Part shown: positions 1 to 64,000 of the stretch, piece by piece | How positions within the stretch are numbered: position 1 is the first letter of the stretch | How the letters are laid out: each line of letters opens with the position of its first letter | Made by a program: the position numbers and the translations under genes | Notes under the pieces: model-generated | What the model saw: the letters and a program-made list of their open reading frames with translations, nothing else | What the model was told of the DNA's origin: nothing | Databases searched by the model: none | Source of the DNA: an uncultured Deinococcaceae bacterium | Lineage (GTDB): Bacteria > Deinococcota > Deinococci > Deinococcales > Deinococcaceae | Assembly: GCA_964252075.1 (NCBI GenBank) | Contig: CAXULY010000001.1 | Coordinates: 32,001-96,000 of the forward strand | Direction of reading: 5' to 3' | DNA length: 64,000 bases

Positions 1-1377
<1,377 letters not shown>

Positions 1378-1400
1378 GGAAGCCTCCGGGAAACTGAAAT

Positions 1401-1415
1401 TTGAACCAAGTCCAA
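1401..1415. promoter_or_regulatory. Probable TetR-family FadR operator
   Basis: TTGAACCAAGTCCAA fits TTRNACYNRGTNYAA (T. thermophilus FadR consensus, recalled from memory) and lies directly upstream of a beta-oxidation gene. Confidence 0.7.
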
Positions 1416-1619
1416 TTTAATGGCGAGCGGGGGCGTTTGTCCATCCGCGACCGTGAGGCGCGCCCCGGCTAAGCCGTTCCTCATACGCCTTTCGGTGGGC
1501 GCGAAAACCCGCGCGGAAGCCTACCCTGACATCAAGACCGCTGCCCCCAGCGCGCCCACGGTGTTCAGACCGCATTCAGACCCGATTTCCTACGCTCAGG
1601 CCAGAAGGGAGGAAGAGCC

Positions 1620-1715
1620 ATGCTGATACTCGCCCTCGTGTTCGCCTCACTCATCGTGCTGACCCTGCTGGACACCGCCGACCGCCGCCACGACGCGCCC
1701 AGCGACCAGCCCTGA
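1620..1715 (+). CDS. Small single-TM protein (31 aa)
   Basis: GGAGG SD then ATG; MLILALVFASLIVLTLLDTADRRHDAPSDQP*. -10-like TACGCT at 1591-1596. Confidence 0.5.
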   Translation: MLILALVFASLIVLTLLDTADRRHDAPSDQP

Positions 1716-1721
1716 CGCGCG

Positions 1722-2246
1722 TCACCGCAGCTTGTCCAGCGTGTTGAGGTTGCGCGAGGTGCAGGTCGCCCGGTACCGCGCCCGCCCCAGCTCCTTCCCG
1801 AAGGCGCTGTCGGTGGTGCGGCCCTGCCGCACCTCCCAGAACAGCACCCCGTCCCCCGGCTGAACCCGCTCCACGTTCGGGTCCAGCCGCTCCTGCATGC
1901 CCAGCAGGTCCGCGAGGGCCGTGGGGTCGGGCGACAGTACCGCGTACGCGTGCCATCCCGCCCGCCCCCGCTCGAACGGCCACGCCTCCACGATGCGCCG
2001 CACCGCGTCCCGCTCCAGCAGCACCACCTTCGCGTCGTACCCGAACACCTCCGACAGCCGCGCCTCGATGCCGCGCTTCAGCTCGTCCCGGCCGCGCTCC
2101 GGCGCCTCGAACAGCACGTTCCCGCTCGCGAGCACGGTCCGCACGCCCGTGAACCCCAGCCCCTCGAACGCCACCTTCAGGTCCGCCATCTTGATGTTGA
2201 TGCCGTTCACGTTGATGCCGCGCAGGAACGCCACGTAAGGGGTCAT
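1722..2246 (-). CDS. DUF1697 family protein
   Basis: N-terminal YVAFLRGINV, LASGNVLF and C-terminal TSRNLNTLDKL. TACAGT lies 6 nt before ATG 2246 (leaderless). Confidence 0.88.
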   Translation of the reverse strand: MTPYVAFLRGINVNGINIKMADLKVAFEGLGFTGVRTVLASGNVLFEAPERGRDELKRGIEARLSEVFGYDAKVVLLERDAVRRIVEAWPFERGRAGWHAYAVLSPDPTALADLLGMQERLDPNVERVQPGDGVLFWEVRQGRTTDSAFGKELGRARYRATCTSRNLNTLDKLR

Positions 2247-2304
2247 AGAGACACTGTAAGGAGCAGGGCGGCCATCAAGGCCGCCCCGCTCCTTCCGCAC
2301 CGGA

Positions 2305-2640
2305 TCACCGCGTCATGATGAGCCAGTGCTGGATGGCGAAGTACACGGTGCTGCACGCCACGCCGAGGTTCAGCAGTGCGAGCAGGAACGCCTGCCTTTG
2401 CTGCTGAAGCTTGTACAGGGTGAAGAAACTCTGTCCGGCCAGCCAGACACCCAGATACGTGGTGAGGCCCGATGAACTGTCCGCGAAGCGCGCCTGTTCG
2501 GGGTGCGCGTTCAGGAACGCCTGCACCACCCCGATGTGGAACACCGCGAGGCCCAGCAGCAGCAGGCAGGTCAGGTAGAAGGCCGCCCACGTCAGGGCCT
2601 CGTACGGCACGGCGCGTGGCGGGCGGGGCTGAACGATCAT
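2305..2640 (-). CDS. Hypothetical membrane protein (about 3 TM)
   Basis: Three hydrophobic segments; host-like codon usage; follows the mutase gene on the same strand. Confidence 0.65.
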   Translation of the reverse strand: MIVQPRPPRAVPYEALTWAAFYLTCLLLLGLAVFHIGVVQAFLNAHPEQARFADSSSGLTTYLGVWLAGQSFFTLYKLQQQRQAFLLALLNLGVACSTVYFAIQHWLIMTR

Positions 2641-2656
2641 GGGCGCCTGCTTTCCC

Positions 2657-4303
<1,647 letters not shown>

Positions 4304-4316
4304 GCTTGCCCTCCGT

Positions 4317-4334
4317 ACCTAACGCTCGTTAGGT
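4317..4334. promoter_or_regulatory. Palindromic operator upstream of the mutase (TetR/PaaR-like)
   Basis: Perfect inverted repeat ACCTAACG-CT-CGTTAGGT, between an extended -10 (TGcTAACCT on minus, 4338-4346) and the SD. Confidence 0.7.
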
Positions 4335-4450
4335 CTCAGGTTAGCAGACGGGCACACATGCGGAGTGTTCCCTGGCTCTCCCAAGCTATCTTCATCTTTC
4401 GAGGTGAGCATGTGAATGGCTGGCCAACAGCTCCCCTCCGGAGGACCGAG

Positions 4451-4855
4451 ATGAAAAAGACCCTCAGCATCATGCTGCTGGCCGCTGGCGTTGCCAGCGC
4501 CGCCACAAGCACAACCGTCGCGCCCGCCTTCGCGGCCATGATCGCCACGCCCGCCAAGACGGGCACCTGCAAGAAAAGCCCGGACGGGCAGACCTGCCGC
4601 TGGAAGAGCACCAAGAACTTCAGTTCGGTGAACTCCCTGACTCGCGGCAAGGACTACTTCGTGTACATCGTGAACGACCCAACCTTCGAGCTGGGTGCTT
4701 TCGGTCCCGGTCAGCAGCCGACCAAAAATGGCTGGATGAAGGTCACACAGGGCGCCCTGAAGGGCGTGTACGTCCGCAAGGTGTACTTCCCGACCGCCCG
4801 GCACCGCCAGTTCGAGATTCGTTCGGCGGCAGCCTACAGCCAGGAAGCCCAATAA
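4451..4855 (+). CDS. Hypothetical secreted protein
   Basis: GGAGG SD, then signal peptide MKKTLSIMLLAAGVASA and a Cys pair. This is the real 3' part of track ORF 2639..4855. Confidence 0.75.
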   Translation: MKKTLSIMLLAAGVASAATSTTVAPAFAAMIATPAKTGTCKKSPDGQTCRWKSTKNFSSVNSLTRGKDYFVYIVNDPTFELGAFGPGQQPTKNGWMKVTQGALKGVYVRKVYFPTARHRQFEIRSAAAYSQEAQ

Positions 4856-4857
4856 GC

Positions 4858-4907
4858 AGCGGTGAGGGTCAGGCGAAGCGCCCGCGCTTCGCCTGACCCT
4901 CACCGCT
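4858..4907. terminator. Long perfect hairpin between convergent genes (probable bidirectional terminator)
   Basis: AGCGGTGAGGGTCAGGCGAAGCGC-CC-GCGCTTCGCCTGACCCTCACCGCT, 24-bp arms. Confidence 0.65.
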
Positions 4908-6930
4908 TGTACCGTTCGAGGCTCTGCTTGTCGCGGATGCGCACCTGGTACGGTCCGGCGGCGGTGCTGAGGTCCAGCATGACCGCGAGCGGCAGGGCCT
5001 CGCCCGGACGGAAGGCGCGCGAGATGTGCCGCAGGTGCATGGCGCCCTCCAGGGCGCGCAGCCGCAGGAGGCCCGGCTCGCGGCGCACCACGAGGCCCCG
5101 CAGGGCCTCCACCTGAAAGACGTCCGCGAGGTCCACGTCGTCGAGCGGCAGTTCGAGGTCCGTGCCGTGCGCGCCGTCCAGCAGCGTCACGATCACCTCG
5201 ATGGGCGGCTCGGGCGGCTGGGCGGGCCGGGGGCGCCGGACGGGGGGCGGCGCGTAGTCCGTGAAGACGTACAGCTGCCGCAGCGCGAGCGTCTCGGCGA
5301 GTTCCAGGAACACCCCTTCGTCCTGCCCGAACTTGTGCAGGCGCAGGGTGTCGGGTTGCGCCTGCAGGCGGGCGGCGCGCCGCGCGCGCTGCGCGGTGTA
5401 CTCCTTGACGCTCGTCATGTCGCTGGTGTCCAACACCACTTCGTTCTCGTCGGTGATGTCGGGCCGGTAGCGTTCGATCACGAGGCCCTGCAGGCGCCGC
5501 ACGCGGAAGAGCCGCCCGATGTCCGTCCGGCCGCGGCGCAGGAAGGCGGACACGCGTTTGCCCTGGCGGTCATGCAGGTACACGCGCAGCGAGCGGTCCA
5601 CGCTGAGCGCCCAGGGGTCCACGCGGCGGCGCGCCCAGCCGATGAGCAGCAGCAGGGCGAGCAGCAGGAGCAGCGCGAGGAGCAGCCACCACCACGGGAA
5701 GGGCCGCACGAGGACGCCCGTGAAGGGCGGCACCTTGAAGGGCGTGCGGTCGTTCAGACGCAGGGCGGGCGCGGCCTGCGCGCCGCCGGGCAGCGTGACG
5801 TTCGTGACGGTCAGGTCGGTGGTTTCGCCCTCGAGGAGGCTCACGGTTTCGTCCGGGAGGGCGGCCTTTAGCTCGGGGGGGACGGTCTGCACCTGCGCCG
5901 TCACGGGGCCGCCCACCGCCTTGTAGTGCAGCACGGCGCGCTGACCGGGGCGCAGCACGCGCAGCACGTCCGGGTTCAGGAGGCGCAGCGTGCCGAGCAG
6001 GGTGTCGGGCACGCCGGGCGCGGCCTTCTCGCCGGGGCGCCTTGGGGTGTCCTGGTCGAAGCGCAGGATCACGTTCTGGCTCGCGCCGGGCAGCACGGCG
6101 CACATGTACCCGACGCTGCCCGCCGCGACGGTGCCCTGGATGTTGAGGTTCACAGCCTCACCGCGGCCCGTGGGGTTCCGGATGCTCACGCTCGCGCCGC
6201 CGATCTGGTCGGAGTCGAGCTGCAGGCGCGTGCCGTCCGGGTGGCGGTAGGGGAAGCTGCCCTGCGGCCCCACCGTGAGCAGGGCGGGCGTGAGGTTCAG
6301 CCCGGTGAAGTCCGGCGTCTGGTGCACGGGCAGTTCGACGGCCTGCGCGAAGTTCGTTTCGCGGAAGCGCGCCTTCACGTTCGCTGGGACGCGCGTGCCG
6401 AGCGCCACGTAGTACAGCTTGTCGAAGGGGCCGCGCGACACGTTGAACGCCCCCAGCGCGCTCTCGATGCTCGCCTCGTGCGAGGGGTCGTTGTCGATGC
6501 CGTCCGTCACGACGTACACGGTGGTGGCGTAGTCATCGCGGCGCGTCAGGACGCCGAAGATGCTGACCATCGAACGGTACAGCCAGGTGTTCGCGCCGTT
6601 CGCCTGCAGGGTGTTCACGGTCCGCTCGAACTCCGCGCGTTCCTGCGGCCACTGGAAGCTCGCGCGCTGCTGCGGCCCGCGGTCGAAGGTCTGCAGTTCC
6701 ACGCTGCCAGGCGCGGTGGTGGCGCGCATACCGCGCACCATGGCGCCCTTCACGGCGGAGAAGATGTTCGCCACGCTGTCCCCTTTGCCCGCCATGGAGC
6801 CGGACGTGTCCAGCAGGAACACCACGCGGGTTTTCGTGGGGGGTGGGCTGAAGGGCAGGGTGCAGTCCTGCTGGGCGAGGACGCTGGAGGTGAGGAGGGC
6901 CACCAGCAGCAGCACGACGCGCGCGATCAT
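4900..6930 (-). CDS. vWA-domain bitopic membrane protein
   Basis: Signal peptide MIARVVLLLVALL; MIDAS DTSGS...T...VTDG; TM segment WWWLLLALLLLLALLLLIGW then RRR and a cytoplasmic tail. CATAAT lies 6 nt before ATG 6930. Confidence 0.85.
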   Translation of the reverse strand: MIARVVLLLVALLTSSVLAQQDCTLPFSPPPTKTRVVFLLDTSGSMAGKGDSVANIFSAVKGAMVRGMRATTAPGSVELQTFDRGPQQRASFQWPQERAEFERTVNTLQANGANTWLYRSMVSIFGVLTRRDDYATTVYVVTDGIDNDPSHEASIESALGAFNVSRGPFDKLYYVALGTRVPANVKARFRETNFAQAVELPVHQTPDFTGLNLTPALLTVGPQGSFPYRHPDGTRLQLDSDQIGGASVSIRNPTGRGEAVNLNIQGTVAAGSVGYMCAVLPGASQNVILRFDQDTPRRPGEKAAPGVPDTLLGTLRLLNPDVLRVLRPGQRAVLHYKAVGGPVTAQVQTVPPELKAALPDETVSLLEGETTDLTVTNVTLPGGAQAAPALRLNDRTPFKVPPFTGVLVRPFPWWWLLLALLLLLALLLLIGWARRRVDPWALSVDRSLRVYLHDRQGKRVSAFLRRGRTDIGRLFRVRRLQGLVIERYRPDITDENEVVLDTSDMTSVKEYTAQRARRAARLQAQPDTLRLHKFGQDEGVFLELAETLALRQLYVFTDYAPPPVRRPRPAQPPEPPIEVIVTLLDGAHGTDLELPLDDVDLADVFQVEALRGLVVRREPGLLRLRALEGAMHLRHISRAFRPGEALPLAVMLDLSTAAGPYQVRIRDKQSLERYKR

Positions 6931-7049
6931 GCCCGGATTATGCCGTGCCGCGCGCGGGGCCGTTCGGTGAGAGACCATGAGGGAGGTGTGAAACAGCTCA
7001 TGCCGTTCGCGCCGCCCGTTGCGGTACGGTGGGCAGAGCGAGGTATGCC

Positions 7050-10000
7050 ATGACCGAACCCGGCTTCGATTGGAGGTCGCCCGAACAGCGCGAGGATCCC
7101 CTCCGGCTCTCGGTGCGGTCCGCCACCGAACTCCTGACGCTCCCTCAGGCCGACCCCATCGCGCCCACGCTGGAGGCCGCTGAGGCGCGGTTCTTCGAGC
7201 GCGCGCCGCACGCGCAGCGCGCGCTCGCGCAGCCGGTCCTTGAGGCGGCGCGGCTGGAGCGGCAGGACGCCGCGCAGCACACGGAGCGCCGCGCGGCCCT
7301 GCAGGGCCGCGCGGAAGAACTGCGCGCCACGCTGCCGGACGGCGCGCTGGACGCCGCGCACGAGCGGGAGGCGCAGCGCCGGAACCCCGCGCTGCCGGCG
7401 CACTTCGCCACGCCGCCGCACCACCGCGCGCCGGGCGCGCGCGCGTCGGCGCAGGACTGGGTGGGCCTGTACGCCTACGAGATGCACGGTCAGCAGCAGC
7501 TGGGCGGCGCGCGCGGCATCGAGGGGCGCGCTGCCGCCGCCATTCAGCGGCGCGCCGCGACCGGCCTGAAGGACGCGTACCGCGACCTGCCGCCGGAGGG
7601 GCGCGCCGAGGGCTTCGGCGGTCAGCTCGCGGCCCTCGCGGAGTGGCCGCTGGGCGGGCAGGTGAGTCAGGCGGTCCTGGCCCGCCTGCCCGCCGGGGAG
7701 CGCGCGCGCGTGCAGGCCGCCCTGATGGGCGCGCAGCGCCAGCGCCGTGACCTCGGCAGCCAGGACGCGCGCGCCCTGGAACTGCAGGGCCTGGAGGGGC
7801 AGCTCGCGCAGGGCGTGGCGCCCCTCGCGGAGCGCCTGCCCGCGGGCCTCCCGGCGGACGTGCGGCGGCAGGTGCAGCTCGGCATGAACGCGGGTCCGGG
7901 TGCCTTCGAGGCGGCGGGCAGCGCCATGGACGGCGCGGCGCAGATCACCGCCCGCTCGCGCGGCGAACGGACCGGCAGCGTCCCGGCGCTGCCCCAGGCG
8001 GACGGCGTGGGCGCACCGAAGGGCCGGCGCGCGCCGAAGAAGGCGCCGGCCGGCGCGAAGCGCGCGACCCGCGCCAAGGACGACCCCAAAGGCAAAGCCA
8101 AGAAGGCGCCCGCGAACGCCAAGGCCGAGAAAGGCAAGGGCAAGACCACTGCGAAAGCCAAAGGGAAAGCCGCAGGCGCTAAGGCCCCGAAGGCAAACGG
8201 CAAGGCGCCCACCGCAGGTGCGCGCGCCAAGGGTGCGGCCCCGCGCGCAGGCAAGGGCGCGGCGCTGCCCACACCGGGCGCCGGGGGTGGCGCGGCGGGC
8301 GGCCCGCAGGCGCTGCGGGCCGTGCCGCTCGCCGAGATGCCCAAGGGGATCAGCGCGAAGCCCGTCCTGCAGGTGGACGGCACCGCCTTCTATGACCTCG
8401 GGCAGTGGAAGCAGCTGGAGGCGCAGGAAGCGCAGCAGGCCCGGCAGGTGCACGTCGGCACCGCCACCCGGACGGGCGCGAGCGCCCCGCAGGCCGCGCC
8501 GCGCGCGAGCACCGCGCACCCCCTGAAGCAGGTGGGGCGCACCGTGAGCGCCGCGCAGATCAAGGCCGCCGAGGCCGCCGAACGCAAGGCCGCCGAGGGG
8601 GAAATGCACGCCTTCGTGACGCGCAGCCAGGCGAAGATCAAGGCGCTGGACGGCGCCCGCCGGGCCGTCGCCCCGACCGTGCAGGCCGCCGCGAAGGGCG
8701 CGCAGGCCAAGGTGGCGGGCGCCGCGCGGACCGCCACCGCGCAGCTCGCCTCCGCCGCCGCTTCCGCCACAGCGAAGGCGCAGGCGGCCGCCGCGAGCGC
8801 CCGCACGAAAATCCAGGCGGAGTTCAGCAGCACCACCAGCGCCATCAAGGCCGCCACGCGCAGCAACCAGGCCGCCCTGAACGCCCAGCACACCGCCGCC
8901 GTCTCCGCGCTCGCGAAGGGGCTGACCAGCCTGAACAGCGGCGTCAGCTCGGCCTTCACGGCCGCGCAGGGCCGCGCGCACACCATCGGGCAGTCCGTGG
9001 GCGGCGCGGCCCTCGCGAAAGGCAACCAGCGGGCCGCCGCGTACGCCGCCGAGCCCCTCCCGCACCAGAGCGGCTGGGACAACTTCGTGAACGGCAAGGA
9101 CTACCCCGCCAAGAAACGCCAGGCGAAAGTGGACGCCGCGCGACAGGTCGGGCAGAGTTACCACGACGAGCTCATCAAGCACGCCGAGGAGTACGCCGCG
9201 AAGATCCCCGAGGGGCAGGCGCAAGTCACGGACGGCAACCAGAAGCTGCACGACGAGTACCTCAAGACCCTCGACCAGCAGCACACCGACAGCGTCACCG
9301 CGCTGCACGACGCCGAAACGCAGTTCATCCAGCAGGCCACCACCACCCGTGACCAGCAGCTGCAGGCGGTCGCGCAGCAGCTCCGCCAGGCGGTCGCGGG
9401 CATCAACCGGCAGCACACCGCCCTCAAAGGGCAGGTGCAGCAGCAGTCGAGCAGCCAGCAGGCCGCCATCAGCAAGGCCGCCGCGAGCAGCATCAGCGGC
9501 CTCCAGAAGGCCGCCGACACCGCCACCTCCGGCCTGCACAAGCAGGTGAGCGGCATTCAGGGCCAGCTGAAAGGCAAGGGCGTGCCGGACGTGCAGGCGC
9601 TCAAGGCGCAGCTGGGCACCGCCGACCAGGAAATCGCGGGCGGCGTCGCGGCCGCCCAGCAGTCCATCACGGGCGGCGCGCGCACCGCGTCCGCGCAGCT
9701 GAACGGGCAGGCGGGCAGCGCCGCCGCCGCCCTCGCGGGCACCGCCAGCCAGGGCGCCCAGGGCATGAACCAGGCGGGCGCGCAGGCGGCGAGCGCCGCC
9801 GCGCAGGTCGCGACGGGCGCCGCGCAGGCCCTCAAGGGCCTCGCGAAGGGCCACGAGGCGGCCCTCAAGGCCCTCACCGAGAAGGTCAAGAGCGGCACGC
9901 AGTCCATCCAGAAAGGCTTCGACGCCGACGCGAAGAGCGTCACGACCGGCGTGCGCGACCAGCTGAAGCAGGCGGGCGACACCTTCCAGGGCGACCTCAC

Positions 10001-13000
10001 CAAAGGCATGGCCGACGAGGACGCCAAGATCACCGAGGAGGCCAACAAGGCCGCCGACAAGGTCCAGCCGCGCTGGAAGGGCTGGGTCAGCATCGTCATC
10101 GACATCGTGATCGCCATCGCCGTGACGGCCCTCGTCATCTGCACGGGCGGCGTCGCGGGCGTGGTGCTCGGCATCGTCGCGGGCGCCGTGGGCGGCGTCC
10201 TCGGGCAGCTCGCCAAGGACGGCCTGAACGGCGAGATGTCCAGCTGGCAGACCTACGCCGCTGCGGCCCTCGGCGGCGCCATCGGCGGCGCGGTTGGCGC
10301 GGGCGGCGGCGCGCTCAGCGGGAAACTCGCGGGCATGGCGGGCGAGAAGCTCCTCGCCATGGGCGCGGGCAAGGTCGCCTCGGGCGCCGTGAAGTTCGGC
10401 GTGGACTTCGTGGGGAACAACATCACGGGCCTCGTCGGGCAGGCGGTGTCGGGCTTCATCAACAACAAGGCCTTCGGCACGCCCTTCAGCCTCTCCGACG
10501 TGTTCTCCGTCAAGAACATCGCGCAGAACGCCCTCATGACCGGCGTGGGCTCCGCCGCCGGGAAGTACTTCGAGCACAACCCCGGCGTGGTGAACCGCAT
10601 GCGCGGCATGGCGGGCTTCGGCCCGAAACCGCAGGTGCACGTCACGGCCTCGCCCGAGCACGCCGCCGCGGCGCCCGAAGGTGCGGGAACCCACGCGCCC
10701 ACCGGCAAGACCGAGGGCGCCCCAACGACCCCCAAGGGCAGCACGGAAGCACCCCGCGCGCCCACCACCGGCCGGGAGGCCCCGGTCCCGCCCGCCACCC
10801 GTGAGGCGCCCGCGCAGTCCGCGGCGCCCCGCACCACAGAAATTCCCGCGCCGCACCGCAGCAAGGCGCCGGGCGCGCCGGAGGGCCGCGGGAACACCAC
10901 GCCCCGTGCTGGGGGGAGCGAAACCACCCGGTCCGCCGGCGACCGCACCACCGAAGGCCAGACCCGCAACACGGCGCCGGAAGGGAACGCGCGCGGCGAA
11001 GGTCAGAGCCCCGAGCCCATTGCGGCCCGACACCCCGAGGGCGCGCCCGGCACTGGCGGCAAGCCTGACGTGAGCGAGCAGTTCCGCACCAACACCTTCG
11101 AGCGCAACGGCAGGACCTACGTGGAGACCACCGGGCGGCTGGGTCAGCCCGGGGAAGTGCAGACGCACCGCGATCCCTCCGCGCAGGCCCGGGTGTCCAG
11201 GGGCACCGGGGACGACGCGGGGCACCGCATTGGCGACCGCTTCGGCGCGCCCGGCGACGAGAGCAACCTCGCGCAGCAGAATTGGCGCGCGAACCGCAAC
11301 GGCACCTTCAAGCAACTGGAGAACCGCTGGGCCGCCGCCCTCAAGGACGGCGTGCAGATCGAAGCGAAAGTCACGGACATCACGCGCGCCGGCGAGACCC
11401 GCCCCTTCATGCGCCGCGCGGAGTGGACGGAAACCCACCCGGACGGCAGCGTCACGCACCACGAACTGGACTTCGCGAACACCCACACGCCGGAATCCCG
11501 CAGCAAGCAGAACATCCCGGACACCGTCAGCGAACCGCAGGCGAACAACGTGACGCACGTCGATTTCCGGAACCGCCGCGTGATCGAGGGCCCGCAGGGC
11601 CCCACGCCGCCCGAGGGCAGTGCACCCACCCGCCCCGGTAAGGCGGAGGGACGGAATGAGGGCGCACCTGAGACCGCAACTGGCGATACACCCGAAACGG
11701 TCAGCGCTCGCAACCGGCGGTCGGACGACCCGGACCTGAACCCCACGTCCGTCGCGGACCTGCCCGGCACGGTCAGCGGCACGTACGATTACACCAACCC
11801 CGGCCCGCTCTCGCCCGACAAGGCCGCCACCTTCGCCGGGCAGCGCTACAGGACCGTGAAGCTCGAACAGGACCTTGTGCTGTACCGCGTGGGTGAGGAA
11901 GGCAAACCCCTCGGGCAGTTCTTCGATACCAAGGCGCCCATGAGTGAAATCCAGGCGCGCATCGACAAGGCGGTCCTGCCGCGCTGGCCGGGCGGCGGGG
12001 AATCACCCATCCAGATGGTGCACGAGGTGCGCGTGCCCGCCGGCACCGACATCCACGTGGGCGAGGTCGCGAACCAGGGCGAGTACTACCTGGGCGGCAC
12101 CCGGCAGGTCGTCGTGATTGAACCCTGGAAGATTCCGGGGCTGGAAGTGCTGAGCAGCAAACCCGTGAACCGCATCGAGGTGCAGCCCGCCATTCCCGCC
12201 GAACGGGTCGGCGACGTGCAGCCCCTCATCGAGCGTGCCCAGGCCACGCCACCCACTGTGGACGGCGCGGGTCCCCCCACCCCGCAGGGGGGTGAGGGCG
12301 CGCCGCCCGTCAGTGCGGGCCCGAAAAGCGTGACGGCCGAGGAGCTCGCCGCTGGCCTGCCCGCGCACCTGCGCGACCGGGTGCCCGTGGAGGTCCACGC
12401 GGACCTGCCCAGCAACACGGTGCGCGTGCGGTACGAGGCGGAGAACGGCGTCATCAAGGCCGTGAAACTAGAGGCCGGGCCGCAGGCCACCCCGCGCGAC
12501 ATCGAACTGCACGCGCAGACCGTGCAGGCCATGCAGAAATATATGGGTCTGCAGGGCCGGGTGCGCGCCGCGCTCGACCGCCTCATGCGCCTCGTCGGGC
12601 TGGACGGCACGCCGAAAGTCGGGACGCGCGCGTGGGAAGCGCACCTGGAACTCCAGAAGCTGGACGGCATCATTCAGGAACGCCAGGCCGCACTCGCGGG
12701 CAGCGACGACGCCGCCACCCGAAGCCGCCTTGAGGCGGACATCCAGCACCTCGAACAGCAACTCGCGACGCACGAGGCGACCCTCGGCCGCATGGACCTG
12801 AACCCCGGTGAGGGGTACGTGGCGGCGGACGGCATCCGCAACGGCACGCACCCGAACACCCTGGAGTTCAACTTCGACCAGATCCGCAAGGACCTGTTCG
12901 GCAAGAAGGGCCGCCCCGGCTGGAGCGAGGACACCAAGCAGACCTTGAAGTCCGAGTACCCCAGCATGCACGACGCGGACACCACCAACCTCGTGCCGGG

Positions 13001-13655
13001 CAACGACCGGCGGCACATCATCGCCTTCGATTACCTCGTGAACCAGTACGTGCGGGAACTGAACGGAAGGCAGATCAGCGAGATCGCCGAGACCCTCAGG
13101 ACCGCCGGGTACGAACCGGAATCCCTGGCGATCGCAGACGTGTCCACATCCCTCAAGGCGGTCCTCAAGGAGAAATTCAACGAGCCCAAGAACCTCTTCC
13201 CGGAGGACGCCACGGAGAACCAGCGCAAAGGCCGCGAGGGTTACCAGGCGGAACAGCGGCGCGCGCGCGCGAAACTCGCGGGAGACCTCACGACCTTCGA
13301 GCTGGAATCCAGGATCATGTCCGCGCACTACACGGACGTGCCCGAAGGCCAGGTGAACGGGCAGGCGCTCGGCGAGACCGAGACGGACTTCATCACGAAC
13401 TTCGACAACGTCGAGGCGAACCTGCCCAGCTACGAAGCCCTCGAGGGCAAAACGGCGGGCATCCGCGCGGGCATGCAGCGCCCCTCGCGCCTCTACCGCG
13501 ATGCGCGGGCGGACCTCATCAACATTGAGGAAGGGCTGGCGCACCTCGCGGAGTTTTCGAAGGGCGGCAATCAGGCGTCGAACGACGCCATCCGCGCCGC
13601 CATCGAGAAAGGCATGCGCTGCGCCATCCGGCTGTCGGAACTGCTGAACCAATAA
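7050..13655 (+). CDS. Large polymorphic toxin / candidate CIS cargo with several C-terminal toxin domains
   Basis: GAGG SD before ATG 7050. K/A-rich linker, long A/Q-rich helical region, hydrophobic Gly-zipper (~10070-10560), then GDDAGHRIG...NL...N...ENRW nuclease, LYRV...GQF...VPAGT...GGTRQ domain and DRRHII...NLFPE...NQRKG domain. Confidence 0.85.
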   Translation: MTEPGFDWRSPEQREDPLRLSVRSATELLTLPQADPIAPTLEAAEARFFERAPHAQRALAQPVLEAARLERQDAAQHTERRAALQGRAEELRATLPDGALDAAHEREAQRRNPALPAHFATPPHHRAPGARASAQDWVGLYAYEMHGQQQLGGARGIEGRAAAAIQRRAATGLKDAYRDLPPEGRAEGFGGQLAALAEWPLGGQVSQAVLARLPAGERARVQAALMGAQRQRRDLGSQDARALELQGLEGQLAQGVAPLAERLPAGLPADVRRQVQLGMNAGPGAFEAAGSAMDGAAQITARSRGERTGSVPALPQADGVGAPKGRRAPKKAPAGAKRATRAKDDPKGKAKKAPANAKAEKGKGKTTAKAKGKAAGAKAPKANGKAPTAGARAKGAAPRAGKGAALPTPGAGGGAAGGPQALRAVPLAEMPKGISAKPVLQVDGTAFYDLGQWKQLEAQEAQQARQVHVGTATRTGASAPQAAPRASTAHPLKQVGRTVSAAQIKAAEAAERKAAEGEMHAFVTRSQAKIKALDGARRAVAPTVQAAAKGAQAKVAGAARTATAQLASAAASATAKAQAAAASARTKIQAEFSSTTSAIKAATRSNQAALNAQHTAAVSALAKGLTSLNSGVSSAFTAAQGRAHTIGQSVGGAALAKGNQRAAAYAAEPLPHQSGWDNFVNGKDYPAKKRQAKVDAARQVGQSYHDELIKHAEEYAAKIPEGQAQVTDGNQKLHDEYLKTLDQQHTDSVTALHDAETQFIQQATTTRDQQLQAVAQQLRQAVAGINRQHTALKGQVQQQSSSQQAAISKAAASSISGLQKAADTATSGLHKQVSGIQGQLKGKGVPDVQALKAQLGTADQEIAGGVAAAQQSITGGARTASAQLNGQAGSAAAALAGTASQGAQGMNQAGAQAASAAAQVATGAAQALKGLAKGHEAALKALTEKVKSGTQSIQKGFDADAKSVTTGVRDQLKQAGDTFQGDLTKGMADEDAKITEEANKAADKVQPRWKGWVSIVIDIVIAIAVTALVICTGGVAGVVLGIVAGAVGGVLGQLAKDGLNGEMSSWQTYAAAALGGAIGGAVGAGGGALSGKLAGMAGEKLLAMGAGKVASGAVKFGVDFVGNNITGLVGQAVSGFINNKAFGTPFSLSDVFSVKNIAQNALMTGVGSAAGKYFEHNPGVVNRMRGMAGFGPKPQVHVTASPEHAAAAPEGAGTHAPTGKTEGAPTTPKGSTEAPRAPTTGREAPVPPATREAPAQSAAPRTTEIPAPHRSKAPGAPEGRGNTTPRAGGSETTRSAGDRTTEGQTRNTAPEGNARGEGQSPEPIAARHPEGAPGTGGKPDVSEQFRTNTFERNGRTYVETTGRLGQPGEVQTHRDPSAQARVSRGTGDDAGHRIGDRFGAPGDESNLAQQNWRANRNGTFKQLENRWAAALKDGVQIEAKVTDITRAGETRPFMRRAEWTETHPDGSVTHHELDFANTHTPESRSKQNIPDTVSEPQANNVTHVDFRNRRVIEGPQGPTPPEGSAPTRPGKAEGRNEGAPETATGDTPETVSARNRRSDDPDLNPTSVADLPGTVSGTYDYTNPGPLSPDKAATFAGQRYRTVKLEQDLVLYRVGEEGKPLGQFFDTKAPMSEIQARIDKAVLPRWPGGGESPIQMVHEVRVPAGTDIHVGEVANQGEYYLGGTRQVVVIEPWKIPGLEVLSSKPVNRIEVQPAIPAERVGDVQPLIERAQATPPTVDGAGPPTPQGGEGAPPVSAGPKSVTAEELAAGLPAHLRDRVPVEVHADLPSNTVRVRYEAENGVIKAVKLEAGPQATPRDIELHAQTVQAMQKYMGLQGRVRAALDRLMRLVGLDGTPKVGTRAWEAHLELQKLDGIIQERQAALAGSDDAATRSRLEADIQHLEQQLATHEATLGRMDLNPGEGYVAADGIRNGTHPNTLEFNFDQIRKDLFGKKGRPGWSEDTKQTLKSEYPSMHDADTTNLVPGNDRRHIIAFDYLVNQYVRELNGRQISEIAETLRTAGYEPESLAIADVSTSLKAVLKEKFNEPKNLFPEDATENQRKGREGYQAEQRRARAKLAGDLTTFELESRIMSAHYTDVPEGQVNGQALGETETDFITNFDNVEANLPSYEALEGKTAGIRAGMQRPSRLYRDARADLINIEEGLAHLAEFSKGGNQASNDAIRAAIEKGMRCAIRLSELLNQ

Positions 13656-13658
13656 GGC

Positions 13659-14162
13659 GTGCACATGAACGATATGGAACTTCTGCAGGCAGCGACGGGT
13701 GAGCAGGTCACGCCCGAAGTGACGCTCAGGGCGAAAGCGCTGGGTCAACGCCCCACCCGGGAACTCACGGCGTTCCTCCTGAACCAGCTGGAGAACAAGG
13801 AGACCAGCTGGAGGCTCCTGGCGGTCTCCCTGCTTGGCCTGAACGACGACCACGAGCCCAGCGCGGCGGAGCGGGCGGCCATCGAGGAGCGGCTGAACGA
13901 CGAGTCCCCACTCGTCCGCGTGAAGGCGGCCGCGGCGGTCGCCGCCTTCGGGAAAGGTCCGAGCGAGGCGCTCAGCGCGGCCTTCCGGGCGGAGCACGCC
14001 AGCGGCCCGAAACTCGCGATGTTCGAGGCGCTCCTCGAGGTGAACGGTGTGCCGTACCACCAGGTGCTCGAGTGGTCGAAGCGGGCGAAACGCGGGGAGG
14101 TCCAGATGGACCTGGAAGACGTCGAGAAGATCATCAACGGGAGCGCTCAGGGCAAGAACTGA
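13659..14162 (+). CDS. HEAT-repeat protein, candidate immunity protein
   Basis: Starts 3 nt after the toxin stop; LNDESPLVRVKAAAAVAAFG is a typical HEAT/PBS repeat. Confidence 0.75.
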   Translation: MHMNDMELLQAATGEQVTPEVTLRAKALGQRPTRELTAFLLNQLENKETSWRLLAVSLLGLNDDHEPSAAERAAIEERLNDESPLVRVKAAAAVAAFGKGPSEALSAAFRAEHASGPKLAMFEALLEVNGVPYHQVLEWSKRAKRGEVQMDLEDVEKIINGSAQGKN

Positions 14163-14351
14163 GGGCAGGGCGATCGGGGGTGTGGTTCAGGCGCGATGTC
14201 TGAGCGGTTTCGGACCAGCCCTCCGGATGCCCTTTCTCCGGTCTGCCCTGTGGCCCGGGGCGACACGACAGCGTCCCATGAAGCCAGATCGGCCCACGGG
14301 TTGCCCTTGCCGGTGGGACCCCTCCCTGAGGTCATGTGTCAGAGTGAACGC

Positions 14352-14648
14352 ATGACCACTTCCGACGTGCCACGGCTGCTCCAGGAACTCACCGACGTCC
14401 TCCGCATGGGGGGGGAGCCGCGCTGGGCGGCGAGCGTCGCGGACCTGGAGGCAGACGTGCGGGCGGAAGGGTACCTCAGCGCGGAGGGCGCCCGCGCGGT
14501 GCTGCGGCTCTTCGGCGGCTCGGGCACCCTCGGTGACGTGGTGCTGCAACCGGGCGGCAAGGTGGACTTCGCGGGGAATGAACGCCTGGACGCGCTCCGC
14601 ACGCAGCTGTACCAGGCGGCCATGCAGGCCATCGAAGCCAAGAACTGA
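14352..14648 (+). CDS. DUF6966-like small helical protein, candidate immunity protein
   Basis: LQELTDVLRMGGEPRWA...LFGGSGTLGDVVL...NERLDALRTQLY resembles the W...(F/Y)GGxGS(L/F)xD family found near toxins. Confidence 0.65.
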   Translation: MTTSDVPRLLQELTDVLRMGGEPRWAASVADLEADVRAEGYLSAEGARAVLRLFGGSGTLGDVVLQPGGKVDFAGNERLDALRTQLYQAAMQAIEAKN

Positions 14649-15054
14649 ATGTGCGCCCGCGCTGTGGTGGGTGCGCGCCCGCGCCTGTCTGGCCCGCATG
14701 TGGGTGTCGGCGCTTGTCGTCCTGCGGAGGCCCAGCGCATGACTTCCGCTCCTCGACTCGCACGGTATGGTGGGTCATGATGGGTCTCGACTTCGTTCTG
14801 GGCGGCCTCGGAGCCAGTGAATGGAAGGCCAGAGGGATGATGGCGCGTCGGTGTGGAAGGCACATGTCTTCACGAGCATGGATGACGAGCCTGGATGTGA
14901 GGCAGGCCGTCGGCGCAACGGCCGTCCTTGAGGAAGATTTCTTCGCACTTACGGTTCCTCGCTTGGTTCGGAAAGCCAGCCCGAACGACAGGCGGATGGG
15001 CGGGGAGCGCCGGGCGCCTTACACGCCGCGAAACCGAGGTGAGCGGCCCTGAGC

Positions 15055-15750
15055 GTGACGCTGTGGGTGGAGGCCGAATCCGGAAGGGTCTACCGCATCC
15101 CTGAGGCCGACTGGCGGGCGGCGGACGCCCAGTCAGTGACGCTGAGTGACCTGCTTGGCCGGACCCGCCGTGCAGGGCGGGCATGGGTTGAGTCGTACCT
15201 CCTGGCGGCGGTGGAGGGCGCGCAGGCGGTCCTGAACGACCCAGCGGTGCGAGCGGCGCTGCTGGGCCTCGCCGCGTCCTCCGTGCCGGGCGCGGACCGC
15301 TGGCTGGTGGACGCGGCCAGCGCCACGACCGCCGAGGCATTCGTGGAGGCGCTGGAGGAGGATGGCGCGGATGCGGCCGGGCGCCTCGCGACGCTCGGTC
15401 AAGTCATCGATCGCCTCGACGCGGGCGCGGGGTTGGAGCGCCTCGGTGAGCTGGCGGCCCGCGCCGCCCTCCTCGAAATGCAGGCGGCGCGGGGGACCGC
15501 CGGCAACGCCGCCGCGCCGCCCACACTCGCGCTCCTGCTGCCCGTCCTGGCGCGCGCGACGCGCGAGGACCCGGGCTGGCTGGAGGCCGCGCGCCTGACG
15601 GAAGTGCCCGCTGAGGACGTGGCGGCGGCAACGCGCGCGCACGTGGCCGCGCGCCTGCCCGCGCCCACCGCGCCCACCTTCGATTACGCGAAGCTGTTGG
15701 GGCGGCCCGCCGTCCCGCCCGCCCCCGACCCCACCGATGAAGCCGATTAG
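15055..15750 (+). CDS. Hypothetical Ala-rich protein
   Basis: 231-aa ORF with host-like codon usage, overlapping the start of the next gene. Confidence 0.6.
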   Translation: MTLWVEAESGRVYRIPEADWRAADAQSVTLSDLLGRTRRAGRAWVESYLLAAVEGAQAVLNDPAVRAALLGLAASSVPGADRWLVDAASATTAEAFVEALEEDGADAAGRLATLGQVIDRLDAGAGLERLGELAARAALLEMQAARGTAGNAAAPPTLALLLPVLARATREDPGWLEAARLTEVPAEDVAAATRAHVAARLPAPTAPTFDYAKLLGRPAVPPAPDPTDEAD

Positions 15751-16171
15751 CGCCGTTCTGCTGCTGGTGTTCCTTGGGGTGCTGGCGTGGCTGGTGTACG
15801 CGAACGTGACGGTCATCCGGAGTGCGGCGGCGGCGCGGCAGTTGCAGCAGGGCGGGGCGGTGGCGTCCGCGCGGGTGCTGGACGCGGGGCAGTCCATTCA
15901 CGGTCAGGCGAGCACGTACCGCGTCCGCGTGACGTTCACGCCGCCGCAGGGTGAGGCCGTCACGCTGGAGCAGGCGGTGGATTTTGCGACCTACAGCGAG
16001 GCCAGCAACGCGCGGCGCGCGCAGGTGCGGTACCTGCCGAGCGACCCGCGCCGCGCGGAGATCGTGGGGAACGCGGAGGGCGGCGTGACGGCCGCCCTCG
16101 TGATCGTGCTGGACGCGCTGTTCCTGGGGTTCGCGGGGTTCCTGGGGTGGGCGCTCCTCCGCGGGAAGTAG
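15737..16171 (+). CDS. DUF3592-like membrane protein
   Basis: TM, then beta domain (YRVRVTF...VRYLPSDPRRA), then TM. Confidence 0.75.
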   Translation: MKPISAVLLLVFLGVLAWLVYANVTVIRSAAAARQLQQGGAVASARVLDAGQSIHGQASTYRVRVTFTPPQGEAVTLEQAVDFATYSEASNARRAQVRYLPSDPRRAEIVGNAEGGVTAALVIVLDALFLGFAGFLGWALLRGK

Positions 16172-16186
16172 GGGAGGGCGCGCCCC

Positions 16187-17845
16187 TCAGGAGTTCAGCT
16201 TGATGGTGCTGCCCTGGATGTCCACGCCGCCCGCGCCGCCCTGAATGCTGACGCCCTGCGTGGCGTTCAGGGACATCTTGCCGTCCGCGTTGACGTTCAC
16301 GTCGCCCTTCATTTGGATGGTGAGGGTGTTCGTCTTGGAGTCAATCTTGATCTGGTTGCCGTTCATGTCCTGCACTAGAATGCCGGGCGCGTCGTCAGAG
16401 TCGTCGAGGATGATGAGGTGCCCGAGGCGCGAGCGGTGAATGCGCTGCAGGGTCTTGCCGCCCTTCACGACCTGCTTGCTGGACTTGGGGGGCGCGTCCA
16501 CGCCGTTCCACAGCCCGCCAATGATGTACGGGTGGTGCATGTCGCCCAGCTCGAAGCCCACGAGGACCTCGTCGTTCACCTCGGGAATCCACTCCATGCC
16601 GCGCGTGGGGCCGCCGCCCGGCACCGCGATGCGCGCCCAGTCGCTCTCGTCCTTCTCGGAGAGCCACGGGAACTTCACCTTCACGCGGCCCTGCCCGAGC
16701 GGGTCGTCGTTGTTCGTGACGATGCCGATCACGAAGCCGTACTGCGTGTGTGGCTTCGTGCGCTCCTGCAGGGTGTTCGCGATGTCCGGCGCGCGCCCGC
16801 CACTCACCGTGAACTCGGTGGTGTAGCCGCTCTCCGTGCGGTAGTGGTGCGTGACGCTGGAGAGCGTGTACTTCCCCTGGTAGCGGTCACTGACGCCCGT
16901 GATGTTCAGGCTCATGCCGGCCGTCATCTTGGGGTGCCCGCCCGTCACGCCGGTCGCCTCCAGGAACTTCTGTCGGTGCTGGTCGGCGGTGCCCGTCGCG
17001 TACAGTTCCGCGAGTTTTTCCTTGCGGACCACCTGCTGCGTCACCGTGTACGGCGCGGAGAGGTCCTCCTCGCCGCCCGCCTGCGCTTCCGGGATGCCCT
17101 TGCCCTTCCCGACGGCGCTCACCACCGCGCGTTTGCGCTGGGGGTCCCAGCCGCGCACGGTGGTGCCGCTCGCCTGGTCGAGGCTGGAGAGGCGCGGCGA
17201 GAACTCGATGAGGTTCGTGCCCCACTGCACCTCGCCCGCGTCGCCCTTGGATTCCATGGGTTCGCAGTGCAGCGTCGTGCCGTCCACGTACAGCAGGTAC
17301 CCGAGGCGGCTCGCGCGGTCCCGCAGGAAATCCAGGTTCGTCTGGTTCGACTGAATCACGTAATCGTGCACGTAACTCGCGGGCCCCACCTTGGCCTGCA
17401 GGCCGAGTTCCGCCGCGATCTTCTTCACCACGTCCATGTCCGTGACGTTCTGGAAGGTGCGCGTGAAGGTGCCGCGCGAGAGTTTGTGCAGGCGGTCGTA
17501 CGCGCGCACCTTCAGCTGCTGCCCGTGCTGCAGCAGGTGCGGTTCGACCTCCACGATCTCGCCGTCGAAGACGTTCTGCTCCTGGTTGTTGTCCACCTTG
17601 ATGGTGATGGTCATCGGCACGCCGACCTTGTACGTGCCCGCGTCGTCCGTGAAGTTGTACGCGCTGGCCCGCTCGCGCAGGGGCGTGAGGTCACGCAGGA
17701 TGAGGGTCGCGACGTCCGGCATGTGCAGGCTGCTCTCGATGGTGAGTTCCTGCAGGTTCGTCATGGCGTCCGGGCTGAGGTCGCCGTTCAGGTGAATGTA
17801 GAAGTGCGGCACGGCGCCGCGCATGTTGACGGCCTGGGTCATCAC
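16187..17845 (-). CDS. vgrG: VgrG-like spike (Afp8 equivalent)
   Basis: Phage D/gp27-like N-terminus (QSNQTNLDFL, VRGWDP) and gp5 OB fold (GIVTNNDDPLGQGRVKVKFPW...WARI...PEVNDEVLVGFELGD..PYIIGGLWNG). No toxin extension. Confidence 0.93.
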   Translation of the reverse strand: MMTQAVNMRGAVPHFYIHLNGDLSPDAMTNLQELTIESSLHMPDVATLILRDLTPLRERASAYNFTDDAGTYKVGVPMTITIKVDNNQEQNVFDGEIVEVEPHLLQHGQQLKVRAYDRLHKLSRGTFTRTFQNVTDMDVVKKIAAELGLQAKVGPASYVHDYVIQSNQTNLDFLRDRASRLGYLLYVDGTTLHCEPMESKGDAGEVQWGTNLIEFSPRLSSLDQASGTTVRGWDPQRKRAVVSAVGKGKGIPEAQAGGEEDLSAPYTVTQQVVRKEKLAELYATGTADQHRQKFLEATGVTGGHPKMTAGMSLNITGVSDRYQGKYTLSSVTHHYRTESGYTTEFTVSGGRAPDIANTLQERTKPHTQYGFVIGIVTNNDDPLGQGRVKVKFPWLSEKDESDWARIAVPGGGPTRGMEWIPEVNDEVLVGFELGDMHHPYIIGGLWNGVDAPPKSSKQVVKGGKTLQRIHRSRLGHLIILDDSDDAPGILVQDMNGNQIKIDSKTNTLTIQMKGDVNVNADGKMSLNATQGVSIQGGAGGVDIQGSTIKLNS

Positions 17846-18421
17846 TCACCGCCCATCGCTGTACTTCTTGCGCAGGTCGCCGCTGTACCCCTGGTTGTCC
17901 TGCCGCACGCGCTCGCTGATCTGGTACGTGCCCTCGCCCTCCATGAGGGACTTGTGCTCCAGCGCCTCCTGGAACTCCACGCTCACCATGGCGCGCACCG
18001 GCATGCCGTTCGGCATGAACATCGTGTACTGCTGCTGCATGCTGGTGATGACAGCGTTGAACAGCCAGTTCTTGCCCCACATGAAGCGCACCTTGGGGGG
18101 GCGGCCCTTCTTGGTTTTGGGGTCGCGCAGGTCCTCGCAGATGTTCATCATCTGCCACAGGATGTCGGTGTGCGTGCGCACGTCCTTCACGGTGGTCTTG
18201 TCGTCGCGCAGGTACGTGTCGAAGAACAGCTGCATGGTGAGCTTCGCGCCGCTGCCGCCGGAGAAGGTCAGGTCGTGCGCGTCCTTGGTGCTGTTGTCGG
18301 CGGGCCCCCAGTTGTTCGTCTTGGCGACCGTGTACTCCTTGGGGTTGAACAGGCAGTCCACCTGCAGTTTCGGGCCTTCGATGGTGTAGATGGACGCTTT
18401 GGTGAGCTGACCGTCGGACAT
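17846..18421 (-). CDS. CIS tube-initiator protein (Afp7-like, lacking LysM)
   Basis: LFNPKEY...LTMQLFFDT...PPKVRFMWG...YTMFMPNGMPVRAMVSVEFQE; immediately upstream of vgrG. Confidence 0.88.
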   Translation of the reverse strand: MSDGQLTKASIYTIEGPKLQVDCLFNPKEYTVAKTNNWGPADNSTKDAHDLTFSGGSGAKLTMQLFFDTYLRDDKTTVKDVRTHTDILWQMMNICEDLRDPKTKKGRPPKVRFMWGKNWLFNAVITSMQQQYTMFMPNGMPVRAMVSVEFQEALEHKSLMEGEGTYQISERVRQDNQGYSGDLRKKYSDGR

Positions 18422-18461
18422 GCCTTCCTCCAGGGGTGAGGGGTTGCGTTCAGGTTTCAGT

Positions 18462-21400
18462 CTATTGGCACTGGCTGGGTTGCGGCGCGCCCTCGCGCCA
18501 GCCGCACCAGCGTTCGCGGTCCCCGCGCGTGCTGTACGGGCCGTAGAAGCCGTTCATGGCGTCGTTGAAGGCCACCACGAAGGTGATGTCCTCGCCGGGC
18601 TTGTTCGGCACCGTGACGTTCGCGCTCAGGTTGTAGTTGCCGCTCGTGCCGGAGATGCGCCCGCGCAGCTTGCCCTGGTCGCCCGTGCGGTCGTTGACGA
18701 AGGTGCCGGTCACCTCGTTGCCCTTCACGTTGAGTTTCAGGCGACCAAAGGGGTGCAGCCAGGTGCCGGAGAGCTGCTCCGCGCCGCTCGCGGCCTGCGT
18801 GGGGGCGCTCACGGCGACGTGCACGGTCTGCTGCACGCGCTGCCCGCCGCCGATCGCGGTGAGGACGTAGTCGGCGTCGCGCGTCACGCGCCGCGTGGCG
18901 CTGCCCTGCGGCTCCACGCTGCCCAGCCCACTCAGGGACACCCGCACGGCGCCCTCCACGCTCCAGGTGAGGGTCACGCGGCTGTTCTTCGGGACGCTCG
19001 CGTCACTCGCGGTGAAGCTCGTGATGGTGGGGGTGACGGTCGGGCGCTCGGGTTCGGGCGCCGGGGCGGGGGCCGGTTCGGGCGCGGGCGCTGGAGCGGG
19101 CGTGGGTGCCGGAGCGGGAGTGGGCGTCGCCTGCGCCGTCTTGGGCGGCAGGGCGGGCGGCATGCTGGGGTTCGCGAGGACGCTCACGCGCTGGCTGGAC
19201 TTCGCGGGCGCGCCACTCCCCACCGACTGAACCGTGAACACCGTGTTCTTCTTGATGGCAATAGCGGTCATGCCCTGCGCGGGGTACACGCGATTCATGG
19301 GGAAGATCTTGACGCGCTGCGCGCCGCGCACGTTCCAGCGCAGCACCACGCGCTGCCCTGCCGTGATCTGCGCGGGCGACACGCTGAACGCCACGACCTG
19401 CGCGGGCGCGGGCGGTATGGGCTTCGGCTTGGGTTTGGGCTGCACGACCACCGGGGCGGGCGTGGGCGCGGGTGCGGGCGTTGGGGCGGGTTTCGGCTGG
19501 ACCTGCGCGACCTTCGGCGCGGGCGTGGGCGCCGGGGTGGGTTGCGGCGCGGGCTGTGCGGGCGCGGGCGGCAGCACCAGGAGTGTCGCGGACTGCGCGT
19601 CCTGCGTGCCCTCGGCGTTGCGCGCGGTGAGCGTCAGCTGTGTGTTCTGCGCGGGCGCCGTGACGGTCATGCTGCCGGAGTTCGGGACGCTTTGCGTGCC
19701 GTTCAGGCCGTCCAGCGTGACAGACGTGGCGTTCTGCGTCTGCCAGGACAGCGTGACGCTCTCGCCCGTGCGGGGCTTGCGCGGCGTGACCTTGAAGCCC
19801 GTGACTTTCGGCGGGATGGCGCTCACGTTCGCGGCGCCGCTCGTCTCCACCTGCTGCTGGCCGTTCGTGGCGCTCAGCTTGTACACCACGCCCTGCTGCG
19901 CGGTGAGCTGCCTCGTGCCCTGCGCGGGCACCGTGCCGATCGGGTCGATGGTGACGCTGCTGGCGTTCGCGACCTTCCATGACAGCGTGATGGGGTCGCC
20001 GACCTGCGCATTCTCGGGGCTCACCTTGAAGAGCTCCACCACGGGCGCGAGGAGCCGCACGCTGGCGGTCTGCGTGACGTTCTGCGTGCCGACGTTCGCG
20101 GTGAGGGTGTACGTGGTGTCGCCCGTGACCTTCACCTGCTGCTGGCCCTGCGCGGGCACCGACCCGATGGGTTGCAGGTTCACGCTGTCCGCGTTGCGCA
20201 CCCGCCAGCGGACCGTGACGGTCTGGCCGGGCGCGGCCTGCGCGGGCGTTACCTCGAACAGGTCAATGCCGGGCGCGAGGAGCTTCACGCTGGCGCTCTT
20301 CTGCACCGCCTGCCCGCCGGAGTCCGCGCGGAGCGTGAAGGTGGTGTCCTGCGTGATCTTCTGGCGCAGCTCGCCCTTCGCGGGCTGCGTGCCGATGGGG
20401 TCGATCGTCACTTCCTTGACGTTCGCGACGTTCCAGCGCAGGGTGGCGGTCTGCCCGCTCGTGATGTTCTGCGGGTCCACCGAGAAGCTCTTCACGACCG
20501 GCGCGGGCACCTGCGGCGTGATCGTCATGAGGGTCTGCGCGGTCTTCACGCGCCCGTACGCGATGACCTGCACGTCCGTGGGCGCCGTGATGCCCTGCGG
20601 GATGATGAGCTTCTTGACGCCGCCGCCCACGCGTTTGTTCCAGGGCTTCACCAGCACGCTCACGGTGTTGCGCGTCTCGAAGTTCAGGGTGAAGGGCTTC
20701 CCGACGGGCGGGTTCTGCGGCGTGACGCTCGCCGTCACAATGGTGGGCGCCTGCAGCAGCCACCACACGATGCCGATCACCAGGATCGCGAGGATGGGGA
20801 GCGCCCACAGCGGCATCAGGGGCAGGTGCAGCAGGTTCACGTTCGCGGGCGCGCCGGGACCGCGGTCGTTCTCCGCGACCACGTGCAGGTGCCGGGGGCG
20901 CGGCGAGCCGATCCAGCGGATGGGGAGGCGCACGTTCATGCGGCTCTCGTAACTCTCGCCGGGCTGCAGCACGATGTCGCGCTGGAACTCGCTGACGCGC
21001 ACCTTGCCGATGCCTTCGCGCAGGCGCATGTAGTAGTTGTAGATGATGGTGCGGACGGGAATGATGTTGTGCAGGTTCCCGCTCGCCGGGATGTTGATCT
21101 GACTCCACGGGGACTGCAGGAACACCCCGCCCTCGTCGTCCTTCACGGTGGGGTTGTACGTGATGGGCACGTTGCTGTCGTTGCGCAGCTTGAAGGTGTA
21201 GTGCGTGCGCCGCCACGCGCTGCGGCGCTTCGGGGAGACCTCTACCGTGGTGTTCAGGAACTCCGTGACGGTCCACGTCATGGGCACGAAGCCGAACTCC
21301 GTGGGGTTCTCGCGGCTGCGCGCCACGACCTTCATCTCGTACACGCCCGCGTGGTGCTGGCTCTCGCGCGGCACAAGGACCCGCAGGGTCGTCTCGGCGG

Positions 21401-22928
21401 TCATGCCGGGGTTCAGCTGCACCTCGTGGAAGAGGTTCTGCACCCACTCGGCGGGCACGCCGTCCACCTCCAGCCGGAAGTGATCCACGGTGCGCCCGGT
21501 GTTCGCGAGCTGCACCTTCAGCAGGCGCGCCTCGCCGGGCTTCAGGGTGATGTCGTTGTCCTCGACGAGCACCCCGATGCGCGACTGCTGCACCACCCGC
21601 TGCGGTGGCTGCAGGCGCAGCCAGAAGGGCTCCACGCGCAGCACGCCGCCGCCTGGCCAGGGGGCGCGCGTGCGCGGTTCGAGCGGCACGCCGTTCAGGC
21701 TGGTGCCGTTCACGGTGTCGAGGTCCTGCACGAACACCGCGCCCTGCTCCACCTCGATGTTCAGGTGGTGGCGGGACACACCCGCGTGCTCCAGCACCAG
21801 GGTGTTGCCGGGCGCCCGCCCGAGCGTGATGGTGCCCTCGCGCAGCGGCTCCACCCGGATGAGGCGCCCGTCCGGCCCGCAGATCTGCACGCGCGGGAAG
21901 GTCGTGCGGTCCCGCAGCGGCTCGATGGGCGGGATGGGCGGCTCGGGGATGTCCGGCAGCACCACCGTGGGGTTCGGGCCCTGCGGCATGAGGCGCGACA
22001 GCACGCCCTGCAGCGCGGACTCCAGTTCGCGCGCGTCGCGGAAGCGGTACTCGGGCGCCTTCGCGAGGCAGCTCAACACGATCTCCTCGAGGTCCTGCGG
22101 GATGTCCACGCGGATCTGCCCGGGCGGGATGGGCGCCACGTGCTGGTGCTTCTCGATGGCGTCCGCGAGGTCGCGCGTCTCGAACGGCACCATGTTCGTG
22201 AGGAGTTCGTACAGGATCACGCCGAGCGCGTAGATGTCGCTGCGCACCTCGCTGCGCACGCCGCGGCACTGCTCGGGCGACATGTACGCGGGCGTCGTGA
22301 CGATCAGGCGGTCGTGCGTGCCATACGTGAAGGCCTGCAGTTCACCCACCCCGAAGTCCGCGACCTGCACGCGGTACGCCTGGCGGCCCAGGATGGCGCG
22401 CGCGGGTTGCAGCAGCAGGTTCTCGGGCTTCAGGTTGCCGTGCATGAGGTTCGCGTCGTGCGCGTACGCGAGCGCGCCCGCCACCTGCCGCGCGAGGTCC
22501 ACGGCGATCAGGAGGTCCACGAACTGCCCCTCGCGCGTGTGCTGCTGCAGGTAATGCCGCGCGGAGCCGCTCTGCGCGAGGGTCATGGTGTAGTGCGCCT
22601 TGTGCTCGCGCTCCACGAGCTCCCCGACGGGCAGGATGTTGCCGTGCGCGAGGCGCCGCCACTTCTCGAAGAGGCGCCGGAACTGCACCATCACCTGCGG
22701 CTGCGCGACGAGTTCGGGGTTCATGACGCGCAGGGCGCCCACCTGCGCCGCGTCGAGGTTCTGCGCGGCGTACACCGTGCCGAGCCACCCCTGCCCGAGC
22801 GTGCGCAGCAGCCGGAAGCCCTCGTACAGGGTGCTGCCGCCGGGCCGGTTGCCGCCCGGCGTGGGGGTGTCGGTGGTCGTGTCGTCCGGGGTGGGCCGCC
22901 CGCCCCGTTCATTCGACGTGTCGGTCAT
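18462..22928 (-). CDS. Hanks-type pseudokinase-FHA-Ig (COG1470/CisA-like)-TM-extracellular Ig-repeat protein
   Basis: LGQGWLG, HGNLKPEN, ADFG, YMSPE, SDIYALG; FHA (LGRAPGN...VSRHH...NGT); NTGRTVDHF module; TM LWALPILAILVIGIVWWLL; seven ~80-aa repeats with P/T/A linkers. Confidence 0.88.
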   Translation of the reverse strand: MTDTSNERGGRPTPDDTTTDTPTPGGNRPGGSTLYEGFRLLRTLGQGWLGTVYAAQNLDAAQVGALRVMNPELVAQPQVMVQFRRLFEKWRRLAHGNILPVGELVEREHKAHYTMTLAQSGSARHYLQQHTREGQFVDLLIAVDLARQVAGALAYAHDANLMHGNLKPENLLLQPARAILGRQAYRVQVADFGVGELQAFTYGTHDRLIVTTPAYMSPEQCRGVRSEVRSDIYALGVILYELLTNMVPFETRDLADAIEKHQHVAPIPPGQIRVDIPQDLEEIVLSCLAKAPEYRFRDARELESALQGVLSRLMPQGPNPTVVLPDIPEPPIPPIEPLRDRTTFPRVQICGPDGRLIRVEPLREGTITLGRAPGNTLVLEHAGVSRHHLNIEVEQGAVFVQDLDTVNGTSLNGVPLEPRTRAPWPGGGVLRVEPFWLRLQPPQRVVQQSRIGVLVEDNDITLKPGEARLLKVQLANTGRTVDHFRLEVDGVPAEWVQNLFHEVQLNPGMTAETTLRVLVPRESQHHAGVYEMKVVARSRENPTEFGFVPMTWTVTEFLNTTVEVSPKRRSAWRRTHYTFKLRNDSNVPITYNPTVKDDEGGVFLQSPWSQINIPASGNLHNIIPVRTIIYNYYMRLREGIGKVRVSEFQRDIVLQPGESYESRMNVRLPIRWIGSPRPRHLHVVAENDRGPGAPANVNLLHLPLMPLWALPILAILVIGIVWWLLQAPTIVTASVTPQNPPVGKPFTLNFETRNTVSVLVKPWNKRVGGGVKKLIIPQGITAPTDVQVIAYGRVKTAQTLMTITPQVPAPVVKSFSVDPQNITSGQTATLRWNVANVKEVTIDPIGTQPAKGELRQKITQDTTFTLRADSGGQAVQKSASVKLLAPGIDLFEVTPAQAAPGQTVTVRWRVRNADSVNLQPIGSVPAQGQQQVKVTGDTTYTLTANVGTQNVTQTASVRLLAPVVELFKVSPENAQVGDPITLSWKVANASSVTIDPIGTVPAQGTRQLTAQQGVVYKLSATNGQQQVETSGAANVSAIPPKVTGFKVTPRKPRTGESVTLSWQTQNATSVTLDGLNGTQSVPNSGSMTVTAPAQNTQLTLTARNAEGTQDAQSATLLVLPPAPAQPAPQPTPAPTPAPKVAQVQPKPAPTPAPAPTPAPVVVQPKPKPKPIPPAPAQVVAFSVSPAQITAGQRVVLRWNVRGAQRVKIFPMNRVYPAQGMTAIAIKKNTVFTVQSVGSGAPAKSSQRVSVLANPSMPPALPPKTAQATPTPAPAPTPAPAPAPEPAPAPAPEPERPTVTPTITSFTASDASVPKNSRVTLTWSVEGAVRVSLSGLGSVEPQGSATRRVTRDADYVLTAIGGGQRVQQTVHVAVSAPTQAASGAEQLSGTWLHPFGRLKLNVKGNEVTGTFVNDRTGDQGKLRGRISGTSGNYNLSANVTVPNKPGEDITFVVAFNDAMNGFYGPYSTRGDRERWCGWREGAPQPSQCQ

Positions 22929-23809
22929 ACGAACCTCACCTCATACTGCACGTGCGCGGGGACGTGCTGCGACACCAGCCGCTGCACGCCCGCGCGCGTC
23001 ATGTCCTCGCCGTCCTCGCCGGGGTCCGGGAGGACCACCGTGAGCGTGAAGGGCCTGCGCGGGTCCTCGATGATCTGCGGCGTGACGCCGCACCCGATCT
23101 CCAGGGCGCGCATCAGGCCGTAGCGGGTGCCGCGCCAGCGCACGAGGTGCATGGCGTCTTTCAGCCACGCGCGCTTGCGGCCCTCCGGCCAGTGCGGGTC
23201 CACCTCCAGCCCGATCCACGCCGCGAACCAGTCCAGCATGCGCTCGGGCGCGGTGGAGGGCGCGAAGTACATGTCGAGGTGGTCCTGGCGGTGCTGCAGC
23301 GGCTCCCAGATGCTCTCGAAGATCATGAGGTAGCGGCCCACGAACTCGGACTCCGTGAACATCGCGGGGAGGTAATCCATGTACGCGCTCGCGCGGCCCT
23401 GCGCGGGCGTGATGGGCAGCGTGGGACGCGCGGGCGTGATGGGCAGCGGCCGGAACTCGATGGGGGTGGGGAGCGCGTCGGGGTGCTCGGGCGGCTCGGG
23501 CGCCTCCTCACCCGGCAGGTACGCCAGCACGTACGGCCCGATCTGCACGATCACGCCCTCGTCCAGCACCATCGGCTGGTGCGGCGTGAGGCGGCGGCCC
23601 GCGAGGTACGTCTCGCCGTTCCCGAGGTCCGTGATCACGAACTGCGCGTCCAGGCGCCGCACCTCCGCGTGCCGGATGGCGATGCTGGGGTGCGGCAGCG
23701 ACAGGCCGTTGTCGGGCGTCCGCCCGATGGAGAGCAGGTTCATGTCCAGGCTGAGCATCTTGACGGTCTCACCCTGGAGCTGCACGAAGAGCTGGTCGGC
23801 CACCCTCAC
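22925..23809 (-). CDS. FHA domain fused to phage P2 gpI-like baseplate wedge protein
   Basis: N-terminal LSIGRTPDN...HAEV...ITDLG; C-terminal YLPAMF...FVGRYLMIFE...TAPERMLDWFAAWIG...RWRGTRYGL...PAH. Overlaps both neighbours. Confidence 0.88.
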   Translation of the reverse strand: MRVADQLFVQLQGETVKMLSLDMNLLSIGRTPDNGLSLPHPSIAIRHAEVRRLDAQFVITDLGNGETYLAGRRLTPHQPMVLDEGVIVQIGPYVLAYLPGEEAPEPPEHPDALPTPIEFRPLPITPARPTLPITPAQGRASAYMDYLPAMFTESEFVGRYLMIFESIWEPLQHRQDHLDMYFAPSTAPERMLDWFAAWIGLEVDPHWPEGRKRAWLKDAMHLVRWRGTRYGLMRALEIGCGVTPQIIEDPRRPFTLTVVLPDPGEDGEDMTRAGVQRLVSQHVPAHVQYEVRFV

Positions 23810-25821
23810 TCCACCGTGATGGTGTGCACGTCGGACACCACCAGGCCCTGCGGGGGGAGGAGCAGCTGCGCGCTGATCGGCTCGCGCGTCTCCATCTGGC
23901 CGGGCTCACTCAGAAACACCTGCACGTCCTCCACGAAGTCCACGCCCGGCACGGTGCGCAGCAGGCTGTACAGCTCCGCGAGGTGCAGGGGCCGCCCGAA
24001 CTCCCAGCCCTGGCGGTTCGCGCCGCCCGTGTGCGGGTTCAGGTAGCGGTACAGCAGCGACTCCGCGGCGCGTTGCACGTCCACCCGGAAGGGCCGCGTG
24101 CTGCCCACCGGGACGCGCAGCTGCGCGTGCACGCTCACCCAGAAGAACTGCGGGCTGCGCACCTCCAGGGTGGTGCCCACCATGCGGCGCTCGTCAAGGT
24201 GCGTCTGCACGCTGGAGCGCAGCTCCGCACTGAGCGTCAGCTGGTCCGGCGCGATGCGGCCGGGCCGCACCTCGATGGCCGGAAGCACCACCATCGTGAC
24301 CTGACCGGGCTGCACGTCCAGCGCGCGGATCTGACCGGGGAAGAACATCTCGGCGGCGCCGCCCGCGAGGTTCGGGGTGATGCAGCGCGAGCGCGCCACG
24401 CCCTCCACCTGCGCGGCGAGGAACTCGTAATCGTCGGCGGTGACGGCGCGCGTGCGGGTGCGCAGCACGTGTGGGACGCGCACCACGGCGTCCTCCAGGG
24501 TTTGCGCGTTGCGGCCCCCCACGGCGGGCGCGTGGTTCGTGACGCGCGCGACGTACGGGATGCTGGCCTTCATGACGGTGATGGTGTGCGCGGGGACGTT
24601 GCCCTGCACGCCGCCGCCGTGGCAGTAGCGCAGCATGCGGAGCGTCGCGCCCTTGGGCGGCACGCCGCCGAAGCGGTACACCGTGCCGTCCGGCTGCAGC
24701 AGCGCCGGGCCGAAGGTCACGGTGCCGTCAATGTGGTCCAGCCTGAAGTTCAGGTCGCCGGGGCCGCTCTCCGCGAAGTCCTGCACGTAGCGCCACGCGC
24801 TGGTCGGCTCGCCCGTCTGCTCGCACACGATGGCGTCGCCGTCCTCCAGCCACAGCACGGGGCTGTTCAGCAGCTTGAAGCTCTGGCCGGGCGTGCCGTC
24901 GCTGCGCCCCAGCACCTCGCCGCGCACCACGACCGCGTGGCGCGCCGTCACCGACCCGCCGCGCGACTCCACCCGCAGGGACTCGATGTCCGGGGAGACC
25001 TTGTAGCCCGCGTAATTCTGCTCGCTCGTGATGCGGCAGCGCAGCCAGTACCCGCGCTGCCCGAAGAACTCCTCTTCGGCCATGGCGGGCACCCGCAGGA
25101 TGATCTCGCCGGACACGTTGAAGGCGAGCGTGCCGTCGTACTCGACGGTGCAGGTCGCCCAGCGGTTCAGGCTGCCCTGCCACACCTCCCACACGAAGGG
25201 CGGTTCCTTGGGGTTCACGCCCGCACCGCCCGCCACCTCGCACGCCAGCATGAGCGCCATCACGTGCGCGCTGTGGTCATGCTCGAAGCACAGGTAGAAG
25301 GCGTCGCCCGCGACGGGCTCCGGGGAGAACACCGCGATCTTATGCCCCAGCACGCCCAGGCGCTCCAGGTCGTGCTGCACCACCTCGCCCGCGCCGAGCG
25401 CGTTGCCGGTGAAGGCGCCGCGCAGGTGCGGCGGCGAGATGGTCAGGTCCGCTTCCGTGGAGAACACGATGGCCTCACTGACCTCCGTGCGGACCGTCGC
25501 GACCTCCGTGCCCTCGTTGATGGTGATGGGTTCCGCCTGCGCCGCGGAGAGGTAGAAGGTGATGGGCGCGACCGCCGCGCGCGGCGGGTCGAGGTCCACG
25601 CCGATCATCTCCAGGAACTTCACGAACATCTTCTCCGGCACCTGGTTCACGCGGAAGAGCAGCAGGTCGGTCATCCACGCGAAGACCTCCAGCAGCGCGA
25701 TGCCGGGGTCGCTGGTGTTGTGGTCCGTCCACTCGGGGCAGTACTGCGGGATCAGCTGGCGCGCCTGCGCGACGATGTCGTCGAAGCGGCGGTCGTCGAG
25801 GTTGACGGTCGGGAGCGGCAT
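23806..25821 (-). CDS. Baseplate J-like assembly protein (Afp11 equivalent)
   Basis: MPLPTVNLDDRRFDD...CPEWTDHNTSDPGIALLE, GRSDGTPGQ, GGVQGNV and RAVTADDYE. Confidence 0.93.
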   Translation of the reverse strand: MPLPTVNLDDRRFDDIVAQARQLIPQYCPEWTDHNTSDPGIALLEVFAWMTDLLLFRVNQVPEKMFVKFLEMIGVDLDPPRAAVAPITFYLSAAQAEPITINEGTEVATVRTEVSEAIVFSTEADLTISPPHLRGAFTGNALGAGEVVQHDLERLGVLGHKIAVFSPEPVAGDAFYLCFEHDHSAHVMALMLACEVAGGAGVNPKEPPFVWEVWQGSLNRWATCTVEYDGTLAFNVSGEIILRVPAMAEEEFFGQRGYWLRCRITSEQNYAGYKVSPDIESLRVESRGGSVTARHAVVVRGEVLGRSDGTPGQSFKLLNSPVLWLEDGDAIVCEQTGEPTSAWRYVQDFAESGPGDLNFRLDHIDGTVTFGPALLQPDGTVYRFGGVPPKGATLRMLRYCHGGGVQGNVPAHTITVMKASIPYVARVTNHAPAVGGRNAQTLEDAVVRVPHVLRTRTRAVTADDYEFLAAQVEGVARSRCITPNLAGGAAEMFFPGQIRALDVQPGQVTMVVLPAIEVRPGRIAPDQLTLSAELRSSVQTHLDERRMVGTTLEVRSPQFFWVSVHAQLRVPVGSTRPFRVDVQRAAESLLYRYLNPHTGGANRQGWEFGRPLHLAELYSLLRTVPGVDFVEDVQVFLSEPGQMETREPISAQLLLPPQGLVVSDVHTITVE

Positions 25822-25826
25822 GGGTC

Positions 25827-26246
25827 TTACCTCAGGGTGCCCGTCTCGACGGGCAGGCGGTAGAAGGGAAAGACCAGGGACTGCTCCACGTGGGTCTCCC
25901 GGATGCGGTAATCGATGCTGATCATGATGCGCTCGGGGTACGCGTCGTCGATGTTGGCGTCCACCTGCCGCACCTCGATGCGCGGCTCCCACGTGCGCAG
26001 CGCCTCATCCACGTAGTACGAGGCGAGGCCCAGGGTGGTCGCGTCGCTCGGCGCGAACATCAGTTCGTGAATCTGGCAGCCGTACTCGGGGCGCATCACG
26101 CGCTGCCCTTTGGGCGTCATGAGGATCATCAGGATGGACTGCTCGACGGCGCGCACGCCGCTCACCAGCGCCACGCGCCCGCGCGCGTTGGTGCTGACGG
26201 GAAAGGCCCAGCCGGTGCCAAGGTGGTCGCTCACATCTTCTCCCAT
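25827..26246 (-). CDS. gp25/GPW baseplate protein (Afp9 equivalent)
   Basis: LGTGWAFP...ILMTPKGQRVMRPEYGC...WEPRI...LVFPFY. The start may be GTG at 26234. Confidence 0.93.
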   Translation of the reverse strand: MGEDVSDHLGTGWAFPVSTNARGRVALVSGVRAVEQSILMILMTPKGQRVMRPEYGCQIHELMFAPSDATTLGLASYYVDEALRTWEPRIEVRQVDANIDDAYPERIMISIDYRIRETHVEQSLVFPFYRLPVETGTLR

Positions 26247-26395
26247 GCGGCGCGGCGCGCCCGAAGTGCATTCCTAGAGTGGATGGTCCTGAAAGATGTG
26301 TTCCGGGTAAGTGCGGCAGGAAGTCCGTTCAATGTAGCGGCTGAGCCTGTGCCCTGTGTGTGGAGCGCAACACGCCCCTGAGGGCCGGCCCACAC

Positions 26396-28450
26396 TCACG
26401 CGCGCCCCCAGCCGTCGAAGCTGCGGTCGTTCAGGGTGAGCCGCCCGAGCTTGCGCCATTCCGCCGTGATGGCGCCCTGCAGCATCTCCATGCTGAGGCG
26501 CTCCCCGCGCGCCGCCGCCATGAACGCCGCCGTGAGCGCCACGCTGCGGATGTTGCCGCCCGCCAGCTTCACCTGCGCGAGCTGGTCGAAATCCACGCCC
26601 GACAGGTCCATCTGCGGGGGGAAGGCGCGCAGCCAGATGCGCTTGCGTTCCGGCGCCTCGGGCGGGCGGAAGTTCAGCACGAAGCGGATGCGGCGCATGA
26701 ACGCCACGTCCATGCTGCTCTCCAGGTTCGTGGTGAGAACCGCGAGGCCCGAGTAACTTTCCATGCGCTGCAGGAGGTAATTCACCTGGATGTTCGCGTA
26801 GCGGTCGTGCGCGTCTTTCACGTCGCCGCGCTTCCCGAACAGCGAGTCCGCCTCGTCGAACAGCAGGATCACGCCGCCGTCATCCGCCGCGTCAAAGATC
26901 TTCTTGAGGTTCTTCTCGGTCTCGCCGATGTACTTGCTGACCATGCTGGAGAGGTCAATGCGGTACAGGTCCAGTTTCAGCGCGGACGCGATCACTTCCG
27001 CCGCGAGGGTCTTGCCGGTGCCGCTCGGCCCGGAGAACAGGGCGCTGATGCCCAGCCCGCGCGCGTTCCGGCCCATGCCCCAGGCCTCGTACACCTGCGC
27101 GCGGTGCCGCACCTGCTCCACCACCTGCTGAATGAGCGCGAGGTCGCCTGGCGGCAGGATCAGGTCGTCCCACGTGACGTTCCCCGCGAGGCGCTCCGCG
27201 AGCCGCCCGACCTTCTGACGCCCCGCGAGGCGGCACGCCTCCCACGCGGCCTCCAGCTTCGCGCCGTCCACGGCGCCGCTCTGCCCGTGCTTTACGCCCT
27301 GTGCGAGGCTCCCGATGGCGCTGGCGTTCAGGTCGAACTGGTCGGTGAGCTGCGCGAGTTCCGGCGCGCCGTCCGTCGTGAGGCCGAGCGCCTGCACCCA
27401 CAGCTGGCGCTGCTCGGGCCGCGTGGGTTTCTGCACCTCCACTGCCAGCACCGGGCGCTGGCCGGGCAGCACCAGCGGCTCCTCAACCAGCAGCACCAGG
27501 GGGCCCTGCAACTGCGCCACCACCGACGCCAGCAGCTTCTCGAGTTTCGCGGTCGGCCAGCGCTCGGGGTTAACGTCCAGGTCGCCCAGGCGCGCCTCCA
27601 GAATCACGGAGAGGCCGTGCAGCTGCGTCTCGCGCGCCCACAGCGTGAGGTCGCGCGAGACGGGCGCGTCGTCTTCCAGGAACGCCGCGAAGTTCAGGTG
27701 CAGCATGGGGCGCCCCAGGTGCGGCAGCAGCGCGTGCGCGACCTCCGCCTGCCCGCGCGCGTCCCGTCCGTGCAGCTGCACGATGGCGCGCGGGTCCTGC
27801 TGCAGGTGCCCGAGCGCCTCCAGCGCCCGCTCGCGTTGCGTGTCCGAGAGCAGCACGCGGTCCACGCCGCTGCCCAGGTAGCGCGCGAGGCGCGGGTTCA
27901 GGCGGTCGTCCCCGAAGATGAACGCCAGGATGGACGGGTCGAGCGTGAGGGCCGCGAGGCTGTGCCCGTCGCGGCCCTCGCGGCGCTGCATGAGCTGCCA
28001 GCGCAGCAGCGGCGCGTCGTCCGTGAGGGCGCGCGGGTCGCCGTCGAACCAGGACAGCGCGAGGTGGCGCGTCACGGCGCCCGACTCCGCGACGTCCGGC
28101 GCGTCGTGGAAGGCCGCCGCGAGGCGCCGCAGGCGCAGCGGGTGCGCCTCCGCGATCAGGCCCAGCATCAGCACCGCGCGCTCGAAGGCGGTCAGGGCGA
28201 AGGTCTGCGCGAGGACCGAGAAGCGCGACTGCCCGTCATCGAGGGGGTTGTGCAGGCCGCCGTCGCTGCTGCGGCCCTCCAGCCGTGCCTCCAGGCGCTC
28301 CAGGAAGGCCAGCAGCGCGTCCGACACGCCCGCCGCGTCCCAGCTGGGTGGGGGTGCGGGTGTCGCTTCACGCTTCGCGCCCGTCCGGCTGGGCGAGCGG
28401 GTGTTCGGCTTGGCGTCCGGGGTGGTGGAGTTCGCGGCGGCTCTGGGCAT
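26396..28450 (-). CDS. CIS AAA+ ATPase (Afp15/Pvc15 equivalent)
   Basis: TWDDLILP, Walker A GPSGTGKT, VSKYIGETEKNL, Walker B LLFDEADSLFGKR, DRYAN..VNYLLQRME. Confidence 0.93.
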   Translation of the reverse strand: MPRAAANSTTPDAKPNTRSPSRTGAKREATPAPPPSWDAAGVSDALLAFLERLEARLEGRSSDGGLHNPLDDGQSRFSVLAQTFALTAFERAVLMLGLIAEAHPLRLRRLAAAFHDAPDVAESGAVTRHLALSWFDGDPRALTDDAPLLRWQLMQRREGRDGHSLAALTLDPSILAFIFGDDRLNPRLARYLGSGVDRVLLSDTQRERALEALGHLQQDPRAIVQLHGRDARGQAEVAHALLPHLGRPMLHLNFAAFLEDDAPVSRDLTLWARETQLHGLSVILEARLGDLDVNPERWPTAKLEKLLASVVAQLQGPLVLLVEEPLVLPGQRPVLAVEVQKPTRPEQRQLWVQALGLTTDGAPELAQLTDQFDLNASAIGSLAQGVKHGQSGAVDGAKLEAAWEACRLAGRQKVGRLAERLAGNVTWDDLILPPGDLALIQQVVEQVRHRAQVYEAWGMGRNARGLGISALFSGPSGTGKTLAAEVIASALKLDLYRIDLSSMVSKYIGETEKNLKKIFDAADDGGVILLFDEADSLFGKRGDVKDAHDRYANIQVNYLLQRMESYSGLAVLTTNLESSMDVAFMRRIRFVLNFRPPEAPERKRIWLRAFPPQMDLSGVDFDQLAQVKLAGGNIRSVALTAAFMAAARGERLSMEMLQGAITAEWRKLGRLTLNDRSFDGWGRA

Positions 28451-28480
28451 GGGGCACCTGCATTCGGGGTGAGGCGGAGG

Positions 28481-29305
28481 TCAGCGCAGCGTGACCAGCG
28501 GGGTGCCGGGCGTGGTGTTCACGAGCGTCCATTCGTCGCGGCCCGGCGCGCGCACCAGCAGCTGACGCACCTGGCTGTGCGCCTGGTCTAGGTAGAACGC
28601 GCCGCCCTCCTGGCTGACGCTCAGGCCCGCGCGGTCCGGGAGGCGCACGTCCGCGCCGATGATGGGCTGCCCATCCGGGTCCAGCAGGCGCCACGCCGTG
28701 CGCCGGAAGCCGGTGGCGACGTCGTCGTCCCCAATCTGCCGGAAGCGCACGCTCTGGTCCAGCACCAGGGGCCGCAGGTACTCGATGTTCAGGTCGAGCG
28801 GCACGGTCAGCACGTAATGCAGGCCGGGGCGGGGCGCGGCACCCAGGTTCCCCCAGATGTCGCTGGGGCGGGGCGCGCCCTCCGGGTAGCACGCGACGCC
28901 CTGAATGGGGGTGTCGAGTTCGCGCGCCTCGGGCGGCAGGTAGGCGTCCGGCCAGTCGCTGTTGCGCATGAGGGTGGCGAGCACCCGCCACAGCACCAGC
29001 CACTCTTGCTCGTCCAGTTCGTTCAGTTGCGACTTGAAGAACACGTTGATGACGTACTTCAGGTCAATGCGCCGGGGCCGCAGGCGCTGCACCTCGCGCA
29101 GGTCGCCACGGCGCGTCTCGAACTCACTCATGCGCAGGCGCAGGTTCTCGGAGATGTCGTACAGGTAGAAGTTCAGGGTGGGGCGGTTCACGGAGGACGC
29201 CCACTCGCGCGTGGGCACCGCGAAGCTGATGTCCAGCTCGTCCTCGGGGAGCTGGCCGTCGCGGTACAGCAGCTGCTTCAGGGCCTCGTGCAGGGAACCG
29301 ATCAC
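28481..29305 (-). CDS. DUF4255 / Afp16-Pvc16 cap protein with C-terminal extension
   Basis: DISFAVPTREW...PTLNFYLYDISENLRLR...DIWGNLG..PRPGLHYVLTVP, plus a beta-rich tail (LLDPDGQPIIGADV). GTG at 29305 follows the PAAR stop. Confidence 0.85.
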   Translation of the reverse strand: MIGSLHEALKQLLYRDGQLPEDELDISFAVPTREWASSVNRPTLNFYLYDISENLRLRMSEFETRRGDLREVQRLRPRRIDLKYVINVFFKSQLNELDEQEWLVLWRVLATLMRNSDWPDAYLPPEARELDTPIQGVACYPEGAPRPSDIWGNLGAAPRPGLHYVLTVPLDLNIEYLRPLVLDQSVRFRQIGDDDVATGFRRTAWRLLDPDGQPIIGADVRLPDRAGLSVSQEGGAFYLDQAHSQVRQLLVRAPGRDEWTLVNTTPGTPLVTLR

Positions 29306-29307
29306 GG

Positions 29308-29580
29308 CTAGCCGATCACCACGGTGGCTTGGGTGGCGATAAGGATAGCGCCGCACGCGAGCGTGTCGCCCTGCCGCGCGGCGGGCAGGCCCTCAATGAG
29401 CACCGTGGCGGATCCCGTGGCGATCACCTGGGGGCCGTGACCGGCGGCGGGCGGCGGTTCGCTGTGCGCGTCACTCACGCGGGCGGCGGGCAACCCGGCG
29501 ATGGTGACGGTGGTCGCGCCGCTCGTCACCACGCCAGCATGAGCGCCGGGATCACCGACGCGGATGGCAGGTCCGGACAT
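29308..29580 (-). CDS. PAAR spike-tip protein
   Basis: PAIRVGD, PAARVSD and PAARQGD repeats with His/His/His/Cys candidate Zn ligands. Confidence 0.93.
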   Translation of the reverse strand: MSGPAIRVGDPGAHAGVVTSGATTVTIAGLPAARVSDAHSEPPPAAGHGPQVIATGSATVLIEGLPAARQGDTLACGAILIATQATVVIG

Positions 29581-29885
29581 GCCGTCACTCTGGCGCACCA
29601 AGGCGGGTCGCGCAAGTCCGTCTGCGCAGCGGCCTCACCGCAGTCCTTATGGCTTTCGCCGGGCGTTCGCAGGCGGTCTCATCTTCCCGTTAAGCCTCCC
29701 GCGCGAAAGCCGCTCCACTCATTTTTGGGGGCCCGCACCGGCCCCCCATGAATGCCCGCTGAAGTCGCACTTCAGGGCCAGCCGCCGCGATCATTCAATA
29801 TGAAACAGTCGCACACGTCATTCATTTAAGCTCATGAGCCTCAAATTTGATTGAAATGAACCATGTATTTGAAAACTGGGGCTGA

Positions 29886-29914
29886 TTGACGCCTGACGCA
29901 CCGCCCGCTAGTGT
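29886..29914 (+). promoter_or_regulatory. Sigma70-type promoter of the sheath operon
   Basis: TTGACG, 17-nt spacer, TAGTGT; about 120 nt upstream of the sheath ATG. Confidence 0.65.
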
Positions 29915-30033
29915 CGGCATAAGCGCAGCGTGAATGACAAGCAAACGAAGGCTTCAGGTGCGCCGTACACCCCCAACCCGCCCTCGTCCTCCCGTCACCG
30001 ATTCACATCCAGCCCCAGACAAGGTGGTCCTGC

Positions 30034-31620
30034 ATGCCCGAGTATCTGTCGCCAGGCGTTTACATCGAAGAGACCTCGTCCGGTCCACGTCCCATCGAGG
30101 GCATCAGCACCACGACGGCCGCCTTCATCGGATTTGCCGCGAACGGACCGGCGAACACCCCGGTGTTCATCGCCAACTGGACGCAGTACCTGGAGAACTT
30201 CGCCGCGCGTGACGCCGACGGCACCTACCAGGCGTACCTGGACGGCGCCTACCTCGCGCACTCCGTCTACGGCTACTTCAACAACGGCGGTACGCGCTGC
30301 TACGTGACGCGCCTCGTGCCGCCCCAGAAGGACGCCAAGACCGGCAAGACGGTCGACATGCCCAAGACCCTGCAGCTCCCGGCGCGCGCCTCCAAGGCCG
30401 TGTCGTCCCTGACCATCGGCTCCAAGGGCAGCCCCACCAGCGACATCAGCGTGGACATCCAGCCGCCCGCCCCGACCGAGCAGGAACCCAACCCGCAGGA
30501 AGGTACGTTCACCATCCGCGTGAAGCAGGACAACCACGAGGAAGTCTTCGACAACGTCTCCATCGCCAAGAAGCACCCCCGCAACGTCGCGGAGGTCATC
30601 AACCAGCAGAGCACCCTCATTGAGGTGGTGGAGCAGAGCACCGTCGGTTCCCTCGCGGAGCGCACCCCGGAGTTCGGGAACTTCGTCATTCACTCCACCA
30701 TGACGCCCACCGACGGTGGCCTCATGGTGAAGAGCAACGACTTCATCGGCAGCGTCCACGACCGCAGCGGCATCGACGGCATGGAAGTCGCCGAGGACGT
30801 CAGCATGATCTGCGCGCCGGACCTCATGAGCGCCTACCAGAATGGCCTCCTCGACGAGATGGGCGTCAAGGCCGTGCAGCGCGCCATGATCGACCACTGC
30901 GAGCGCAACCACAACCGCATCGCGATCCTCGACCCGCTGCCCGACCTGAACCCGCAGCAGGTGAAGCGCTGGCGCGAGCACGAGACGAACTTCGACTCCA
31001 GCTACGCCGCCGTGTACTACCCGTGGATCAAGATCAACGGCCCGGACGGCAAGCCGCTCCTCGTGCCGCCCAGCGGGCACGTCGCGGGCATCTACGCTCG
31101 CAACGACGTGGAGCGCGGCGTGCACAAGGCGCCCGCCAACGAGGTGGTGCGCGGCGCGCTCGACCCCGCCATGCAGATCACCAAGAGCGAACAGGACATC
31201 CTGAACCCCATCGGCGTGAACTGCATCCGCACCTTCACTGGCATGGGCATCCGCGTGTGGGGCGCGCGCACCCTCTCCAGCGACGCCCGCTGGCGCTACG
31301 TGTCCGTGCGGCGCCTGTTCAACTACGTGGAGAAGAGCATCGAGCGCGGCACCCAGTGGGCGGTGTTCGAGCCGAACGACGACGAGCTGTGGGCGAAACT
31401 CCGCCGCGACGTCACGGCCTTCCTGACCATCGTGTGGCGCAGCGGCGCGCTGTTCGGCAAGACCGCCGGCGAGGCCTTCTACGTGAAGTGCGACGCCGAA
31501 CTGAACACCCCGGAAGTGCGCGACCTCGGCATGGTGTTCATCGAGATCGGCATCGCGCCCGTGAAGCCCGCCGAGTTCGTGATCTTCAAGTTCAGCCAGT
31601 ACGCCGGCGGCGGCTCCTGA
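30034..31620 (+). CDS. Contractile tail sheath protein
   Basis: MPEYLSPGVYIEE, YGYFNNGG, YAAVYYPW, PPSGHVAG, GVHKAPANE, RVWGARTL, FEPND, APVKPAEFV. Confidence 0.96.
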   Translation: MPEYLSPGVYIEETSSGPRPIEGISTTTAAFIGFAANGPANTPVFIANWTQYLENFAARDADGTYQAYLDGAYLAHSVYGYFNNGGTRCYVTRLVPPQKDAKTGKTVDMPKTLQLPARASKAVSSLTIGSKGSPTSDISVDIQPPAPTEQEPNPQEGTFTIRVKQDNHEEVFDNVSIAKKHPRNVAEVINQQSTLIEVVEQSTVGSLAERTPEFGNFVIHSTMTPTDGGLMVKSNDFIGSVHDRSGIDGMEVAEDVSMICAPDLMSAYQNGLLDEMGVKAVQRAMIDHCERNHNRIAILDPLPDLNPQQVKRWREHETNFDSSYAAVYYPWIKINGPDGKPLLVPPSGHVAGIYARNDVERGVHKAPANEVVRGALDPAMQITKSEQDILNPIGVNCIRTFTGMGIRVWGARTLSSDARWRYVSVRRLFNYVEKSIERGTQWAVFEPNDDELWAKLRRDVTAFLTIVWRSGALFGKTAGEAFYVKCDAELNTPEVRDLGMVFIEIGIAPVKPAEFVIFKFSQYAGGGS

Positions 31621-31699
31621 ACCCCCTTGCAGCCTGACACGCAGCCGTTAGACTCAGCGTGAACCTCACCCACCGCCCGCACTCACAGGAGGACCGAGC

Positions 31700-32146
31700 A
31701 TGACCGTACCGCACAAAGACCCGTTGGTGGCCGCCTACTTCGCCGTTGATTTCCAGAACGGGGTGCAGGGCGCCTTCCGCGAATGCACCGGCCTGGGCTC
31801 GGAGAGCCAGGTCGTGGAGTACCGCGCGACCGACGAGCGCGGCAAGCCCGTGCTGATCCGCGAGCCCGGCACCATGAAGTACACGGACATCACCCTCAAG
31901 CGCGGCATCACGGACAGCATGGACATGTGGCAGTGGCGCCGTCAGGTTGAGGACGGCGACATCGAGGGCGCGCGCCGCAGCGGCACCATCACGCTGTACA
32001 ACCAGCGCGGCGAAGCCATCGCCCGCTGGACCTTCGAGCGCGCGTGGCCGCAGAAGCTCAACGGCCCCACGTACGACGCCAAGACCAACGAAGTCGCCAT
32101 CGAGGAACTCACCATCACCCACGAAGGCTACAAGCGCGTGCAGTAA
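31700..32146 (+). CDS. Tail tube protein (T4 gp19-like, Afp1 equivalent)
   Basis: F.ECTGL, ITLKRGIT, WTFERAWPQKL.GP and IEELTITHEG; GGAGG SD. Confidence 0.94.
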   Translation: MTVPHKDPLVAAYFAVDFQNGVQGAFRECTGLGSESQVVEYRATDERGKPVLIREPGTMKYTDITLKRGITDSMDMWQWRRQVEDGDIEGARRSGTITLYNQRGEAIARWTFERAWPQKLNGPTYDAKTNEVAIEELTITHEGYKRVQ

Positions 32147-32198
32147 CGCGGGACGCGGGGGCGGCGTGTCGCCGCCCCCACCCCGCCAGGAGACGGCC

Positions 32199-32654
32199 GT
32201 GACCGCCAATGCGCTGCCCACCCAATTTGAATTCACGCTGCCGCTCGGCCTGACCGACGCGGCAGGTCGCGTTCACCGCCGCGGCGTCATGCGCCTCGCC
32301 ACCGCCCTCGACGAAGTCGAACCGCTCGGCGACGCCCGCGTCAAGGACAACGAGGCCTTCCTCGGCATCCTGCTCCTCAGCCGCGTCACGCTGCGCCTCG
32401 GCGACTACGCACCCGTCGGGCCCGACATGATCGCCGCGCTGTACGCCAGCGACTTCGCGTACCTGCAGAGCGTGTACGCCGCCGTGAACGCCCCCGGCCC
32501 GAACGCGCTGCCCACCGCGCTGCCCGCCCAGGGGAGCCCCACCGCCACGCTGCCCAGCAGCCTGGAGACGGTGTGCCCGCACTGCGGCACCGAACTCATC
32601 CTTGACCTCGATCCCCCCACCGACCACCGCACCGAGGAGGCGTACCGCGCATGA
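32199..32654 (+). CDS. CIS-associated tail assembly chaperone-like protein
   Basis: AGGAG SD, GTG 32199; TQFEFTLPLG...G.VHRRGVMRLATALDE...LLSRV...DFAYLQ..Y...N and C-terminal CPHCG. Confidence 0.8.
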   Translation: MTANALPTQFEFTLPLGLTDAAGRVHRRGVMRLATALDEVEPLGDARVKDNEAFLGILLLSRVTLRLGDYAPVGPDMIAALYASDFAYLQSVYAAVNAPGPNALPTALPAQGSPTATLPSSLETVCPHCGTELILDLDPPTDHRTEEAYRA

Positions 32655-32824
32655 CGCAACCGGGAACAGGAACCCAGACGGCCAAAGCGCCCACCGTGGC
32701 GTCCAACGTCCCGGACGCCCACATCGACCTGCAGAAACTCGCGGAGAAGGTCTACCGCCTCTTCATGGAGGACTTGCGCATCCAGCAGAACCGCGTGTGG
32801 GGCGGCCGGAAGGGACACTTCTAA
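32651..32824 (+). CDS. Small CIS protein (57 aa), absent from the ORF track
   Basis: GAGGAGG SD, ATGA overlap with the upstream stop, TAA abutting the next ATG. MTQPGTGTQTAKAPTVASNVPDAHIDLQKLAEKVYRLFMEDLRIQQNRVWGGRKGHF. Confidence 0.8.
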   Translation: MTQPGTGTQTAKAPTVASNVPDAHIDLQKLAEKVYRLFMEDLRIQQNRVWGGRKGHF

Positions 32825-33274
32825 ATGCCTGCCGTCAAGGAAAACCAGAGCATCCCCGTCCTCAACGCCAACTGCCGCTACTACGTGCAGATCGACGGCG
32901 CGAACAAAGCAGTGTTTTCAGAGGTCGGCGGTCTACAAATGGAGACTGAACTTTTCGAATACGCCGAGGGCGGCAACAACGAATACGTGCACCGCCTCCC
33001 CGGACTGTCCAAGGTCGGGAACCTGACCCTCAAGCGCGGCATCACCGTCGACAACGAACTCTTCAAGTGGTACCTGCGCATCGCGCAGGGCATCATGGAC
33101 CTGCGCACCGTCACCATCACCGTGTACGCCACCAGCGGCGAGAAGGTCGTGCGCTGGGAACTCCTGAAGGCCTTCCCCTGCAAGTGGACGGGCCCGCAGA
33201 TGGCCGCGAACGGCGAGACCGTCGCGCTCGAAACCATCGAGATCGCGCACATGGGCGTCATCGCGGTCGACTGA
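32825..33274 (+). CDS. Second tail tube protein (gp19-like, Afp5 equivalent)
   Basis: FSEVGGL, YAEGGNN..VHRLPG, LTLKRGI, AFPCKWTGP and LETIEIAH. Confidence 0.94.
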   Translation: MPAVKENQSIPVLNANCRYYVQIDGANKAVFSEVGGLQMETELFEYAEGGNNEYVHRLPGLSKVGNLTLKRGITVDNELFKWYLRIAQGIMDLRTVTITVYATSGEKVVRWELLKAFPCKWTGPQMAANGETVALETIEIAHMGVIAVD

Positions 33275-33367
33275 ACGCCGCCCGCACCGAATCCGCCCTC
33301 GCCCTCGTGAGGGCCGCACAGCGCTCCGCCCGCCGGGGCTGCGGGCACCAGCCTCAGGAGGGAAGGC

Positions 33368-36300
33368 ATGCCGAACACCCCGTTCCAGAAGCGCGCCGAC
33401 TGGCTGCAACACTACCGCGAGCACTTCACCGTCATCTTCGGCGACCTTCGCCCCGCCGCGCCCCTCGTCGCGCCCTGGCCCGGCGCCGCCCCCACCGTGC
33501 CCGCCGCGCCACAGGTGGCCCCGCGCTGGCGCGTCACCGCGCGCGTGAAAGCCCCACCTGGACTGCAGGATGACCCTGGCGCCGCCCTGTGGGACCAGCA
33601 GGAAAGCGCAGTTGCACCCGCGCCCGACCTGCCCGCGTCGTGGCCCATGGAGGCCAGCCCGGCGCCCACGCGCACCGAGCCGCTCGCACCCATCAGCGCC
33701 CCAACACCACCTCAGCCGGTGCCCAATTGGCAGGCCGCGCCAGACGCCTCCCAGTCCGCCGCGCAGGCGGACGTGGTGCCCACCGGGTGGGCGCCGAGTC
33801 CAGCGCCGCAGCCGACTGAACCCGTCCCCAGCGCCACGCCGCCCTACTTCACGCCGGTGGCCGCGCCACCCGCTGCCCTTTCCCCCGCACCTCAGGGAGG
33901 CAGCCCGGTTGGGGTGCCAGCACCCGACGGTTATCCAGGCCCTCCCACGCCGCTTGAGCCGCGCCTCCCCGGCGAGGTGGAAGCTGAGCGGCGCGCCGCC
34001 GCCGCCCGGCGCCCCTCCGGCCAGCTGAGCTTCTCGGAGTTGCTGGCCTTCCGGCAGCAGGCGAGCGACGCCACACCGAGCGCCCCCGCGTCCCCCGCGC
34101 CTTTCGGCGCGCTCGGCGACGTGTGGCAGCGTGACGAAGGACCCGCGACCAGCGACCACAACGCATCCGGCGCGACCAACGTGACGACCGGGCAGACGTT
34201 CCGCTCGCCTCCCCCCGTCTTCGATCCCGCCCTCGTCGTGCCGGATCTCAAAGACCAACTGCAAGGGGCTACTTCGACCGTCGCCCCTCAGGTGACTGCG
34301 ACGGCGCACGCCGAGCAGACTGGGTCACCTGCGCCGACAGCCCCAATGCCAGCCGTACCTCCGCAGGATGCTGTTGGTGCTGTGCAGGCCCGAGCAGCAG
34401 CACAGCCCACACTCCCCACACGGGATGAGGCGTCGCCTGCAGACGTGGCAGCTGTTTCCGAACCAGTTTCGGCAGCTAGGCCTCACATTCCAATCGCGAC
34501 TCCTGGCGTCCCCCCAGCGCCAATTCAACCTCGCCCGGACGTGGCGCAGGAGCGGATTGAGGCCAACGCTGAATTCGACGGCGGCGAAGCGCCAGTGCCC
34601 CCTTATATGGCCACTCCAGCCATCGGCGACCCCGCTGGCGCCGTGGTGAACACGCCCACCGCTGCGTTCGCCGTGCCACCCGAACCGAACGTGCAGCCTC
34701 AGACGCCCATCACCGCGAACGCCGCAGGAACGGAGCCACCCGCACGGGAGGCGGCCATGCGCGCGCCCGAACCCGCGAACGCCGGGAGCAGCCCCGCTGA
34801 GCAGGCCGCGGTGGAAGACGGCCCGCCTGTGGGGTTCAATGAGCCGTACCGGGCGGTGGACACGGACTTCCGGGCGGCGGCGCTGCGGGCGGCGGGACCG
34901 GTGTCGCCGGACGTGCAGGTGATCCTGCCGCGCCGCGCGCGCCCGGTGCCGTTCGTGCCGGGCGGCAAGAAAGCGCCGGAGCCGGAGTTGCCGGCGCACA
35001 GCGAAGCGCAGGTGCAGGGGTGGCTGAGTCGCCTGAACCGGGTGGCGGAAGGGGAGGCGAGCGGGGGTGTGCAGGGGCGGCCCCTGTCGCTCGCGGAACT
35101 GCTCACCTGGGACCGCGACCACTCCAGAACCGCAGGCGCGCCGGACGCTCAGGACGCCCCGCCACAAGATGCCGTCGGTGGCACCACGGTGGAAGTCGTA
35201 TCCGTTCCGAACGCGGCGCCAACGGCGGAGGGCCACCCCGCAGAAGTCATGGCTTCGCAGGACGCTCAACCCACTCCCGTTAATGCTCCTGGCTTCCTGC
35301 CTGCGGACGTTCCGAGTGCTCATCCGTTGCCCGCGAGCGTTTCTGAGACGGCGGGGTGGGCACCGCTTCCTCCGCAGGCGCCTGTCACCACCCAAGGGCA
35401 GGCTTCACCCATCCCAGGTGTGAAGGTTGCGCGCATCAAGCAGCCCGATGCCCCCGCGCTCGACCGTGCAGCACCCAATTCGCCCTCAATCGGTCCTCGT
35501 GCTCCCGCAACGCAGAATCCAGCCCAGGCCACAGCGCGTCAAACGGCAGCGCCGACGGAAGGGCGAGACGACGGCAGGCCAGCGCCCGCCACGCCCACTG
35601 AACTGAGTGCCGCTGGTGTTCCGGCGTCGCCGCTCAGTGGTCCTGAGTTGAGCCCATCGAATGCTGACTTTCAGGGACTTGCAGAGGCGTCAGTCCAATC
35701 CAGCGCACCGGGAGCCACCGAGTCGCTTGCGCCAGGACCAGAGCAATCCGCCCTGCATCCGCCGGCACCCAGCGTGCGAGGTGACCTAGAGGTCAGCGCC
35801 GCTCAGCCCAGTGAAGCGGCACTGCTGGCGCGAGCCACTGCACCGAGCGAACAATCGGGGGCGTCTAGCCTAAGTGGTGGCCTCGCGCAGACACAGGCCG
35901 CGACTGAGGTCAATTCGGGACCGCCCGCACTCACGAGGGAAAGGGACGCGGTGCCCGACGCGCCCTCCATCGTGGATGCACAGGCTGCTCAGCAGGCACT
36001 CAGTGCTGCGACGCCCGTCACCAGCGTGACGCCCGCAACTGGAGCGGTCCAGCCCGATCAGTCAACACCCGCGAGTGACCTCGACACGACGCCACATGCG
36101 GCGCCAGCCCATGACGCAGCTCAGTCCAATCAGCCTCCACCCTCGGCGAGTGACCTCGGCACGAGGTCACTCGCGGTGTCCATCCCTCGTGCTGCGGACA
36201 GTCACACTGAACGCACAAGCCCTGAGGGCAGAGCTGACCTTCGTGCCGCCATTCCCGACGCGCCCATGCCAACTCAGGTTGCCGGAGATATCACAGTAGC

Positions 36301-38299
36301 CTCGACTCAGCCTGAAACGGTCGGTGAGGTTGCGACGCCAGGGTGGGACGACCGGTCCACCGCGGCCTCCGAACCTGGCGCGCGACCTATGGCGGTACCT
36401 CCAGTGCAAGCCGAAGCCAGTGCTGCACCCTCATCAAACGATGCATCACCTGACAGCCTGCCGCCTGTGGGGTTCAATGAGCCGTACCGGGCGGTGGACA
36501 CGGACTTCCGGGCGGCGGCGCTGCGGGCGGCGGGACCGGTGTCGCCGGACGTGCAGGTGATCCTGCCGCGCCGCGCGCGCCCGGTGCCGTTCGTGCCGGG
36601 CGGCAAGAAAGCGCCGGAGCCGGAGTTGCCGGCGCACAGCGAAGCGCAGGTGCAGGGGTGGCTGAGTCGCCTGAACCGGGTGGCGGAAGGGGAGGCGAGC
36701 GGGGGTGTGCAGGGGCGGCCCCTGTCGCTCGCGGAACTGCTCACCTGGGACCGCGACCACCCCAGGACCGCAAGCACGCCGGACGCTCAGGACCCCCCGC
36801 CACATAATGAAGTCGGTGACACCACGGCGCCTGCGGCGGCCAGCCCTGAAGTTGGGGCACCTCATGCAGTGACGGAGACCCTCCCGACGTCACCTCTTAA
36901 TGAGGCAGCGTCGCTCCCCCAGCACGCGGCACCGTCACTGGTCAACGGCTCGCCCGCGCCCGCTCCTGGGGTGCCAGCGCCAGTTATGCCACACCTGCAG
37001 CAGCCAGCCCAGACTGCTCGCGCTGCAGCCCAAGATGCTCCGCCGGTCCCGCCGGCCAAGGCGGCGCCAGCTCGTCCTGCGCCACCAACCATTGATCGCC
37101 CGGACGCGGGGCCAGCAACGCCAGCGATGCCGCCGCAGACTGACATCCGGGCCAGCGTCGCCCCGGTGGTTCCCCTGAAAGCTCAGATACCAGAGGACAG
37201 CCCAAGGCATGAGGCAACGCCCGTGCGGTCCGCAGAGGCAGCGGTCGCTCCCACTCCAGCGGCGCCCTCAGCGTCGGCCGTGATGCCCGACGCTTCGCAG
37301 GCTGACGCGCCCAATGTGGGGACAGAGCGCCCAAAAGCCGCCGGGGTCAGGGGAAGCGCGGGCGCGCCCGCCGCTGACGCTGGCCCCATCGTGAATGCGG
37401 CGCTTCCCGTCGTCGGTCCCGCGCGCATCGCGGATCCGGTGAGCGCGGCGCCATTACCCGTGCCGGGCCTGCAGCGGGTCCGCAGCCGCGCCCGCGTGGA
37501 GCGCGCCCTCGCCCAGCCGGAAGCGCGCGAGCCGCTGCCCCTGCAGGCCCGCGCGCGGCTCGCCCCGCTGCTCGGCGCGGACGTGAGTGGCGTGCACGTG
37601 GTGCGGGACGCCCGCGCCGCTGAGGCGGTGGCAGAGGTCGGCGCGGACGCACTCGCGGTGGGGGACACCGTCCTGCTGGGTGCCGGGCAGGACCTGAGCT
37701 CACCACAGTCGCTGGCGCTGCTGGCGCACGAGTTGACGCACGTGCTGCGCGAGCGGCAGCCGGGTTTCGTGCCCGCCAGCGTGCGGCGTCAGACGAGGTC
37801 CGCGCGCCTGGACGAGGAGACCCTCGCGGAACGCGTGGAGGGACAGGTGCGTCAGCGCCTTCAAGCCGCCCGCCCCGCCGAGTCCCCTCGCCCGACGGCC
37901 GGTGCGGCGCCCTCGCCCTCAGAGTGGAACGGCCTGCCCGCTCCCTGGGACCCCATGCCGCACTGGGAGGCGCCCGCGACGAATGAGGCGCCCCGGCAGG
38001 CGGCCCCCCGCGCTGCCGCAGCTGCGCCCGCTCCGTTGGCGTCCGCGCCGGCGGCACCTGCCGCTGCGGCGCCGTTTGCTTCTGGTGCGCGGGCGGCCAG
38101 CTCGGCGCGTTCCGTGGCGAGTTCGGATTCTGGTTCGGACTCGGCGGGCGCTGGGGGCTCGGAGGTCGCGCAGGGGCCGGCCGTGGGTTTCGATCACCGC
38201 AAGACGAACCGCAACGCGCCGGACCTCGACCGGCTCGCCGTGCAGATTTACGCCATCCTCAAACGGCGCCTGAGTGACGAGATGCGCCGCATCCGTTAG
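33368..38299 (+). CDS. Large Pro/Ala-rich protein with C-terminal DUF4157 (eCIS core) domain
   Basis: PLP...R.RL...LGADVSGVHV...GADALAVGD...LLAHELTHV...E.LA, and C-terminal PDLDRLAVQIYAILKRRL. Confidence 0.85.
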   Translation: MPNTPFQKRADWLQHYREHFTVIFGDLRPAAPLVAPWPGAAPTVPAAPQVAPRWRVTARVKAPPGLQDDPGAALWDQQESAVAPAPDLPASWPMEASPAPTRTEPLAPISAPTPPQPVPNWQAAPDASQSAAQADVVPTGWAPSPAPQPTEPVPSATPPYFTPVAAPPAALSPAPQGGSPVGVPAPDGYPGPPTPLEPRLPGEVEAERRAAAARRPSGQLSFSELLAFRQQASDATPSAPASPAPFGALGDVWQRDEGPATSDHNASGATNVTTGQTFRSPPPVFDPALVVPDLKDQLQGATSTVAPQVTATAHAEQTGSPAPTAPMPAVPPQDAVGAVQARAAAQPTLPTRDEASPADVAAVSEPVSAARPHIPIATPGVPPAPIQPRPDVAQERIEANAEFDGGEAPVPPYMATPAIGDPAGAVVNTPTAAFAVPPEPNVQPQTPITANAAGTEPPAREAAMRAPEPANAGSSPAEQAAVEDGPPVGFNEPYRAVDTDFRAAALRAAGPVSPDVQVILPRRARPVPFVPGGKKAPEPELPAHSEAQVQGWLSRLNRVAEGEASGGVQGRPLSLAELLTWDRDHSRTAGAPDAQDAPPQDAVGGTTVEVVSVPNAAPTAEGHPAEVMASQDAQPTPVNAPGFLPADVPSAHPLPASVSETAGWAPLPPQAPVTTQGQASPIPGVKVARIKQPDAPALDRAAPNSPSIGPRAPATQNPAQATARQTAAPTEGRDDGRPAPATPTELSAAGVPASPLSGPELSPSNADFQGLAEASVQSSAPGATESLAPGPEQSALHPPAPSVRGDLEVSAAQPSEAALLARATAPSEQSGASSLSGGLAQTQAATEVNSGPPALTRERDAVPDAPSIVDAQAAQQALSAATPVTSVTPATGAVQPDQSTPASDLDTTPHAAPAHDAAQSNQPPPSASDLGTRSLAVSIPRAADSHTERTSPEGRADLRAAIPDAPMPTQVAGDITVASTQPETVGEVATPGWDDRSTAASEPGARPMAVPPVQAEASAAPSSNDASPDSLPPVGFNEPYRAVDTDFRAAALRAAGPVSPDVQVILPRRARPVPFVPGGKKAPEPELPAHSEAQVQGWLSRLNRVAEGEASGGVQGRPLSLAELLTWDRDHPRTASTPDAQDPPPHNEVGDTTAPAAASPEVGAPHAVTETLPTSPLNEAASLPQHAAPSLVNGSPAPAPGVPAPVMPHLQQPAQTARAAAQDAPPVPPAKAAPARPAPPTIDRPDAGPATPAMPPQTDIRASVAPVVPLKAQIPEDSPRHEATPVRSAEAAVAPTPAAPSASAVMPDASQADAPNVGTERPKAAGVRGSAGAPAADAGPIVNAALPVVGPARIADPVSAAPLPVPGLQRVRSRARVERALAQPEAREPLPLQARARLAPLLGADVSGVHVVRDARAAEAVAEVGADALAVGDTVLLGAGQDLSSPQSLALLAHELTHVLRERQPGFVPASVRRQTRSARLDEETLAERVEGQVRQRLQAARPAESPRPTAGAAPSPSEWNGLPAPWDPMPHWEAPATNEAPRQAAPRAAAAAPAPLASAPAAPAAAAPFASGARAASSARSVASSDSGSDSAGAGGSEVAQGPAVGFDHRKTNRNAPDLDRLAVQIYAILKRRLSDEMRRIR
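34823..35122 (+). repeat. Copy 1 of 300-bp intragenic direct repeat
   Basis: Identical by eye to 36461-36760; in frame (offset 1638 nt). Confidence 0.92.
36461..36760 (+). repeat. Copy 2 of 300-bp intragenic direct repeat
   Basis: Identical by eye to 34823-35122; imperfect similarity continues for about 65 nt more. Confidence 0.92.
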
Positions 38300-38310
38300 C
38301 GGAGGACCGC

Positions 38311-39501
38311 ATGACCCTGGAACCCCAGCGCCGCGAGGCGGAAGACGAGCAGCGCCCCCCCACGTCGCGGGAGGGGCTCACGCCCGAGCGTGACCCGAAA
38401 CGTGTGAAGCCCGAGGACGGGCAGGGGAGCCCCGCGCCACTCCGCGCGCCGAGCCCGCGCCTGCAGTACGCCTCGCCGGACCTGCAACGCCCGGCGAGTG
38501 CGGAACTGCCGCGGGACCGCCTCACGGCCCTCACGCGCGCCGCGCTGGAGGCGCTGGGCGGCAGCGAGGAGCGCGCGCTGTTGTTCACGCCGGAGGAGGA
38601 CGTCCTGACGCGCCTCGTGAATGACGAGAGCCTGGACCTCACCCCGCGCAGCGACCTCACGCCCCTGATTCCCGAGGAGCAGAGCCGCGGACTGAGCGGT
38701 TCCGGCAAGCAGGAAGGCAAGGCGTTCGAGGAGGACTTCCGGCGGGAAGCGGAACTCAAGCCGGACGACCTGGAGGACATCGCGCGCGAGCGCCGCGAAC
38801 TCGTGCAGCAGTACTACGCGCACCAGGGGCACGCGCTCGTGGACCAGGCGGAACTCACCCAGCTCGTCGGCGCGCCCACAGCGCAGGCAGCCCCCGAGCG
38901 GGAACCGGATGGGGCAGATGGGGCACCCGCTGAACAACCGCATGCCGGCGAGGCCGGACGCGCGGTTAGCGCGGCGGACGTCCTGCGCACCGAGGGCGGG
39001 GAGCGCGCGTTGCAGGCCGTGACGCAGCGCCTCGCAACGGGCTTTCAGCAGTGGCTGCGGCAGGAGGGGCACTGGCACAAGCGCAGCGAGTGGCTCAAGA
39101 AGCACCTCGCGCGCACGTGGGAGTACGCGGCGGACGCCCTGAACCCGCACACGCTGCTGCTCGCGCCCAAAGGGCACAGCCGCTTCGCGAGCTTCGTGCA
39201 GGCGGAATCGCCCGACCCAGAACTGCAGAACGACAAGCTCCCCGAGAAGGACCGCTCCGCCCGGAAGGACGAGGCCCGGGAGCGCACGCGGCGCGCCGCG
39301 AAGAACGGTCAGTTCGAACGGCAGATCAAGGAGGCGCGCCGCGCGGTCATCACCGCCACCACGAAGACCATCATGATGAGCTGGGCGGACGCACGCGACC
39401 CCTCCTGGCACCTCGACGCCACACCCGACGACGCGACCGCTGGCCTGAAGAGCCCCCAGAACCACGCCATCGAGGCGTGGCTGACGGGCGCGAACACCTG
39501 A
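38311..39501 (+). CDS. Hypothetical protein, last gene of the sheath operon
   Basis: GGAGG SD 11 nt after the previous stop; charged, predicted helical; no family recognised. Confidence 0.75.
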   Translation: MTLEPQRREAEDEQRPPTSREGLTPERDPKRVKPEDGQGSPAPLRAPSPRLQYASPDLQRPASAELPRDRLTALTRAALEALGGSEERALLFTPEEDVLTRLVNDESLDLTPRSDLTPLIPEEQSRGLSGSGKQEGKAFEEDFRREAELKPDDLEDIARERRELVQQYYAHQGHALVDQAELTQLVGAPTAQAAPEREPDGADGAPAEQPHAGEAGRAVSAADVLRTEGGERALQAVTQRLATGFQQWLRQEGHWHKRSEWLKKHLARTWEYAADALNPHTLLLAPKGHSRFASFVQAESPDPELQNDKLPEKDRSARKDEARERTRRAAKNGQFERQIKEARRAVITATTKTIMMSWADARDPSWHLDATPDDATAGLKSPQNHAIEAWLTGANT

Positions 39502-39526
39502 ACGCCCGCACACGCGGGTACGAGTC

Positions 39527-39560
39527 GAGGGGGCGCGGCACATCTGTGCCGCGCCCCCTC
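39527..39560. terminator. Hairpin ending the CIS operon, between convergent genes
   Basis: GAGGGGGCGCGGCACA-TC-TGTGCCGCGCCCCCTC. Confidence 0.65.
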
Positions 39561-39569
39561 CGAAGTTGC

Positions 39570-40028
39570 TCAGTGAGCCGAGGCCGGCTCTTCCTTCCCG
39601 CCCGTGCCCTCGATCTGGTTCTTGATGCTCTGCAGCGCCTTCTCCAGACCGTCCTGAATCTGCTGCTCGTTCGGTCCCCCGCCCGCCCCGGAGTGATTGG
39701 CGGACTCCTGCGGGCTCGGCTCGAACGAGAGGTGGACGGTCACGTCCGCCTCCTGCGCCCCAGCGGACTGCACGCGCAGCCAGCCGGAGTACCTGAAGTC
39801 ACCGTCCGAACTCCACTCCATGCGGTTCTCGTCGTCGTTGCGGCGGAAGAAGCCGTCGCTGGCGTACTCGTGCCCTTTCGCCTCGCCCTCCACATGCACC
39901 TTCTCCCCGGACGCCATGTGCGCCTCACGGGTGGTGGGCAGGTACTTGGGCAGGTTCTCCACGTCGGAAACCCACGCGAACACGTCGTCCTGAGAGGCCT
40001 GAATGCGCTGGGTCCGTTCAAAGTCCAT
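39570..40028 (-). CDS. SRPBCC family protein
   Basis: GGAGG SD; IQASQDDVFAWVSDVENLPKYLP...YSGWLRV...LEKALQSIKNQIE. Confidence 0.85.
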   Translation of the reverse strand: MDFERTQRIQASQDDVFAWVSDVENLPKYLPTTREAHMASGEKVHVEGEAKGHEYASDGFFRRNDDENRMEWSSDGDFRYSGWLRVQSAGAQEADVTVHLSFEPSPQESANHSGAGGGPNEQQIQDGLEKALQSIKNQIEGTGGKEEPASAH

Positions 40029-40605
40029 GGGTGCCTCCGGGGGCAGGGCGGGATGCGGGCGTGCGCGAACGAGAGAAGCGTACATCCCACCCGGGACCGC
40101 CCCATGAAGCTTCAACCCAGCGCCCTTCACTGTCCTCCAATGACACCTCGCACTGGTGTCCCTGGATACAGGATGGGGCGGTTGCCCATGTGAGCGCGAC
40201 GGTGCAGCTGAAACTCAACCGTGCGTGTTTAATTGCTGTGCCACGTGCGGGGCGAGTGAACTTAATGGAGCGGCGGGCAGCATCCGAAAGCTCCACGCGG
40301 CTACGCCTGTGTGGTTGGTTCACGAGATGATGCACCATCCTCAAGAGGGCGCGTGGAGCTCCATGTCGTTTGGACGGTCACTCTCTACTATCAGGGTGCA
40401 TAGAGAGCCCTGGTGTACCGAGGGTGAACCGAGCGGCGAGAGTGCAAGGTCCGTCCTTCGCCGCTGTTCGTGCAAATCCCCTCGCGTGCCTTCCGGGCAA
40501 AGTGTGTGCTCTTTGCTTACGGGGAACCCGCAGTATTCCAGCGCAGGTCAAATCGACTCGTTCAGCTTGCGGAACAGATAGCACCTATAGGGGATGAGGT
40601 GCCAT

Positions 40606-41274
40606 TCACCCGCGCACGGCGTACCCCACGCCGCGCACGGTGCGGATCAGACCATATGCCTCGGCGTCACGCAGTTTGTTGCGGAGGTGCGACATGTGCA
40701 CGTCCACCACGTTGCTGCTGCTGGGCAGGTTGCCCTGCCACACCTCGTGATTCAGCATCGCCCGGTCGAACACGCGGCCCGGTTCGCTCATCAGGACGGC
40801 CAGAAGCTCGAATTCCTTCGCGGAGAGGCGCAGCGCCTCATCGCGGTAGTGCGCCTCGCGCTTCTGCCGGTCGAGCGTCAGGTCGCCGCTCACCAGTGGG
40901 CCCTCGCCCGCCTGCTGCCGGAACTGCACCTGAATGCGTGCCAGGAGTTCCTGCGGGTGGAAGGGCTTCAGCATGTAATCGTCCGCGCCCATGCCGAGCA
41001 GTCGCACGGTTTCGTCCGGCGCGTCGCGCGCGGTGAGCACGATGATGGGCACACTGGATGACTTGCGCAGGCGCTGCACCACGTCGCTGCCGTCGAAGTC
41101 CGGGAGGCCCAGGTCGAGCAGGATCAGGTCCGGGAACTGTTCGCGCGCGGCGATCAGGCCGTTCATGCCGGCGTCCGCGTGAATGACGTCGAAACCAGCG
41201 TCGGTCAGGTCGAACCGCAGGACGGCGGCGATGTCCGGGTCGTCCTCGATGATCAGGATGCGGCGCAGGTTCAT
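40606..41274 (-). CDS. OmpR-family response regulator (no kinase partner adjacent)
   Basis: ILIIEDD, LLDLGLP, GADDYMLKPF and winged helix (NVVDVH...IRTVRGVGY). Confidence 0.93.
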   Translation of the reverse strand: MNLRRILIIEDDPDIAAVLRFDLTDAGFDVIHADAGMNGLIAAREQFPDLILLDLGLPDFDGSDVVQRLRKSSSVPIIVLTARDAPDETVRLLGMGADDYMLKPFHPQELLARIQVQFRQQAGEGPLVSGDLTLDRQKREAHYRDEALRLSAKEFELLAVLMSEPGRVFDRAMLNHEVWQGNLPSSSNVVDVHMSHLRNKLRDAEAYGLIRTVRGVGYAVRG

Positions 41275-41439
41275 GGGAAGGGTATAAGGCAGGGGTGGGA
41301 CCGTGCGGCTGAGCTGTACCGCCGCGCGACCTTTTACATGGCGGAAGGTGACTTATGGATCTCGTGAAGGGGTCTGAAGGGAAACAGGATGATTGCAGAG
41401 CGTGGTCAATCGCCTCGCGCCGCGTTCTCGCGGAGTGAA

Positions 41440-41855
41440 CACGCTGCGGTCATGTTCAGCGCGCATCACGACGATGGTGCGGCCATCGCTATTCGTGCAC
41501 TTCAGCTTCACCTGCGCGATGTCTTTTACCCCTGCTCCCACAGCGGGCAGACCAGCTCGGAGCGCCTGATGCTGTCTCGGCGCAGGTTCCCGAGGAGCAG
41601 CCACCCACTCCCCGCAGAACAGCAGGGCGGGTTCACAAGCATCTTGCAGGTAGGGTGGCGTACCCCAATCCGTTCAGGGACCCATTCAAAAACAACCAGC
41701 AGCACGCCGTTAGGGATGGAGCTGTACGTGCCTCTGAGGGTGTCCGCCATCAGCACTACGCGCAGCAGCAGGAACAGCGCGAGGGAGATCAGCGCGCCGC
41801 GCACCAGGAACTCCACAAGCGGCATGGCTGATGTGAACAGCTTCCTCCAGCTCAC
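41440..41855 (-). pseudogene. Degraded DUF421/YetF-like membrane protein gene
   Basis: PLVEFLVRGALISLALFLLLRVV...NLRRDSI...EQG* continues in another frame as VKDIAQVKLKCTNSDGR. Frameshift near 41530; boundaries approximate. Confidence 0.6.
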
Positions 41856-41943
41856 CCCCACGCTGATCTTCCACCGCAATCTGCCCAGCTTGCATCGGAC
41901 GCTGGACGGCCACTTGCTCAGCCGCCCATGAGGTACATCAGGA

Positions 41944-41974
41944 AGGAGGGCCGACCCAGTGGGCCGGCCCTCCT
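41944..41974. terminator. Hairpin downstream of sucD
   Basis: AGGAGGGCCG...CGGCCCTCCT. Confidence 0.5.
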
Positions 41975-41987
41975 CGCGCGGCGCGCC

Positions 41988-44035
<2,048 letters not shown>

Positions 44036-44172
44036 TTGTCCTCCTTGGGGCGCGGTCTTGGGGCCGCTCACCCGGTGGTGTCCGAAAAATCGTCCCGAAC
44101 AAGTATACGCTCACACGTCTAGGTCAGCGGGACTGTCACGCGGCAGGGAACAGGCGCCCGTATGCTGGTGCC

Positions 44173-44946
44173 ATGCGGACGCTGCCCCGAAGCCTCCCCC
44201 TGGCCACCCTGCTCGCCGTCACCTCGGCCCTCGCCGCCGCGCCCGGCGCGAGCCACCCGCTCTCCGCGAAGGAGCGCGCCGAACTGCTGCCTGTGATCTG
44301 CCAGGGCAAGGTGGGCGCTCAGGGCTGTGTTCGCTGCCCACCCGGCACCTCCGATCCCGGTGAGGACGGGCCGCTCACCGCCACCGCCGTCACCTACGGG
44401 CACTACCTGAAGGCGGGGGAGACCGTGGCGCTGGTGGATCTGGAGGGCTGTGAGGCGCACGTCTACAACTTCGGGGACACGGCGCTGCTGCGCTGGGAGG
44501 GCCTCACGCGCTGGACGCTCCTGAAGATCCTGCCCGGTTACCGCACGAACCGCTGCACGAATTATCCGGGCCGGGACGGGCGCGACCGCAGCGTGTGCGA
44601 GGGCTACTACGGCAATATGGGCGTTGAGTTCTCCTGGTTGAGCCTCTACGACTGGAAGCGCCCGGACGACGCCCGGAACCTGCTCAGCGTGGAAAGCAAC
44701 GTCGAGTCCTGCATGGGGAACGAGGTGCACGACATCCGCATCGCGCGCTGGAACCGCCAGGGGTCCAATCTGCTCGCCCAGGTCACGGAGGCGCGTGGTC
44801 GCATCCCCGCAGGCTGGCAGTGCAACGCCCCCCTGAAGCTCTCTAGGCCGCGCACGACCTCGCTCAGCTGGCGCTGGAACGGGGCGTCCTTCGTGCCCAC
44901 CGGAGCCACCAAAACCCTCTTGCCACGCCTCCAGTCGCAGCCCTGA
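44173..44946 (+). CDS. Hypothetical secreted Cys-rich protein
   Basis: TATGCT 6 nt before ATG; signal peptide; several Cys (GCEAH motif). Confidence 0.72.
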   Translation: MRTLPRSLPLATLLAVTSALAAAPGASHPLSAKERAELLPVICQGKVGAQGCVRCPPGTSDPGEDGPLTATAVTYGHYLKAGETVALVDLEGCEAHVYNFGDTALLRWEGLTRWTLLKILPGYRTNRCTNYPGRDGRDRSVCEGYYGNMGVEFSWLSLYDWKRPDDARNLLSVESNVESCMGNEVHDIRIARWNRQGSNLLAQVTEARGRIPAGWQCNAPLKLSRPRTTSLSWRWNGASFVPTGATKTLLPRLQSQP

Positions 44947-45071
44947 AGCGGAAGAGGGCGGATGTTCGTGCCCCCGGGCCGTCGCAGGGCTTAAGCTCAG
45001 CGCGAAGGGGCGAGATCGCTGTCATGAGGCTTCCCGTTCGCTCGTCCACGCCCCGGAAAGGACGCAGGAGG

Positions 45072-45476
45072 ATGAACACACGGGTGCGTTTTGGTGGCCT
45101 GGGGCTGCTGGCCCTGGTGCTGGCGGGGTGTTCCACCTCGCAGGCGGGCGGCGACCCGCCCGCGTCGGCCTTCGTGGGCGAGTGGAGCAATCCCAGCAAG
45201 GACGGCAGCATTTCGCGGCTGGTGGTGGCGCAGGACGCGGCGGGTCTGCACGTTCACGGCTACGGGCAGTGCACGCCCGAGTGCGACTGGGGCGTGGCGG
45301 ACACCAGCGCGGCGGATGCGGCGGACGGCAACATCGTGACCACCTGGCCCTTTTCGGACGGGGACTTCATCACCATCACCCTCCTGCCCACCGACGCCCA
45401 CACCGCGAACGCCCACATGAACGACCACTACAGCGGAGTGGATCACCTCTCGGACCACGAGTTGCAGCGGCCCTGA
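45072..45476 (+). CDS. Hypothetical lipoprotein
   Basis: AGGAGG SD; lipobox LAGC; FVGEW...GQCTPECDWG. Confidence 0.78.
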   Translation: MNTRVRFGGLGLLALVLAGCSTSQAGGDPPASAFVGEWSNPSKDGSISRLVVAQDAAGLHVHGYGQCTPECDWGVADTSAADAADGNIVTTWPFSDGDFITITLLPTDAHTANAHMNDHYSGVDHLSDHELQRP

Positions 45477-45505
45477 CGCACCCGGCGCGGCGGCCTGCAT
45501 GCCGG

Positions 45506-46021
45506 TCAGGTGGTCGCCGCCTCCGCTTCGGTCGGTGTGGACAGCCAGCGCCAGCCCGTCCACAGCGCCCACCCGAAGACCAGAAACCCGGCGACCAGCA
45601 CCGCCCGGCCCAGGCCGACACTGGCGTCCAGGTGGTTGGTCATGACCAGCAGCTGCCACCAGTCGTGCGTGTCCGGGTCGCCCGTGATGAGCGGCAGGGT
45701 GCGCGCCTGCGCGTCGGCCACGTACACGCTGACGTTGCCGAGGTTCTGGGCGCACCACAGCCACCCACAGGCGCTCGCGTAGCGGTCGCCGCGCCACAGC
45801 CCGAAGTACAGCGCGACCAGGGCGGGCAGCAGGACCTGCGTGAGCGAGCCGCCCAGCAGGTACAGGAACTCCCCGAAGGGCGTGAACAGCACGTGCCCCG
45901 CCTCGTGAAACACCAGGTCCGCGAAGTTCAGGAAGGTCCAGTCCTGCGGGCGCAGCAGGGTGTACAGGATGTACGCGGCGGCGGCCATCAGGCCGATCAG
46001 GCGCCACGTGACGGAGGACAT
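45506..46021 (-). CDS. Membrane protein with HExxH motif (M50B-like metallopeptidase)
   Basis: LVFHEAGH, GGSLTQ, YVADA and HDW motifs; several TM segments. Confidence 0.75.
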   Translation of the reverse strand: MSSVTWRLIGLMAAAAYILYTLLRPQDWTFLNFADLVFHEAGHVLFTPFGEFLYLLGGSLTQVLLPALVALYFGLWRGDRYASACGWLWCAQNLGNVSVYVADAQARTLPLITGDPDTHDWWQLLVMTNHLDASVGLGRAVLVAGFLVFGWALWTGWRWLSTPTEAEAATT

Positions 46022-46073
46022 GGGGCAAGTGTATGCGGCGAGGCTGGCCCAGCCTCCCGCATTTCCGCCACCT

Positions 46074-46697
46074 TCAATTGCCCAGCGCGACCGCCTGCCC
46101 CAGCCAGGAATCCGACTCCAGCTGCGACACCATGAAGTGCGCGACGTCGCTGCGCGCGATGCGGGGGGTGCCGGGCACTGTCCAGTGCGGCATGGCGCGG
46201 TAGGGGTGCAGGCCGGGCGCGTTGGTGAGGCCGCCGGGCCGCGCGATCACCCACTCCAGGCCACTGCCCCGCACCACGGCCTCCTGCTGGTTCTTGTCGG
46301 CCATTTCGGCGCGCAGCAGCAGCGGCACCAGCAGCCGCTCGAAGAGCCAGCCCGCCTCGCCCTTCGAGTCGCCCACCCCCAGCGAGGTGAGGCAGACGAG
46401 TCGCCGCCCGCCGTGCGCGTGCAGGCCCTGCACGATGTGCAGGGTGCCGGGCGCGCAGGGCTGCGGCCCCGTGGGTTTCCCGCCCAGCGCCACCAGCGCC
46501 GCCTCCTGGCCCGCGCAGGCCGCAATCACGGCGGGCGCGTCGAACACATCGCCCTGAATGACCCGCAGCCGCTCGTGCTGAACGGGGAGTTTCGCGGGGT
46601 TGCGCAGGTAGGCCGTGACGGTATGGCCCGCCTCCAGCGACTGCCGCACGAGTTCCTGCCCGGTCTTGCCGCTCGCGCCGAACACGATGACGTTCAT
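46074..46697 (-). CDS. NAD(P)-binding oxidoreductase (flavin reductase / atypical SDR)
   Basis: VFGASGKTG, DK..QE, WVIARP and IARSDVA. Confidence 0.9.
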   Translation of the reverse strand: MNVIVFGASGKTGQELVRQSLEAGHTVTAYLRNPAKLPVQHERLRVIQGDVFDAPAVIAACAGQEAALVALGGKPTGPQPCAPGTLHIVQGLHAHGGRRLVCLTSLGVGDSKGEAGWLFERLLVPLLLRAEMADKNQQEAVVRGSGLEWVIARPGGLTNAPGLHPYRAMPHWTVPGTPRIARSDVAHFMVSQLESDSWLGQAVALGN

Positions 46698-46779
46698 ACT
46701 TTATGGTGGGCGTTCGCGCGCGGCGCCGCTGCGCCATTCGCCGCATTTCACTCCGCGCCGGGCACGCTACGCTGGCGAG

Positions 46780-48849
<2,070 letters not shown>

Positions 48850-48901
48850 CCCCCACAGGGCCGCCCGCGCCAATGTGCCCTTTGTCGCTATACTGCTGCG
48901 C

Positions 48902-49351
48902 ATGGAAGACGTACTCAAGGGGCGCCTGGGCGGCCCGGCAGGATTCGAGGTGCGCTGCGCCATTGACGGCGACGCCATTCGAGGGCGCGCGGGCGGACGC
49001 CTGCACGGCAAGGACATCGATCTGGAAATCACCGAGACGGGCGTGGTCGGCACCGTAGGCCAGGAACCCGTCAAGGTGGAGTTGCAGGAGGGCGAGCTGC
49101 GCGGCAACGTGGGCGGCCAGAAGCTCACCCTGCGCGGCGTGGACCGCGTGACGGGCTTCCTCGGTGAGCCCATCGTGGGCTGGAACATCGTGGCGCAGCA
49201 GCAGGGCACCAAGCTGGTCGGTCAGCTGGGCAGCACCGTCCTCGGCCAGAACTTCGAGCTGGACCTGGGCAGCGCGCCCGGTTGGGTGGGCGTGCTGGTG
49301 GCGGTCGTTGCGTTCTACGCCATGGAGCCCCGCGCGTCCGTCGGGCGCTGA
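48902..49351 (+). CDS. Gly-rich beta-repeat hypothetical protein
   Basis: TATACT 7 nt before ATG; repeated xGxxGG units. Confidence 0.75.
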   Translation: MEDVLKGRLGGPAGFEVRCAIDGDAIRGRAGGRLHGKDIDLEITETGVVGTVGQEPVKVELQEGELRGNVGGQKLTLRGVDRVTGFLGEPIVGWNIVAQQQGTKLVGQLGSTVLGQNFELDLGSAPGWVGVLVAVVAFYAMEPRASVGR

Positions 49352-49357
49352 CGCACC

Positions 49358-49397
49358 ACGATTGAGGGCGGCCCCGCACGGGGCCGCCCTCAATCGT
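49358..49397. terminator. Bidirectional terminator hairpin
   Basis: ACGATTGAGGGCGGCCCCG-CA-CGGGGCCGCCCTCAATCGT between convergent genes. Confidence 0.7.
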
Positions 49398-49403
49398 TTA
49401 CCG

Positions 49404-52400
49404 CTAGAACTTCAGGTCGTAGCCCACCCGGAAGGCGTTGCTCGTCGCGCCGTTCTCCACGCCCAGCGTGATGGATGAGCTGGGCGTCACGTTGAACCCG
49501 AAGGTGAAGGACGGGCGCAGCGTGCTGAGGTTCAGGCCGCTGAGCGGCGTGGACACCCGGAAGGTGAAGCGGTTGTCGGGCGTGGTGTACGTGGCGTCCA
49601 GCAGCCCCTGACCCGTGAGGTCAATGGAGTACTCGAAGAACAGCTCGCGCGTGAGGTAGGAACCCACCGTGAACTGCGCCGTGATGTCGCCCGTGCCGTT
49701 CAGGGTGGCGTCCAGCAGGTTCGTGCGGATGCGGAACACGTCCACCCCGAAGGCCTGCGCGAGCCCGCGCTCCACCTGACCGAGCACGAACACGTTCAGG
49801 GCGGTGCGCAGCGCGCTCGTGCCGAGCCCCCCGATGTTGCCCGGCAGGGACCCGATGTCCGGCGTGCCGAGCGCCACGAGCGCGTACAGCTGCGCCTCGG
49901 CGTTCGGGTTGGCGGCGGAGTAATCGTGGCCGTTTGCCTGGCAGTTCGCGGTGCACGCGAAGCGCGTGTCGAGCTTCAAGGCGCGCGTGCCGTCGTCCGC
50001 GAAGGGGAAGCTGCCCGTGATGTTCACGTTCACGCCCACCGGCGCGCCCTGGTTGCCCTGGTCCGGCACGTTTCCGCTCGCCTGCACGCTGAAGGTGGGG
50101 AAGGCGCTCTGCCCGTCGAAGGTCGCGACGCCGCTGCGCACCGTGAATTCGTTCTCGCGCAGGAACACCGTGCCGCGCGTGGTCTGCACGCTGCCCGTGA
50201 GGCGCAGGTCGCTCGCGCGGCCCGCGAGGGTCAGGCCGCCCGCGAGGTCCGCGCGGATGAGGTCCTCGTCAATGCGCGCGCCGTTCGGCAGCGTGATGGG
50301 GATGTTGTCCAGCACGATGCGGGACAGCAGCGGGTTCTCGGGCGGCTTGCCGTTCTTGGTGGGGAAGGTCGTGAGTTCCGGCGGGAGGGGACTCACGAAG
50401 CCCGCGCTGGCGTCCTTCGGCTGGTCGGTCGCGCTGGCCTTGGCGGGCGTGGTGCCGGCGGGCGCGGCGACGCTGCCGAGCACGAGGCGGTCCGCGCGCA
50501 GCGCGCCGCCCAGCACGAAGTCACTGCCGCGCGCGCCGAGCGTGAGGTCGCCCGTGAAGCTCGTCTCGCGCCCGTAAATGACCGGCAGTTGCGGCGCGTA
50601 GGCGCGCGCCGCGATGCGCAGGTCCAGGGCGGGCGTGAGGTTGCCCTCCACGCGCAGGGTGCCGCCCTGCGTGGCGGTGGCGTCCAGCGCCCAGCGGTCC
50701 GCCTGCTGGCTCACCTGCGCGAACAGGGACCCGATGCTGCCCACCTGCCGCAGCGCGAGGTTCCCGCGCAGCTGCGCCACCGTGTTGCTCAGGCGCCCGC
50801 CGCCCAGCTCGCCGCTGAGTGAGAGGGTGGACTGGCTGGCCGCCGCGCCGCTCAACCCGAGGCGGCCCTGCGCGCTGAAGCGCCCGCCGCCCAAGGTGCC
50901 GCTCAGCGCGAGGTTGTCCAGACGGTAGTCGCCGAGGCTCCCGCGGAAGTTCGGGGCGTTCAGGCTGGCCTGCGGCGCGTCGTAGGTGCCGCCCACCGTG
51001 AGGGTCAGGTCGCCGCGCAGGGTGGGCTGCTGGTCACGGATGGACGGCACGAGCGCGAGGAGCGGCGTGAAGTCCGTGCCGCTCAGCGCCGCGCGCACGT
51101 CCACCTTGCGGCGCGTGTACTGTCCCTGAATGTCCCAGGTGCCCGCGCCGGACAGCTGCACGTTCAGGCTGGACAGCTCGCGGTTGCGGTACGCCAGCAC
51201 GCCCTGCCCGCTGAGGGTCTGGCCGCTGCCGCGCACCGTGAGGCGCTCCAGCACGAGGTCTGCGCTGCCGGACAGTGGGTCCGCGAGCGGCACGTCGAAG
51301 CGCGCCACACCGGTCAGCAGCGCGCTGCCGGGCAGCGGGCCCGTGATGGCGCCCACGAGGTTCGACACAGGCAGCGCCGTCAAGGTGAGCCGCCCGGAGA
51401 GCGCGCCGCCCTGCACGCTCCCGAACAGCTGCGAGTCCCCCACGTTCCCGCGGATGCGCCACTGGTCCCCCGCGAGCGTGCCCTCCACGCGCGTCGGGAG
51501 CGGCACGCCGTCCGCGCGCAGGTCCGCGGCGCGCAGCACGAAGCTCGCGCCGCCGTCCGTGACGGTCGCGGAGCCCGTCGCGGTGCCGTTCAGGTACGGC
51601 GCGAGTTTCAGCGCCTGCAGGTCCAGGCCCGACAGCTGCGCGTCCACCTGGTACCCGCTGCCCCCCTGCAGGCCGAGCGCGCGGCCGAGCGGCGCGTACA
51701 CGTCCGCGATGGCGCCGCCCCCGCTGGCCCGCAGGCGGCCCGCGTCGCCCGCCGCGCTCGCCGTCACGGTGAAGTCCTGACCGGTCAGCTCCACGAGGGC
51801 CGTGAGGCGCTCGGTGAGGCCCATGCTGGTGAGCGGGAAGTCGGTGACGTTCACGCGGCCCTGCACGCCGCCGCCCGTGAGCTGCAGGTTCGCGCGGAGG
51901 TCGCCGCCGCCCTGCGCGAGCTGCGCGTCCACGCGGCCCGTCACGCTGCGGCCCGCGCGGTACCCCAAACTGGCGCCCAGCGTGCCGTTGGGGTGCGTGG
52001 CCTGCACCTGCGCGCTCCACGTGCCCGCCACGCCGGTGACGCGCGCGGTCAGGTCGCCGCGCACCGGGAGGTTCACGAGCGGCAGCGTGCCGCCCGTCGT
52101 GAGACCCGCGATGCCCAGCTGCACCTGCCCGCTCTGCCCGTCGAGCGCCACGCGGCCCGTCGCGGTGACGCGCCCCGCGACCTGCACCAGCTTCAGCCGC
52201 GCGAGGTCCAGGCCCGGCAGGTCAACCTGCAGGGCGCCGTCCGCGTACTGGAGCGTGCCGGAGCGCTCGCCGTCGCCGAGCGCGAGCTGCCCGGACTTCA
52301 GGCCGAGGGCGCCGCTGGCCGTCCAGCCGCCCAGGAGGCCGTCCACGCGCGCCTGCGGGGCGGACGTGGTGCCGGAGAGCGCCAGGCGCACGCGGCCCTC

Positions 52401-55400
52401 GCTGCGCGTCAGGGTGACCTGACCGCCGAGCGCCGCGCCCACCAGCTGCAGGCGACCGCTCGCCTGCGCACCCTCCCCGTTCGAGAGCGTGAGGGTGGAG
52501 CCCGCCGCGGAGGCCACCAGCCGCGCCTCCGCGCCCAGCAGGCCCAGGTCGCCCGTCAGCTGCGGGCGCGCCTGCGGGCCGCTCACGCTGAAGTTCAGGT
52601 CCCGCGTCACGACCTGCTGCGGCAGGCCGCTCACCCGCCCGCTGCCCGCCCAGCCAAGCGTCTTGTCCTCGCGGACGGCGAAGGTGGCCGTCGCGCCGGA
52701 CACCCCCACGTCGCCGTTCGCGGCGAGCGCGCCGTCCCGGTACGTCGCCTGAACGTTCCCTTCCACGCTGCCGGTGGCGGACATGCGGGCCGTCACGCCG
52801 TCCGCGCCCGCCCGGCCCGTCACGCTCACGGTGCTGCCCGCCAGCTGCGCCTGCAGGTCCGTCACGGTCGCCGTGCCGGCCTGGTAGGTCAGCACGGGGC
52901 GGTTGCCCTGGCGCACGTCCGCGCGCAGGTCCGTCAGCGCGCCGCCGCCGCTGAAGGTCAGGTCACCCAGGCGCACGCCGGAGCGCTCCACGCCGCTCAG
53001 CTGCCCGCCGAGGTTCACGGTGAGGGCGTTCAGCGGTCCGGCCGCCGCGACGGTCAGCGCGCCGCGCCCGCTGGCGCCCAGCAGGCCCAGCGGCGTGACA
53101 TTCAGGTTCGCCTGCAGCTGCGGGATCAGGTCCTCGCCGGAGAGGGTGATTCGGCCGCTGCCCACCGCTCCGGCCGTCACGAGGTACGTCCCGCGTCCGT
53201 CGCCCGTGAGCCGCACGGGGTCGTTCAGAGCACCCAGTTGCGCGTTCACCTGCCCCGCCAGTTTCGGCCACCGGCCGCGCAGGTCCAGCTGCACGCGGTT
53301 GCCGCCCTGCGTGGCGGTCCCGTACAGCTCCAAGTCCGCGCCGAGCGGGCTGAAGGTCAGGCGCCGCGCGTCCGCGTACACGCGCCCGGCGTAGGGCGCG
53401 CGCAGGTCCGCGGTGACGCGCGCGTTCGGCTGCCGCGCCCGGCCGCCCAGGTCCAGCGTGAGTTGCGCCTCGCGCCGCGCCGTGGTGAGCCGACCCGCCA
53501 GCACGGGGTTCAGCAAGTCCCCCTGGCCCGTGATGGTGCCGTTCAGTTCACCCAGCCCGAAGCGCGTGAGGTCCAGGCGCGTGGCGGTCACCTGCACGCC
53601 CTGCGGCAGCGCGCCGCTCGCGACGAGCGTGCCGCCCAGGGCCGCCACGCGCAGGCTCCCGCCGACCGCGCCCGGGCTGTACTCCAGGTTCCCCTGCGCG
53701 CTGAATCGTCCCGTCTGCGCCTGCTCGCCGCGCACGTCCAACCCGCGCGCCTGCACGGTCAGGCCGCCCGGACCCCTGGTGTCCACGCTCGCCTGCCCGG
53801 TGAGGTCCAGCGTCGTGAGGTTCCAGGCAGGCGGGGTGAGGCGCGCCAGGCGCGCACCGCTCGCGCTCAGCTGCGCCTGCAGGCGACCCGCCGCGAAGCT
53901 GCCGTTCGCGCTCAGGTGCGCGCCCGCGAGGCGCACGGTCGCCGCGCCGCCCGCGTACCGCCCGCTGAGGTCCCCACTCAGGTCGCCCCCCTGGTCGGTG
54001 AGCGCCCCACTCAGCTCCGCGCTCAGGGCCTTCCAGCTGCCGCCGAGCGTCACGTCCCCACGGGCGCCCAGCTGCCCGGCGCGGCCCCACAGGGCGCCCA
54101 GGTCCACGTCACTCACGCGCAGGCGCGCGTCCGGCGCGCTGAGGAACCTGCGCCCCAGCGAGGAGGTCAGGGTGCCAGGTCCCACCCGCCCACGCACGTC
54201 CAGCGCGCCGTGGCCCGTGAGGTTCAGGTTCAGGTCCTGACCGCCCGCGCGACCGCGGGCGGTCAGGTCGCCCAGCCAGCCCGTGCGGGCGTTCCAGCCC
54301 GCCGTGCCCATGAGGTTCACGGCTTCCGTCGCGCTCAGGCGGTACGGCGCCCGCAGTGTGAAGGTCGCGTTGAGGAGCCCGGCGGGTGCGCCGCTCCCCA
54401 GCTGCCCGCGCGCCTCTCCGTCCAGCGCCGTGCCCTTGGCCTGCACGGTGTAGTTGCGGCCCGCGAGGTGCGCCCGCACCTCACTGCCCCCCACCTGGAG
54501 GCCCGTCGCCGCGTTCGCAAGGGTGCCGCGCGCCTCCACCTCCGGCGCAGCCGCGTCGCCTCGCACCGTGAGGGCGTACGTGCCCGGCAGGTAATCACTC
54601 AGGGTGGCGCGGGCGCTGACGTTCAGGGCGGGGTAGACCGCGCCGCTCGCGCTCAGGCGCGCGAAGGCGTTGCGCGCCGCCGCGTCCTGCACGCGCAGGA
54701 TCCGCCCGTCCCAGCGCACGGGCACGCTGACCGTCACGCCCGCCACCGCGCCACCGAAGCGCCCGGCGGCATGGTTCAGGCTGCCGCTCACGCTGCCGGA
54801 CAGCTGGCCCGCCGTGCCGGTCAACGCGCGCAGGTCCGGCGCGTTCACGCTGAGGGACCCCACCCAGCCGTCCGCGCCCTGCTGCGCCTGCCCGAGCAGG
54901 CGCGCACCCGAGACGCTGGCGTCCAGGCTGAGGCGCTGCGGGGCGTACCGGGCGCTCAGGTTCACGCTGTGCCCCTGGTACGCGCCCGCGGCGGTCAGGG
55001 TGAGGCCCTCACGGACGCGGCCCTCCAGGTGACCCTGCACGCCGTCCACCCGCAGGGCCGCGTTCGCCGTGGGGTACAGCGGCCCCTGCACCGACACGCG
55101 CGTGCCGCCCAGCGTGCTGTCCAGGGTGGCGGAGAGCGCGCCGCGCGCGAGCGTCACGCGCCCGCGCGCCGCCTGCGCGCCCGCCGACAGGTCCACGTCG
55201 AAGGTGCCCTGCCCGCGCTGCAGGTCCAGGCCCGGCAGGTCGAGGCGGCCGCGCACGCTGCCGGTGGCGCCCGCGAGGAACGGGCGCAGCGCGCGCCCAT
55301 CCACGCGGGCGTCCGCCACGCGCAGGCGCTGCGCCGTGAACGTGAAGGGCAGGTGCGTGCCCGGCTGGGTGAGGACACCGCCCGCCCGCAGACCACCCTG

Positions 55401-58400
55401 CCAGGAGACGTCGGCATCCCCGGTGAGGGCCTCGCCCGCGTAGCGGGTGTCCGCCAGGGTTGCCCGGGCGGAGGTGGGCGCCACGCGCACCACCAGGCGG
55501 CCGGGCACCGTGACGGCGCGCACCTGAGCGGGCAGCAGGGCCCACAGCGGCGCGAGGTTCACGCTCAGGGTGCCGCCCAGCGCGGGCAGCAGCGTCAGCT
55601 GACCCGTCACGGGGCCGCTCGCGGTGGCCCGCAGGCGGGCGCCGTCTCCCGTGACGCGCACGCGCCCGGCGCCGCCCGCGAGGTAGCGGAGGTCCAGCGC
55701 GCCGGACCAGCCGCCCGCGTACGTGAGGCCGCCCGCGGTGACGCGCAGCGGCGTCAGGCTCGCGGAGAGCGGCACGCGCTGCGCGGGGAGGCCCAGCGCG
55801 ATGCCGCTCACGTCGCGGCGCTGAGCGGCGAGGTCCAGCTGACCGCGCAGCGCCTGCCCACTGCCGCTCAGCGCGGCGTGCCCCCAGCTGCCCCGCGCCT
55901 GCACGCGCACGTTGCGCAGGGTGCTGGGGAGCGTGAGGTCCGCGGTGGCGTTGAGGTCCGTGCCGCTGAAGGCGCCGCTCGCCACGAGGTGCCCCTGCCG
56001 GGCGGTGAGGCGCAGCGCGCCCGCGCGCAGGTCGCCCGTCACGCGACCGCCCTGCGCGCTCAGCTGCCCCGTGAAGGTCTGCCCCGCCAGCGTGAGGCCC
56101 GCGAGGTCCACGTCGAAGGCCTGAAGGCTCGTGGCGTGCAGGCGCGCCGTGCCGCCCGCGCCGTCGGAGGCGGTGCCGTCCGCGCGGAACTGGTCCCGCT
56201 GGCCCGTGACGGTCGCGCGCACGTACACGCCCTGCGTGCGGGCTGTCACGCGGGCGGTGTACCGCAGGGTCGCGGCGTCCAGCCGGGCGGTTGCGCTCAG
56301 CTCGTCTGGTCCGGTGACGCGCAGCCGCAGCGCCCGCCACGGTCCGCTGGCGTTCACGCGATACCCGCCCGCCGCGCCGCTCGCCTGCACCTGTCCGGTC
56401 CAGCCGGGGCCGTAGCTGGCGTTCAGCTGGAGCGTGCCGGGCTGCCCGTTCGCGGTGAGGGCCAGCTGGCCCTGCGCCAGCACCTGCCCGTCCGCGTAGC
56501 GCAGGTTCACCCCGCCCACCTGCCCGCGGACGGCCAGGGCGGGCGTCAGGCTGCCGCTCAGGGTCACCGCCTGCGCGGGCAGCTGCACGCCCGAGGCGCT
56601 CAGGGGGGGCGTCCGTCCTTTCGCGCTGAAACCCAGGCGGCCGTAGGGGCCGCGCACCTGTGCCTGCAGGGTCTGGTTCTGGTAGGTCACGGCGCCCGTC
56701 ACGTTCACATCCGGGTACACCTGACCGTTCAGGCGCGCGCTCGCCCCCGCGCCCCGGGCGGTGAGCGTGGCGCTCAGGGCGCGCCCGTCTCCCGGCTGGA
56801 ACGCCAGGCGACCGCCGAGGTCCGCGACGCCCGTGAGGTCGCGCAGCACCGCGAGGTCCAGCGCGCCGCTGGCCGTCACGGCCTGCCCGCGCACGCTCGC
56901 GCGGGCCACTTCACTCCCCGTCCGCAGGCGGACGTTCACGCCGTCCCGCACGTCCACGCTGGCCTGCACGGCGCCCCCTGCGGCGCTGAGCGTCGTCGGG
57001 AAGCCCGCGGTGAGCTGCGTGCGGCCCGTGACGGCCTGCCCACGCACCCACCCATCCAGCGCGACCGAGCGGCCCTCACCCCGCAGGGTGAGGGTGCCGG
57101 GCGCGCCGCTGGCCGTGAGGCGACCGCCCACGCGGGGTCCGGCGGCCACCGTCAGGGCGCCGTTCAGCGTCAGGCCCGCGACGTGAAAGGCGTTCAGGCG
57201 GGCGCTCACCTCGCTGCCCGTGACGCCCAGCACCGCGCGGTCTGTGGTCCAGCGGCCGCTGTGGGCCTTCCAGTCGTAGGTCAGGGGACCGCTCAGGCGG
57301 TCCGCGCCGGCGGGCAGCGCGGCGGCGAGGTCGCCGGACAGCTGATTGCGCGGCACGTCCACCCGTCCCGCGCCGTTCAACGTGACGCCGTACGCGTTGA
57401 GGTCCCGCAGGCGCCACGTGCCCTGGTAGCGGCGGTCGAGGTCCACCTGCACCGCGCCGAGGTCCAGACGCGCGCCCCGCGCGTCCACGCGGCCGCTGCC
57501 CGACAGGTCCAGGGGCCCGGCCTGAAGGCGCGCCACCTGGAGGCGCAGGTCGGTCGGCTGTCCGCTCGCGCGGACGTCCGCGCGCACGCCGTTCATCACG
57601 GGCGCGAGGCGCGCCGCGAGGTCCCGCGTGCCAAAGTCGTAGCGCGCCGTGAGGGGGCCGCCAAGGGCGCGACCCGTGAGGGACACGCGGTTGCCGTTCA
57701 GCTGCGCGCCCAGGTCGAGGGGAGCGTTCAGCAGGGTGCCCGCGAGGCTGCCCGTGCCGCGCACGCCCACCTCCCAGTCCAGCTTCAGCTGCTGCTGCCC
57801 GCCGAGCGCGCCCAGCAGGCCGCTGAGCTCCACGCGGTTGCTCTTCTGCTGCTGGTACACGTACCGCACGTCGAGGTTCCGGACGGGCACGCCCGCCACC
57901 TCACCCGCGCCCGTCGCGGCCACGCGGGCGTCCACGCGCGTCCAGCCGCCCGCGTTCGCCGTCACGCGCGCCCGCCCGGATCCCGTCGTGCCGAGCGCGG
58001 AGGCGAGGCCGCCCAGCGTGGGTTCCGCGAGGGCGCTCACCGTCCACCGCTTCGCGCTGAGGTCCACCCGCCCCTGCGCGGACACCGGTCCCCCCAGGCC
58101 CACGCCGTTCAGCTCCGCCGTGAAGATGTTCCCGCGCTGCGTCAGGACGCCCGTCACGTCCTGCACGCGCGCGAACCGCGCGTTCGGGACCTCGATCACG
58201 CCCCCCGATAGTTTCAGGTCGCCCTGGATGGCGCGCCCGAAGGTGTAGCGGCCCGTGAACACCCCGCCCTTCACCGCATGCTTCCAGAAATAGTTGATGA
58301 GCCGAGCGTCCGCACGGATGTCCGCCGTGCCCGCCACCGGGTCGCTGCCCGGCTGCAGGCGCACGTCCGCGCGCAGGCCGCCCTCGCTGGTGGTGCCCAG

Positions 58401-58856
58401 CACCTGCGCGGCGTCCCCACTGCCCGTCACGCGCAGTTCCGCCTTCGGGAGGGCCAGCGCCCGCCCGTTGATGTTCGCACGGACGTTCTCGATGTCGAGG
58501 CGCCCCGGCAGCACCCGCCAGCCGCCGCCCGACGACTTCCCGCCCAGCAGCTTCCCGAGGTCCGCGTCCAGCACCGCGTCCCGCAGCGCCACATTCAGGC
58601 GCACGGTGCGCGCGCGCAGGTCCAGGCCCGCCACGCTCACCTGCGCCTGACCGGCGTGCGCGCCGAGGCCCGGCAGCGCCAGCCGTGCGCCCGAGAGGCG
58701 CGGCGCCCACAGCGGCCCGGACACGCCGGACGCGGTGAGGTGAAGGTCAGCGGGGAGCAGCGCGAGGGCTGCCCGGCCCCACAGGGGCAAACCGAAGAGC
58801 GCGAGGCCCACCAGCAGCACGAGAATGGCCACGAGCAGCCAGCGGAGACGGGGCAT
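49404..58856 (-). CDS. tamB: Giant TamB/AsmA-like translocation and assembly module protein
   Basis: N-terminal anchor, ~3100 aa of amphipathic beta-taco repeats, DUF490-like C-terminus ending GYDLKF. TAAAAT 7 nt before ATG 58856. Confidence 0.85.
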   Translation of the reverse strand: MPRLRWLLVAILVLLVGLALFGLPLWGRAALALLPADLHLTASGVSGPLWAPRLSGARLALPGLGAHAGQAQVSVAGLDLRARTVRLNVALRDAVLDADLGKLLGGKSSGGGWRVLPGRLDIENVRANINGRALALPKAELRVTGSGDAAQVLGTTSEGGLRADVRLQPGSDPVAGTADIRADARLINYFWKHAVKGGVFTGRYTFGRAIQGDLKLSGGVIEVPNARFARVQDVTGVLTQRGNIFTAELNGVGLGGPVSAQGRVDLSAKRWTVSALAEPTLGGLASALGTTGSGRARVTANAGGWTRVDARVAATGAGEVAGVPVRNLDVRYVYQQQKSNRVELSGLLGALGGQQQLKLDWEVGVRGTGSLAGTLLNAPLDLGAQLNGNRVSLTGRALGGPLTARYDFGTRDLAARLAPVMNGVRADVRASGQPTDLRLQVARLQAGPLDLSGSGRVDARGARLDLGAVQVDLDRRYQGTWRLRDLNAYGVTLNGAGRVDVPRNQLSGDLAAALPAGADRLSGPLTYDWKAHSGRWTTDRAVLGVTGSEVSARLNAFHVAGLTLNGALTVAAGPRVGGRLTASGAPGTLTLRGEGRSVALDGWVRGQAVTGRTQLTAGFPTTLSAAGGAVQASVDVRDGVNVRLRTGSEVARASVRGQAVTASGALDLAVLRDLTGVADLGGRLAFQPGDGRALSATLTARGAGASARLNGQVYPDVNVTGAVTYQNQTLQAQVRGPYGRLGFSAKGRTPPLSASGVQLPAQAVTLSGSLTPALAVRGQVGGVNLRYADGQVLAQGQLALTANGQPGTLQLNASYGPGWTGQVQASGAAGGYRVNASGPWRALRLRVTGPDELSATARLDAATLRYTARVTARTQGVYVRATVTGQRDQFRADGTASDGAGGTARLHATSLQAFDVDLAGLTLAGQTFTGQLSAQGGRVTGDLRAGALRLTARQGHLVASGAFSGTDLNATADLTLPSTLRNVRVQARGSWGHAALSGSGQALRGQLDLAAQRRDVSGIALGLPAQRVPLSASLTPLRVTAGGLTYAGGWSGALDLRYLAGGAGRVRVTGDGARLRATASGPVTGQLTLLPALGGTLSVNLAPLWALLPAQVRAVTVPGRLVVRVAPTSARATLADTRYAGEALTGDADVSWQGGLRAGGVLTQPGTHLPFTFTAQRLRVADARVDGRALRPFLAGATGSVRGRLDLPGLDLQRGQGTFDVDLSAGAQAARGRVTLARGALSATLDSTLGGTRVSVQGPLYPTANAALRVDGVQGHLEGRVREGLTLTAAGAYQGHSVNLSARYAPQRLSLDASVSGARLLGQAQQGADGWVGSLSVNAPDLRALTGTAGQLSGSVSGSLNHAAGRFGGAVAGVTVSVPVRWDGRILRVQDAAARNAFARLSASGAVYPALNVSARATLSDYLPGTYALTVRGDAAAPEVEARGTLANAATGLQVGGSEVRAHLAGRNYTVQAKGTALDGEARGQLGSGAPAGLLNATFTLRAPYRLSATEAVNLMGTAGWNARTGWLGDLTARGRAGGQDLNLNLTGHGALDVRGRVGPGTLTSSLGRRFLSAPDARLRVSDVDLGALWGRAGQLGARGDVTLGGSWKALSAELSGALTDQGGDLSGDLSGRYAGGAATVRLAGAHLSANGSFAAGRLQAQLSASGARLARLTPPAWNLTTLDLTGQASVDTRGPGGLTVQARGLDVRGEQAQTGRFSAQGNLEYSPGAVGGSLRVAALGGTLVASGALPQGVQVTATRLDLTRFGLGELNGTITGQGDLLNPVLAGRLTTARREAQLTLDLGGRARQPNARVTADLRAPYAGRVYADARRLTFSPLGADLELYGTATQGGNRVQLDLRGRWPKLAGQVNAQLGALNDPVRLTGDGRGTYLVTAGAVGSGRITLSGEDLIPQLQANLNVTPLGLLGASGRGALTVAAAGPLNALTVNLGGQLSGVERSGVRLGDLTFSGGGALTDLRADVRQGNRPVLTYQAGTATVTDLQAQLAGSTVSVTGRAGADGVTARMSATGSVEGNVQATYRDGALAANGDVGVSGATATFAVREDKTLGWAGSGRVSGLPQQVVTRDLNFSVSGPQARPQLTGDLGLLGAEARLVASAAGSTLTLSNGEGAQASGRLQLVGAALGGQVTLTRSEGRVRLALSGTTSAPQARVDGLLGGWTASGALGLKSGQLALGDGERSGTLQYADGALQVDLPGLDLARLKLVQVAGRVTATGRVALDGQSGQVQLGIAGLTTGGTLPLVNLPVRGDLTARVTGVAGTWSAQVQATHPNGTLGASLGYRAGRSVTGRVDAQLAQGGGDLRANLQLTGGGVQGRVNVTDFPLTSMGLTERLTALVELTGQDFTVTASAAGDAGRLRASGGGAIADVYAPLGRALGLQGGSGYQVDAQLSGLDLQALKLAPYLNGTATGSATVTDGGASFVLRAADLRADGVPLPTRVEGTLAGDQWRIRGNVGDSQLFGSVQGGALSGRLTLTALPVSNLVGAITGPLPGSALLTGVARFDVPLADPLSGSADLVLERLTVRGSGQTLSGQGVLAYRNRELSSLNVQLSGAGTWDIQGQYTRRKVDVRAALSGTDFTPLLALVPSIRDQQPTLRGDLTLTVGGTYDAPQASLNAPNFRGSLGDYRLDNLALSGTLGGGRFSAQGRLGLSGAAASQSTLSLSGELGGGRLSNTVAQLRGNLALRQVGSIGSLFAQVSQQADRWALDATATQGGTLRVEGNLTPALDLRIAARAYAPQLPVIYGRETSFTGDLTLGARGSDFVLGGALRADRLVLGSVAAPAGTTPAKASATDQPKDASAGFVSPLPPELTTFPTKNGKPPENPLLSRIVLDNIPITLPNGARIDEDLIRADLAGGLTLAGRASDLRLTGSVQTTRGTVFLRENEFTVRSGVATFDGQSAFPTFSVQASGNVPDQGNQGAPVGVNVNITGSFPFADDGTRALKLDTRFACTANCQANGHDYSAANPNAEAQLYALVALGTPDIGSLPGNIGGLGTSALRTALNVFVLGQVERGLAQAFGVDVFRIRTNLLDATLNGTGDITAQFTVGSYLTRELFFEYSIDLTGQGLLDATYTTPDNRFTFRVSTPLSGLNLSTLRPSFTFGFNVTPSSSITLGVENGATSNAFRVGYDLKF

Positions 58857-58921
58857 CACGAGTATTTTAAGGGGAAAGCGGTGAGGAACTCGACAGGGGC
58901 GCCGTGCGCTAGCTTGAAGCC

Positions 58922-59185
58922 ATGCGTCTCACCGCTCTCGTTCATGGACTCGTGCAGGGCGTCGGTTACCGCCGGTACGTGCAGTCCCGCGCGCGCGACC
59001 TCGGACTCGCGGGGTACGCGGAGAACCTCTCCGACGGCCGCGTGGAGGTCATCGCGGAGGGGGACGAACCGGACCTGCGTCACCTCCTGCACTGGCTGCG
59101 CCGCGGCCCGCCGCACGCCGAAGTGAAGGGCGTCGAGGAGCAGTGGAGTGAGGGCTCGGGCCTCACGGACTTCCACGTGTACTGA
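58922..59185 (+). CDS. acyP: Acylphosphatase
   Basis: [24 protein letters not shown] and GPP. Confidence 0.95.
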
Positions 59186-59358
59186 ATTCAGAAGGGGTGT
59201 GGGCGCGCTCAAGGCTTCGTGACATCCGCCTGACGCGCTGTGCGCTACACTTCGGGCAAGTTGAACGGACCGGCGTTGACGAGGACTCAGGAGCAGCGGG
59301 CCAGCGTGCCCGCCAGCCCAGGAGCCCCCGCCGCGCCGCGCCTCCCCGAAACGCGCAG

Positions 59359-59394
59359 ACAGCAGGCCGCCACGTTGGCGGCCTGCTGTGTTTT
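59359..59394 (+). terminator. Intrinsic terminator-like hairpin upstream of the HTH gene
   Basis: ACAGCAGGCCGCCA-CGT-TGGCGGCCTGCTGT followed by GTTTT. Confidence 0.55.
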
Positions 59395-59442
59395 GGGAGG
59401 TCCGCTCGGCCCACACCGCCCCATTCACACCCGGAGGGACGA

Positions 59443-59646
59443 ATGACGCTACGCGAGCAGTTCAAGACGCTCCCCAAACTCCTCAAGGTCACCGAGGTCT
59501 GCGAATTCACCGGCACGCACGAACGCACCGTGCGCCGCTGGATCCGCGATGGCCGCCTCGACGCCGTCGAGAGCCCCATGGGCCTGCGCGTCCCGCGCCG
59601 CAGCCTGTGGCGCTTCCTGGGTCTGCACCTCGCACTGAGCGCCTGA
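59443..59646 (+). CDS. Excisionase-like (HTH_17) DNA-binding protein
   Basis: GGAGG SD; LLKVTEVCEFTGTHERTVRRWIRDGRL.AV...RVP. Confidence 0.85.
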   Translation: MTLREQFKTLPKLLKVTEVCEFTGTHERTVRRWIRDGRLDAVESPMGLRVPRRSLWRFLGLHLALSA

Positions 59647-59672
59647 ACCGCCCCGCGTTACACTGGGCCCGC

Positions 59673-60305
59673 ATGCGGCCCGAGCCCCGTCCCTCCCTCA
59701 CCGAAGCGCACGCGGCCCTGGCGGCGGGCCACCCCACGCTCGCCGCCCAGGGCTACCGGCAGTGCCTGCCCCTGTGGCCGGACGAGGCCCGCCTGGGCCT
59801 CGCGGCCGCGCTGCTGCGCCTGGGGCGCACCGCGGAGGCCCGCGAGGTGCTTGCGGGCGCCCCGCCTGACACCCGCCGCGCGGTGCTCGACGCCCGCGCG
59901 GACTGGCTGGACGCCCGCCCCACCGCGCTGCCCGGCGCCCTGGACGCCCGGCGCCTGGCGCGGCAGGAGGGCGACGGCCCCGCCCTGGTGGCCGCCGTGA
60001 CGCTCCTCGGCGAGTTGCAGCTGAGCGCCGGGGACGCGCGCACGGCCCTGCGGACCCTCGCGGAGGGCCTGAAGGTCACGGAGCTCATGCACGCGCCCGC
60101 CGACGCGCACCTCCTGGCGGTGCTGGCGCGCGTGCAGGCGGTCGTGGGCAGCGCCGCGAAGGCCCGCCGCACGGCCGAGAAGGCGCTGGAGCGCAGCCAG
60201 CCTGGGTCCCCTGCGCGGGTTGCGGCGCTCCTCGCGCTCGACCGGCCGGATGAGGCGCGCGCGGAGGCCGAACACGGCGAACTGCACACCAGTCACCTCC
60301 GCTGA
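59673..60305 (+). CDS. TPR-like Ala-rich protein
   Basis: EARLGLAAALLRLGRTAEA-type helical repeats; TACACT shortly upstream of ATG. Confidence 0.72.
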   Translation: MRPEPRPSLTEAHAALAAGHPTLAAQGYRQCLPLWPDEARLGLAAALLRLGRTAEAREVLAGAPPDTRRAVLDARADWLDARPTALPGALDARRLARQEGDGPALVAAVTLLGELQLSAGDARTALRTLAEGLKVTELMHAPADAHLLAVLARVQAVVGSAAKARRTAEKALERSQPGSPARVAALLALDRPDEARAEAEHGELHTSHLR

Positions 60306-60369
60306 GCGCCCCGCGCTGCGTTGAGGGGCGTTGAGCGCCCGAGCGCCCGGTGTCGTCCCCAGGCGGGCG

Positions 60370-61596
60370 TCACGCCGGAGCGACCTCCAGCTGCCGCAAG
60401 CCGCGGATCACGAAGCCCCCACCGAAGTCCGAATCATGCCCCGCGAGGCGCAGGTCCGGCAGGCGGCGCGCCAGCGCGCCCAGCGCGATCTCCAGTTCCA
60501 TTCGGGCGAGCGGCGCGCCGAGGCAGTAATGAATGCCCAGCCCAAAGGTGAGGTGCGCGTTCGGGCTGCGGTCCAGCCGCAGGTCGTCCGGCGCGTCGAA
60601 CTTCGCGGCGTCGCGATTGCCGCTCGCGTACAGCAGCGCCACCTCCTGCCCCTGCCGGAGCGTGTGGCCCGCCACCTCCACGTCCTCCAGCACCCAGCGC
60701 TCGAACATCGGGAGGGGCGTGTCGAAGCGCAGCAGTTCCTCCACCGCCGCGCGCCGTCCGATCTCGGGGAGCGACTGCACCTCGGGCCAGCGGCCCTGGA
60801 GCAGCACCTGCCGCACGCCCAGCCCCAGGCCGTTCACGCTCGCCTCGTGCCCGGCGTTCAGCAGCAGGATGCACGACCCGATGAGTTCCGCCTCACTCAG
60901 GCGGTCCCCGGCCTCCTCGGCCTGCGCGAGCGCCGAGATCAGGTCGTCCTGCGGCGCGCGGCGCCGCACCGCGAGCAGTTCGCGCAGCAGCGCGCTGAAC
61001 TCGATCACGGCGTCGTTCCCGGCGCGCTGCTGCTCCGGCGTGTACCCCAGCTCGTACAGTTTCACGATGGCCGCCGACCAGGGGCGCAGCTGCGCGCGGT
61101 GCTCCTCGGGCACGCCCAGCAGTTCCGCGATGACCGTGACGGGCAGCGGCGCCGCGTACTCCTCGATCAGATCGAAGCTGGGCCGCTGCGCGAGCGCGTC
61201 CAGCTGGCGCGCCACGATGTCCTCCACCCGCGAGCGCAGCGCCTCCACGCGCCGCGGCGTGAAGGCCTGCGCGACCAGCGACCGCAGCCTCGTGTGCTGC
61301 GGCGGCTCGGCGTCCAGCATGTGACCGTCCTGGAAGGTGTCGAACTCCCGCTGCCGGGGGTCGCGCGGCGGCCACCCCAGCTCGTCGCGCGACAGGCGGT
61401 GCGTGATGGACCGCCCGAAGTGCCGCGAGTCGCGCAGCACCGCGCTGATGTCCGCGTAGCGCGCCATGAAGACCTTCTGCCACACCGGGTCGTAGAAGAC
61501 GGGGAGTTCCGCACGCAGGCGCTCCAGGGTGGGGTACGGATCGCGGATGAAGGCCGGGTCGTTCAGGTCGAGGTGGTGTTCGGGCAGGCTGGACAC
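60370..61596 (-). CDS. Cytochrome P450
   Basis: PPQHTRLR, AGHEAS, EELLR and FGLGIHYCLG heme ligand. Confidence 0.96.
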   Translation of the reverse strand: MSSLPEHHLDLNDPAFIRDPYPTLERLRAELPVFYDPVWQKVFMARYADISAVLRDSRHFGRSITHRLSRDELGWPPRDPRQREFDTFQDGHMLDAEPPQHTRLRSLVAQAFTPRRVEALRSRVEDIVARQLDALAQRPSFDLIEEYAAPLPVTVIAELLGVPEEHRAQLRPWSAAIVKLYELGYTPEQQRAGNDAVIEFSALLRELLAVRRRAPQDDLISALAQAEEAGDRLSEAELIGSCILLLNAGHEASVNGLGLGVRQVLLQGRWPEVQSLPEIGRRAAVEELLRFDTPLPMFERWVLEDVEVAGHTLRQGQEVALLYASGNRDAAKFDAPDDLRLDRSPNAHLTFGLGIHYCLGAPLARMELEIALGALARRLPDLRLAGHDSDFGGGFVIRGLRQLEVAPA

Positions 61597-61618
61597 CCGT
61601 CCAGTGTAAGGGCCGCCC

Positions 61619-62368
61619 TCAGGGCGTCGCCACGCGGTCCTGCGCGCGCGCCGCCTCCAGCCGCGCGGACACGCCGTACACGGCGCGCGCGGGCACGCTC
61701 ACGGTCTGCAGTTCCGGGTAGCGCAGGGCCATGAGCGCCCCGCCGAACACGCAGCCGGTGTCGAGGTTCACGGTGCGTCCCCCGGCGGCGTTCGGCGCGG
61801 TCCAGCGCGGGCGCAGCACCGGCGTGTGCCCGAACACCACGAGCGCGCGCCCCGCGTACGTGCCCATCCAGTCCTCGCGCCGCGCGATGCCGAACTCGTC
61901 CACCTCGTCGAGGTCCCGCCCGTGCACGTGGTAGCGGGCGCGCTCGGCGGGCGGCAGATCCAGGCGCTCCCCGGCGTGCACCACCGTGAGCCGCCCGTCA
62001 TCCAGCGTGACGGCGTCCGGCAGCGCCTCCAGGAAGCGCTCGACGTCCGAGACGAACGCCGGGGGCTGCCCCTGCAGCTGAGCGAGGGACACGCGCAGGC
62101 CCGGCGAGGACTTCACGGCCTCGCCGCGCAGGCAGGCCGCGAGGCGCCAGTCGTGGTTCCCCTGCACGCACAGCGCGCCGTGCTCCCGCACCGCGCGCAT
62201 CACCAGGCGCAGCACCCCCGGGGAGTCCGGGCCGCGGTCCACGAGGTCGCCCAGCAGCACCAGCCGCCGCCCCAGCGGGTGGTGCCCGCGGCGGTCGTAC
62301 CCGAGCGTGCGCATCAGCGCGTGCAGTTCACGCAGGCAGCCGTGGACGTCGCCAATCAGGTCGAACAC
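61619..62368 (-). CDS. Metallophosphoesterase (PrpE/PPP-like)
   Basis: GDVHG, GDLVDRGP, GNHD, GHTP and LDTGC. Confidence 0.92.
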   Translation of the reverse strand: MFDLIGDVHGCLRELHALMRTLGYDRRGHHPLGRRLVLLGDLVDRGPDSPGVLRLVMRAVREHGALCVQGNHDWRLAACLRGEAVKSSPGLRVSLAQLQGQPPAFVSDVERFLEALPDAVTLDDGRLTVVHAGERLDLPPAERARYHVHGRDLDEVDEFGIARREDWMGTYAGRALVVFGHTPVLRPRWTAPNAAGGRTVNLDTGCVFGGALMALRYPELQTVSVPARAVYGVSARLEAARAQDRVATP

Positions 62369-63382
62369 TCAGGCCTCGCGAATGGCGAGCTGGCGCGTCA
62401 CCGCCAGGATGCTCGCGGCCGCGTCCCGCCCCGGCAGGTCCTGCAAGGCCGCCTCCAGCAGCGCGAGCCCCGCGCCCGCCTCCTGCGCCGCCACCGCCTG
62501 CGCGCCGTCCAGCACGCCGGACGCCAGCATCCACACCATGACCTCGCGGATCGCCTGCGGGTCCTTCGCGGTGCGGGGCAGCGCCATCTGCTGCAGGAAC
62601 ACCTCGCGCTGCGCGAGCGGCGCGCCAGCCAGCCAGCGCAGGTTGATCAGGGTGCGTTTGCCCTCCAGCAGGTCCCCGCCGATCTCCTTGCCGTAGGCGT
62701 GCGCGTCCGCGACGAGGTTCAGCACGTCGTCACGAATCTGGAAGGCGGCGCCCAGGTGCAGGCCCGCCGCCGTGAAGCGCGCATCCGGCGCGCGGCCCGC
62801 GACGAGCGCGCCGAGCCGCAACGGCACCACGACCGTGTAGTACGACGTCTTGAGGCGCACCATCTGCAGGTAATCGTCCTCCGTGAGGTCCCAGCGCCCC
62901 GCGTCCACCCACGCGAGGTCCAGGTGCTGGCCCTCCGCGGTGCGGTTCACCATGCCCAGCAGTTCCTCCGGGGCGCCCGGCACGCCCGCCCGCAGCGCCG
63001 CCGCCCACATGTACGCGTGCAGCGCGTCCCCGGCGTTCAGCGCGAGCGGCACCCCGTGAATGCGGTGCAGGGCCGGCCGACCGCGCCGCTCCTCGGAGTC
63101 GTCCGCGATGTCGTCGTGAATCAGCACCCAGTTCTGGAAGAGTTCGATGCTGGCCGCCAGCCACAGCGCCGCCTCCCACGCCGCCCCGCCCGCCTGCACG
63201 CCGTGCGCCAGGGCGCTCTGCAGCATGAGTTCACTGCGGATGCCCTTGCCGCCCCGCTCCGGGTAATCGCGCAGCATGCGGTAGAAGTCGTTCAGTTCAG
63301 GCCGGTCGGCGTCGCCGGGCAGCAGGTCATGCATGCGCCGCGCGATCTCGGGCCTCAGGTGCGGGGACACGTTGGACGGCAC
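62369..63382 (-). CDS. Polyprenyl diphosphate synthase (probably GGPP synthase)
   Basis: GGKGIR, FARM HDDIAD with W at -5, GQHLDL, KT, FQIRDD and DLLEGKRT. TACACT 6 nt before GTG 63382. Confidence 0.92.
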   Translation of the reverse strand: MPSNVSPHLRPEIARRMHDLLPGDADRPELNDFYRMLRDYPERGGKGIRSELMLQSALAHGVQAGGAAWEAALWLAASIELFQNWVLIHDDIADDSEERRGRPALHRIHGVPLALNAGDALHAYMWAAALRAGVPGAPEELLGMVNRTAEGQHLDLAWVDAGRWDLTEDDYLQMVRLKTSYYTVVVPLRLGALVAGRAPDARFTAAGLHLGAAFQIRDDVLNLVADAHAYGKEIGGDLLEGKRTLINLRWLAGAPLAQREVFLQQMALPRTAKDPQAIREVMVWMLASGVLDGAQAVAAQEAGAGLALLEAALQDLPGRDAAASILAVTRQLAIREA

Positions 63383-63483
63383 CCGCGCAGTGTAGAGCGC
63401 CGCGCGACCCGGGCGGCGGGACGCACGCCACATCGTTCAAACGGTGGATGTGCGGACGCGCGGCGCGCACTACACTGGCCAGC

Positions 63484-64000
63484 ATGACGCGCACGGGGCG
63501 GGGGAGGGCCGGCCGGTACTGGCTGCGGGCGGGCATCGCCGCCGTGGCGGTGGCCGCGCTCGCCGCGCTGCTCCTCCCGCCCACGCACCGCGCCTTCGCG
63601 CTGGAGGCCTTCCACGTCCTGACGGGCGGGAACCGGGAGGAGACGCACGCCTGGGTCGCGCAGTTCGGCGCGTGGGGTCCGCTCGCCCTGCTCGGCGCCT
63701 TCGTGCTGCAGGCCGTCATCCCGGTGCTGCCCGCGCTGGTGCTGGTCGCCGTCAGCTCGCTCGCGTACGGGCCGCTGGTGGGCGGCTTCATCGTGTACGG
63801 CGGCACCCTCCTCGGCGCGGTCGCCGGGTACTTCGTGGGTCGCTGGGTGGGGAGCGCCGCCCTGCACGCCCTGGTGGGGCGCCGCGCGCGCGCCTCCGCG
63901 TACGTCCTCGCGCGCCGCCACGGCCTGCGCGGCGTGGTCCTCGTGCGCCTCATGCCGGTGCTGTCCTCGGACGTCGTGAACATGGTGGCGGGCGCGCTGC
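63484..64000 (+). CDS. TVP38/TMEM64 (DedA-superfamily) membrane protein, 3' end outside window
   Basis: TACACT 7 nt before ATG; LQAVIPVLP, YGPLVGG, GYFVGR and VRLMPVLSSDVVN. Confidence 0.85.
   Translation, partial: MTRTGRGRAGRYWLRAGIAAVAVAALAALLLPPTHRAFALEAFHVLTGGNREETHAWVAQFGAWGPLALLGAFVLQAVIPVLPALVLVAVSSLAYGPLVGGFIVYGGTLLGAVAGYFVGRWVGSAALHALVGRRARASAYVLARRHGLRGVVLVRLMPVLSSDVVNMVAGAL

What the first reader, a model, noticed from the sequence alone, without database searches (positions are those of the whole stretch)
4900..39501. Contractile injection system with a signalling-type membrane anchor and its own toxin-immunity cassette
Seen: a full tail-like structural set with no capsid, terminase, lysis genes, recognisable tail fibre or TssJLM membrane complex. 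The island also holds a pseudokinase-FHA membrane protein, an FHA-fused wedge, a vWA membrane protein and a giant multi-domain toxin with downstream small genes. Established: single-sheath CIS of this kind are characterised in Streptomyces, where they are cytoplasmic and need a membrane adaptor. Inference: this is a cell-attached CIS, docked at the membrane and gated by an extracellular sensor and phospho-Thr recognition, which fires or releases a toxin. I know of no characterised example in Deinococcus, but I cannot check that.
Basis: partly seen in the sequence, partly recalled or inferred. Interest (0 to 1): 0.92.

Follow-up and report, generated by a model that had tools for sequence, protein, structure and literature searches.

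The report
Phage-tail injector with pseudokinase membrane partner
A bacterium of the Deinococcus family carries a complete phage-tail-like injection machine whose baseplate genes always travel with a membrane-spanning dead kinase that reads phosphothreonine, a good candidate for the unknown link between such cytoplasmic machines and the cell membrane.

Summary
Window 4900-39501 encodes a full single-sheath contractile injection system (CIS). Present: sheath, tube, Cis5, Cis7, VgrG, gp25, PAAR, Cis11, Cis12, AAA ATPase, cap and a DUF4157 protein. No capsid, terminase, fibre or T6SS membrane genes were found.

One claim is out of date. CIS of this Deinococcota/Chloroflexota clade were purified and imaged in 2026, and the particles lay free in the cytoplasm.

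What print does not cover (three searches): the gene in the tail-fibre slot. It is coupled to an FHA-fused Cis12 by an ATGA overlap and encodes a bitopic membrane protein. That protein has a pseudokinase, a canonical FHA, Ig domains, one TM helix, about seven outer Ig repeats and an avidin-like barrel tip.

- It is in 34 of 34 family genomes with this CIS.
- It keeps its operon place in 22 of 22 loci and recurs in other Deinococcota and two Chloroflexota.
- In those Chloroflexota the kinase motifs are intact.

The vWA membrane protein hides an FHA-fold cytoplasmic tail. The 2208-aa protein is a DUF4157/Sle1-type polymorphic CIS toxin.

Best reading: a cytoplasmic CIS with a CisA-like, phosphothreonine-reading membrane adaptor. 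Constitutive docking is not supported.

The parts
4900..6978 (-). vWA membrane protein (692 aa): signal-like N-terminus, outer vWA domain with a DxSxS motif, TM at aa 421-453, cytoplasmic tail whose last ~100 aa have an FHA fold
   Evidence: Pfam VWA_2. TM segments. Sequence. Tail model pLDDT 85.5. The best structural match by two aligners is the YscD FHA domain 4a0e_A: VIA Z 10.3, rmsd 2.3, 89 aa; Foldseek E 0.025, prob 1.0. Full-length orthologues only in 10 of 124 family genomes, 9 of them on the sheath's contig.
7029..13655 (+). Giant putative CIS cargo toxin (2208 aa; a database gene call starts at ATG 7050): N-domain shared with DUF4157 toxins, Lys/Ala-rich stretch, long coiled coil, TM hairpin at aa 1016-1063, Endonuclea_NS_2 nuclease, two further C-terminal domains
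13659..14162 (+). Small ORF (167 aa, weak HEAT-like match) starting 3 nt after the toxin stop: immunity candidate by position only
   Evidence: HEAT_2 22.5 bits, below cut-off. No homologue beside related toxins.
14196..14648 (+). Small ORF (150 aa) with DUF6966: immunity candidate by position only
14651..15052 (+). Small ORF (133 aa), no family
15055..15750 (+). Small ORF (231 aa), no family above cut-off
15737..16171 (+). Small membrane ORF (144 aa, two TM segments)
16187..17845 (-). Spike, VgrG-related (Cis8)
   Evidence: NF033848 322.8 bits, above cut-off. Phage_base_V.
17846..18421 (-). Tube initiator / spike hub (Cis7-like, CIS_tube)
   Evidence: PF19266, E 4.9e-30.
18462..22928 (-). Bitopic membrane pseudokinase-FHA protein (1488 aa) in the tail-fibre slot. 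Cytoplasmic part: kinase-like domain, FHA, Ig-like domains. Then one TM helix. Outside: about seven Ig-like repeats, Pro-rich linkers and an avidin-like 8-strand barrel tip
   Evidence: Co-occurrence. Synteny.
22925..23809 (-). Baseplate wedge Cis12 with an N-terminal FHA domain. Its stop overlaps the start of the pseudokinase gene (ATGA)
23806..25992 (-). Baseplate wedge Cis11 (Baseplate_J; true start probably near 25821)
   Evidence: TIGR02243 391 bits. Orthologues align from residue ~58.
25827..26246 (-). gp25-like sheath initiator (Cis9)
26396..28450 (-). AAA+ ATPase (Cis15-like)
28481..29356 (-). Cap / tail terminator (Cis16, Pvc16_N)
29308..29601 (-). PAAR spike tip (Cis10)
   Evidence: PF05488, E 2.4e-22.
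30034..31620 (+). Sheath (Cis2), the only one in the genome
31700..32146 (+). Inner tube (Cis1)
32163..32654 (+). Tail-assembly-chaperone-like ORF with a C-terminal Cys pair, conserved between tube and Cis5 in relatives
   Evidence: phrog_508, E 2.3e-4. Synteny.
32651..32824 (+). 57-aa ORF, no family
32825..33274 (+). Tube adaptor (Cis5)
   Evidence: NF053770, E 4.4e-30.
33368..38299 (+). Pro/Ala-rich protein (1643 aa) with the eCIS core (DUF4157) domain at aa 1389-1464. It holds a perfect 300-nt internal direct repeat
38311..39501 (+). Charged 396-aa protein, no family. Weak homologues follow the DUF4157 gene in three relatives

Best explanation
This is a lineage-IId, Streptomyces-like contractile injection system of the Chloroflexota/Deinococcota clade. 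It assembles as a fibre-less particle in the cytoplasm.

Its particular feature is the gene in the fibre slot. That gene is translationally coupled to an FHA-fused Cis12 wedge protein. It encodes a bitopic membrane protein with three parts:
- a cytoplasmic dead kinase, a canonical phosphothreonine-binding FHA domain and Ig domains;
- one membrane helix;
- a long outer stalk of Ig repeats ending in a small avidin-like barrel.

I propose that it is the functional counterpart of Streptomyces CisA. On an envelope or outside cue, read by the stalk tip and relayed as a phosphothreonine mark made by some other kinase, it would bind the baseplate through Cis12 or Cis11. That would bring the particle to the membrane and set off contraction.

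In the nearest relatives a second membrane protein, with vWA outside and an FHA fold inside, joins this module.

The cargo is the 2208-aa protein. It is a DUF4157/Sle1-type polymorphic toxin with a tape-measure-like coiled coil, a TM hairpin and nuclease-type ends. The five small genes behind it most likely include its immunity.

Shown: gene content, conservation, synteny, motif states and folds. Inferred: binding to the baseplate, the phospho-signal, the trigger role, cargo loading and immunity.
For: System identity: the complete core set is present. The sheath is 48-50% identical to Streptomyces and Kitasatospora sheaths. The published clade and the cytoplasmic particles are in PMC12998442.

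The membrane protein belongs to the CIS:
- 34 of 34 family genomes with a near-full sheath orthologue hold its FHA-Ig-TM segment. Of the other 90, only 1 does, and weakly (G122, 26% identity).
- The order Cis9-Cis11-Cis12(FHA)-kinase/FHA-Cis7-VgrG is kept in 22 of 22 loci.
- It lies beside Cis12(FHA) in 7 of 8 loci of two other Deinococcota families (the eighth is cut by a contig end) and in 2 of 2 Chloroflexota loci.
- The Cis12 stop overlaps its start in the window (ATGA) and, by my start calls, in 14 of 22 relatives.

Pseudokinase state: the beta3 Lys is Arg in 23 of 23. HRD is HGN in 16 and HGD in 7. DFG is kept. Other Deinococcota are degenerate in other ways. 13 of 16 distant homologues and 2 of the 3 Chloroflexota genes keep AxK, HRD and DFG.

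FHA: GR, SRxH and NG[ST] are kept in 20 of the 23 family sequences (three read NPS for NG[ST]), in all 16 distant homologues and in the 11 further genes checked.

Topology and sensor: there is one TM helix. The tip model has pLDDT 90. It matches streptavidin 6gmi_A at Z 11.5, rmsd 2.5, 99 aa.

Precedent: CisA is bitopic with its N-terminus inside, is needed for firing and is not part of the purified particle. Gaisin et al. note that close cisA homologues are absent in Roseiflexus.

The FHA fusion on Cis12 is clade-specific: 5 of 43 plasmid records, all Deinococcus, cover the FHA part.

Cargo:
- The N-domain family has only 40 members among 1.84 billion representatives.
- 32 of the 32 I scanned carry eCIS_core next to it, and many end in toxin domains.
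- It is in 19 of 34 genomes with the CIS against 3 of 90 without (kin are not independent).
- Coiled-coil/TM homologues lie in or beside the CIS locus in at least 7 genomes. Three of them carry eCIS_core and one carries AHH.
- The architecture matches the Sle1/Sle2 effectors.
Against: - CryoET of D. aquatilis showed the particles unattached in the cytoplasm, yet that species encodes a homologue (P0023). Any docking is therefore not constitutive.
- No kinase that could write the phosphothreonine mark, and no PP2C phosphatase, lies in the island.
- The Cis12 FHA has Ala where the phosphate-contacting Ser stands, in the window and all 22 relatives. The vWA tail also lacks the canonical residues (read by eye). 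Two of the three FHA folds may thus work without phosphate.
- Two loci of another family (L121, L122) show the Cis12(FHA)-pseudokinase pair with no other CIS gene recognised within the stretch fetched.
- The window's giant protein lacks the eCIS_core domain that its relatives carry. It sits outside the core operons.
- No small gene has a known immunity family, or a homologue beside related toxins.
- A shared fold shows no function.
Confidence: 0.5

Rival explanations
1. The kinase-FHA protein is a regulator of assembly, not an adaptor. As in the T6SS threonine-phosphorylation pathway, it would sense the envelope and license or block baseplate assembly through FHA contacts, while firing happens elsewhere or on lysis.
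For: The T6SS precedent of a PpkA kinase with an Fha protein (title and start of abstract of PMC3953482 seen in the listing; the rest is recalled). NCBIfam gives weak TagH-type FHA matches for both FHA domains. Chloroflexota relatives keep an apparently active kinase. Free cytoplasmic particles were seen in relatives.
Against: The kinase is dead in all 23 family sequences. No phosphatase lies in the island. Placement in the fibre slot with start/stop overlap to Cis12 suggests a stoichiometric structural partner rather than a catalytic regulator.
Confidence: 0.22
2. It is a true extracellular CIS. Particles are released by lysis and hit other cells. The membrane protein and the vWA protein serve release or self-protection, and the toxin with its immunity genes serves competition between bacteria.
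For: A PAAR-VgrG spike, polymorphic toxin ends and possible immunity genes fit antagonism between cells. An effector-immunity pair is reported for a related actinobacterial system.
Against: No fibre or other receptor-binding gene is in the island. Purified particles of relatives were nearly all contracted, read by the authors as instability unlike eCIS. No lysis genes were found.
Confidence: 0.12
3. The giant gene and its small neighbours are an unrelated polymorphic toxin cassette that landed beside the CIS. The protein is exported or used by another route.
For: It is transcribed from its own strand, outside the core operons, between vWA and VgrG. It lacks eCIS_core. 3 of 90 genomes without the CIS hold the N-domain. 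Many homologues lie far from the CIS.
Against: The N-domain is otherwise always fused to eCIS_core (32 of 32). It is enriched in genomes with the CIS, 19 of 34 against 3 of 90. The same vWA-giant arrangement occurs in L109 and L110. The architecture is Sle1-like.
Confidence: 0.2
4. The giant protein, or the 1643-aa DUF4157 protein, is chiefly the tape measure that sets the unusually long tail. The toxin ends are secondary.
For: A tail-assembly-chaperone-like gene lies between tube and Cis5. The giant protein has a long helical region and a hydrophobic Gly-rich segment, as in tape measures. The D. aquatilis particles are 365 nm long. Sle1-type effectors are remote tape-measure relatives.
Against: CISSc has a fixed length of 268 nm without any tape-measure gene. 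The DUF4157 protein is Pro/Ala-rich rather than helical. Giant homologues are missing from the locus in many relatives.
Confidence: 0.15

Closest known systems
Chloroflexota/Deinococcota CIS clade within lineage IId (Gaisin et al., ISME J 2026, PMC12998442)
   Same: Same gene set and order. The named relatives D. grandis pDEGR-1 and a D. aquatilis protein share the locus or the protein. Particles were purified and seen in the cytoplasm.
   Different: The paper's main text has no occurrence of 'kinase' or 'FHA'. The one supplement held as text has none that bears on this. The membrane pseudokinase, the FHA-Cis12 fusion, the vWA protein and the toxin cassette are not treated there.
Streptomyces coelicolor CISSc with its membrane protein CisA (PMC12237407)
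   Same: Single sheath, no fibres, no tape-measure gene. A bitopic membrane protein with its N-terminus inside is encoded in the cluster. It is needed for firing and is predicted to touch a wedge protein.
   Different: The cytoplasmic part of CisA is largely unstructured and its outer part resembles a substrate-binding domain. Here the inner part is pseudokinase + FHA + Ig and the outer part is an Ig stalk with an avidin-like barrel. Streptomyces Cis12 lacks the FHA domain. Sequence kinship to CisA was not tested.
T6SS threonine-phosphorylation pathway (PpkA kinase, PppA phosphatase, Fha1/TagH; Fha-TssL in Agrobacterium)
   Same: A membrane Ser/Thr-kinase-type protein and FHA domains attached to a contractile machine. 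Weak TagH-model matches.
   Different: The kinase is catalytically dead here. There is no phosphatase in the island. The FHA domains are fused to a wedge protein and to the kinase itself. The machine is not a T6SS. Details of the pathway are recalled; only a listing was seen.
DUF4157 (eCIS core) toxins and Sle1/Sle2 tape-measure-related effectors (Nagakubo et al., J Bacteriol 2026, PMC13277306)
   Same: Coiled coil, TM helical hairpin and a variable C-terminal toxin, here a nuclease type with small genes downstream, linked to DUF4157 and to CIS loci.
   Different: The window's protein has lost the DUF4157 domain that its relatives carry in the same polypeptide. It stacks at least three C-terminal modules. 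It shares a ~260-aa N-domain known from only 40 representative proteins.
FHA-fold cytoplasmic domains of secretion-machine membrane proteins (T3SS YscD/PscD, T7SS EssC)
   Same: The vWA protein's cytoplasmic end is best matched by YscD (Z 10.3; prob 1.0, E 0.025). EssC FHA scores Z 7.4.
   Different: There is no sequence-level FHA match. The partner domains are different. The resemblance is one of fold only.

Membership tests
Contractile injection system, lineage IId / cytoplasmic type | Core set: one phage-type sheath, Cis1 tube, Cis5, Cis7, VgrG, gp25, PAAR, Cis11, Cis12, AAA ATPase, Cis16 cap | tested here: met
Contractile injection system, lineage IId / cytoplasmic type | No tail fibre (Cis13) and no recognisable tape measure | tested here: met
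   No such family in any island ORF by Pfam, NCBIfam or PHROGs. CISSc is described the same way.
Contractile injection system, lineage IId / cytoplasmic type | Sheath and Cis11 group with Streptomyces/Chloroflexota/Deinococcota in a tree | tested here: inconclusive
   No tree was built. Outside Deinococcus the best sheath matches among plasmid records are Kitasatospora and Streptomyces at 48-50% identity. A Thermogemmatispora locus has 64% over aa 170-528.
Contractile injection system, lineage IId / cytoplasmic type | Particles stay in the cytoplasm and act on the producer cell | not testable with these tools
   Shown only for relatives, by cryoET.
Type VI secretion system | TssB/TssC two-part sheath, TssJLM membrane complex, ClpV | tested here: not met
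   The sheath matches Phage_sheath_1 and 1C. No Tss family was hit in island ORFs. The genome outside the window was not searched for them.
Extracellular CIS (Afp/PVC type) | Tail fibres and a tape measure, with release of stable particles | tested here: not met
   The genes were not found. Release is not testable.
T6SS-type threonine-phosphorylation pathway | Catalytically competent membrane Ser/Thr kinase | tested here: not met
   beta3 Lys to Arg in 23 of 23, and HRD to HG[ND]. The motif definitions are recalled.
T6SS-type threonine-phosphorylation pathway | Partner PP2C phosphatase in the cluster | tested here: not met
   None among island ORFs.
T6SS-type threonine-phosphorylation pathway | FHA domain with intact phosphothreonine-binding residues | tested here: met
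   For the membrane protein's FHA. The Cis12 FHA lacks the Ser.
CisA-like membrane adaptor | Bitopic, N-terminus inside, encoded in the cis cluster | tested here: met
   One TM helix, with the kinase and FHA domains on the N-terminal side. Synteny.
CisA-like membrane adaptor | Sequence homology to CisA | not tested
   No CisA sequence was on hand. The domain make-up differs.
CisA-like membrane adaptor | Required for contraction; contacts the baseplate | not testable with these tools
   Needs genetics and imaging.
DUF4157 / Sle1-type CIS effector | eCIS_core (DUF4157) domain in the protein or in an adjacent partner | tested here: inconclusive
   Absent from the window's protein. Present in 3 of 8 locus-linked homologues and in 32 of 32 N-domain relatives scanned. 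The only DUF4157 gene of the genome lies 20 kb away in the same island.
DUF4157 / Sle1-type CIS effector | N-terminal coiled coil, TM helical hairpin, variable C-terminal toxin | tested here: met
   Apolipoprotein-like weak match. TM at aa 1016-1063. Endonuclea_NS_2. Variable ends in relatives.
DUF4157 / Sle1-type CIS effector | Packaged in the particle and ejected | not testable with these tools
   Needs proteomics of purified particles.
Toxin-immunity pair | Downstream gene neutralises the toxin | not testable with these tools
   Position only. No known immunity family. No homologue beside related toxins.

The most novel reading that the evidence does not exclude
The pseudokinase-FHA protein is an 'inside-out tail fibre'. 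It would be a baseplate-bound receptor that reaches through the whole Deinococcus envelope with an Ig stalk and an avidin-like ligand pocket. With the FHA-Cis12 wedge and the FHA-fold vWA protein, it would form a phosphothreonine-gated docking platform.

The machine would then fire outward through its own envelope on an outside cue and deliver polymorphic DUF4157-type toxins to neighbours. That would be a T6SS-like mode of action evolved independently in a lineage now thought to act only inside the cell. The decay from active kinase (Chloroflexota) to dead scaffold (Deinococcota) would mark the change from signalling enzyme to structural anchor.
Probability: 0.2. Interest if true: 0.88.

Novelty: new variant of a known kind. 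Interest (0 to 1): 0.68.

Why it matters
How cytoplasmic CIS meet the membrane and what triggers them is open. CisA answers it only for Streptomyces, and the 2026 paper on this very clade says the mechanism may differ because close cisA homologues are absent (seen for Roseiflexus).

This locus offers a concrete, conserved candidate. The gene sits in the baseplate operon in every locus examined. It has a readable logic of dead kinase, live FHA, envelope-spanning stalk and ligand-type tip. It occurs in species for which particles have already been purified.

The finding also shows an evolutionary series from active kinase to pseudokinase tied to a phage-tail machine. It shows three FHA folds converging on one system, and a small family of N-domains that marks CIS toxins in Deinococcus.

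All of these can be tested by knockouts, point mutants, phosphoproteomics and cryoET in harmless, tractable bacteria.

Tried and rejected
- Complex prediction of Cis12 with residues 30-700 of the pseudokinase protein, both as 19-row alignments: no verdict, score 0.01. This is no evidence either way.
- Thr-rich N-terminal tail of the window's protein as an FHA ligand: it is not conserved in relatives, so I dropped the idea.
- Immunity by homology: none of the five small proteins matches DNA beside related toxins.
- Atlas look-ups: nothing usable for the toxin N-domain. For the last toxin domain there were only weak leads, to GH-E/HNH and GmrSD_C clusters at 0.84-0.87.
- PDB by sequence for the giant protein: only EssD at E 0.13.
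- Foldseek against PDB gave no match at E <= 0.001 for either model. The folds rest on VIA-align and on Foldseek's ranking.
- The first module of the vWA tail was barely tested by the fold searches.
- The vWA 'ternary conflict system' idea: the passages read do not describe this arrangement.
- The genome-contig scan with distant kinase homologues returned mostly generic kinases. 2 of 79 loci carried CIS genes.
- No RNA holder was listed among sequencing runs, and read laying was not used.
- The earlier-findings index held nothing on this place, these words or this sequence.
- Not in print, as far as the held library shows: searches 'contractile injection system + FHA domain + kinase', 'eCIS + FHA' and 'phage tail-like + forkhead-associated + Streptomyces' gave only T6SS papers or unrelated ones. 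Subscription papers and the eCIS database papers' supplements were not seen.

Full report
**Gene map.** The window has 70% G+C, so I picked ORFs by third-position G+C and scanned them with Pfam, NCBIfam and PHROGs. Between a methylmalonyl-CoA mutase gene (2657-4303) and an SRPBCC gene, a response regulator and succinyl-CoA ligase genes (39570-44071) lies a complete contractile injection system (CIS).
- On the minus strand: PAAR, Cis16 cap, AAA ATPase, gp25, Cis11, FHA-Cis12, a 1488-aa kinase-FHA protein, Cis7 and VgrG.
- On the plus strand: sheath, tube, a chaperone-like ORF, a 57-aa ORF, Cis5, a 1643-aa DUF4157 protein and a 396-aa protein.
- To the left of VgrG lie a 2208-aa gene with five small genes behind it, and a vWA membrane gene.

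No capsid, terminase, lysis, fibre, tape-measure or Tss family was hit. The genome has one sheath gene. The island's G+C is like that of its flanks.

**What is already known.** Gaisin et al. 2026 (PMC12998442; abstract, sections 23 and 24 and passages read) found CIS clusters in Chloroflexota and Deinococcota that form a clade within lineage IId beside Streptomyces.
- They purified sheaths from D. grandis, D. aquatilis, Calidithermus and Thermogemmatispora.
- They saw particles 'unattached in the cytoplasm', 365 +/- 39 nm long in D. aquatilis.
- Their text never mentions a kinase or FHA. Nor does the one supplement held.

For Streptomyces, Casu et al. 2025 (PMC12237407) show three things. [quoted passage not shown] It is needed for contraction, is not part of the purified particle, and is predicted to touch Cis11. 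CISSc has neither fibres nor a tape-measure gene.

**The membrane protein is part of the system.** I surveyed 125 Deinococcaceae genomes, the window's own among them.
- 44 others matched the sheath. 34 have a near-full orthologue at 58-82% identity. 9 have only a distant type matching the C-terminal half. One incomplete genome has a fragment.
- The FHA-Ig-TM segment of the membrane protein was found in exactly those 34, plus one weak match (G122, 26% identity).
- In 20 unnamed loci and 2 named plasmids, the order Cis9-Cis11-Cis12(FHA)-kinase/FHA-Cis7-VgrG is kept in 22 of 22. This includes one genome whose sheath lies 283 kb away.
- In the phylum survey (364 genomes) the segment also occurs in 10 of 19 and 2 of 68 genomes of two other families. 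In 8 loci fetched from these it abuts Cis12(FHA) in 7; the eighth is cut by a contig end.
- A Thermogemmatispora locus and an Anaerolineae locus (Chloroflexota) have the same pairing inside full CIS clusters.
- In the window the Cis12 stop and the kinase start overlap as ATGA. By my start calls the same overlap holds in 14 of 22 relatives.
- In Afp/PVC-type loci the gene after Cis12 is the tail fibre (recalled). This protein occupies that slot.

**Anatomy of the membrane protein.** It has a kinase-like domain (aa 39-297), an FHA domain (aa 367-420), Ig-like domains (Pfam match at aa 472-537) and one TM helix (within aa 697-735). Outside come about seven Ig-like repeats with two Pro-rich linkers; four match a strict pattern and the rest were read by eye. 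A conserved C-terminal domain carries two conserved Cys. With an 18-row alignment the last 200 residues fold at pLDDT 90 into an Ig domain plus an eight-stranded barrel. A search of 48,161 chains put avidins first: streptavidin 6gmi_A at Z 11.5, rmsd 2.5, 99 aa, with zebavidin and the Cap15 barrel at Z 11.1. Foldseek found nothing at E <= 0.001. A ligand-binding type of fold at the tip of a stalk long enough to cross the envelope is suggestive, no more.

**Pseudokinase, live FHA.** The motif definitions are recalled.
- In the window and 22 relatives the beta3 Lys is Arg (23 of 23). The alphaC Glu is not kept. HRD reads HGN (16) or HGD (7). DFG is kept.
- In the other Deinococcota families the catalytic loop reads HAD, HGD, HGQ, HWQ or HGE, and DFG is often spoilt.
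- 13 of 16 distant homologues, the Thermogemmatispora gene and one of two tandem Anaerolineae genes keep AxK, HRD and DFG. The second Anaerolineae gene is degenerate.
- By contrast, GR, SRxH and NG[ST] of this FHA are kept in 20 of the 23 family sequences (three read NPS), in all 16 distant homologues and in all 11 further genes checked.

So catalysis decayed while phosphothreonine reading stayed under selection. This implies a phospho-ligand written by another kinase. None lies in the island, nor does a PP2C phosphatase.

**Two more FHA folds.** Cis12 carries a Pfam FHA at its N-terminus (E 8.3e-12). Among 43 plasmid records matching Cis12, only the 5 Deinococcus ones cover that part. Streptomyces and the rest match from residue 118 or later. 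Its GR is kept, but the Ser of SxxH is Ala in the window and all 22 relatives.

The vWA protein has a signal-like N-terminus, an outer vWA domain with DxSxS, a TM helix and a 240-aa cytoplasmic tail with 66% mean column identity. The tail folds at pLDDT 85.5. Its last ~95 residues match FHA domains almost exclusively: YscD 4a0e_A at Z 10.3, rmsd 2.3, 89 aa, with the other chains at Z >= 8 also read as FHA domains. Foldseek ranks the same chain first, though only at E 0.025. Full-length vWA orthologues exist in just 10 of 124 family genomes. Nine of them lie on the sheath's contig, seven within 0.5 kb of the sheath gene. All other matches are paralogues. It is thus an accessory of the nearest subclade.

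**The giant protein.** Its parts:

| Residues | Content |
| --- | --- |
| ~45-310 | N-domain |
| following | Lys/Ala-rich stretch, then a long helical region (weak Apolipoprotein-like match) |
| 1016-1063 | hydrophobic hairpin |
| 1380-1459 | Endonuclea_NS_2 (E 7.5e-11) |
| to 2208 | two further modules without a family |

- An exhaustive search of 1.84 billion representatives found the N-domain in only 40 proteins, always N-terminal.
- I scanned 32 of the 39 others, leaving out 7 shorter than 570 aa. All 32 have eCIS_core (DUF4157) right behind it. Their ends include TNT (2), AHH (2), CHAP, ART, Zeta toxin, muramidase, lipase and others.
- In the family the N-domain occurs in 19 of 34 genomes with the CIS and 3 of 90 without. 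These genomes are kin, so this is not a statistical test.
- Homologues of the coiled-coil/TM part lie in or next to the CIS locus in G046, G014, G073, G048, G021, G009 and G104. Two have the same vWA-giant arrangement.
- Of 8 such homologues, 3 carry eCIS_core and one carries an AHH nuclease.
- The last module (aa 1930-2207) recurs on two shorter DUF4157 toxins elsewhere.

This is the architecture that Nagakubo et al. 2026 (PMC13277306; abstract and sections 5 and 10 read) describe for Sle1. That effector has a tape-measure-related coiled coil, a TM hairpin and a variable end, is partnered with the DUF4157 protein Sle2 and is packaged in the particle. One of their examples has a nucleic-acid-directed toxin and a downstream immunity gene.

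The window's protein has lost its own DUF4157 domain. The genome's only one is in the 1643-aa protein behind Cis5. Cargo status is therefore likely but inferred. Immunity of the five small genes rests on position alone.

**Mechanism.** The evidence shows a conserved, co-translated partner of the wedge protein that spans the membrane and reads phosphothreonine. It does not show binding, docking or triggering. The imaging of relatives argues against permanent attachment. The same is true of CisA, whose role is transient. I therefore rank the readings as follows:
- a CisA-like adaptor/trigger, 0.5;
- an assembly regulator of the T6SS phospho-pathway kind, 0.22;
- an extracellular mode, 0.12.

Whether the toxin acts on the producer or on neighbours is open. 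Possible immunity genes and polymorphic ends lean towards neighbours, which keeps an outward-firing reading alive (probability 0.2).

**Verdict.** The system is a member of a kind published in 2026. The conserved pseudokinase-FHA membrane partner, the clade-specific FHA-Cis12 fusion, the hidden FHA fold of the vWA protein and the toxin N-domain family are, as far as three full-text searches show, not described. That makes it a new variant of a known kind, with a directly testable answer to an open question.

Noticed in passing
window 34823-35122 and 36461-36760: A perfect 300-nt direct repeat, 1638 nt apart, inside the DUF4157 gene. It encodes the twice-occurring ~100-aa block seen in the translation. 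It could allow length change by recombination, or reflect an assembly collapse.
   Followed up: partly
window 49404-58859 (-): A 3151-aa ORF with a TamB domain at its C-terminal end (E 6.6e-31), outside the finding. It is a giant envelope-assembly-type protein.
   Followed up: no
L002 (D. grandis pDEGR-1) 28289-32525: Beside the intact locus lies a decayed partial second copy: sheath in several frames, a tube fragment, gp25 and Cis16. Cis12 is split into two frames, and the deposited annotation joins tube and the DUF4157 end into one 1259-aa CDS.
   Followed up: partly
L035 (Anaerolineae MAG) 10019-14602: Two kinase-FHA genes in tandem after Cis12(FHA). The first has AxK, HRD and DFG intact. 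The second reads HRS and DFS. This may be the ancestral active-plus-dead pair.
   Followed up: partly
L121 and L122 (another Deinococcota family): The Cis12(FHA)-pseudokinase pair stands with no other CIS gene recognised in the 15-20 kb fetched. It is either an orphan pair or a very divergent neighbourhood.
   Followed up: no
G115 (13 places): One genome holds 13 copies of the toxin N-domain on ORFs of about 700-1300 aa. Four have an in-frame TAG.
   Followed up: no
L013 and L015, between Cis12 and the kinase gene: In two close relatives about 1.5 kb separate Cis12 from the pseudokinase gene, where most loci have overlap. I did not examine what lies there.
   Followed up: no
window 8001-10000: AT skew of +0.50 on the plus strand. 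It coincides with the Lys/Ala-rich and helical part of the giant gene.
   Followed up: no

Follow-up and report, generated by a model that had tools for sequence, protein, structure and literature searches.

In the threonine phosphorylation pathway of the T6SS, the components are the kinase PpkA, the phosphatase PppA and the FHA scaffold Fha1/TagH. As in the locus described below, a membrane-spanning, Hanks-type kinase with a sensor outside is combined with an FHA reader within the locus of a contractile machine. In the T3SS inner ring, YscD/PrgH (PF16697) has an FHA fold beside a single transmembrane (TM) segment, which is a structural docking module of the injection machine; the FHA-like domain of YscD is phospho-independent. 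A pseudokinase domain can also serve an FHA protein as phospho-scaffold: in Mycobacterium tuberculosis, the dead kinase domain of the membrane protein MviN acts in this way towards FhaA (PMC12599244).

The closest system described among contractile injection systems (CIS) is CisA (SCO4242) of Streptomyces coelicolor, which is encoded directly after cis12 in a CIS cluster of subtype IId. CisA is bitopic, is encoded after the baseplate genes and is required for firing (PMC12237407). Its cytoplasmic part is proposed to touch the baseplate. According to PMC12998442, the CIS of Deinococcus, including D. aquatilis, are intracellular and belong to the Streptomyces-like lineage, and Roseiflexus is without close cisA homologues.

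The protein described here, P0001, is the strongest contender for the role of membrane adaptor or trigger that is missing from the Deinococcus-type lineage, and no published account of a CIS adaptor of this type was found in the literature. By analogy to CisA and to PpkA-Fha of the T6SS, P0001 would be the membrane docking and probable firing-trigger adaptor of a cytoplasmic CIS, to which we give a probability of about 0.5. It is proposed to be a functional counterpart of CisA and not a relative.

The P0001 gene and its product

The window, which is the whole stretch of 64,000 nucleotides analysed, contains the P0001 gene at 18462..22928 on the minus strand, with a reading frame that is uninterrupted over 1488 aa and ends in TAG (18462-18464). 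By Pfam, the minus-strand order is the Pvc16-like cap (28481-29356), an AAA ATPase (26396-28450), the gp25/Cis9 sheath initiator (25827..26246; GPW_gp25, 2.2e-25), baseplate J/Cis11 (23806..25821), the Tail_P2_I wedge protein Cis12 (22925..23809; also NCBIfam), P0001, a CIS tube-family protein (17846..18421; CIS_tube, 4.9e-30) and a VgrG-like spike (16187..17845; Phage_base_V and Phage_GPD). A divergent operon on the plus strand (30034..33274) holds the sheath gene (30034-31620) and two gp19-type tube genes (31700-32146 and 32825-33274), also by Pfam. The succession gp25, baseplate J, wedge and P0001 had been given in a preliminary description and is correct. The overlapping stop and start codons that it listed stand in part. 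The TGA of Cis12 shares bases with the P0001 start (ATGA), and at the baseplate J/Cis12 junction the genes either overlap in GTGA or lie 2 nt apart, according to the GTG taken as start. The gp25 and baseplate J genes are separated by a 5-nt spacer, and the starts of orthologues place the true start of baseplate J at ATG 25821 and not at that of the longer ORF. An SD-like gaggtgagg lies 5' of the P0001 ATG, and the ATGA overlap would couple translation of P0001 to that of Cis12, a feature counted in favour of a docking adaptor.

The product is organised as a pseudokinase, an FHA domain, two Ig-like domains, a TM helix, seven repeats and a barrel. The Hanks-type kinase domain (aa 39-297; 22038..22814; Pfam Pkinase, 1e-30) is predicted to be dead, as motif alignments show Arg for the beta3 Lys (ALRV) and HGN for HRD; DFG and SPE are intact. 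It is followed by a linker motif, LMPxGPxPT[VLMI][VR]L[PS] (21954..21992; T321 and L324), which is kept in every Deinococcus-clade orthologue listed, has an invariant P315 (alignment A4) and is a candidate pTxxL ligand for an FHA domain. The FHA domain of P0001 itself (aa ~361-442; 21603..21848) is matched by Pfam FHA over aa 367-420 (1.2e-12) and by Yop-YscD_cpl over aa 361-442 (37.3 bits versus a cut-off of 33.2). Unlike YscD/PrgH, it retains the phosphothreonine-binding residues, with a canonical GR...SRHH...NGT that is kept in orthologues.

The Ig module is, by Pfam and sequence comparison, of the NPCBM_assoc/FixG_C/CARDB type; the preliminary description had suggested the label COG1470 for it. 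Domain 1 (aa ~451-554; 21267..21578; AF2 model m47cd423ad6b4) belongs to the same sequence family as these proteins, with a FixG_C match at aa 472-537 (29.5 bits versus a cut-off of 25.6), and domain 2 (aa ~560-701; 20826..21251; AF2 model) contains a helical insertion and a loop modelled with low confidence. For aa 440-760, AF2 (pLDDT 88.7) gives two beta-sandwiches (~451-554 and ~560-701) and then the TM helix, and Foldseek returned generic tandem Ig/ASH folds for the Ig region. In contrast to NPCBM_assoc/FixG_C/CARDB proteins, the two domains of P0001 are placed in the cytoplasm, between FHA and TM. The TM helix (aa 707-725; 20754..20810), also a helix in the AF2 model, is the only strongly hydrophobic 19-mer of the protein (KD 2.53; next best 1.51), no other segment exceeding 1.6.

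From its sequence, P0001 is predicted to be bitopic, with the large N-terminal part in the cytoplasm and the C-terminal part outside. The stalk of the ectodomain (18804..20750) is made of two Pro/Ala-rich linkers and seven repeats of ~70 aa, located by a self-built repeat HMM at aa 727-781, 809-878, 885-954, 961-1030, 1040-1113, 1177-1238 and 1300-1368. The repeats have no Pfam match at E<=0.01 and probably adopt an Ig-like fold. At the C-terminus is an 8-stranded, avidin/calycin-like beta-barrel (18465..18803; AF2 pLDDT 87.9) with an invariant GxWxHxFG and two invariant Cys (RWC...C; alignment A7). The barrel model compares with a streptavidin variant at a VIA Z of 13.2 (rmsd 2.0 over 99 residues) and gives Foldseek TMq of 0.65-0.70. 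The invariant Cys pair is confined to the barrel, which fits the predicted location outside. The domain order kinase, FHA, Ig, TM and ectodomain, and the designation pseudokinase, had both been proposed earlier and are supported by Pfam, AF2, hydropathy and the motif alignments, with nucleotide ranges that agree within a few codons.

Between lineages, the ectodomain differs (Big_2, DUF4440, BNR, cupredoxin) and the cytoplasmic module is constant, as expected of a sensor. A repeat ectodomain of ~760 aa, tipped by a barrel of ligand-binding type, would also suit a tail-fibre-like or envelope-spanning part of an extracellular or membrane-anchored system, which binds target cells or forms a conduit through the Deinococcus envelope, and eCIS encode tail fibres at this gene position (PMC12237407). 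Such a part is improbable, as a TM helix with an N-terminal kinase and FHA cannot belong to a released particle and, in PMC12998442, particles of the Deinococcus CIS lineage are observed only inside cells.

Comparison with Streptomyces CisA

The Ig and TM part of P0001 and its position after the wedge gene had both been likened to CisA. The position agrees: cisA lies directly after cis12 in the Streptomyces loci and in PMC12237407. The two proteins also share their topology, one TM with a cytoplasmic N-terminus and an external C-terminus, which for P0001 is predicted, and a cytoplasmic part proposed to touch the baseplate. The likeness of the Ig and TM part is not supported. CisA sequences, taken from named Streptomyces loci, have one zinc ribbon at the N-terminus, then a second invariant CxxC...CxxC, a disordered region and a TM, and lastly an F5/8-type-C-like CTD of ~160 aa; domain analysis found no Ig module in them. 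The CisA of S. coelicoflavus (L246:8531-9979), for example, has 483 aa with the TM at 300-318, whereas P0001 is three times longer and comprises the pseudokinase, FHA, two Ig domains, TM, seven repeats and avidin-like barrel. In a sequence scan, no Cys motif was found in the cytoplasmic part of P0001, the only Cys of which are 221, 287 and 350.

Homology between the two was undetectable. The best BLASTP match of CisA to P0001 had E=1.4 and lay in low-complexity sequence, and hhalign profile-profile comparison of 14 P0001-family members with 12 CisA sequences gave a probability of 0.15%. With P0001 aa 440-760, tblastn found no match at E<=1e-3 in 80 Streptomyces loci (<=6 kb each side of cis11). 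Position and bitopic topology alone agree with P0001 being a divergent, true CisA homologue fused to a kinase and FHA, and this origin is refuted at the level of sequence and domains, leaving it barely credible. The wedge proteins differ as well: Streptomyces Cis12 (185-192 aa) is without FHA and the Cis12 partner of P0001 has one.

Linkage of P0001 to an FHA-bearing wedge protein

The N-terminal FHA domain of the wedge protein was absent from the preliminary description. The protein, or FHA-Cis12, consists of this domain (aa ~10-100), a Pro-rich linker and the Cis12/Tail_P2_I wedge core (aa ~142-290). The core is matched by a 190-aa chain of which PDB 9gtp contains 6 copies; the FHA matches GarA/OdhI and TIGR03354 VI_FHA (6.4e-10).

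Co-occurrence was scored in those baseplate-J loci, 64 in all, that extend at least 1.5 kb past Cis12. A kinase+Ig gene adjoins FHA-Cis12 in 24 of 28 loci, being missing in four (L027, L035-L037), and adjoins none of the 36 in which Cis12 is without FHA. By record title, the loci with the pairing belong to Deinococcota, Chloroflexota, Gemmatimonadota, Acidobacteriota and Methylomirabilota. Of the 41 genomes from the family and order to which the window belongs, 9 have baseplate J, and exactly these have an adjacent P0001 orthologue; an orthologue is also held by locus L051 of D. aquatilis. The slot between FHA-Cis12 and tube/VgrG is kept in 8/8 relatives bearing the orthologue. In addition, identities of baseplate J and of the kinase part to the window covary (Spearman 0.87, n=24; related genomes are not independent), suggesting that the two are inherited together.

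Both the Ig-Ig-TM module and the kinase-FHA-Ig-TM arrangement are themselves widespread (2187 representatives at E<=1e-3, with a kinase domain in 94 of the 150 best), and P0001 could belong to a generic receptor-kinase family. Of 88 kinase-bearing representatives, 33 are non-canonical at at least one of the beta3 Lys, HRD Asp and DFG Asp, and distant paralogues without CIS occur in two genomes (G017 and G008). A generic receptor pseudokinase that rides in the locus with no CIS-specific role is unlikely, given the fixed slot between cis12 and tube/vgrG with its start/stop overlap, the 9/9 agreement of gene and CIS among relatives, and the tracking of FHA-Cis12 across phyla.

Decay of the phosphorylation motifs and proposed role

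In the Deinococcus clade, the kinase and the FHA of Cis12 are both decayed and the internal FHA of P0001 stays canonical. The beta3 Arg with HGN or HGD occurs in 20/20 sequences of this clade (two pairs are the same genome twice). The SxxH Ser of the Cis12 FHA is Ala in 15/15 Deinococcus-clade sequences and is retained in 12/12 others (alignment A6). Outside Deinococcus the catalytic motifs of most kinases are intact, with canonical K/HRD/DFG in CIS-linked copies of Chloroflexota (L047, L049, L057) and in some of Gemmatimonadota (L041, L042, L061). The co-decay, limited to one clade, may represent a single evolutionary event.

Since the kinase is dead and the Cis12 FHA has Ala in place of Ser, a simple phospho-switch cannot operate in the window's organism. 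Writer and baseplate reader alike have lost key residues, so the contact is probably phosphorylation-independent or depends on another kinase. The ORFs scanned in the window and in nine relatives' loci yielded no PP2C phosphatase and so give no sign of a complete phosphorylation cycle of the T6SS kind; a vWA domain was not found here either. Further differences from the T6SS are that one FHA is fused to the baseplate wedge protein, a second lies inside the kinase protein, the kinase is dead in the window's organism and the machine itself is a cytoplasmic particle of the eCIS-like kind. MviN differs in being a polytopic lipid II flippase that is phosphorylated by PknB, with another domain order and no CIS.

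For P0001 we infer baseplate binding, sensing and control of firing, and the protein is plausibly a one-piece receptor and anchor. It would be the single-pass, inner-membrane partner of a Streptomyces-like (subtype IId) cytoplasmic CIS. The cytoplasmic half, a dead kinase, canonical FHA and two-Ig stalk ending at the membrane, would engage the baseplate through the FHA-tagged wedge, with six copies of Cis12 each offering an FHA on a Pro-rich tether. Outside the membrane, the seven repeats and the avidin-like barrel with its disulfide pair would sense the envelope or a ligand. The ancestor of the system may have been a receptor Ser/Thr kinase with an FHA reader on the baseplate, following the PpkA-Fha logic of the T6SS.

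Alternatively, P0001 could be a signalling regulator that monitors the envelope and, through FHA contacts like those of the Fha1/TagH scaffolds, governs the assembly, expression or licensing of the CIS without tethering the particle to the membrane. This is a tentative possibility, consistent with FHA domains in both of two neighbouring genes, the intact catalytic motifs of Chloroflexota and Gemmatimonadota copies, and the soluble or hairpin kinase-FHA proteins of Planctomycetota and Myxococcota CIS loci. Deinococcus cryo-tomograms also show CIS unattached in the cytoplasm (PMC12998442), so any docking must be transient. However, as the FHA sits on a structural wedge, a membrane protein in FHA contact with it necessarily tethers the baseplate, and the dead Deinococcus kinase favours a scaffold over an enzymatic role.

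Also in favour of a docking adaptor, one actinobacterial CIS locus contains a stand-alone Ig-Ig-TM protein (hhalign 99.8%, E 8.8e-30). Multi-repeat Ig relatives begin with a hydrophobic segment that may be a signal peptide, and they seem to be extracellular.

Architecture and locus of P0001

P0001 is a 1488-residue protein encoded by a single open frame of 1488 codons (window 18462-22928, minus strand). Pfam places a Pkinase fold at residues 39-297 (1e-30, 107.5 bits), followed by an FHA domain at residues 367-420 (1.2e-12), where the cut-off of the FHA-like Yop-YscD_cpl family is also exceeded. This internal FHA is canonical, with the GR, SxxH and NG residues present. Next comes a FixG_C Ig-like domain at residues 472-537 (29.5 bits against a gathering cut-off of 25.6). 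AlphaFold2 modeling of residues 440-760 from a 32-row alignment (mean pLDDT 88.7) resolves two beta-sandwiches, at residues ~451-554 and ~560-701, the second of which has an inserted helix and is directly followed by a TM helix. The latter coincides with the sole strongly hydrophobic segment of the protein (residues 707-725). Beyond the membrane lie seven repeats of ~70 residues, two Pro/Ala-rich linkers and a C-terminal domain of 113 residues. The repeats were revealed by a self-built HMM, the E-values of which are circular, and self-BLAST of the ectodomain gave no repeat pair at E<=1e-3. The C-terminal domain is modeled as an eight-stranded up-and-down barrel (pLDDT 87.9), which contains two invariant cysteines; its nearest matches are avidins and streptavidins (VIA, Z 13.2 and rmsd 2.0 over 99 residues; Foldseek, TMq 0.65-0.70). 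The coordinates and domain order in the preliminary description are thus correct.

The 20-residue flanks of the TM helix are nearly uncharged when checked against the positive-inside rule, so that the topology rests on domain logic. As the kinase and FHA are N-terminal of the lone helix and the conserved cysteine pair lies beyond it, P0001 is predicted to span the membrane once, N-in/C-out. Residues 1-31 (window 22836-22928, minus strand) form a Thr/Pro-rich tail, MTDTSNERGGRPTPDDTTTDTPTP..., which is missing from six Deinococcus-clade orthologues with printed N-termini; these start ~10 residues before the kinase domain. The tail is either a lineage-specific phospho-acceptor or a question of start-site choice.

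The P0001 gene lies directly downstream of cis12, the wedge gene, in a subtype IId contractile injection system (CIS) cluster. On the minus strand, genes for a Pvc16-like cap and an AAA ATPase are followed by those for gp25, baseplate J (Cis11), Tail_P2_I/Cis12, P0001, a CIS tube-family protein and VgrG. The sheath and two gp19-type tubes are encoded in a divergent operon, and after them comes a protein of 1643 aa (33368-38299, plus strand) whose eCIS_core (DUF4157-type) domain lies close to the C-terminal end. The locus is eCIS-like, as judged by Pvc16, AAA, eCIS_core and the gp19 tube, and does not belong to the T6SS (TssB/C, TssJLM etc.). The cis12 stop and the P0001 start overlap as ATGA, with a Shine-Dalgarno-like run upstream. 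Overlapping stop and start codons had been claimed for the operon; this holds for the cis12/P0001 junction, while the others are tight and not all overlapping. The longest baseplate J ORF (23806-25992, minus strand) extends too far at its 5' end, into gp25; the start lies at the ATG at 25821 (MPLPTVNLDD...), as orthologues and the sequence itself show.

Relation to CisA and the Ig-TM module

What brings cytoplasmic CIS to the membrane and triggers their firing is so far explained in Streptomyces only, by CisA, the bitopic membrane factor. Particles of a Streptomyces cisA mutant stay extended, and the localisation and topology of CisA have been studied with fractionation and a PhoA/LacZ dual reporter. 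PMC12998442 (2026) groups the CIS of Deinococcota and Chloroflexota as a clade of subtype IId, beside the cytoplasmic CIS of Streptomyces; according to this paper, Roseiflexus is without close cisA homologues, and the mechanism may differ in Chloroflexota and Deinococcota CIS, close cisA homologues being absent. In our baseplate-J alignments, no Streptomyces sequence is among the best 80 relatives.

A CisA reference set was taken from named Streptomyces loci, in which cis11 (652 aa) and cis12 (185-192 aa) are followed by a protein of 442-551 aa. Streptomyces CisA has one TM helix ~180 residues before its C-terminal end, and the S. coelicoflavus protein (483 aa, TM 300-318) was matched in 77 of 80 Streptomyces loci. 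It agrees with the account of CisA in PMC12237407, that is, 468 aa with residues 1-285 cytoplasmic and residues 310-468 periplasmic, the ~160-aa periplasmic C-terminal domain (CTD) being described there as substrate-binding-like. By Pfam, CisA begins with a zinc ribbon and ends in an F5/8-type-C-like CTD, the latter a borderline match (NADase_transloc, 27.5 bits against a cut-off of 27). Across 12 CisA sequences there are two invariant CxxC...CxxC sets, C6/C9/C20/C23 and C238/C241/C252/C255.

P0001 is like CisA in the position of its gene after cis12 and in its bitopic topology. Beyond this, the two differ. The best BLASTP match between them has E=1.4 and falls on low-complexity sequence; hhalign of the P0001-family profile against the CisA profile gives a probability of 0.15%; and the 80 Streptomyces loci, searched by tblastn with residues 440-760 over at most 6 kb on each side of cis11, contain no match at E<=1e-3. 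This lack of similarity means that P0001 is not a member of the CisA family, and the proposed likeness of its Ig and TM part to CisA is not supported. P0001 has no Pfam match to zinc ribbons, its cytoplasmic part containing three scattered cysteines only, and in place of the conserved, ~160-aa F5/8-type-C-like CTD, its ectodomain consists of repeats and the avidin-like barrel. Separately, small proteins of 150-220 aa are encoded directly after cis12 in non-Streptomyces actinobacterial CIS (L063:12549-13124 and L065:6006-6659, also L066, L067 and L077, where L-numbers denote comparison loci). These combine two zinc ribbons with a TM helix at the C-terminus, and resemble the cytoplasmic part of CisA minus the periplasmic domain.

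The Ig-TM part is widespread. Residues 440-760 match 2187 proteins at E<=1e-3 in a search of 1.84 billion representatives. Among the best 150 of these, 94 have a kinase domain (76 with an FHA as well), 17 have an FHA and no kinase, and the remaining 39, some of them multi-repeat proteins with a hydrophobic N-terminal segment, have Ig modules alone. In nearly all of the best 150, a TM helix lies ~110 residues past the first Ig domain. With kinases this frequent and the helix so placed, the module is one that bacterial receptor kinases commonly have next to the membrane; in sequence it is of the NPCBM_assoc/FixG_C/CARDB type, and relatives match NPCBM_assoc and CARDB in Pfam. Taken alone, the module carries no CIS-specific information. 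Foldseek with the Ig pair returned generic tandem Ig/ASH/PapD-like folds only (HYDIN, CEP192, transglutaminase barrels and RbmA; TMq <=0.33), and phmmer of the pair against the PDB found nothing. A stand-alone, 442-aa Ig-Ig-TM protein without kinase or FHA is encoded in an uncultured Actinomycetota CIS locus (L076:16572-17897) and is homologous to P0001 residues 450-725 (hhalign 99.8%, E 8.8e-30). Weaker tblastn matches occur in three further Actinomycetota-type loci (L168, L179 and L181).

An FHA-tagged wedge paired with the kinase gene

FHA-Cis12, the wedge protein of the window (22925-23809, minus strand), is composed of an N-terminal FHA, a Pro-rich linker and the Cis12 core. For the core, the match is a 190-aa chain with six copies in PDB entry 9gtp; for the FHA (Pfam, 8.3e-12), it is GarA/OdhI. 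A gene encoding both kinase and Ig modules immediately follows that for FHA-Cis12 in 24 of 28 loci, and the 36 loci with an FHA-less Cis12 all lack an adjacent kinase gene; these 64 baseplate-J loci with enough downstream sequence are relatives, and the counts are not independent. The four FHA-Cis12 loci without the adjacent gene are L027 and L035-L037. Judged by record title, loci with the pair belong to Deinococcota, Chloroflexota/Thermomicrobiales, Gemmatimonadota, Vicinamibacterales and Methylomirabilota, and the pairing is consistent across these phyla. Among 41 genomes of the window's family and order, baseplate J is present in nine, the same nine that have an adjacent P0001 orthologue, and distant paralogues without a CIS occur in two others. 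Identity to the window co-varies between baseplate J and the kinase part (Spearman 0.87, n=24, again for relatives that are not independent). A whole-protein scan of contigs with P0001 gave no relatives, and these came from a genome search instead.

In the P0001 kinase, the beta3 Lys (VAIK) is replaced by Arg (ALRV) and HRD by HGN, while the DFG Asp, the catalytic-loop Asn (LKPEN) and SPE are retained. All 20 Deinococcus-clade kinases, in which two pairs represent one genome fetched twice, have the beta3 Arg and either HGN or HGD. Since these replacements are clade-wide, the kinase is predicted to be catalytically dead, which supports its earlier description as a pseudokinase; nucleotide binding is possible. 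The Lys, HRD and DFG are intact in CIS-linked copies from Chloroflexota (L047, L049 and L057) and in some from Gemmatimonadota (L041, L042 and L061), and a few other CIS-linked kinases are partly degenerate (HGA in L044, HGD in L048 and HWQ in L020).

The FHA of Cis12 is altered as well. The Ser of SxxH contacts phosphate in characterised FHA domains. In Cis12, this residue is Ala in 15 of 15 Deinococcus-clade sequences and Ser in 12 of 12 others; the NG loop is altered too, while GR is kept everywhere. Judged by their motifs, the putative writer (the kinase) and reader (the Cis12 FHA) decay together in the Deinococcus clade. C-terminal to the kinase, a linker contains a PT-x-x-L motif that is conserved in this clade and is plausible as a candidate FHA ligand. 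Complex prediction for P0001 residues 1-700 with FHA-Cis12 scored 0.00 in a run without controls, and speaks neither for nor against binding. At one related locus (L017, G015:C2), the kinase-family gene and baseplate J appear split across frames (open frames of 787, 1031 and 1241 aa; two baseplate J pieces), which is either locus decay or sequencing error.

A possible route from membrane signal to firing

We place the probability that P0001 is a membrane adaptor or trigger of the cytoplasmic CIS at about one half. Against this reading, the kinase-FHA-Ig-TM architecture is common, the co-decay of motifs is confined to one clade, and the ORFs scanned include no PP2C phosphatase. In addition, PMC12998442 reports Deinococcus CIS particles unattached in the cytoplasm. 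The ectodomains of P0001 relatives elsewhere contain Big_2, DUF4440, BNR or cupredoxin domains, and this variability supports a sensor role.

How the adaptor might operate is proposed more tentatively, with the odds leaning against it: an FHA-phosphothreonine latch, independent of CisA and common to at least five phyla, would couple the cytoplasmic CIS to the membrane, and would be fossilised in Deinococcus. Here, the gene that follows cis12 would ancestrally have encoded a receptor Ser/Thr kinase that autophosphorylates in response to an external signal. Each of the six Cis12 wedges would use its tethered FHA to read the phosphothreonine, whereupon the baseplate would dock at the membrane and fire. 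By analogy, the ancestral scheme would follow the PpkA-Fha logic of the T6SS. In Deinococcus, the switch would have been fossilised into a pseudokinase/pseudo-FHA pair acting as a scaffold, with docking either constitutive or regulated in trans. Such a contact would need no phosphorylation, or else another kinase would supply the mark for the intact internal FHA of P0001 to read. A precedent for a pseudokinase scaffold is the MviN pseudokinase, which recruits FhaA (PMC12599244).

As in the threonine phosphorylation pathway of the T6SS, a membrane kinase (P0001) and an FHA protein (FHA-Cis12) are encoded within the locus of the machine. Of the other elements of that pathway, the cognate PP2C phosphatase (PppA) and the vWA sensor domain, neither was seen among the ORFs scanned, which were part of those in the window and in nine related loci. 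In the full-text papers found, kinase/FHA control is described only for the T6SS, and none deals with a kinase or FHA protein in eCIS or cytoplasmic CIS loci. The main text of PMC12998442 (ISME J) contains 0 occurrences of "kinase" or "FHA", and its figures or supplements may draw the gene unlabelled.

The P0001 gene and the FHA tag on the wedge provide a concrete candidate, testable in culturable, CIS-producing Deinococcus strains; in PMC12998442, particles were made by D. aquatilis and D. grandis. The intact motifs of the Chloroflexota and Gemmatimonadota copies and the decayed ones of Deinococcus form a natural pair for dissecting the mechanism. If the regulatory role is correct, Ser/Thr-kinase/FHA control extends from the T6SS to eCIS-like machines, and if the latch exists, cytoplasmic CIS have a CisA-independent way to find the membrane in at least five phyla.

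Other arrangements of kinase and FHA genes were noted. In Planctomycetota/Myxococcota CIS (L079:18631-20193, L081, L088, L094 and L096), a kinase with canonical motifs is encoded ~4-5 kb after cis12. The L079 protein has a C-terminal FHA by Pfam, and hydrophobic segments lie between kinase and FHA. Three of the five (L081, L088 and L094) also contain a CxxC...CxxC zinc ribbon, combining CisA-like with kinase/FHA elements. In Gemmatimonadota (L033:16222-18270 and L041:16107-17849), the kinase gene is followed by one for a protein with Sel1 repeats and either PEGA or a zinc ribbon, and L041 has an additional FHA protein on the opposite strand. Proteins similar to the eCIS_core protein of the window are encoded downstream of the kinase gene in two Vicinamibacterales loci (L048 and L058).

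Two further features of the window are of note. A 3151-codon ORF with strong GC3 bias occupies 49404-58859 (minus strand). Convergent to VgrG, a 2208-aa protein (7029-13655, plus strand) has an Endonuclea_NS_2 domain at residues 1380-1459 and is a candidate CIS effector. Next to it are genes for a small HEAT-repeat and a small DUF6966 protein (13659-14162 and 14196-14648), which are possible immunity genes.
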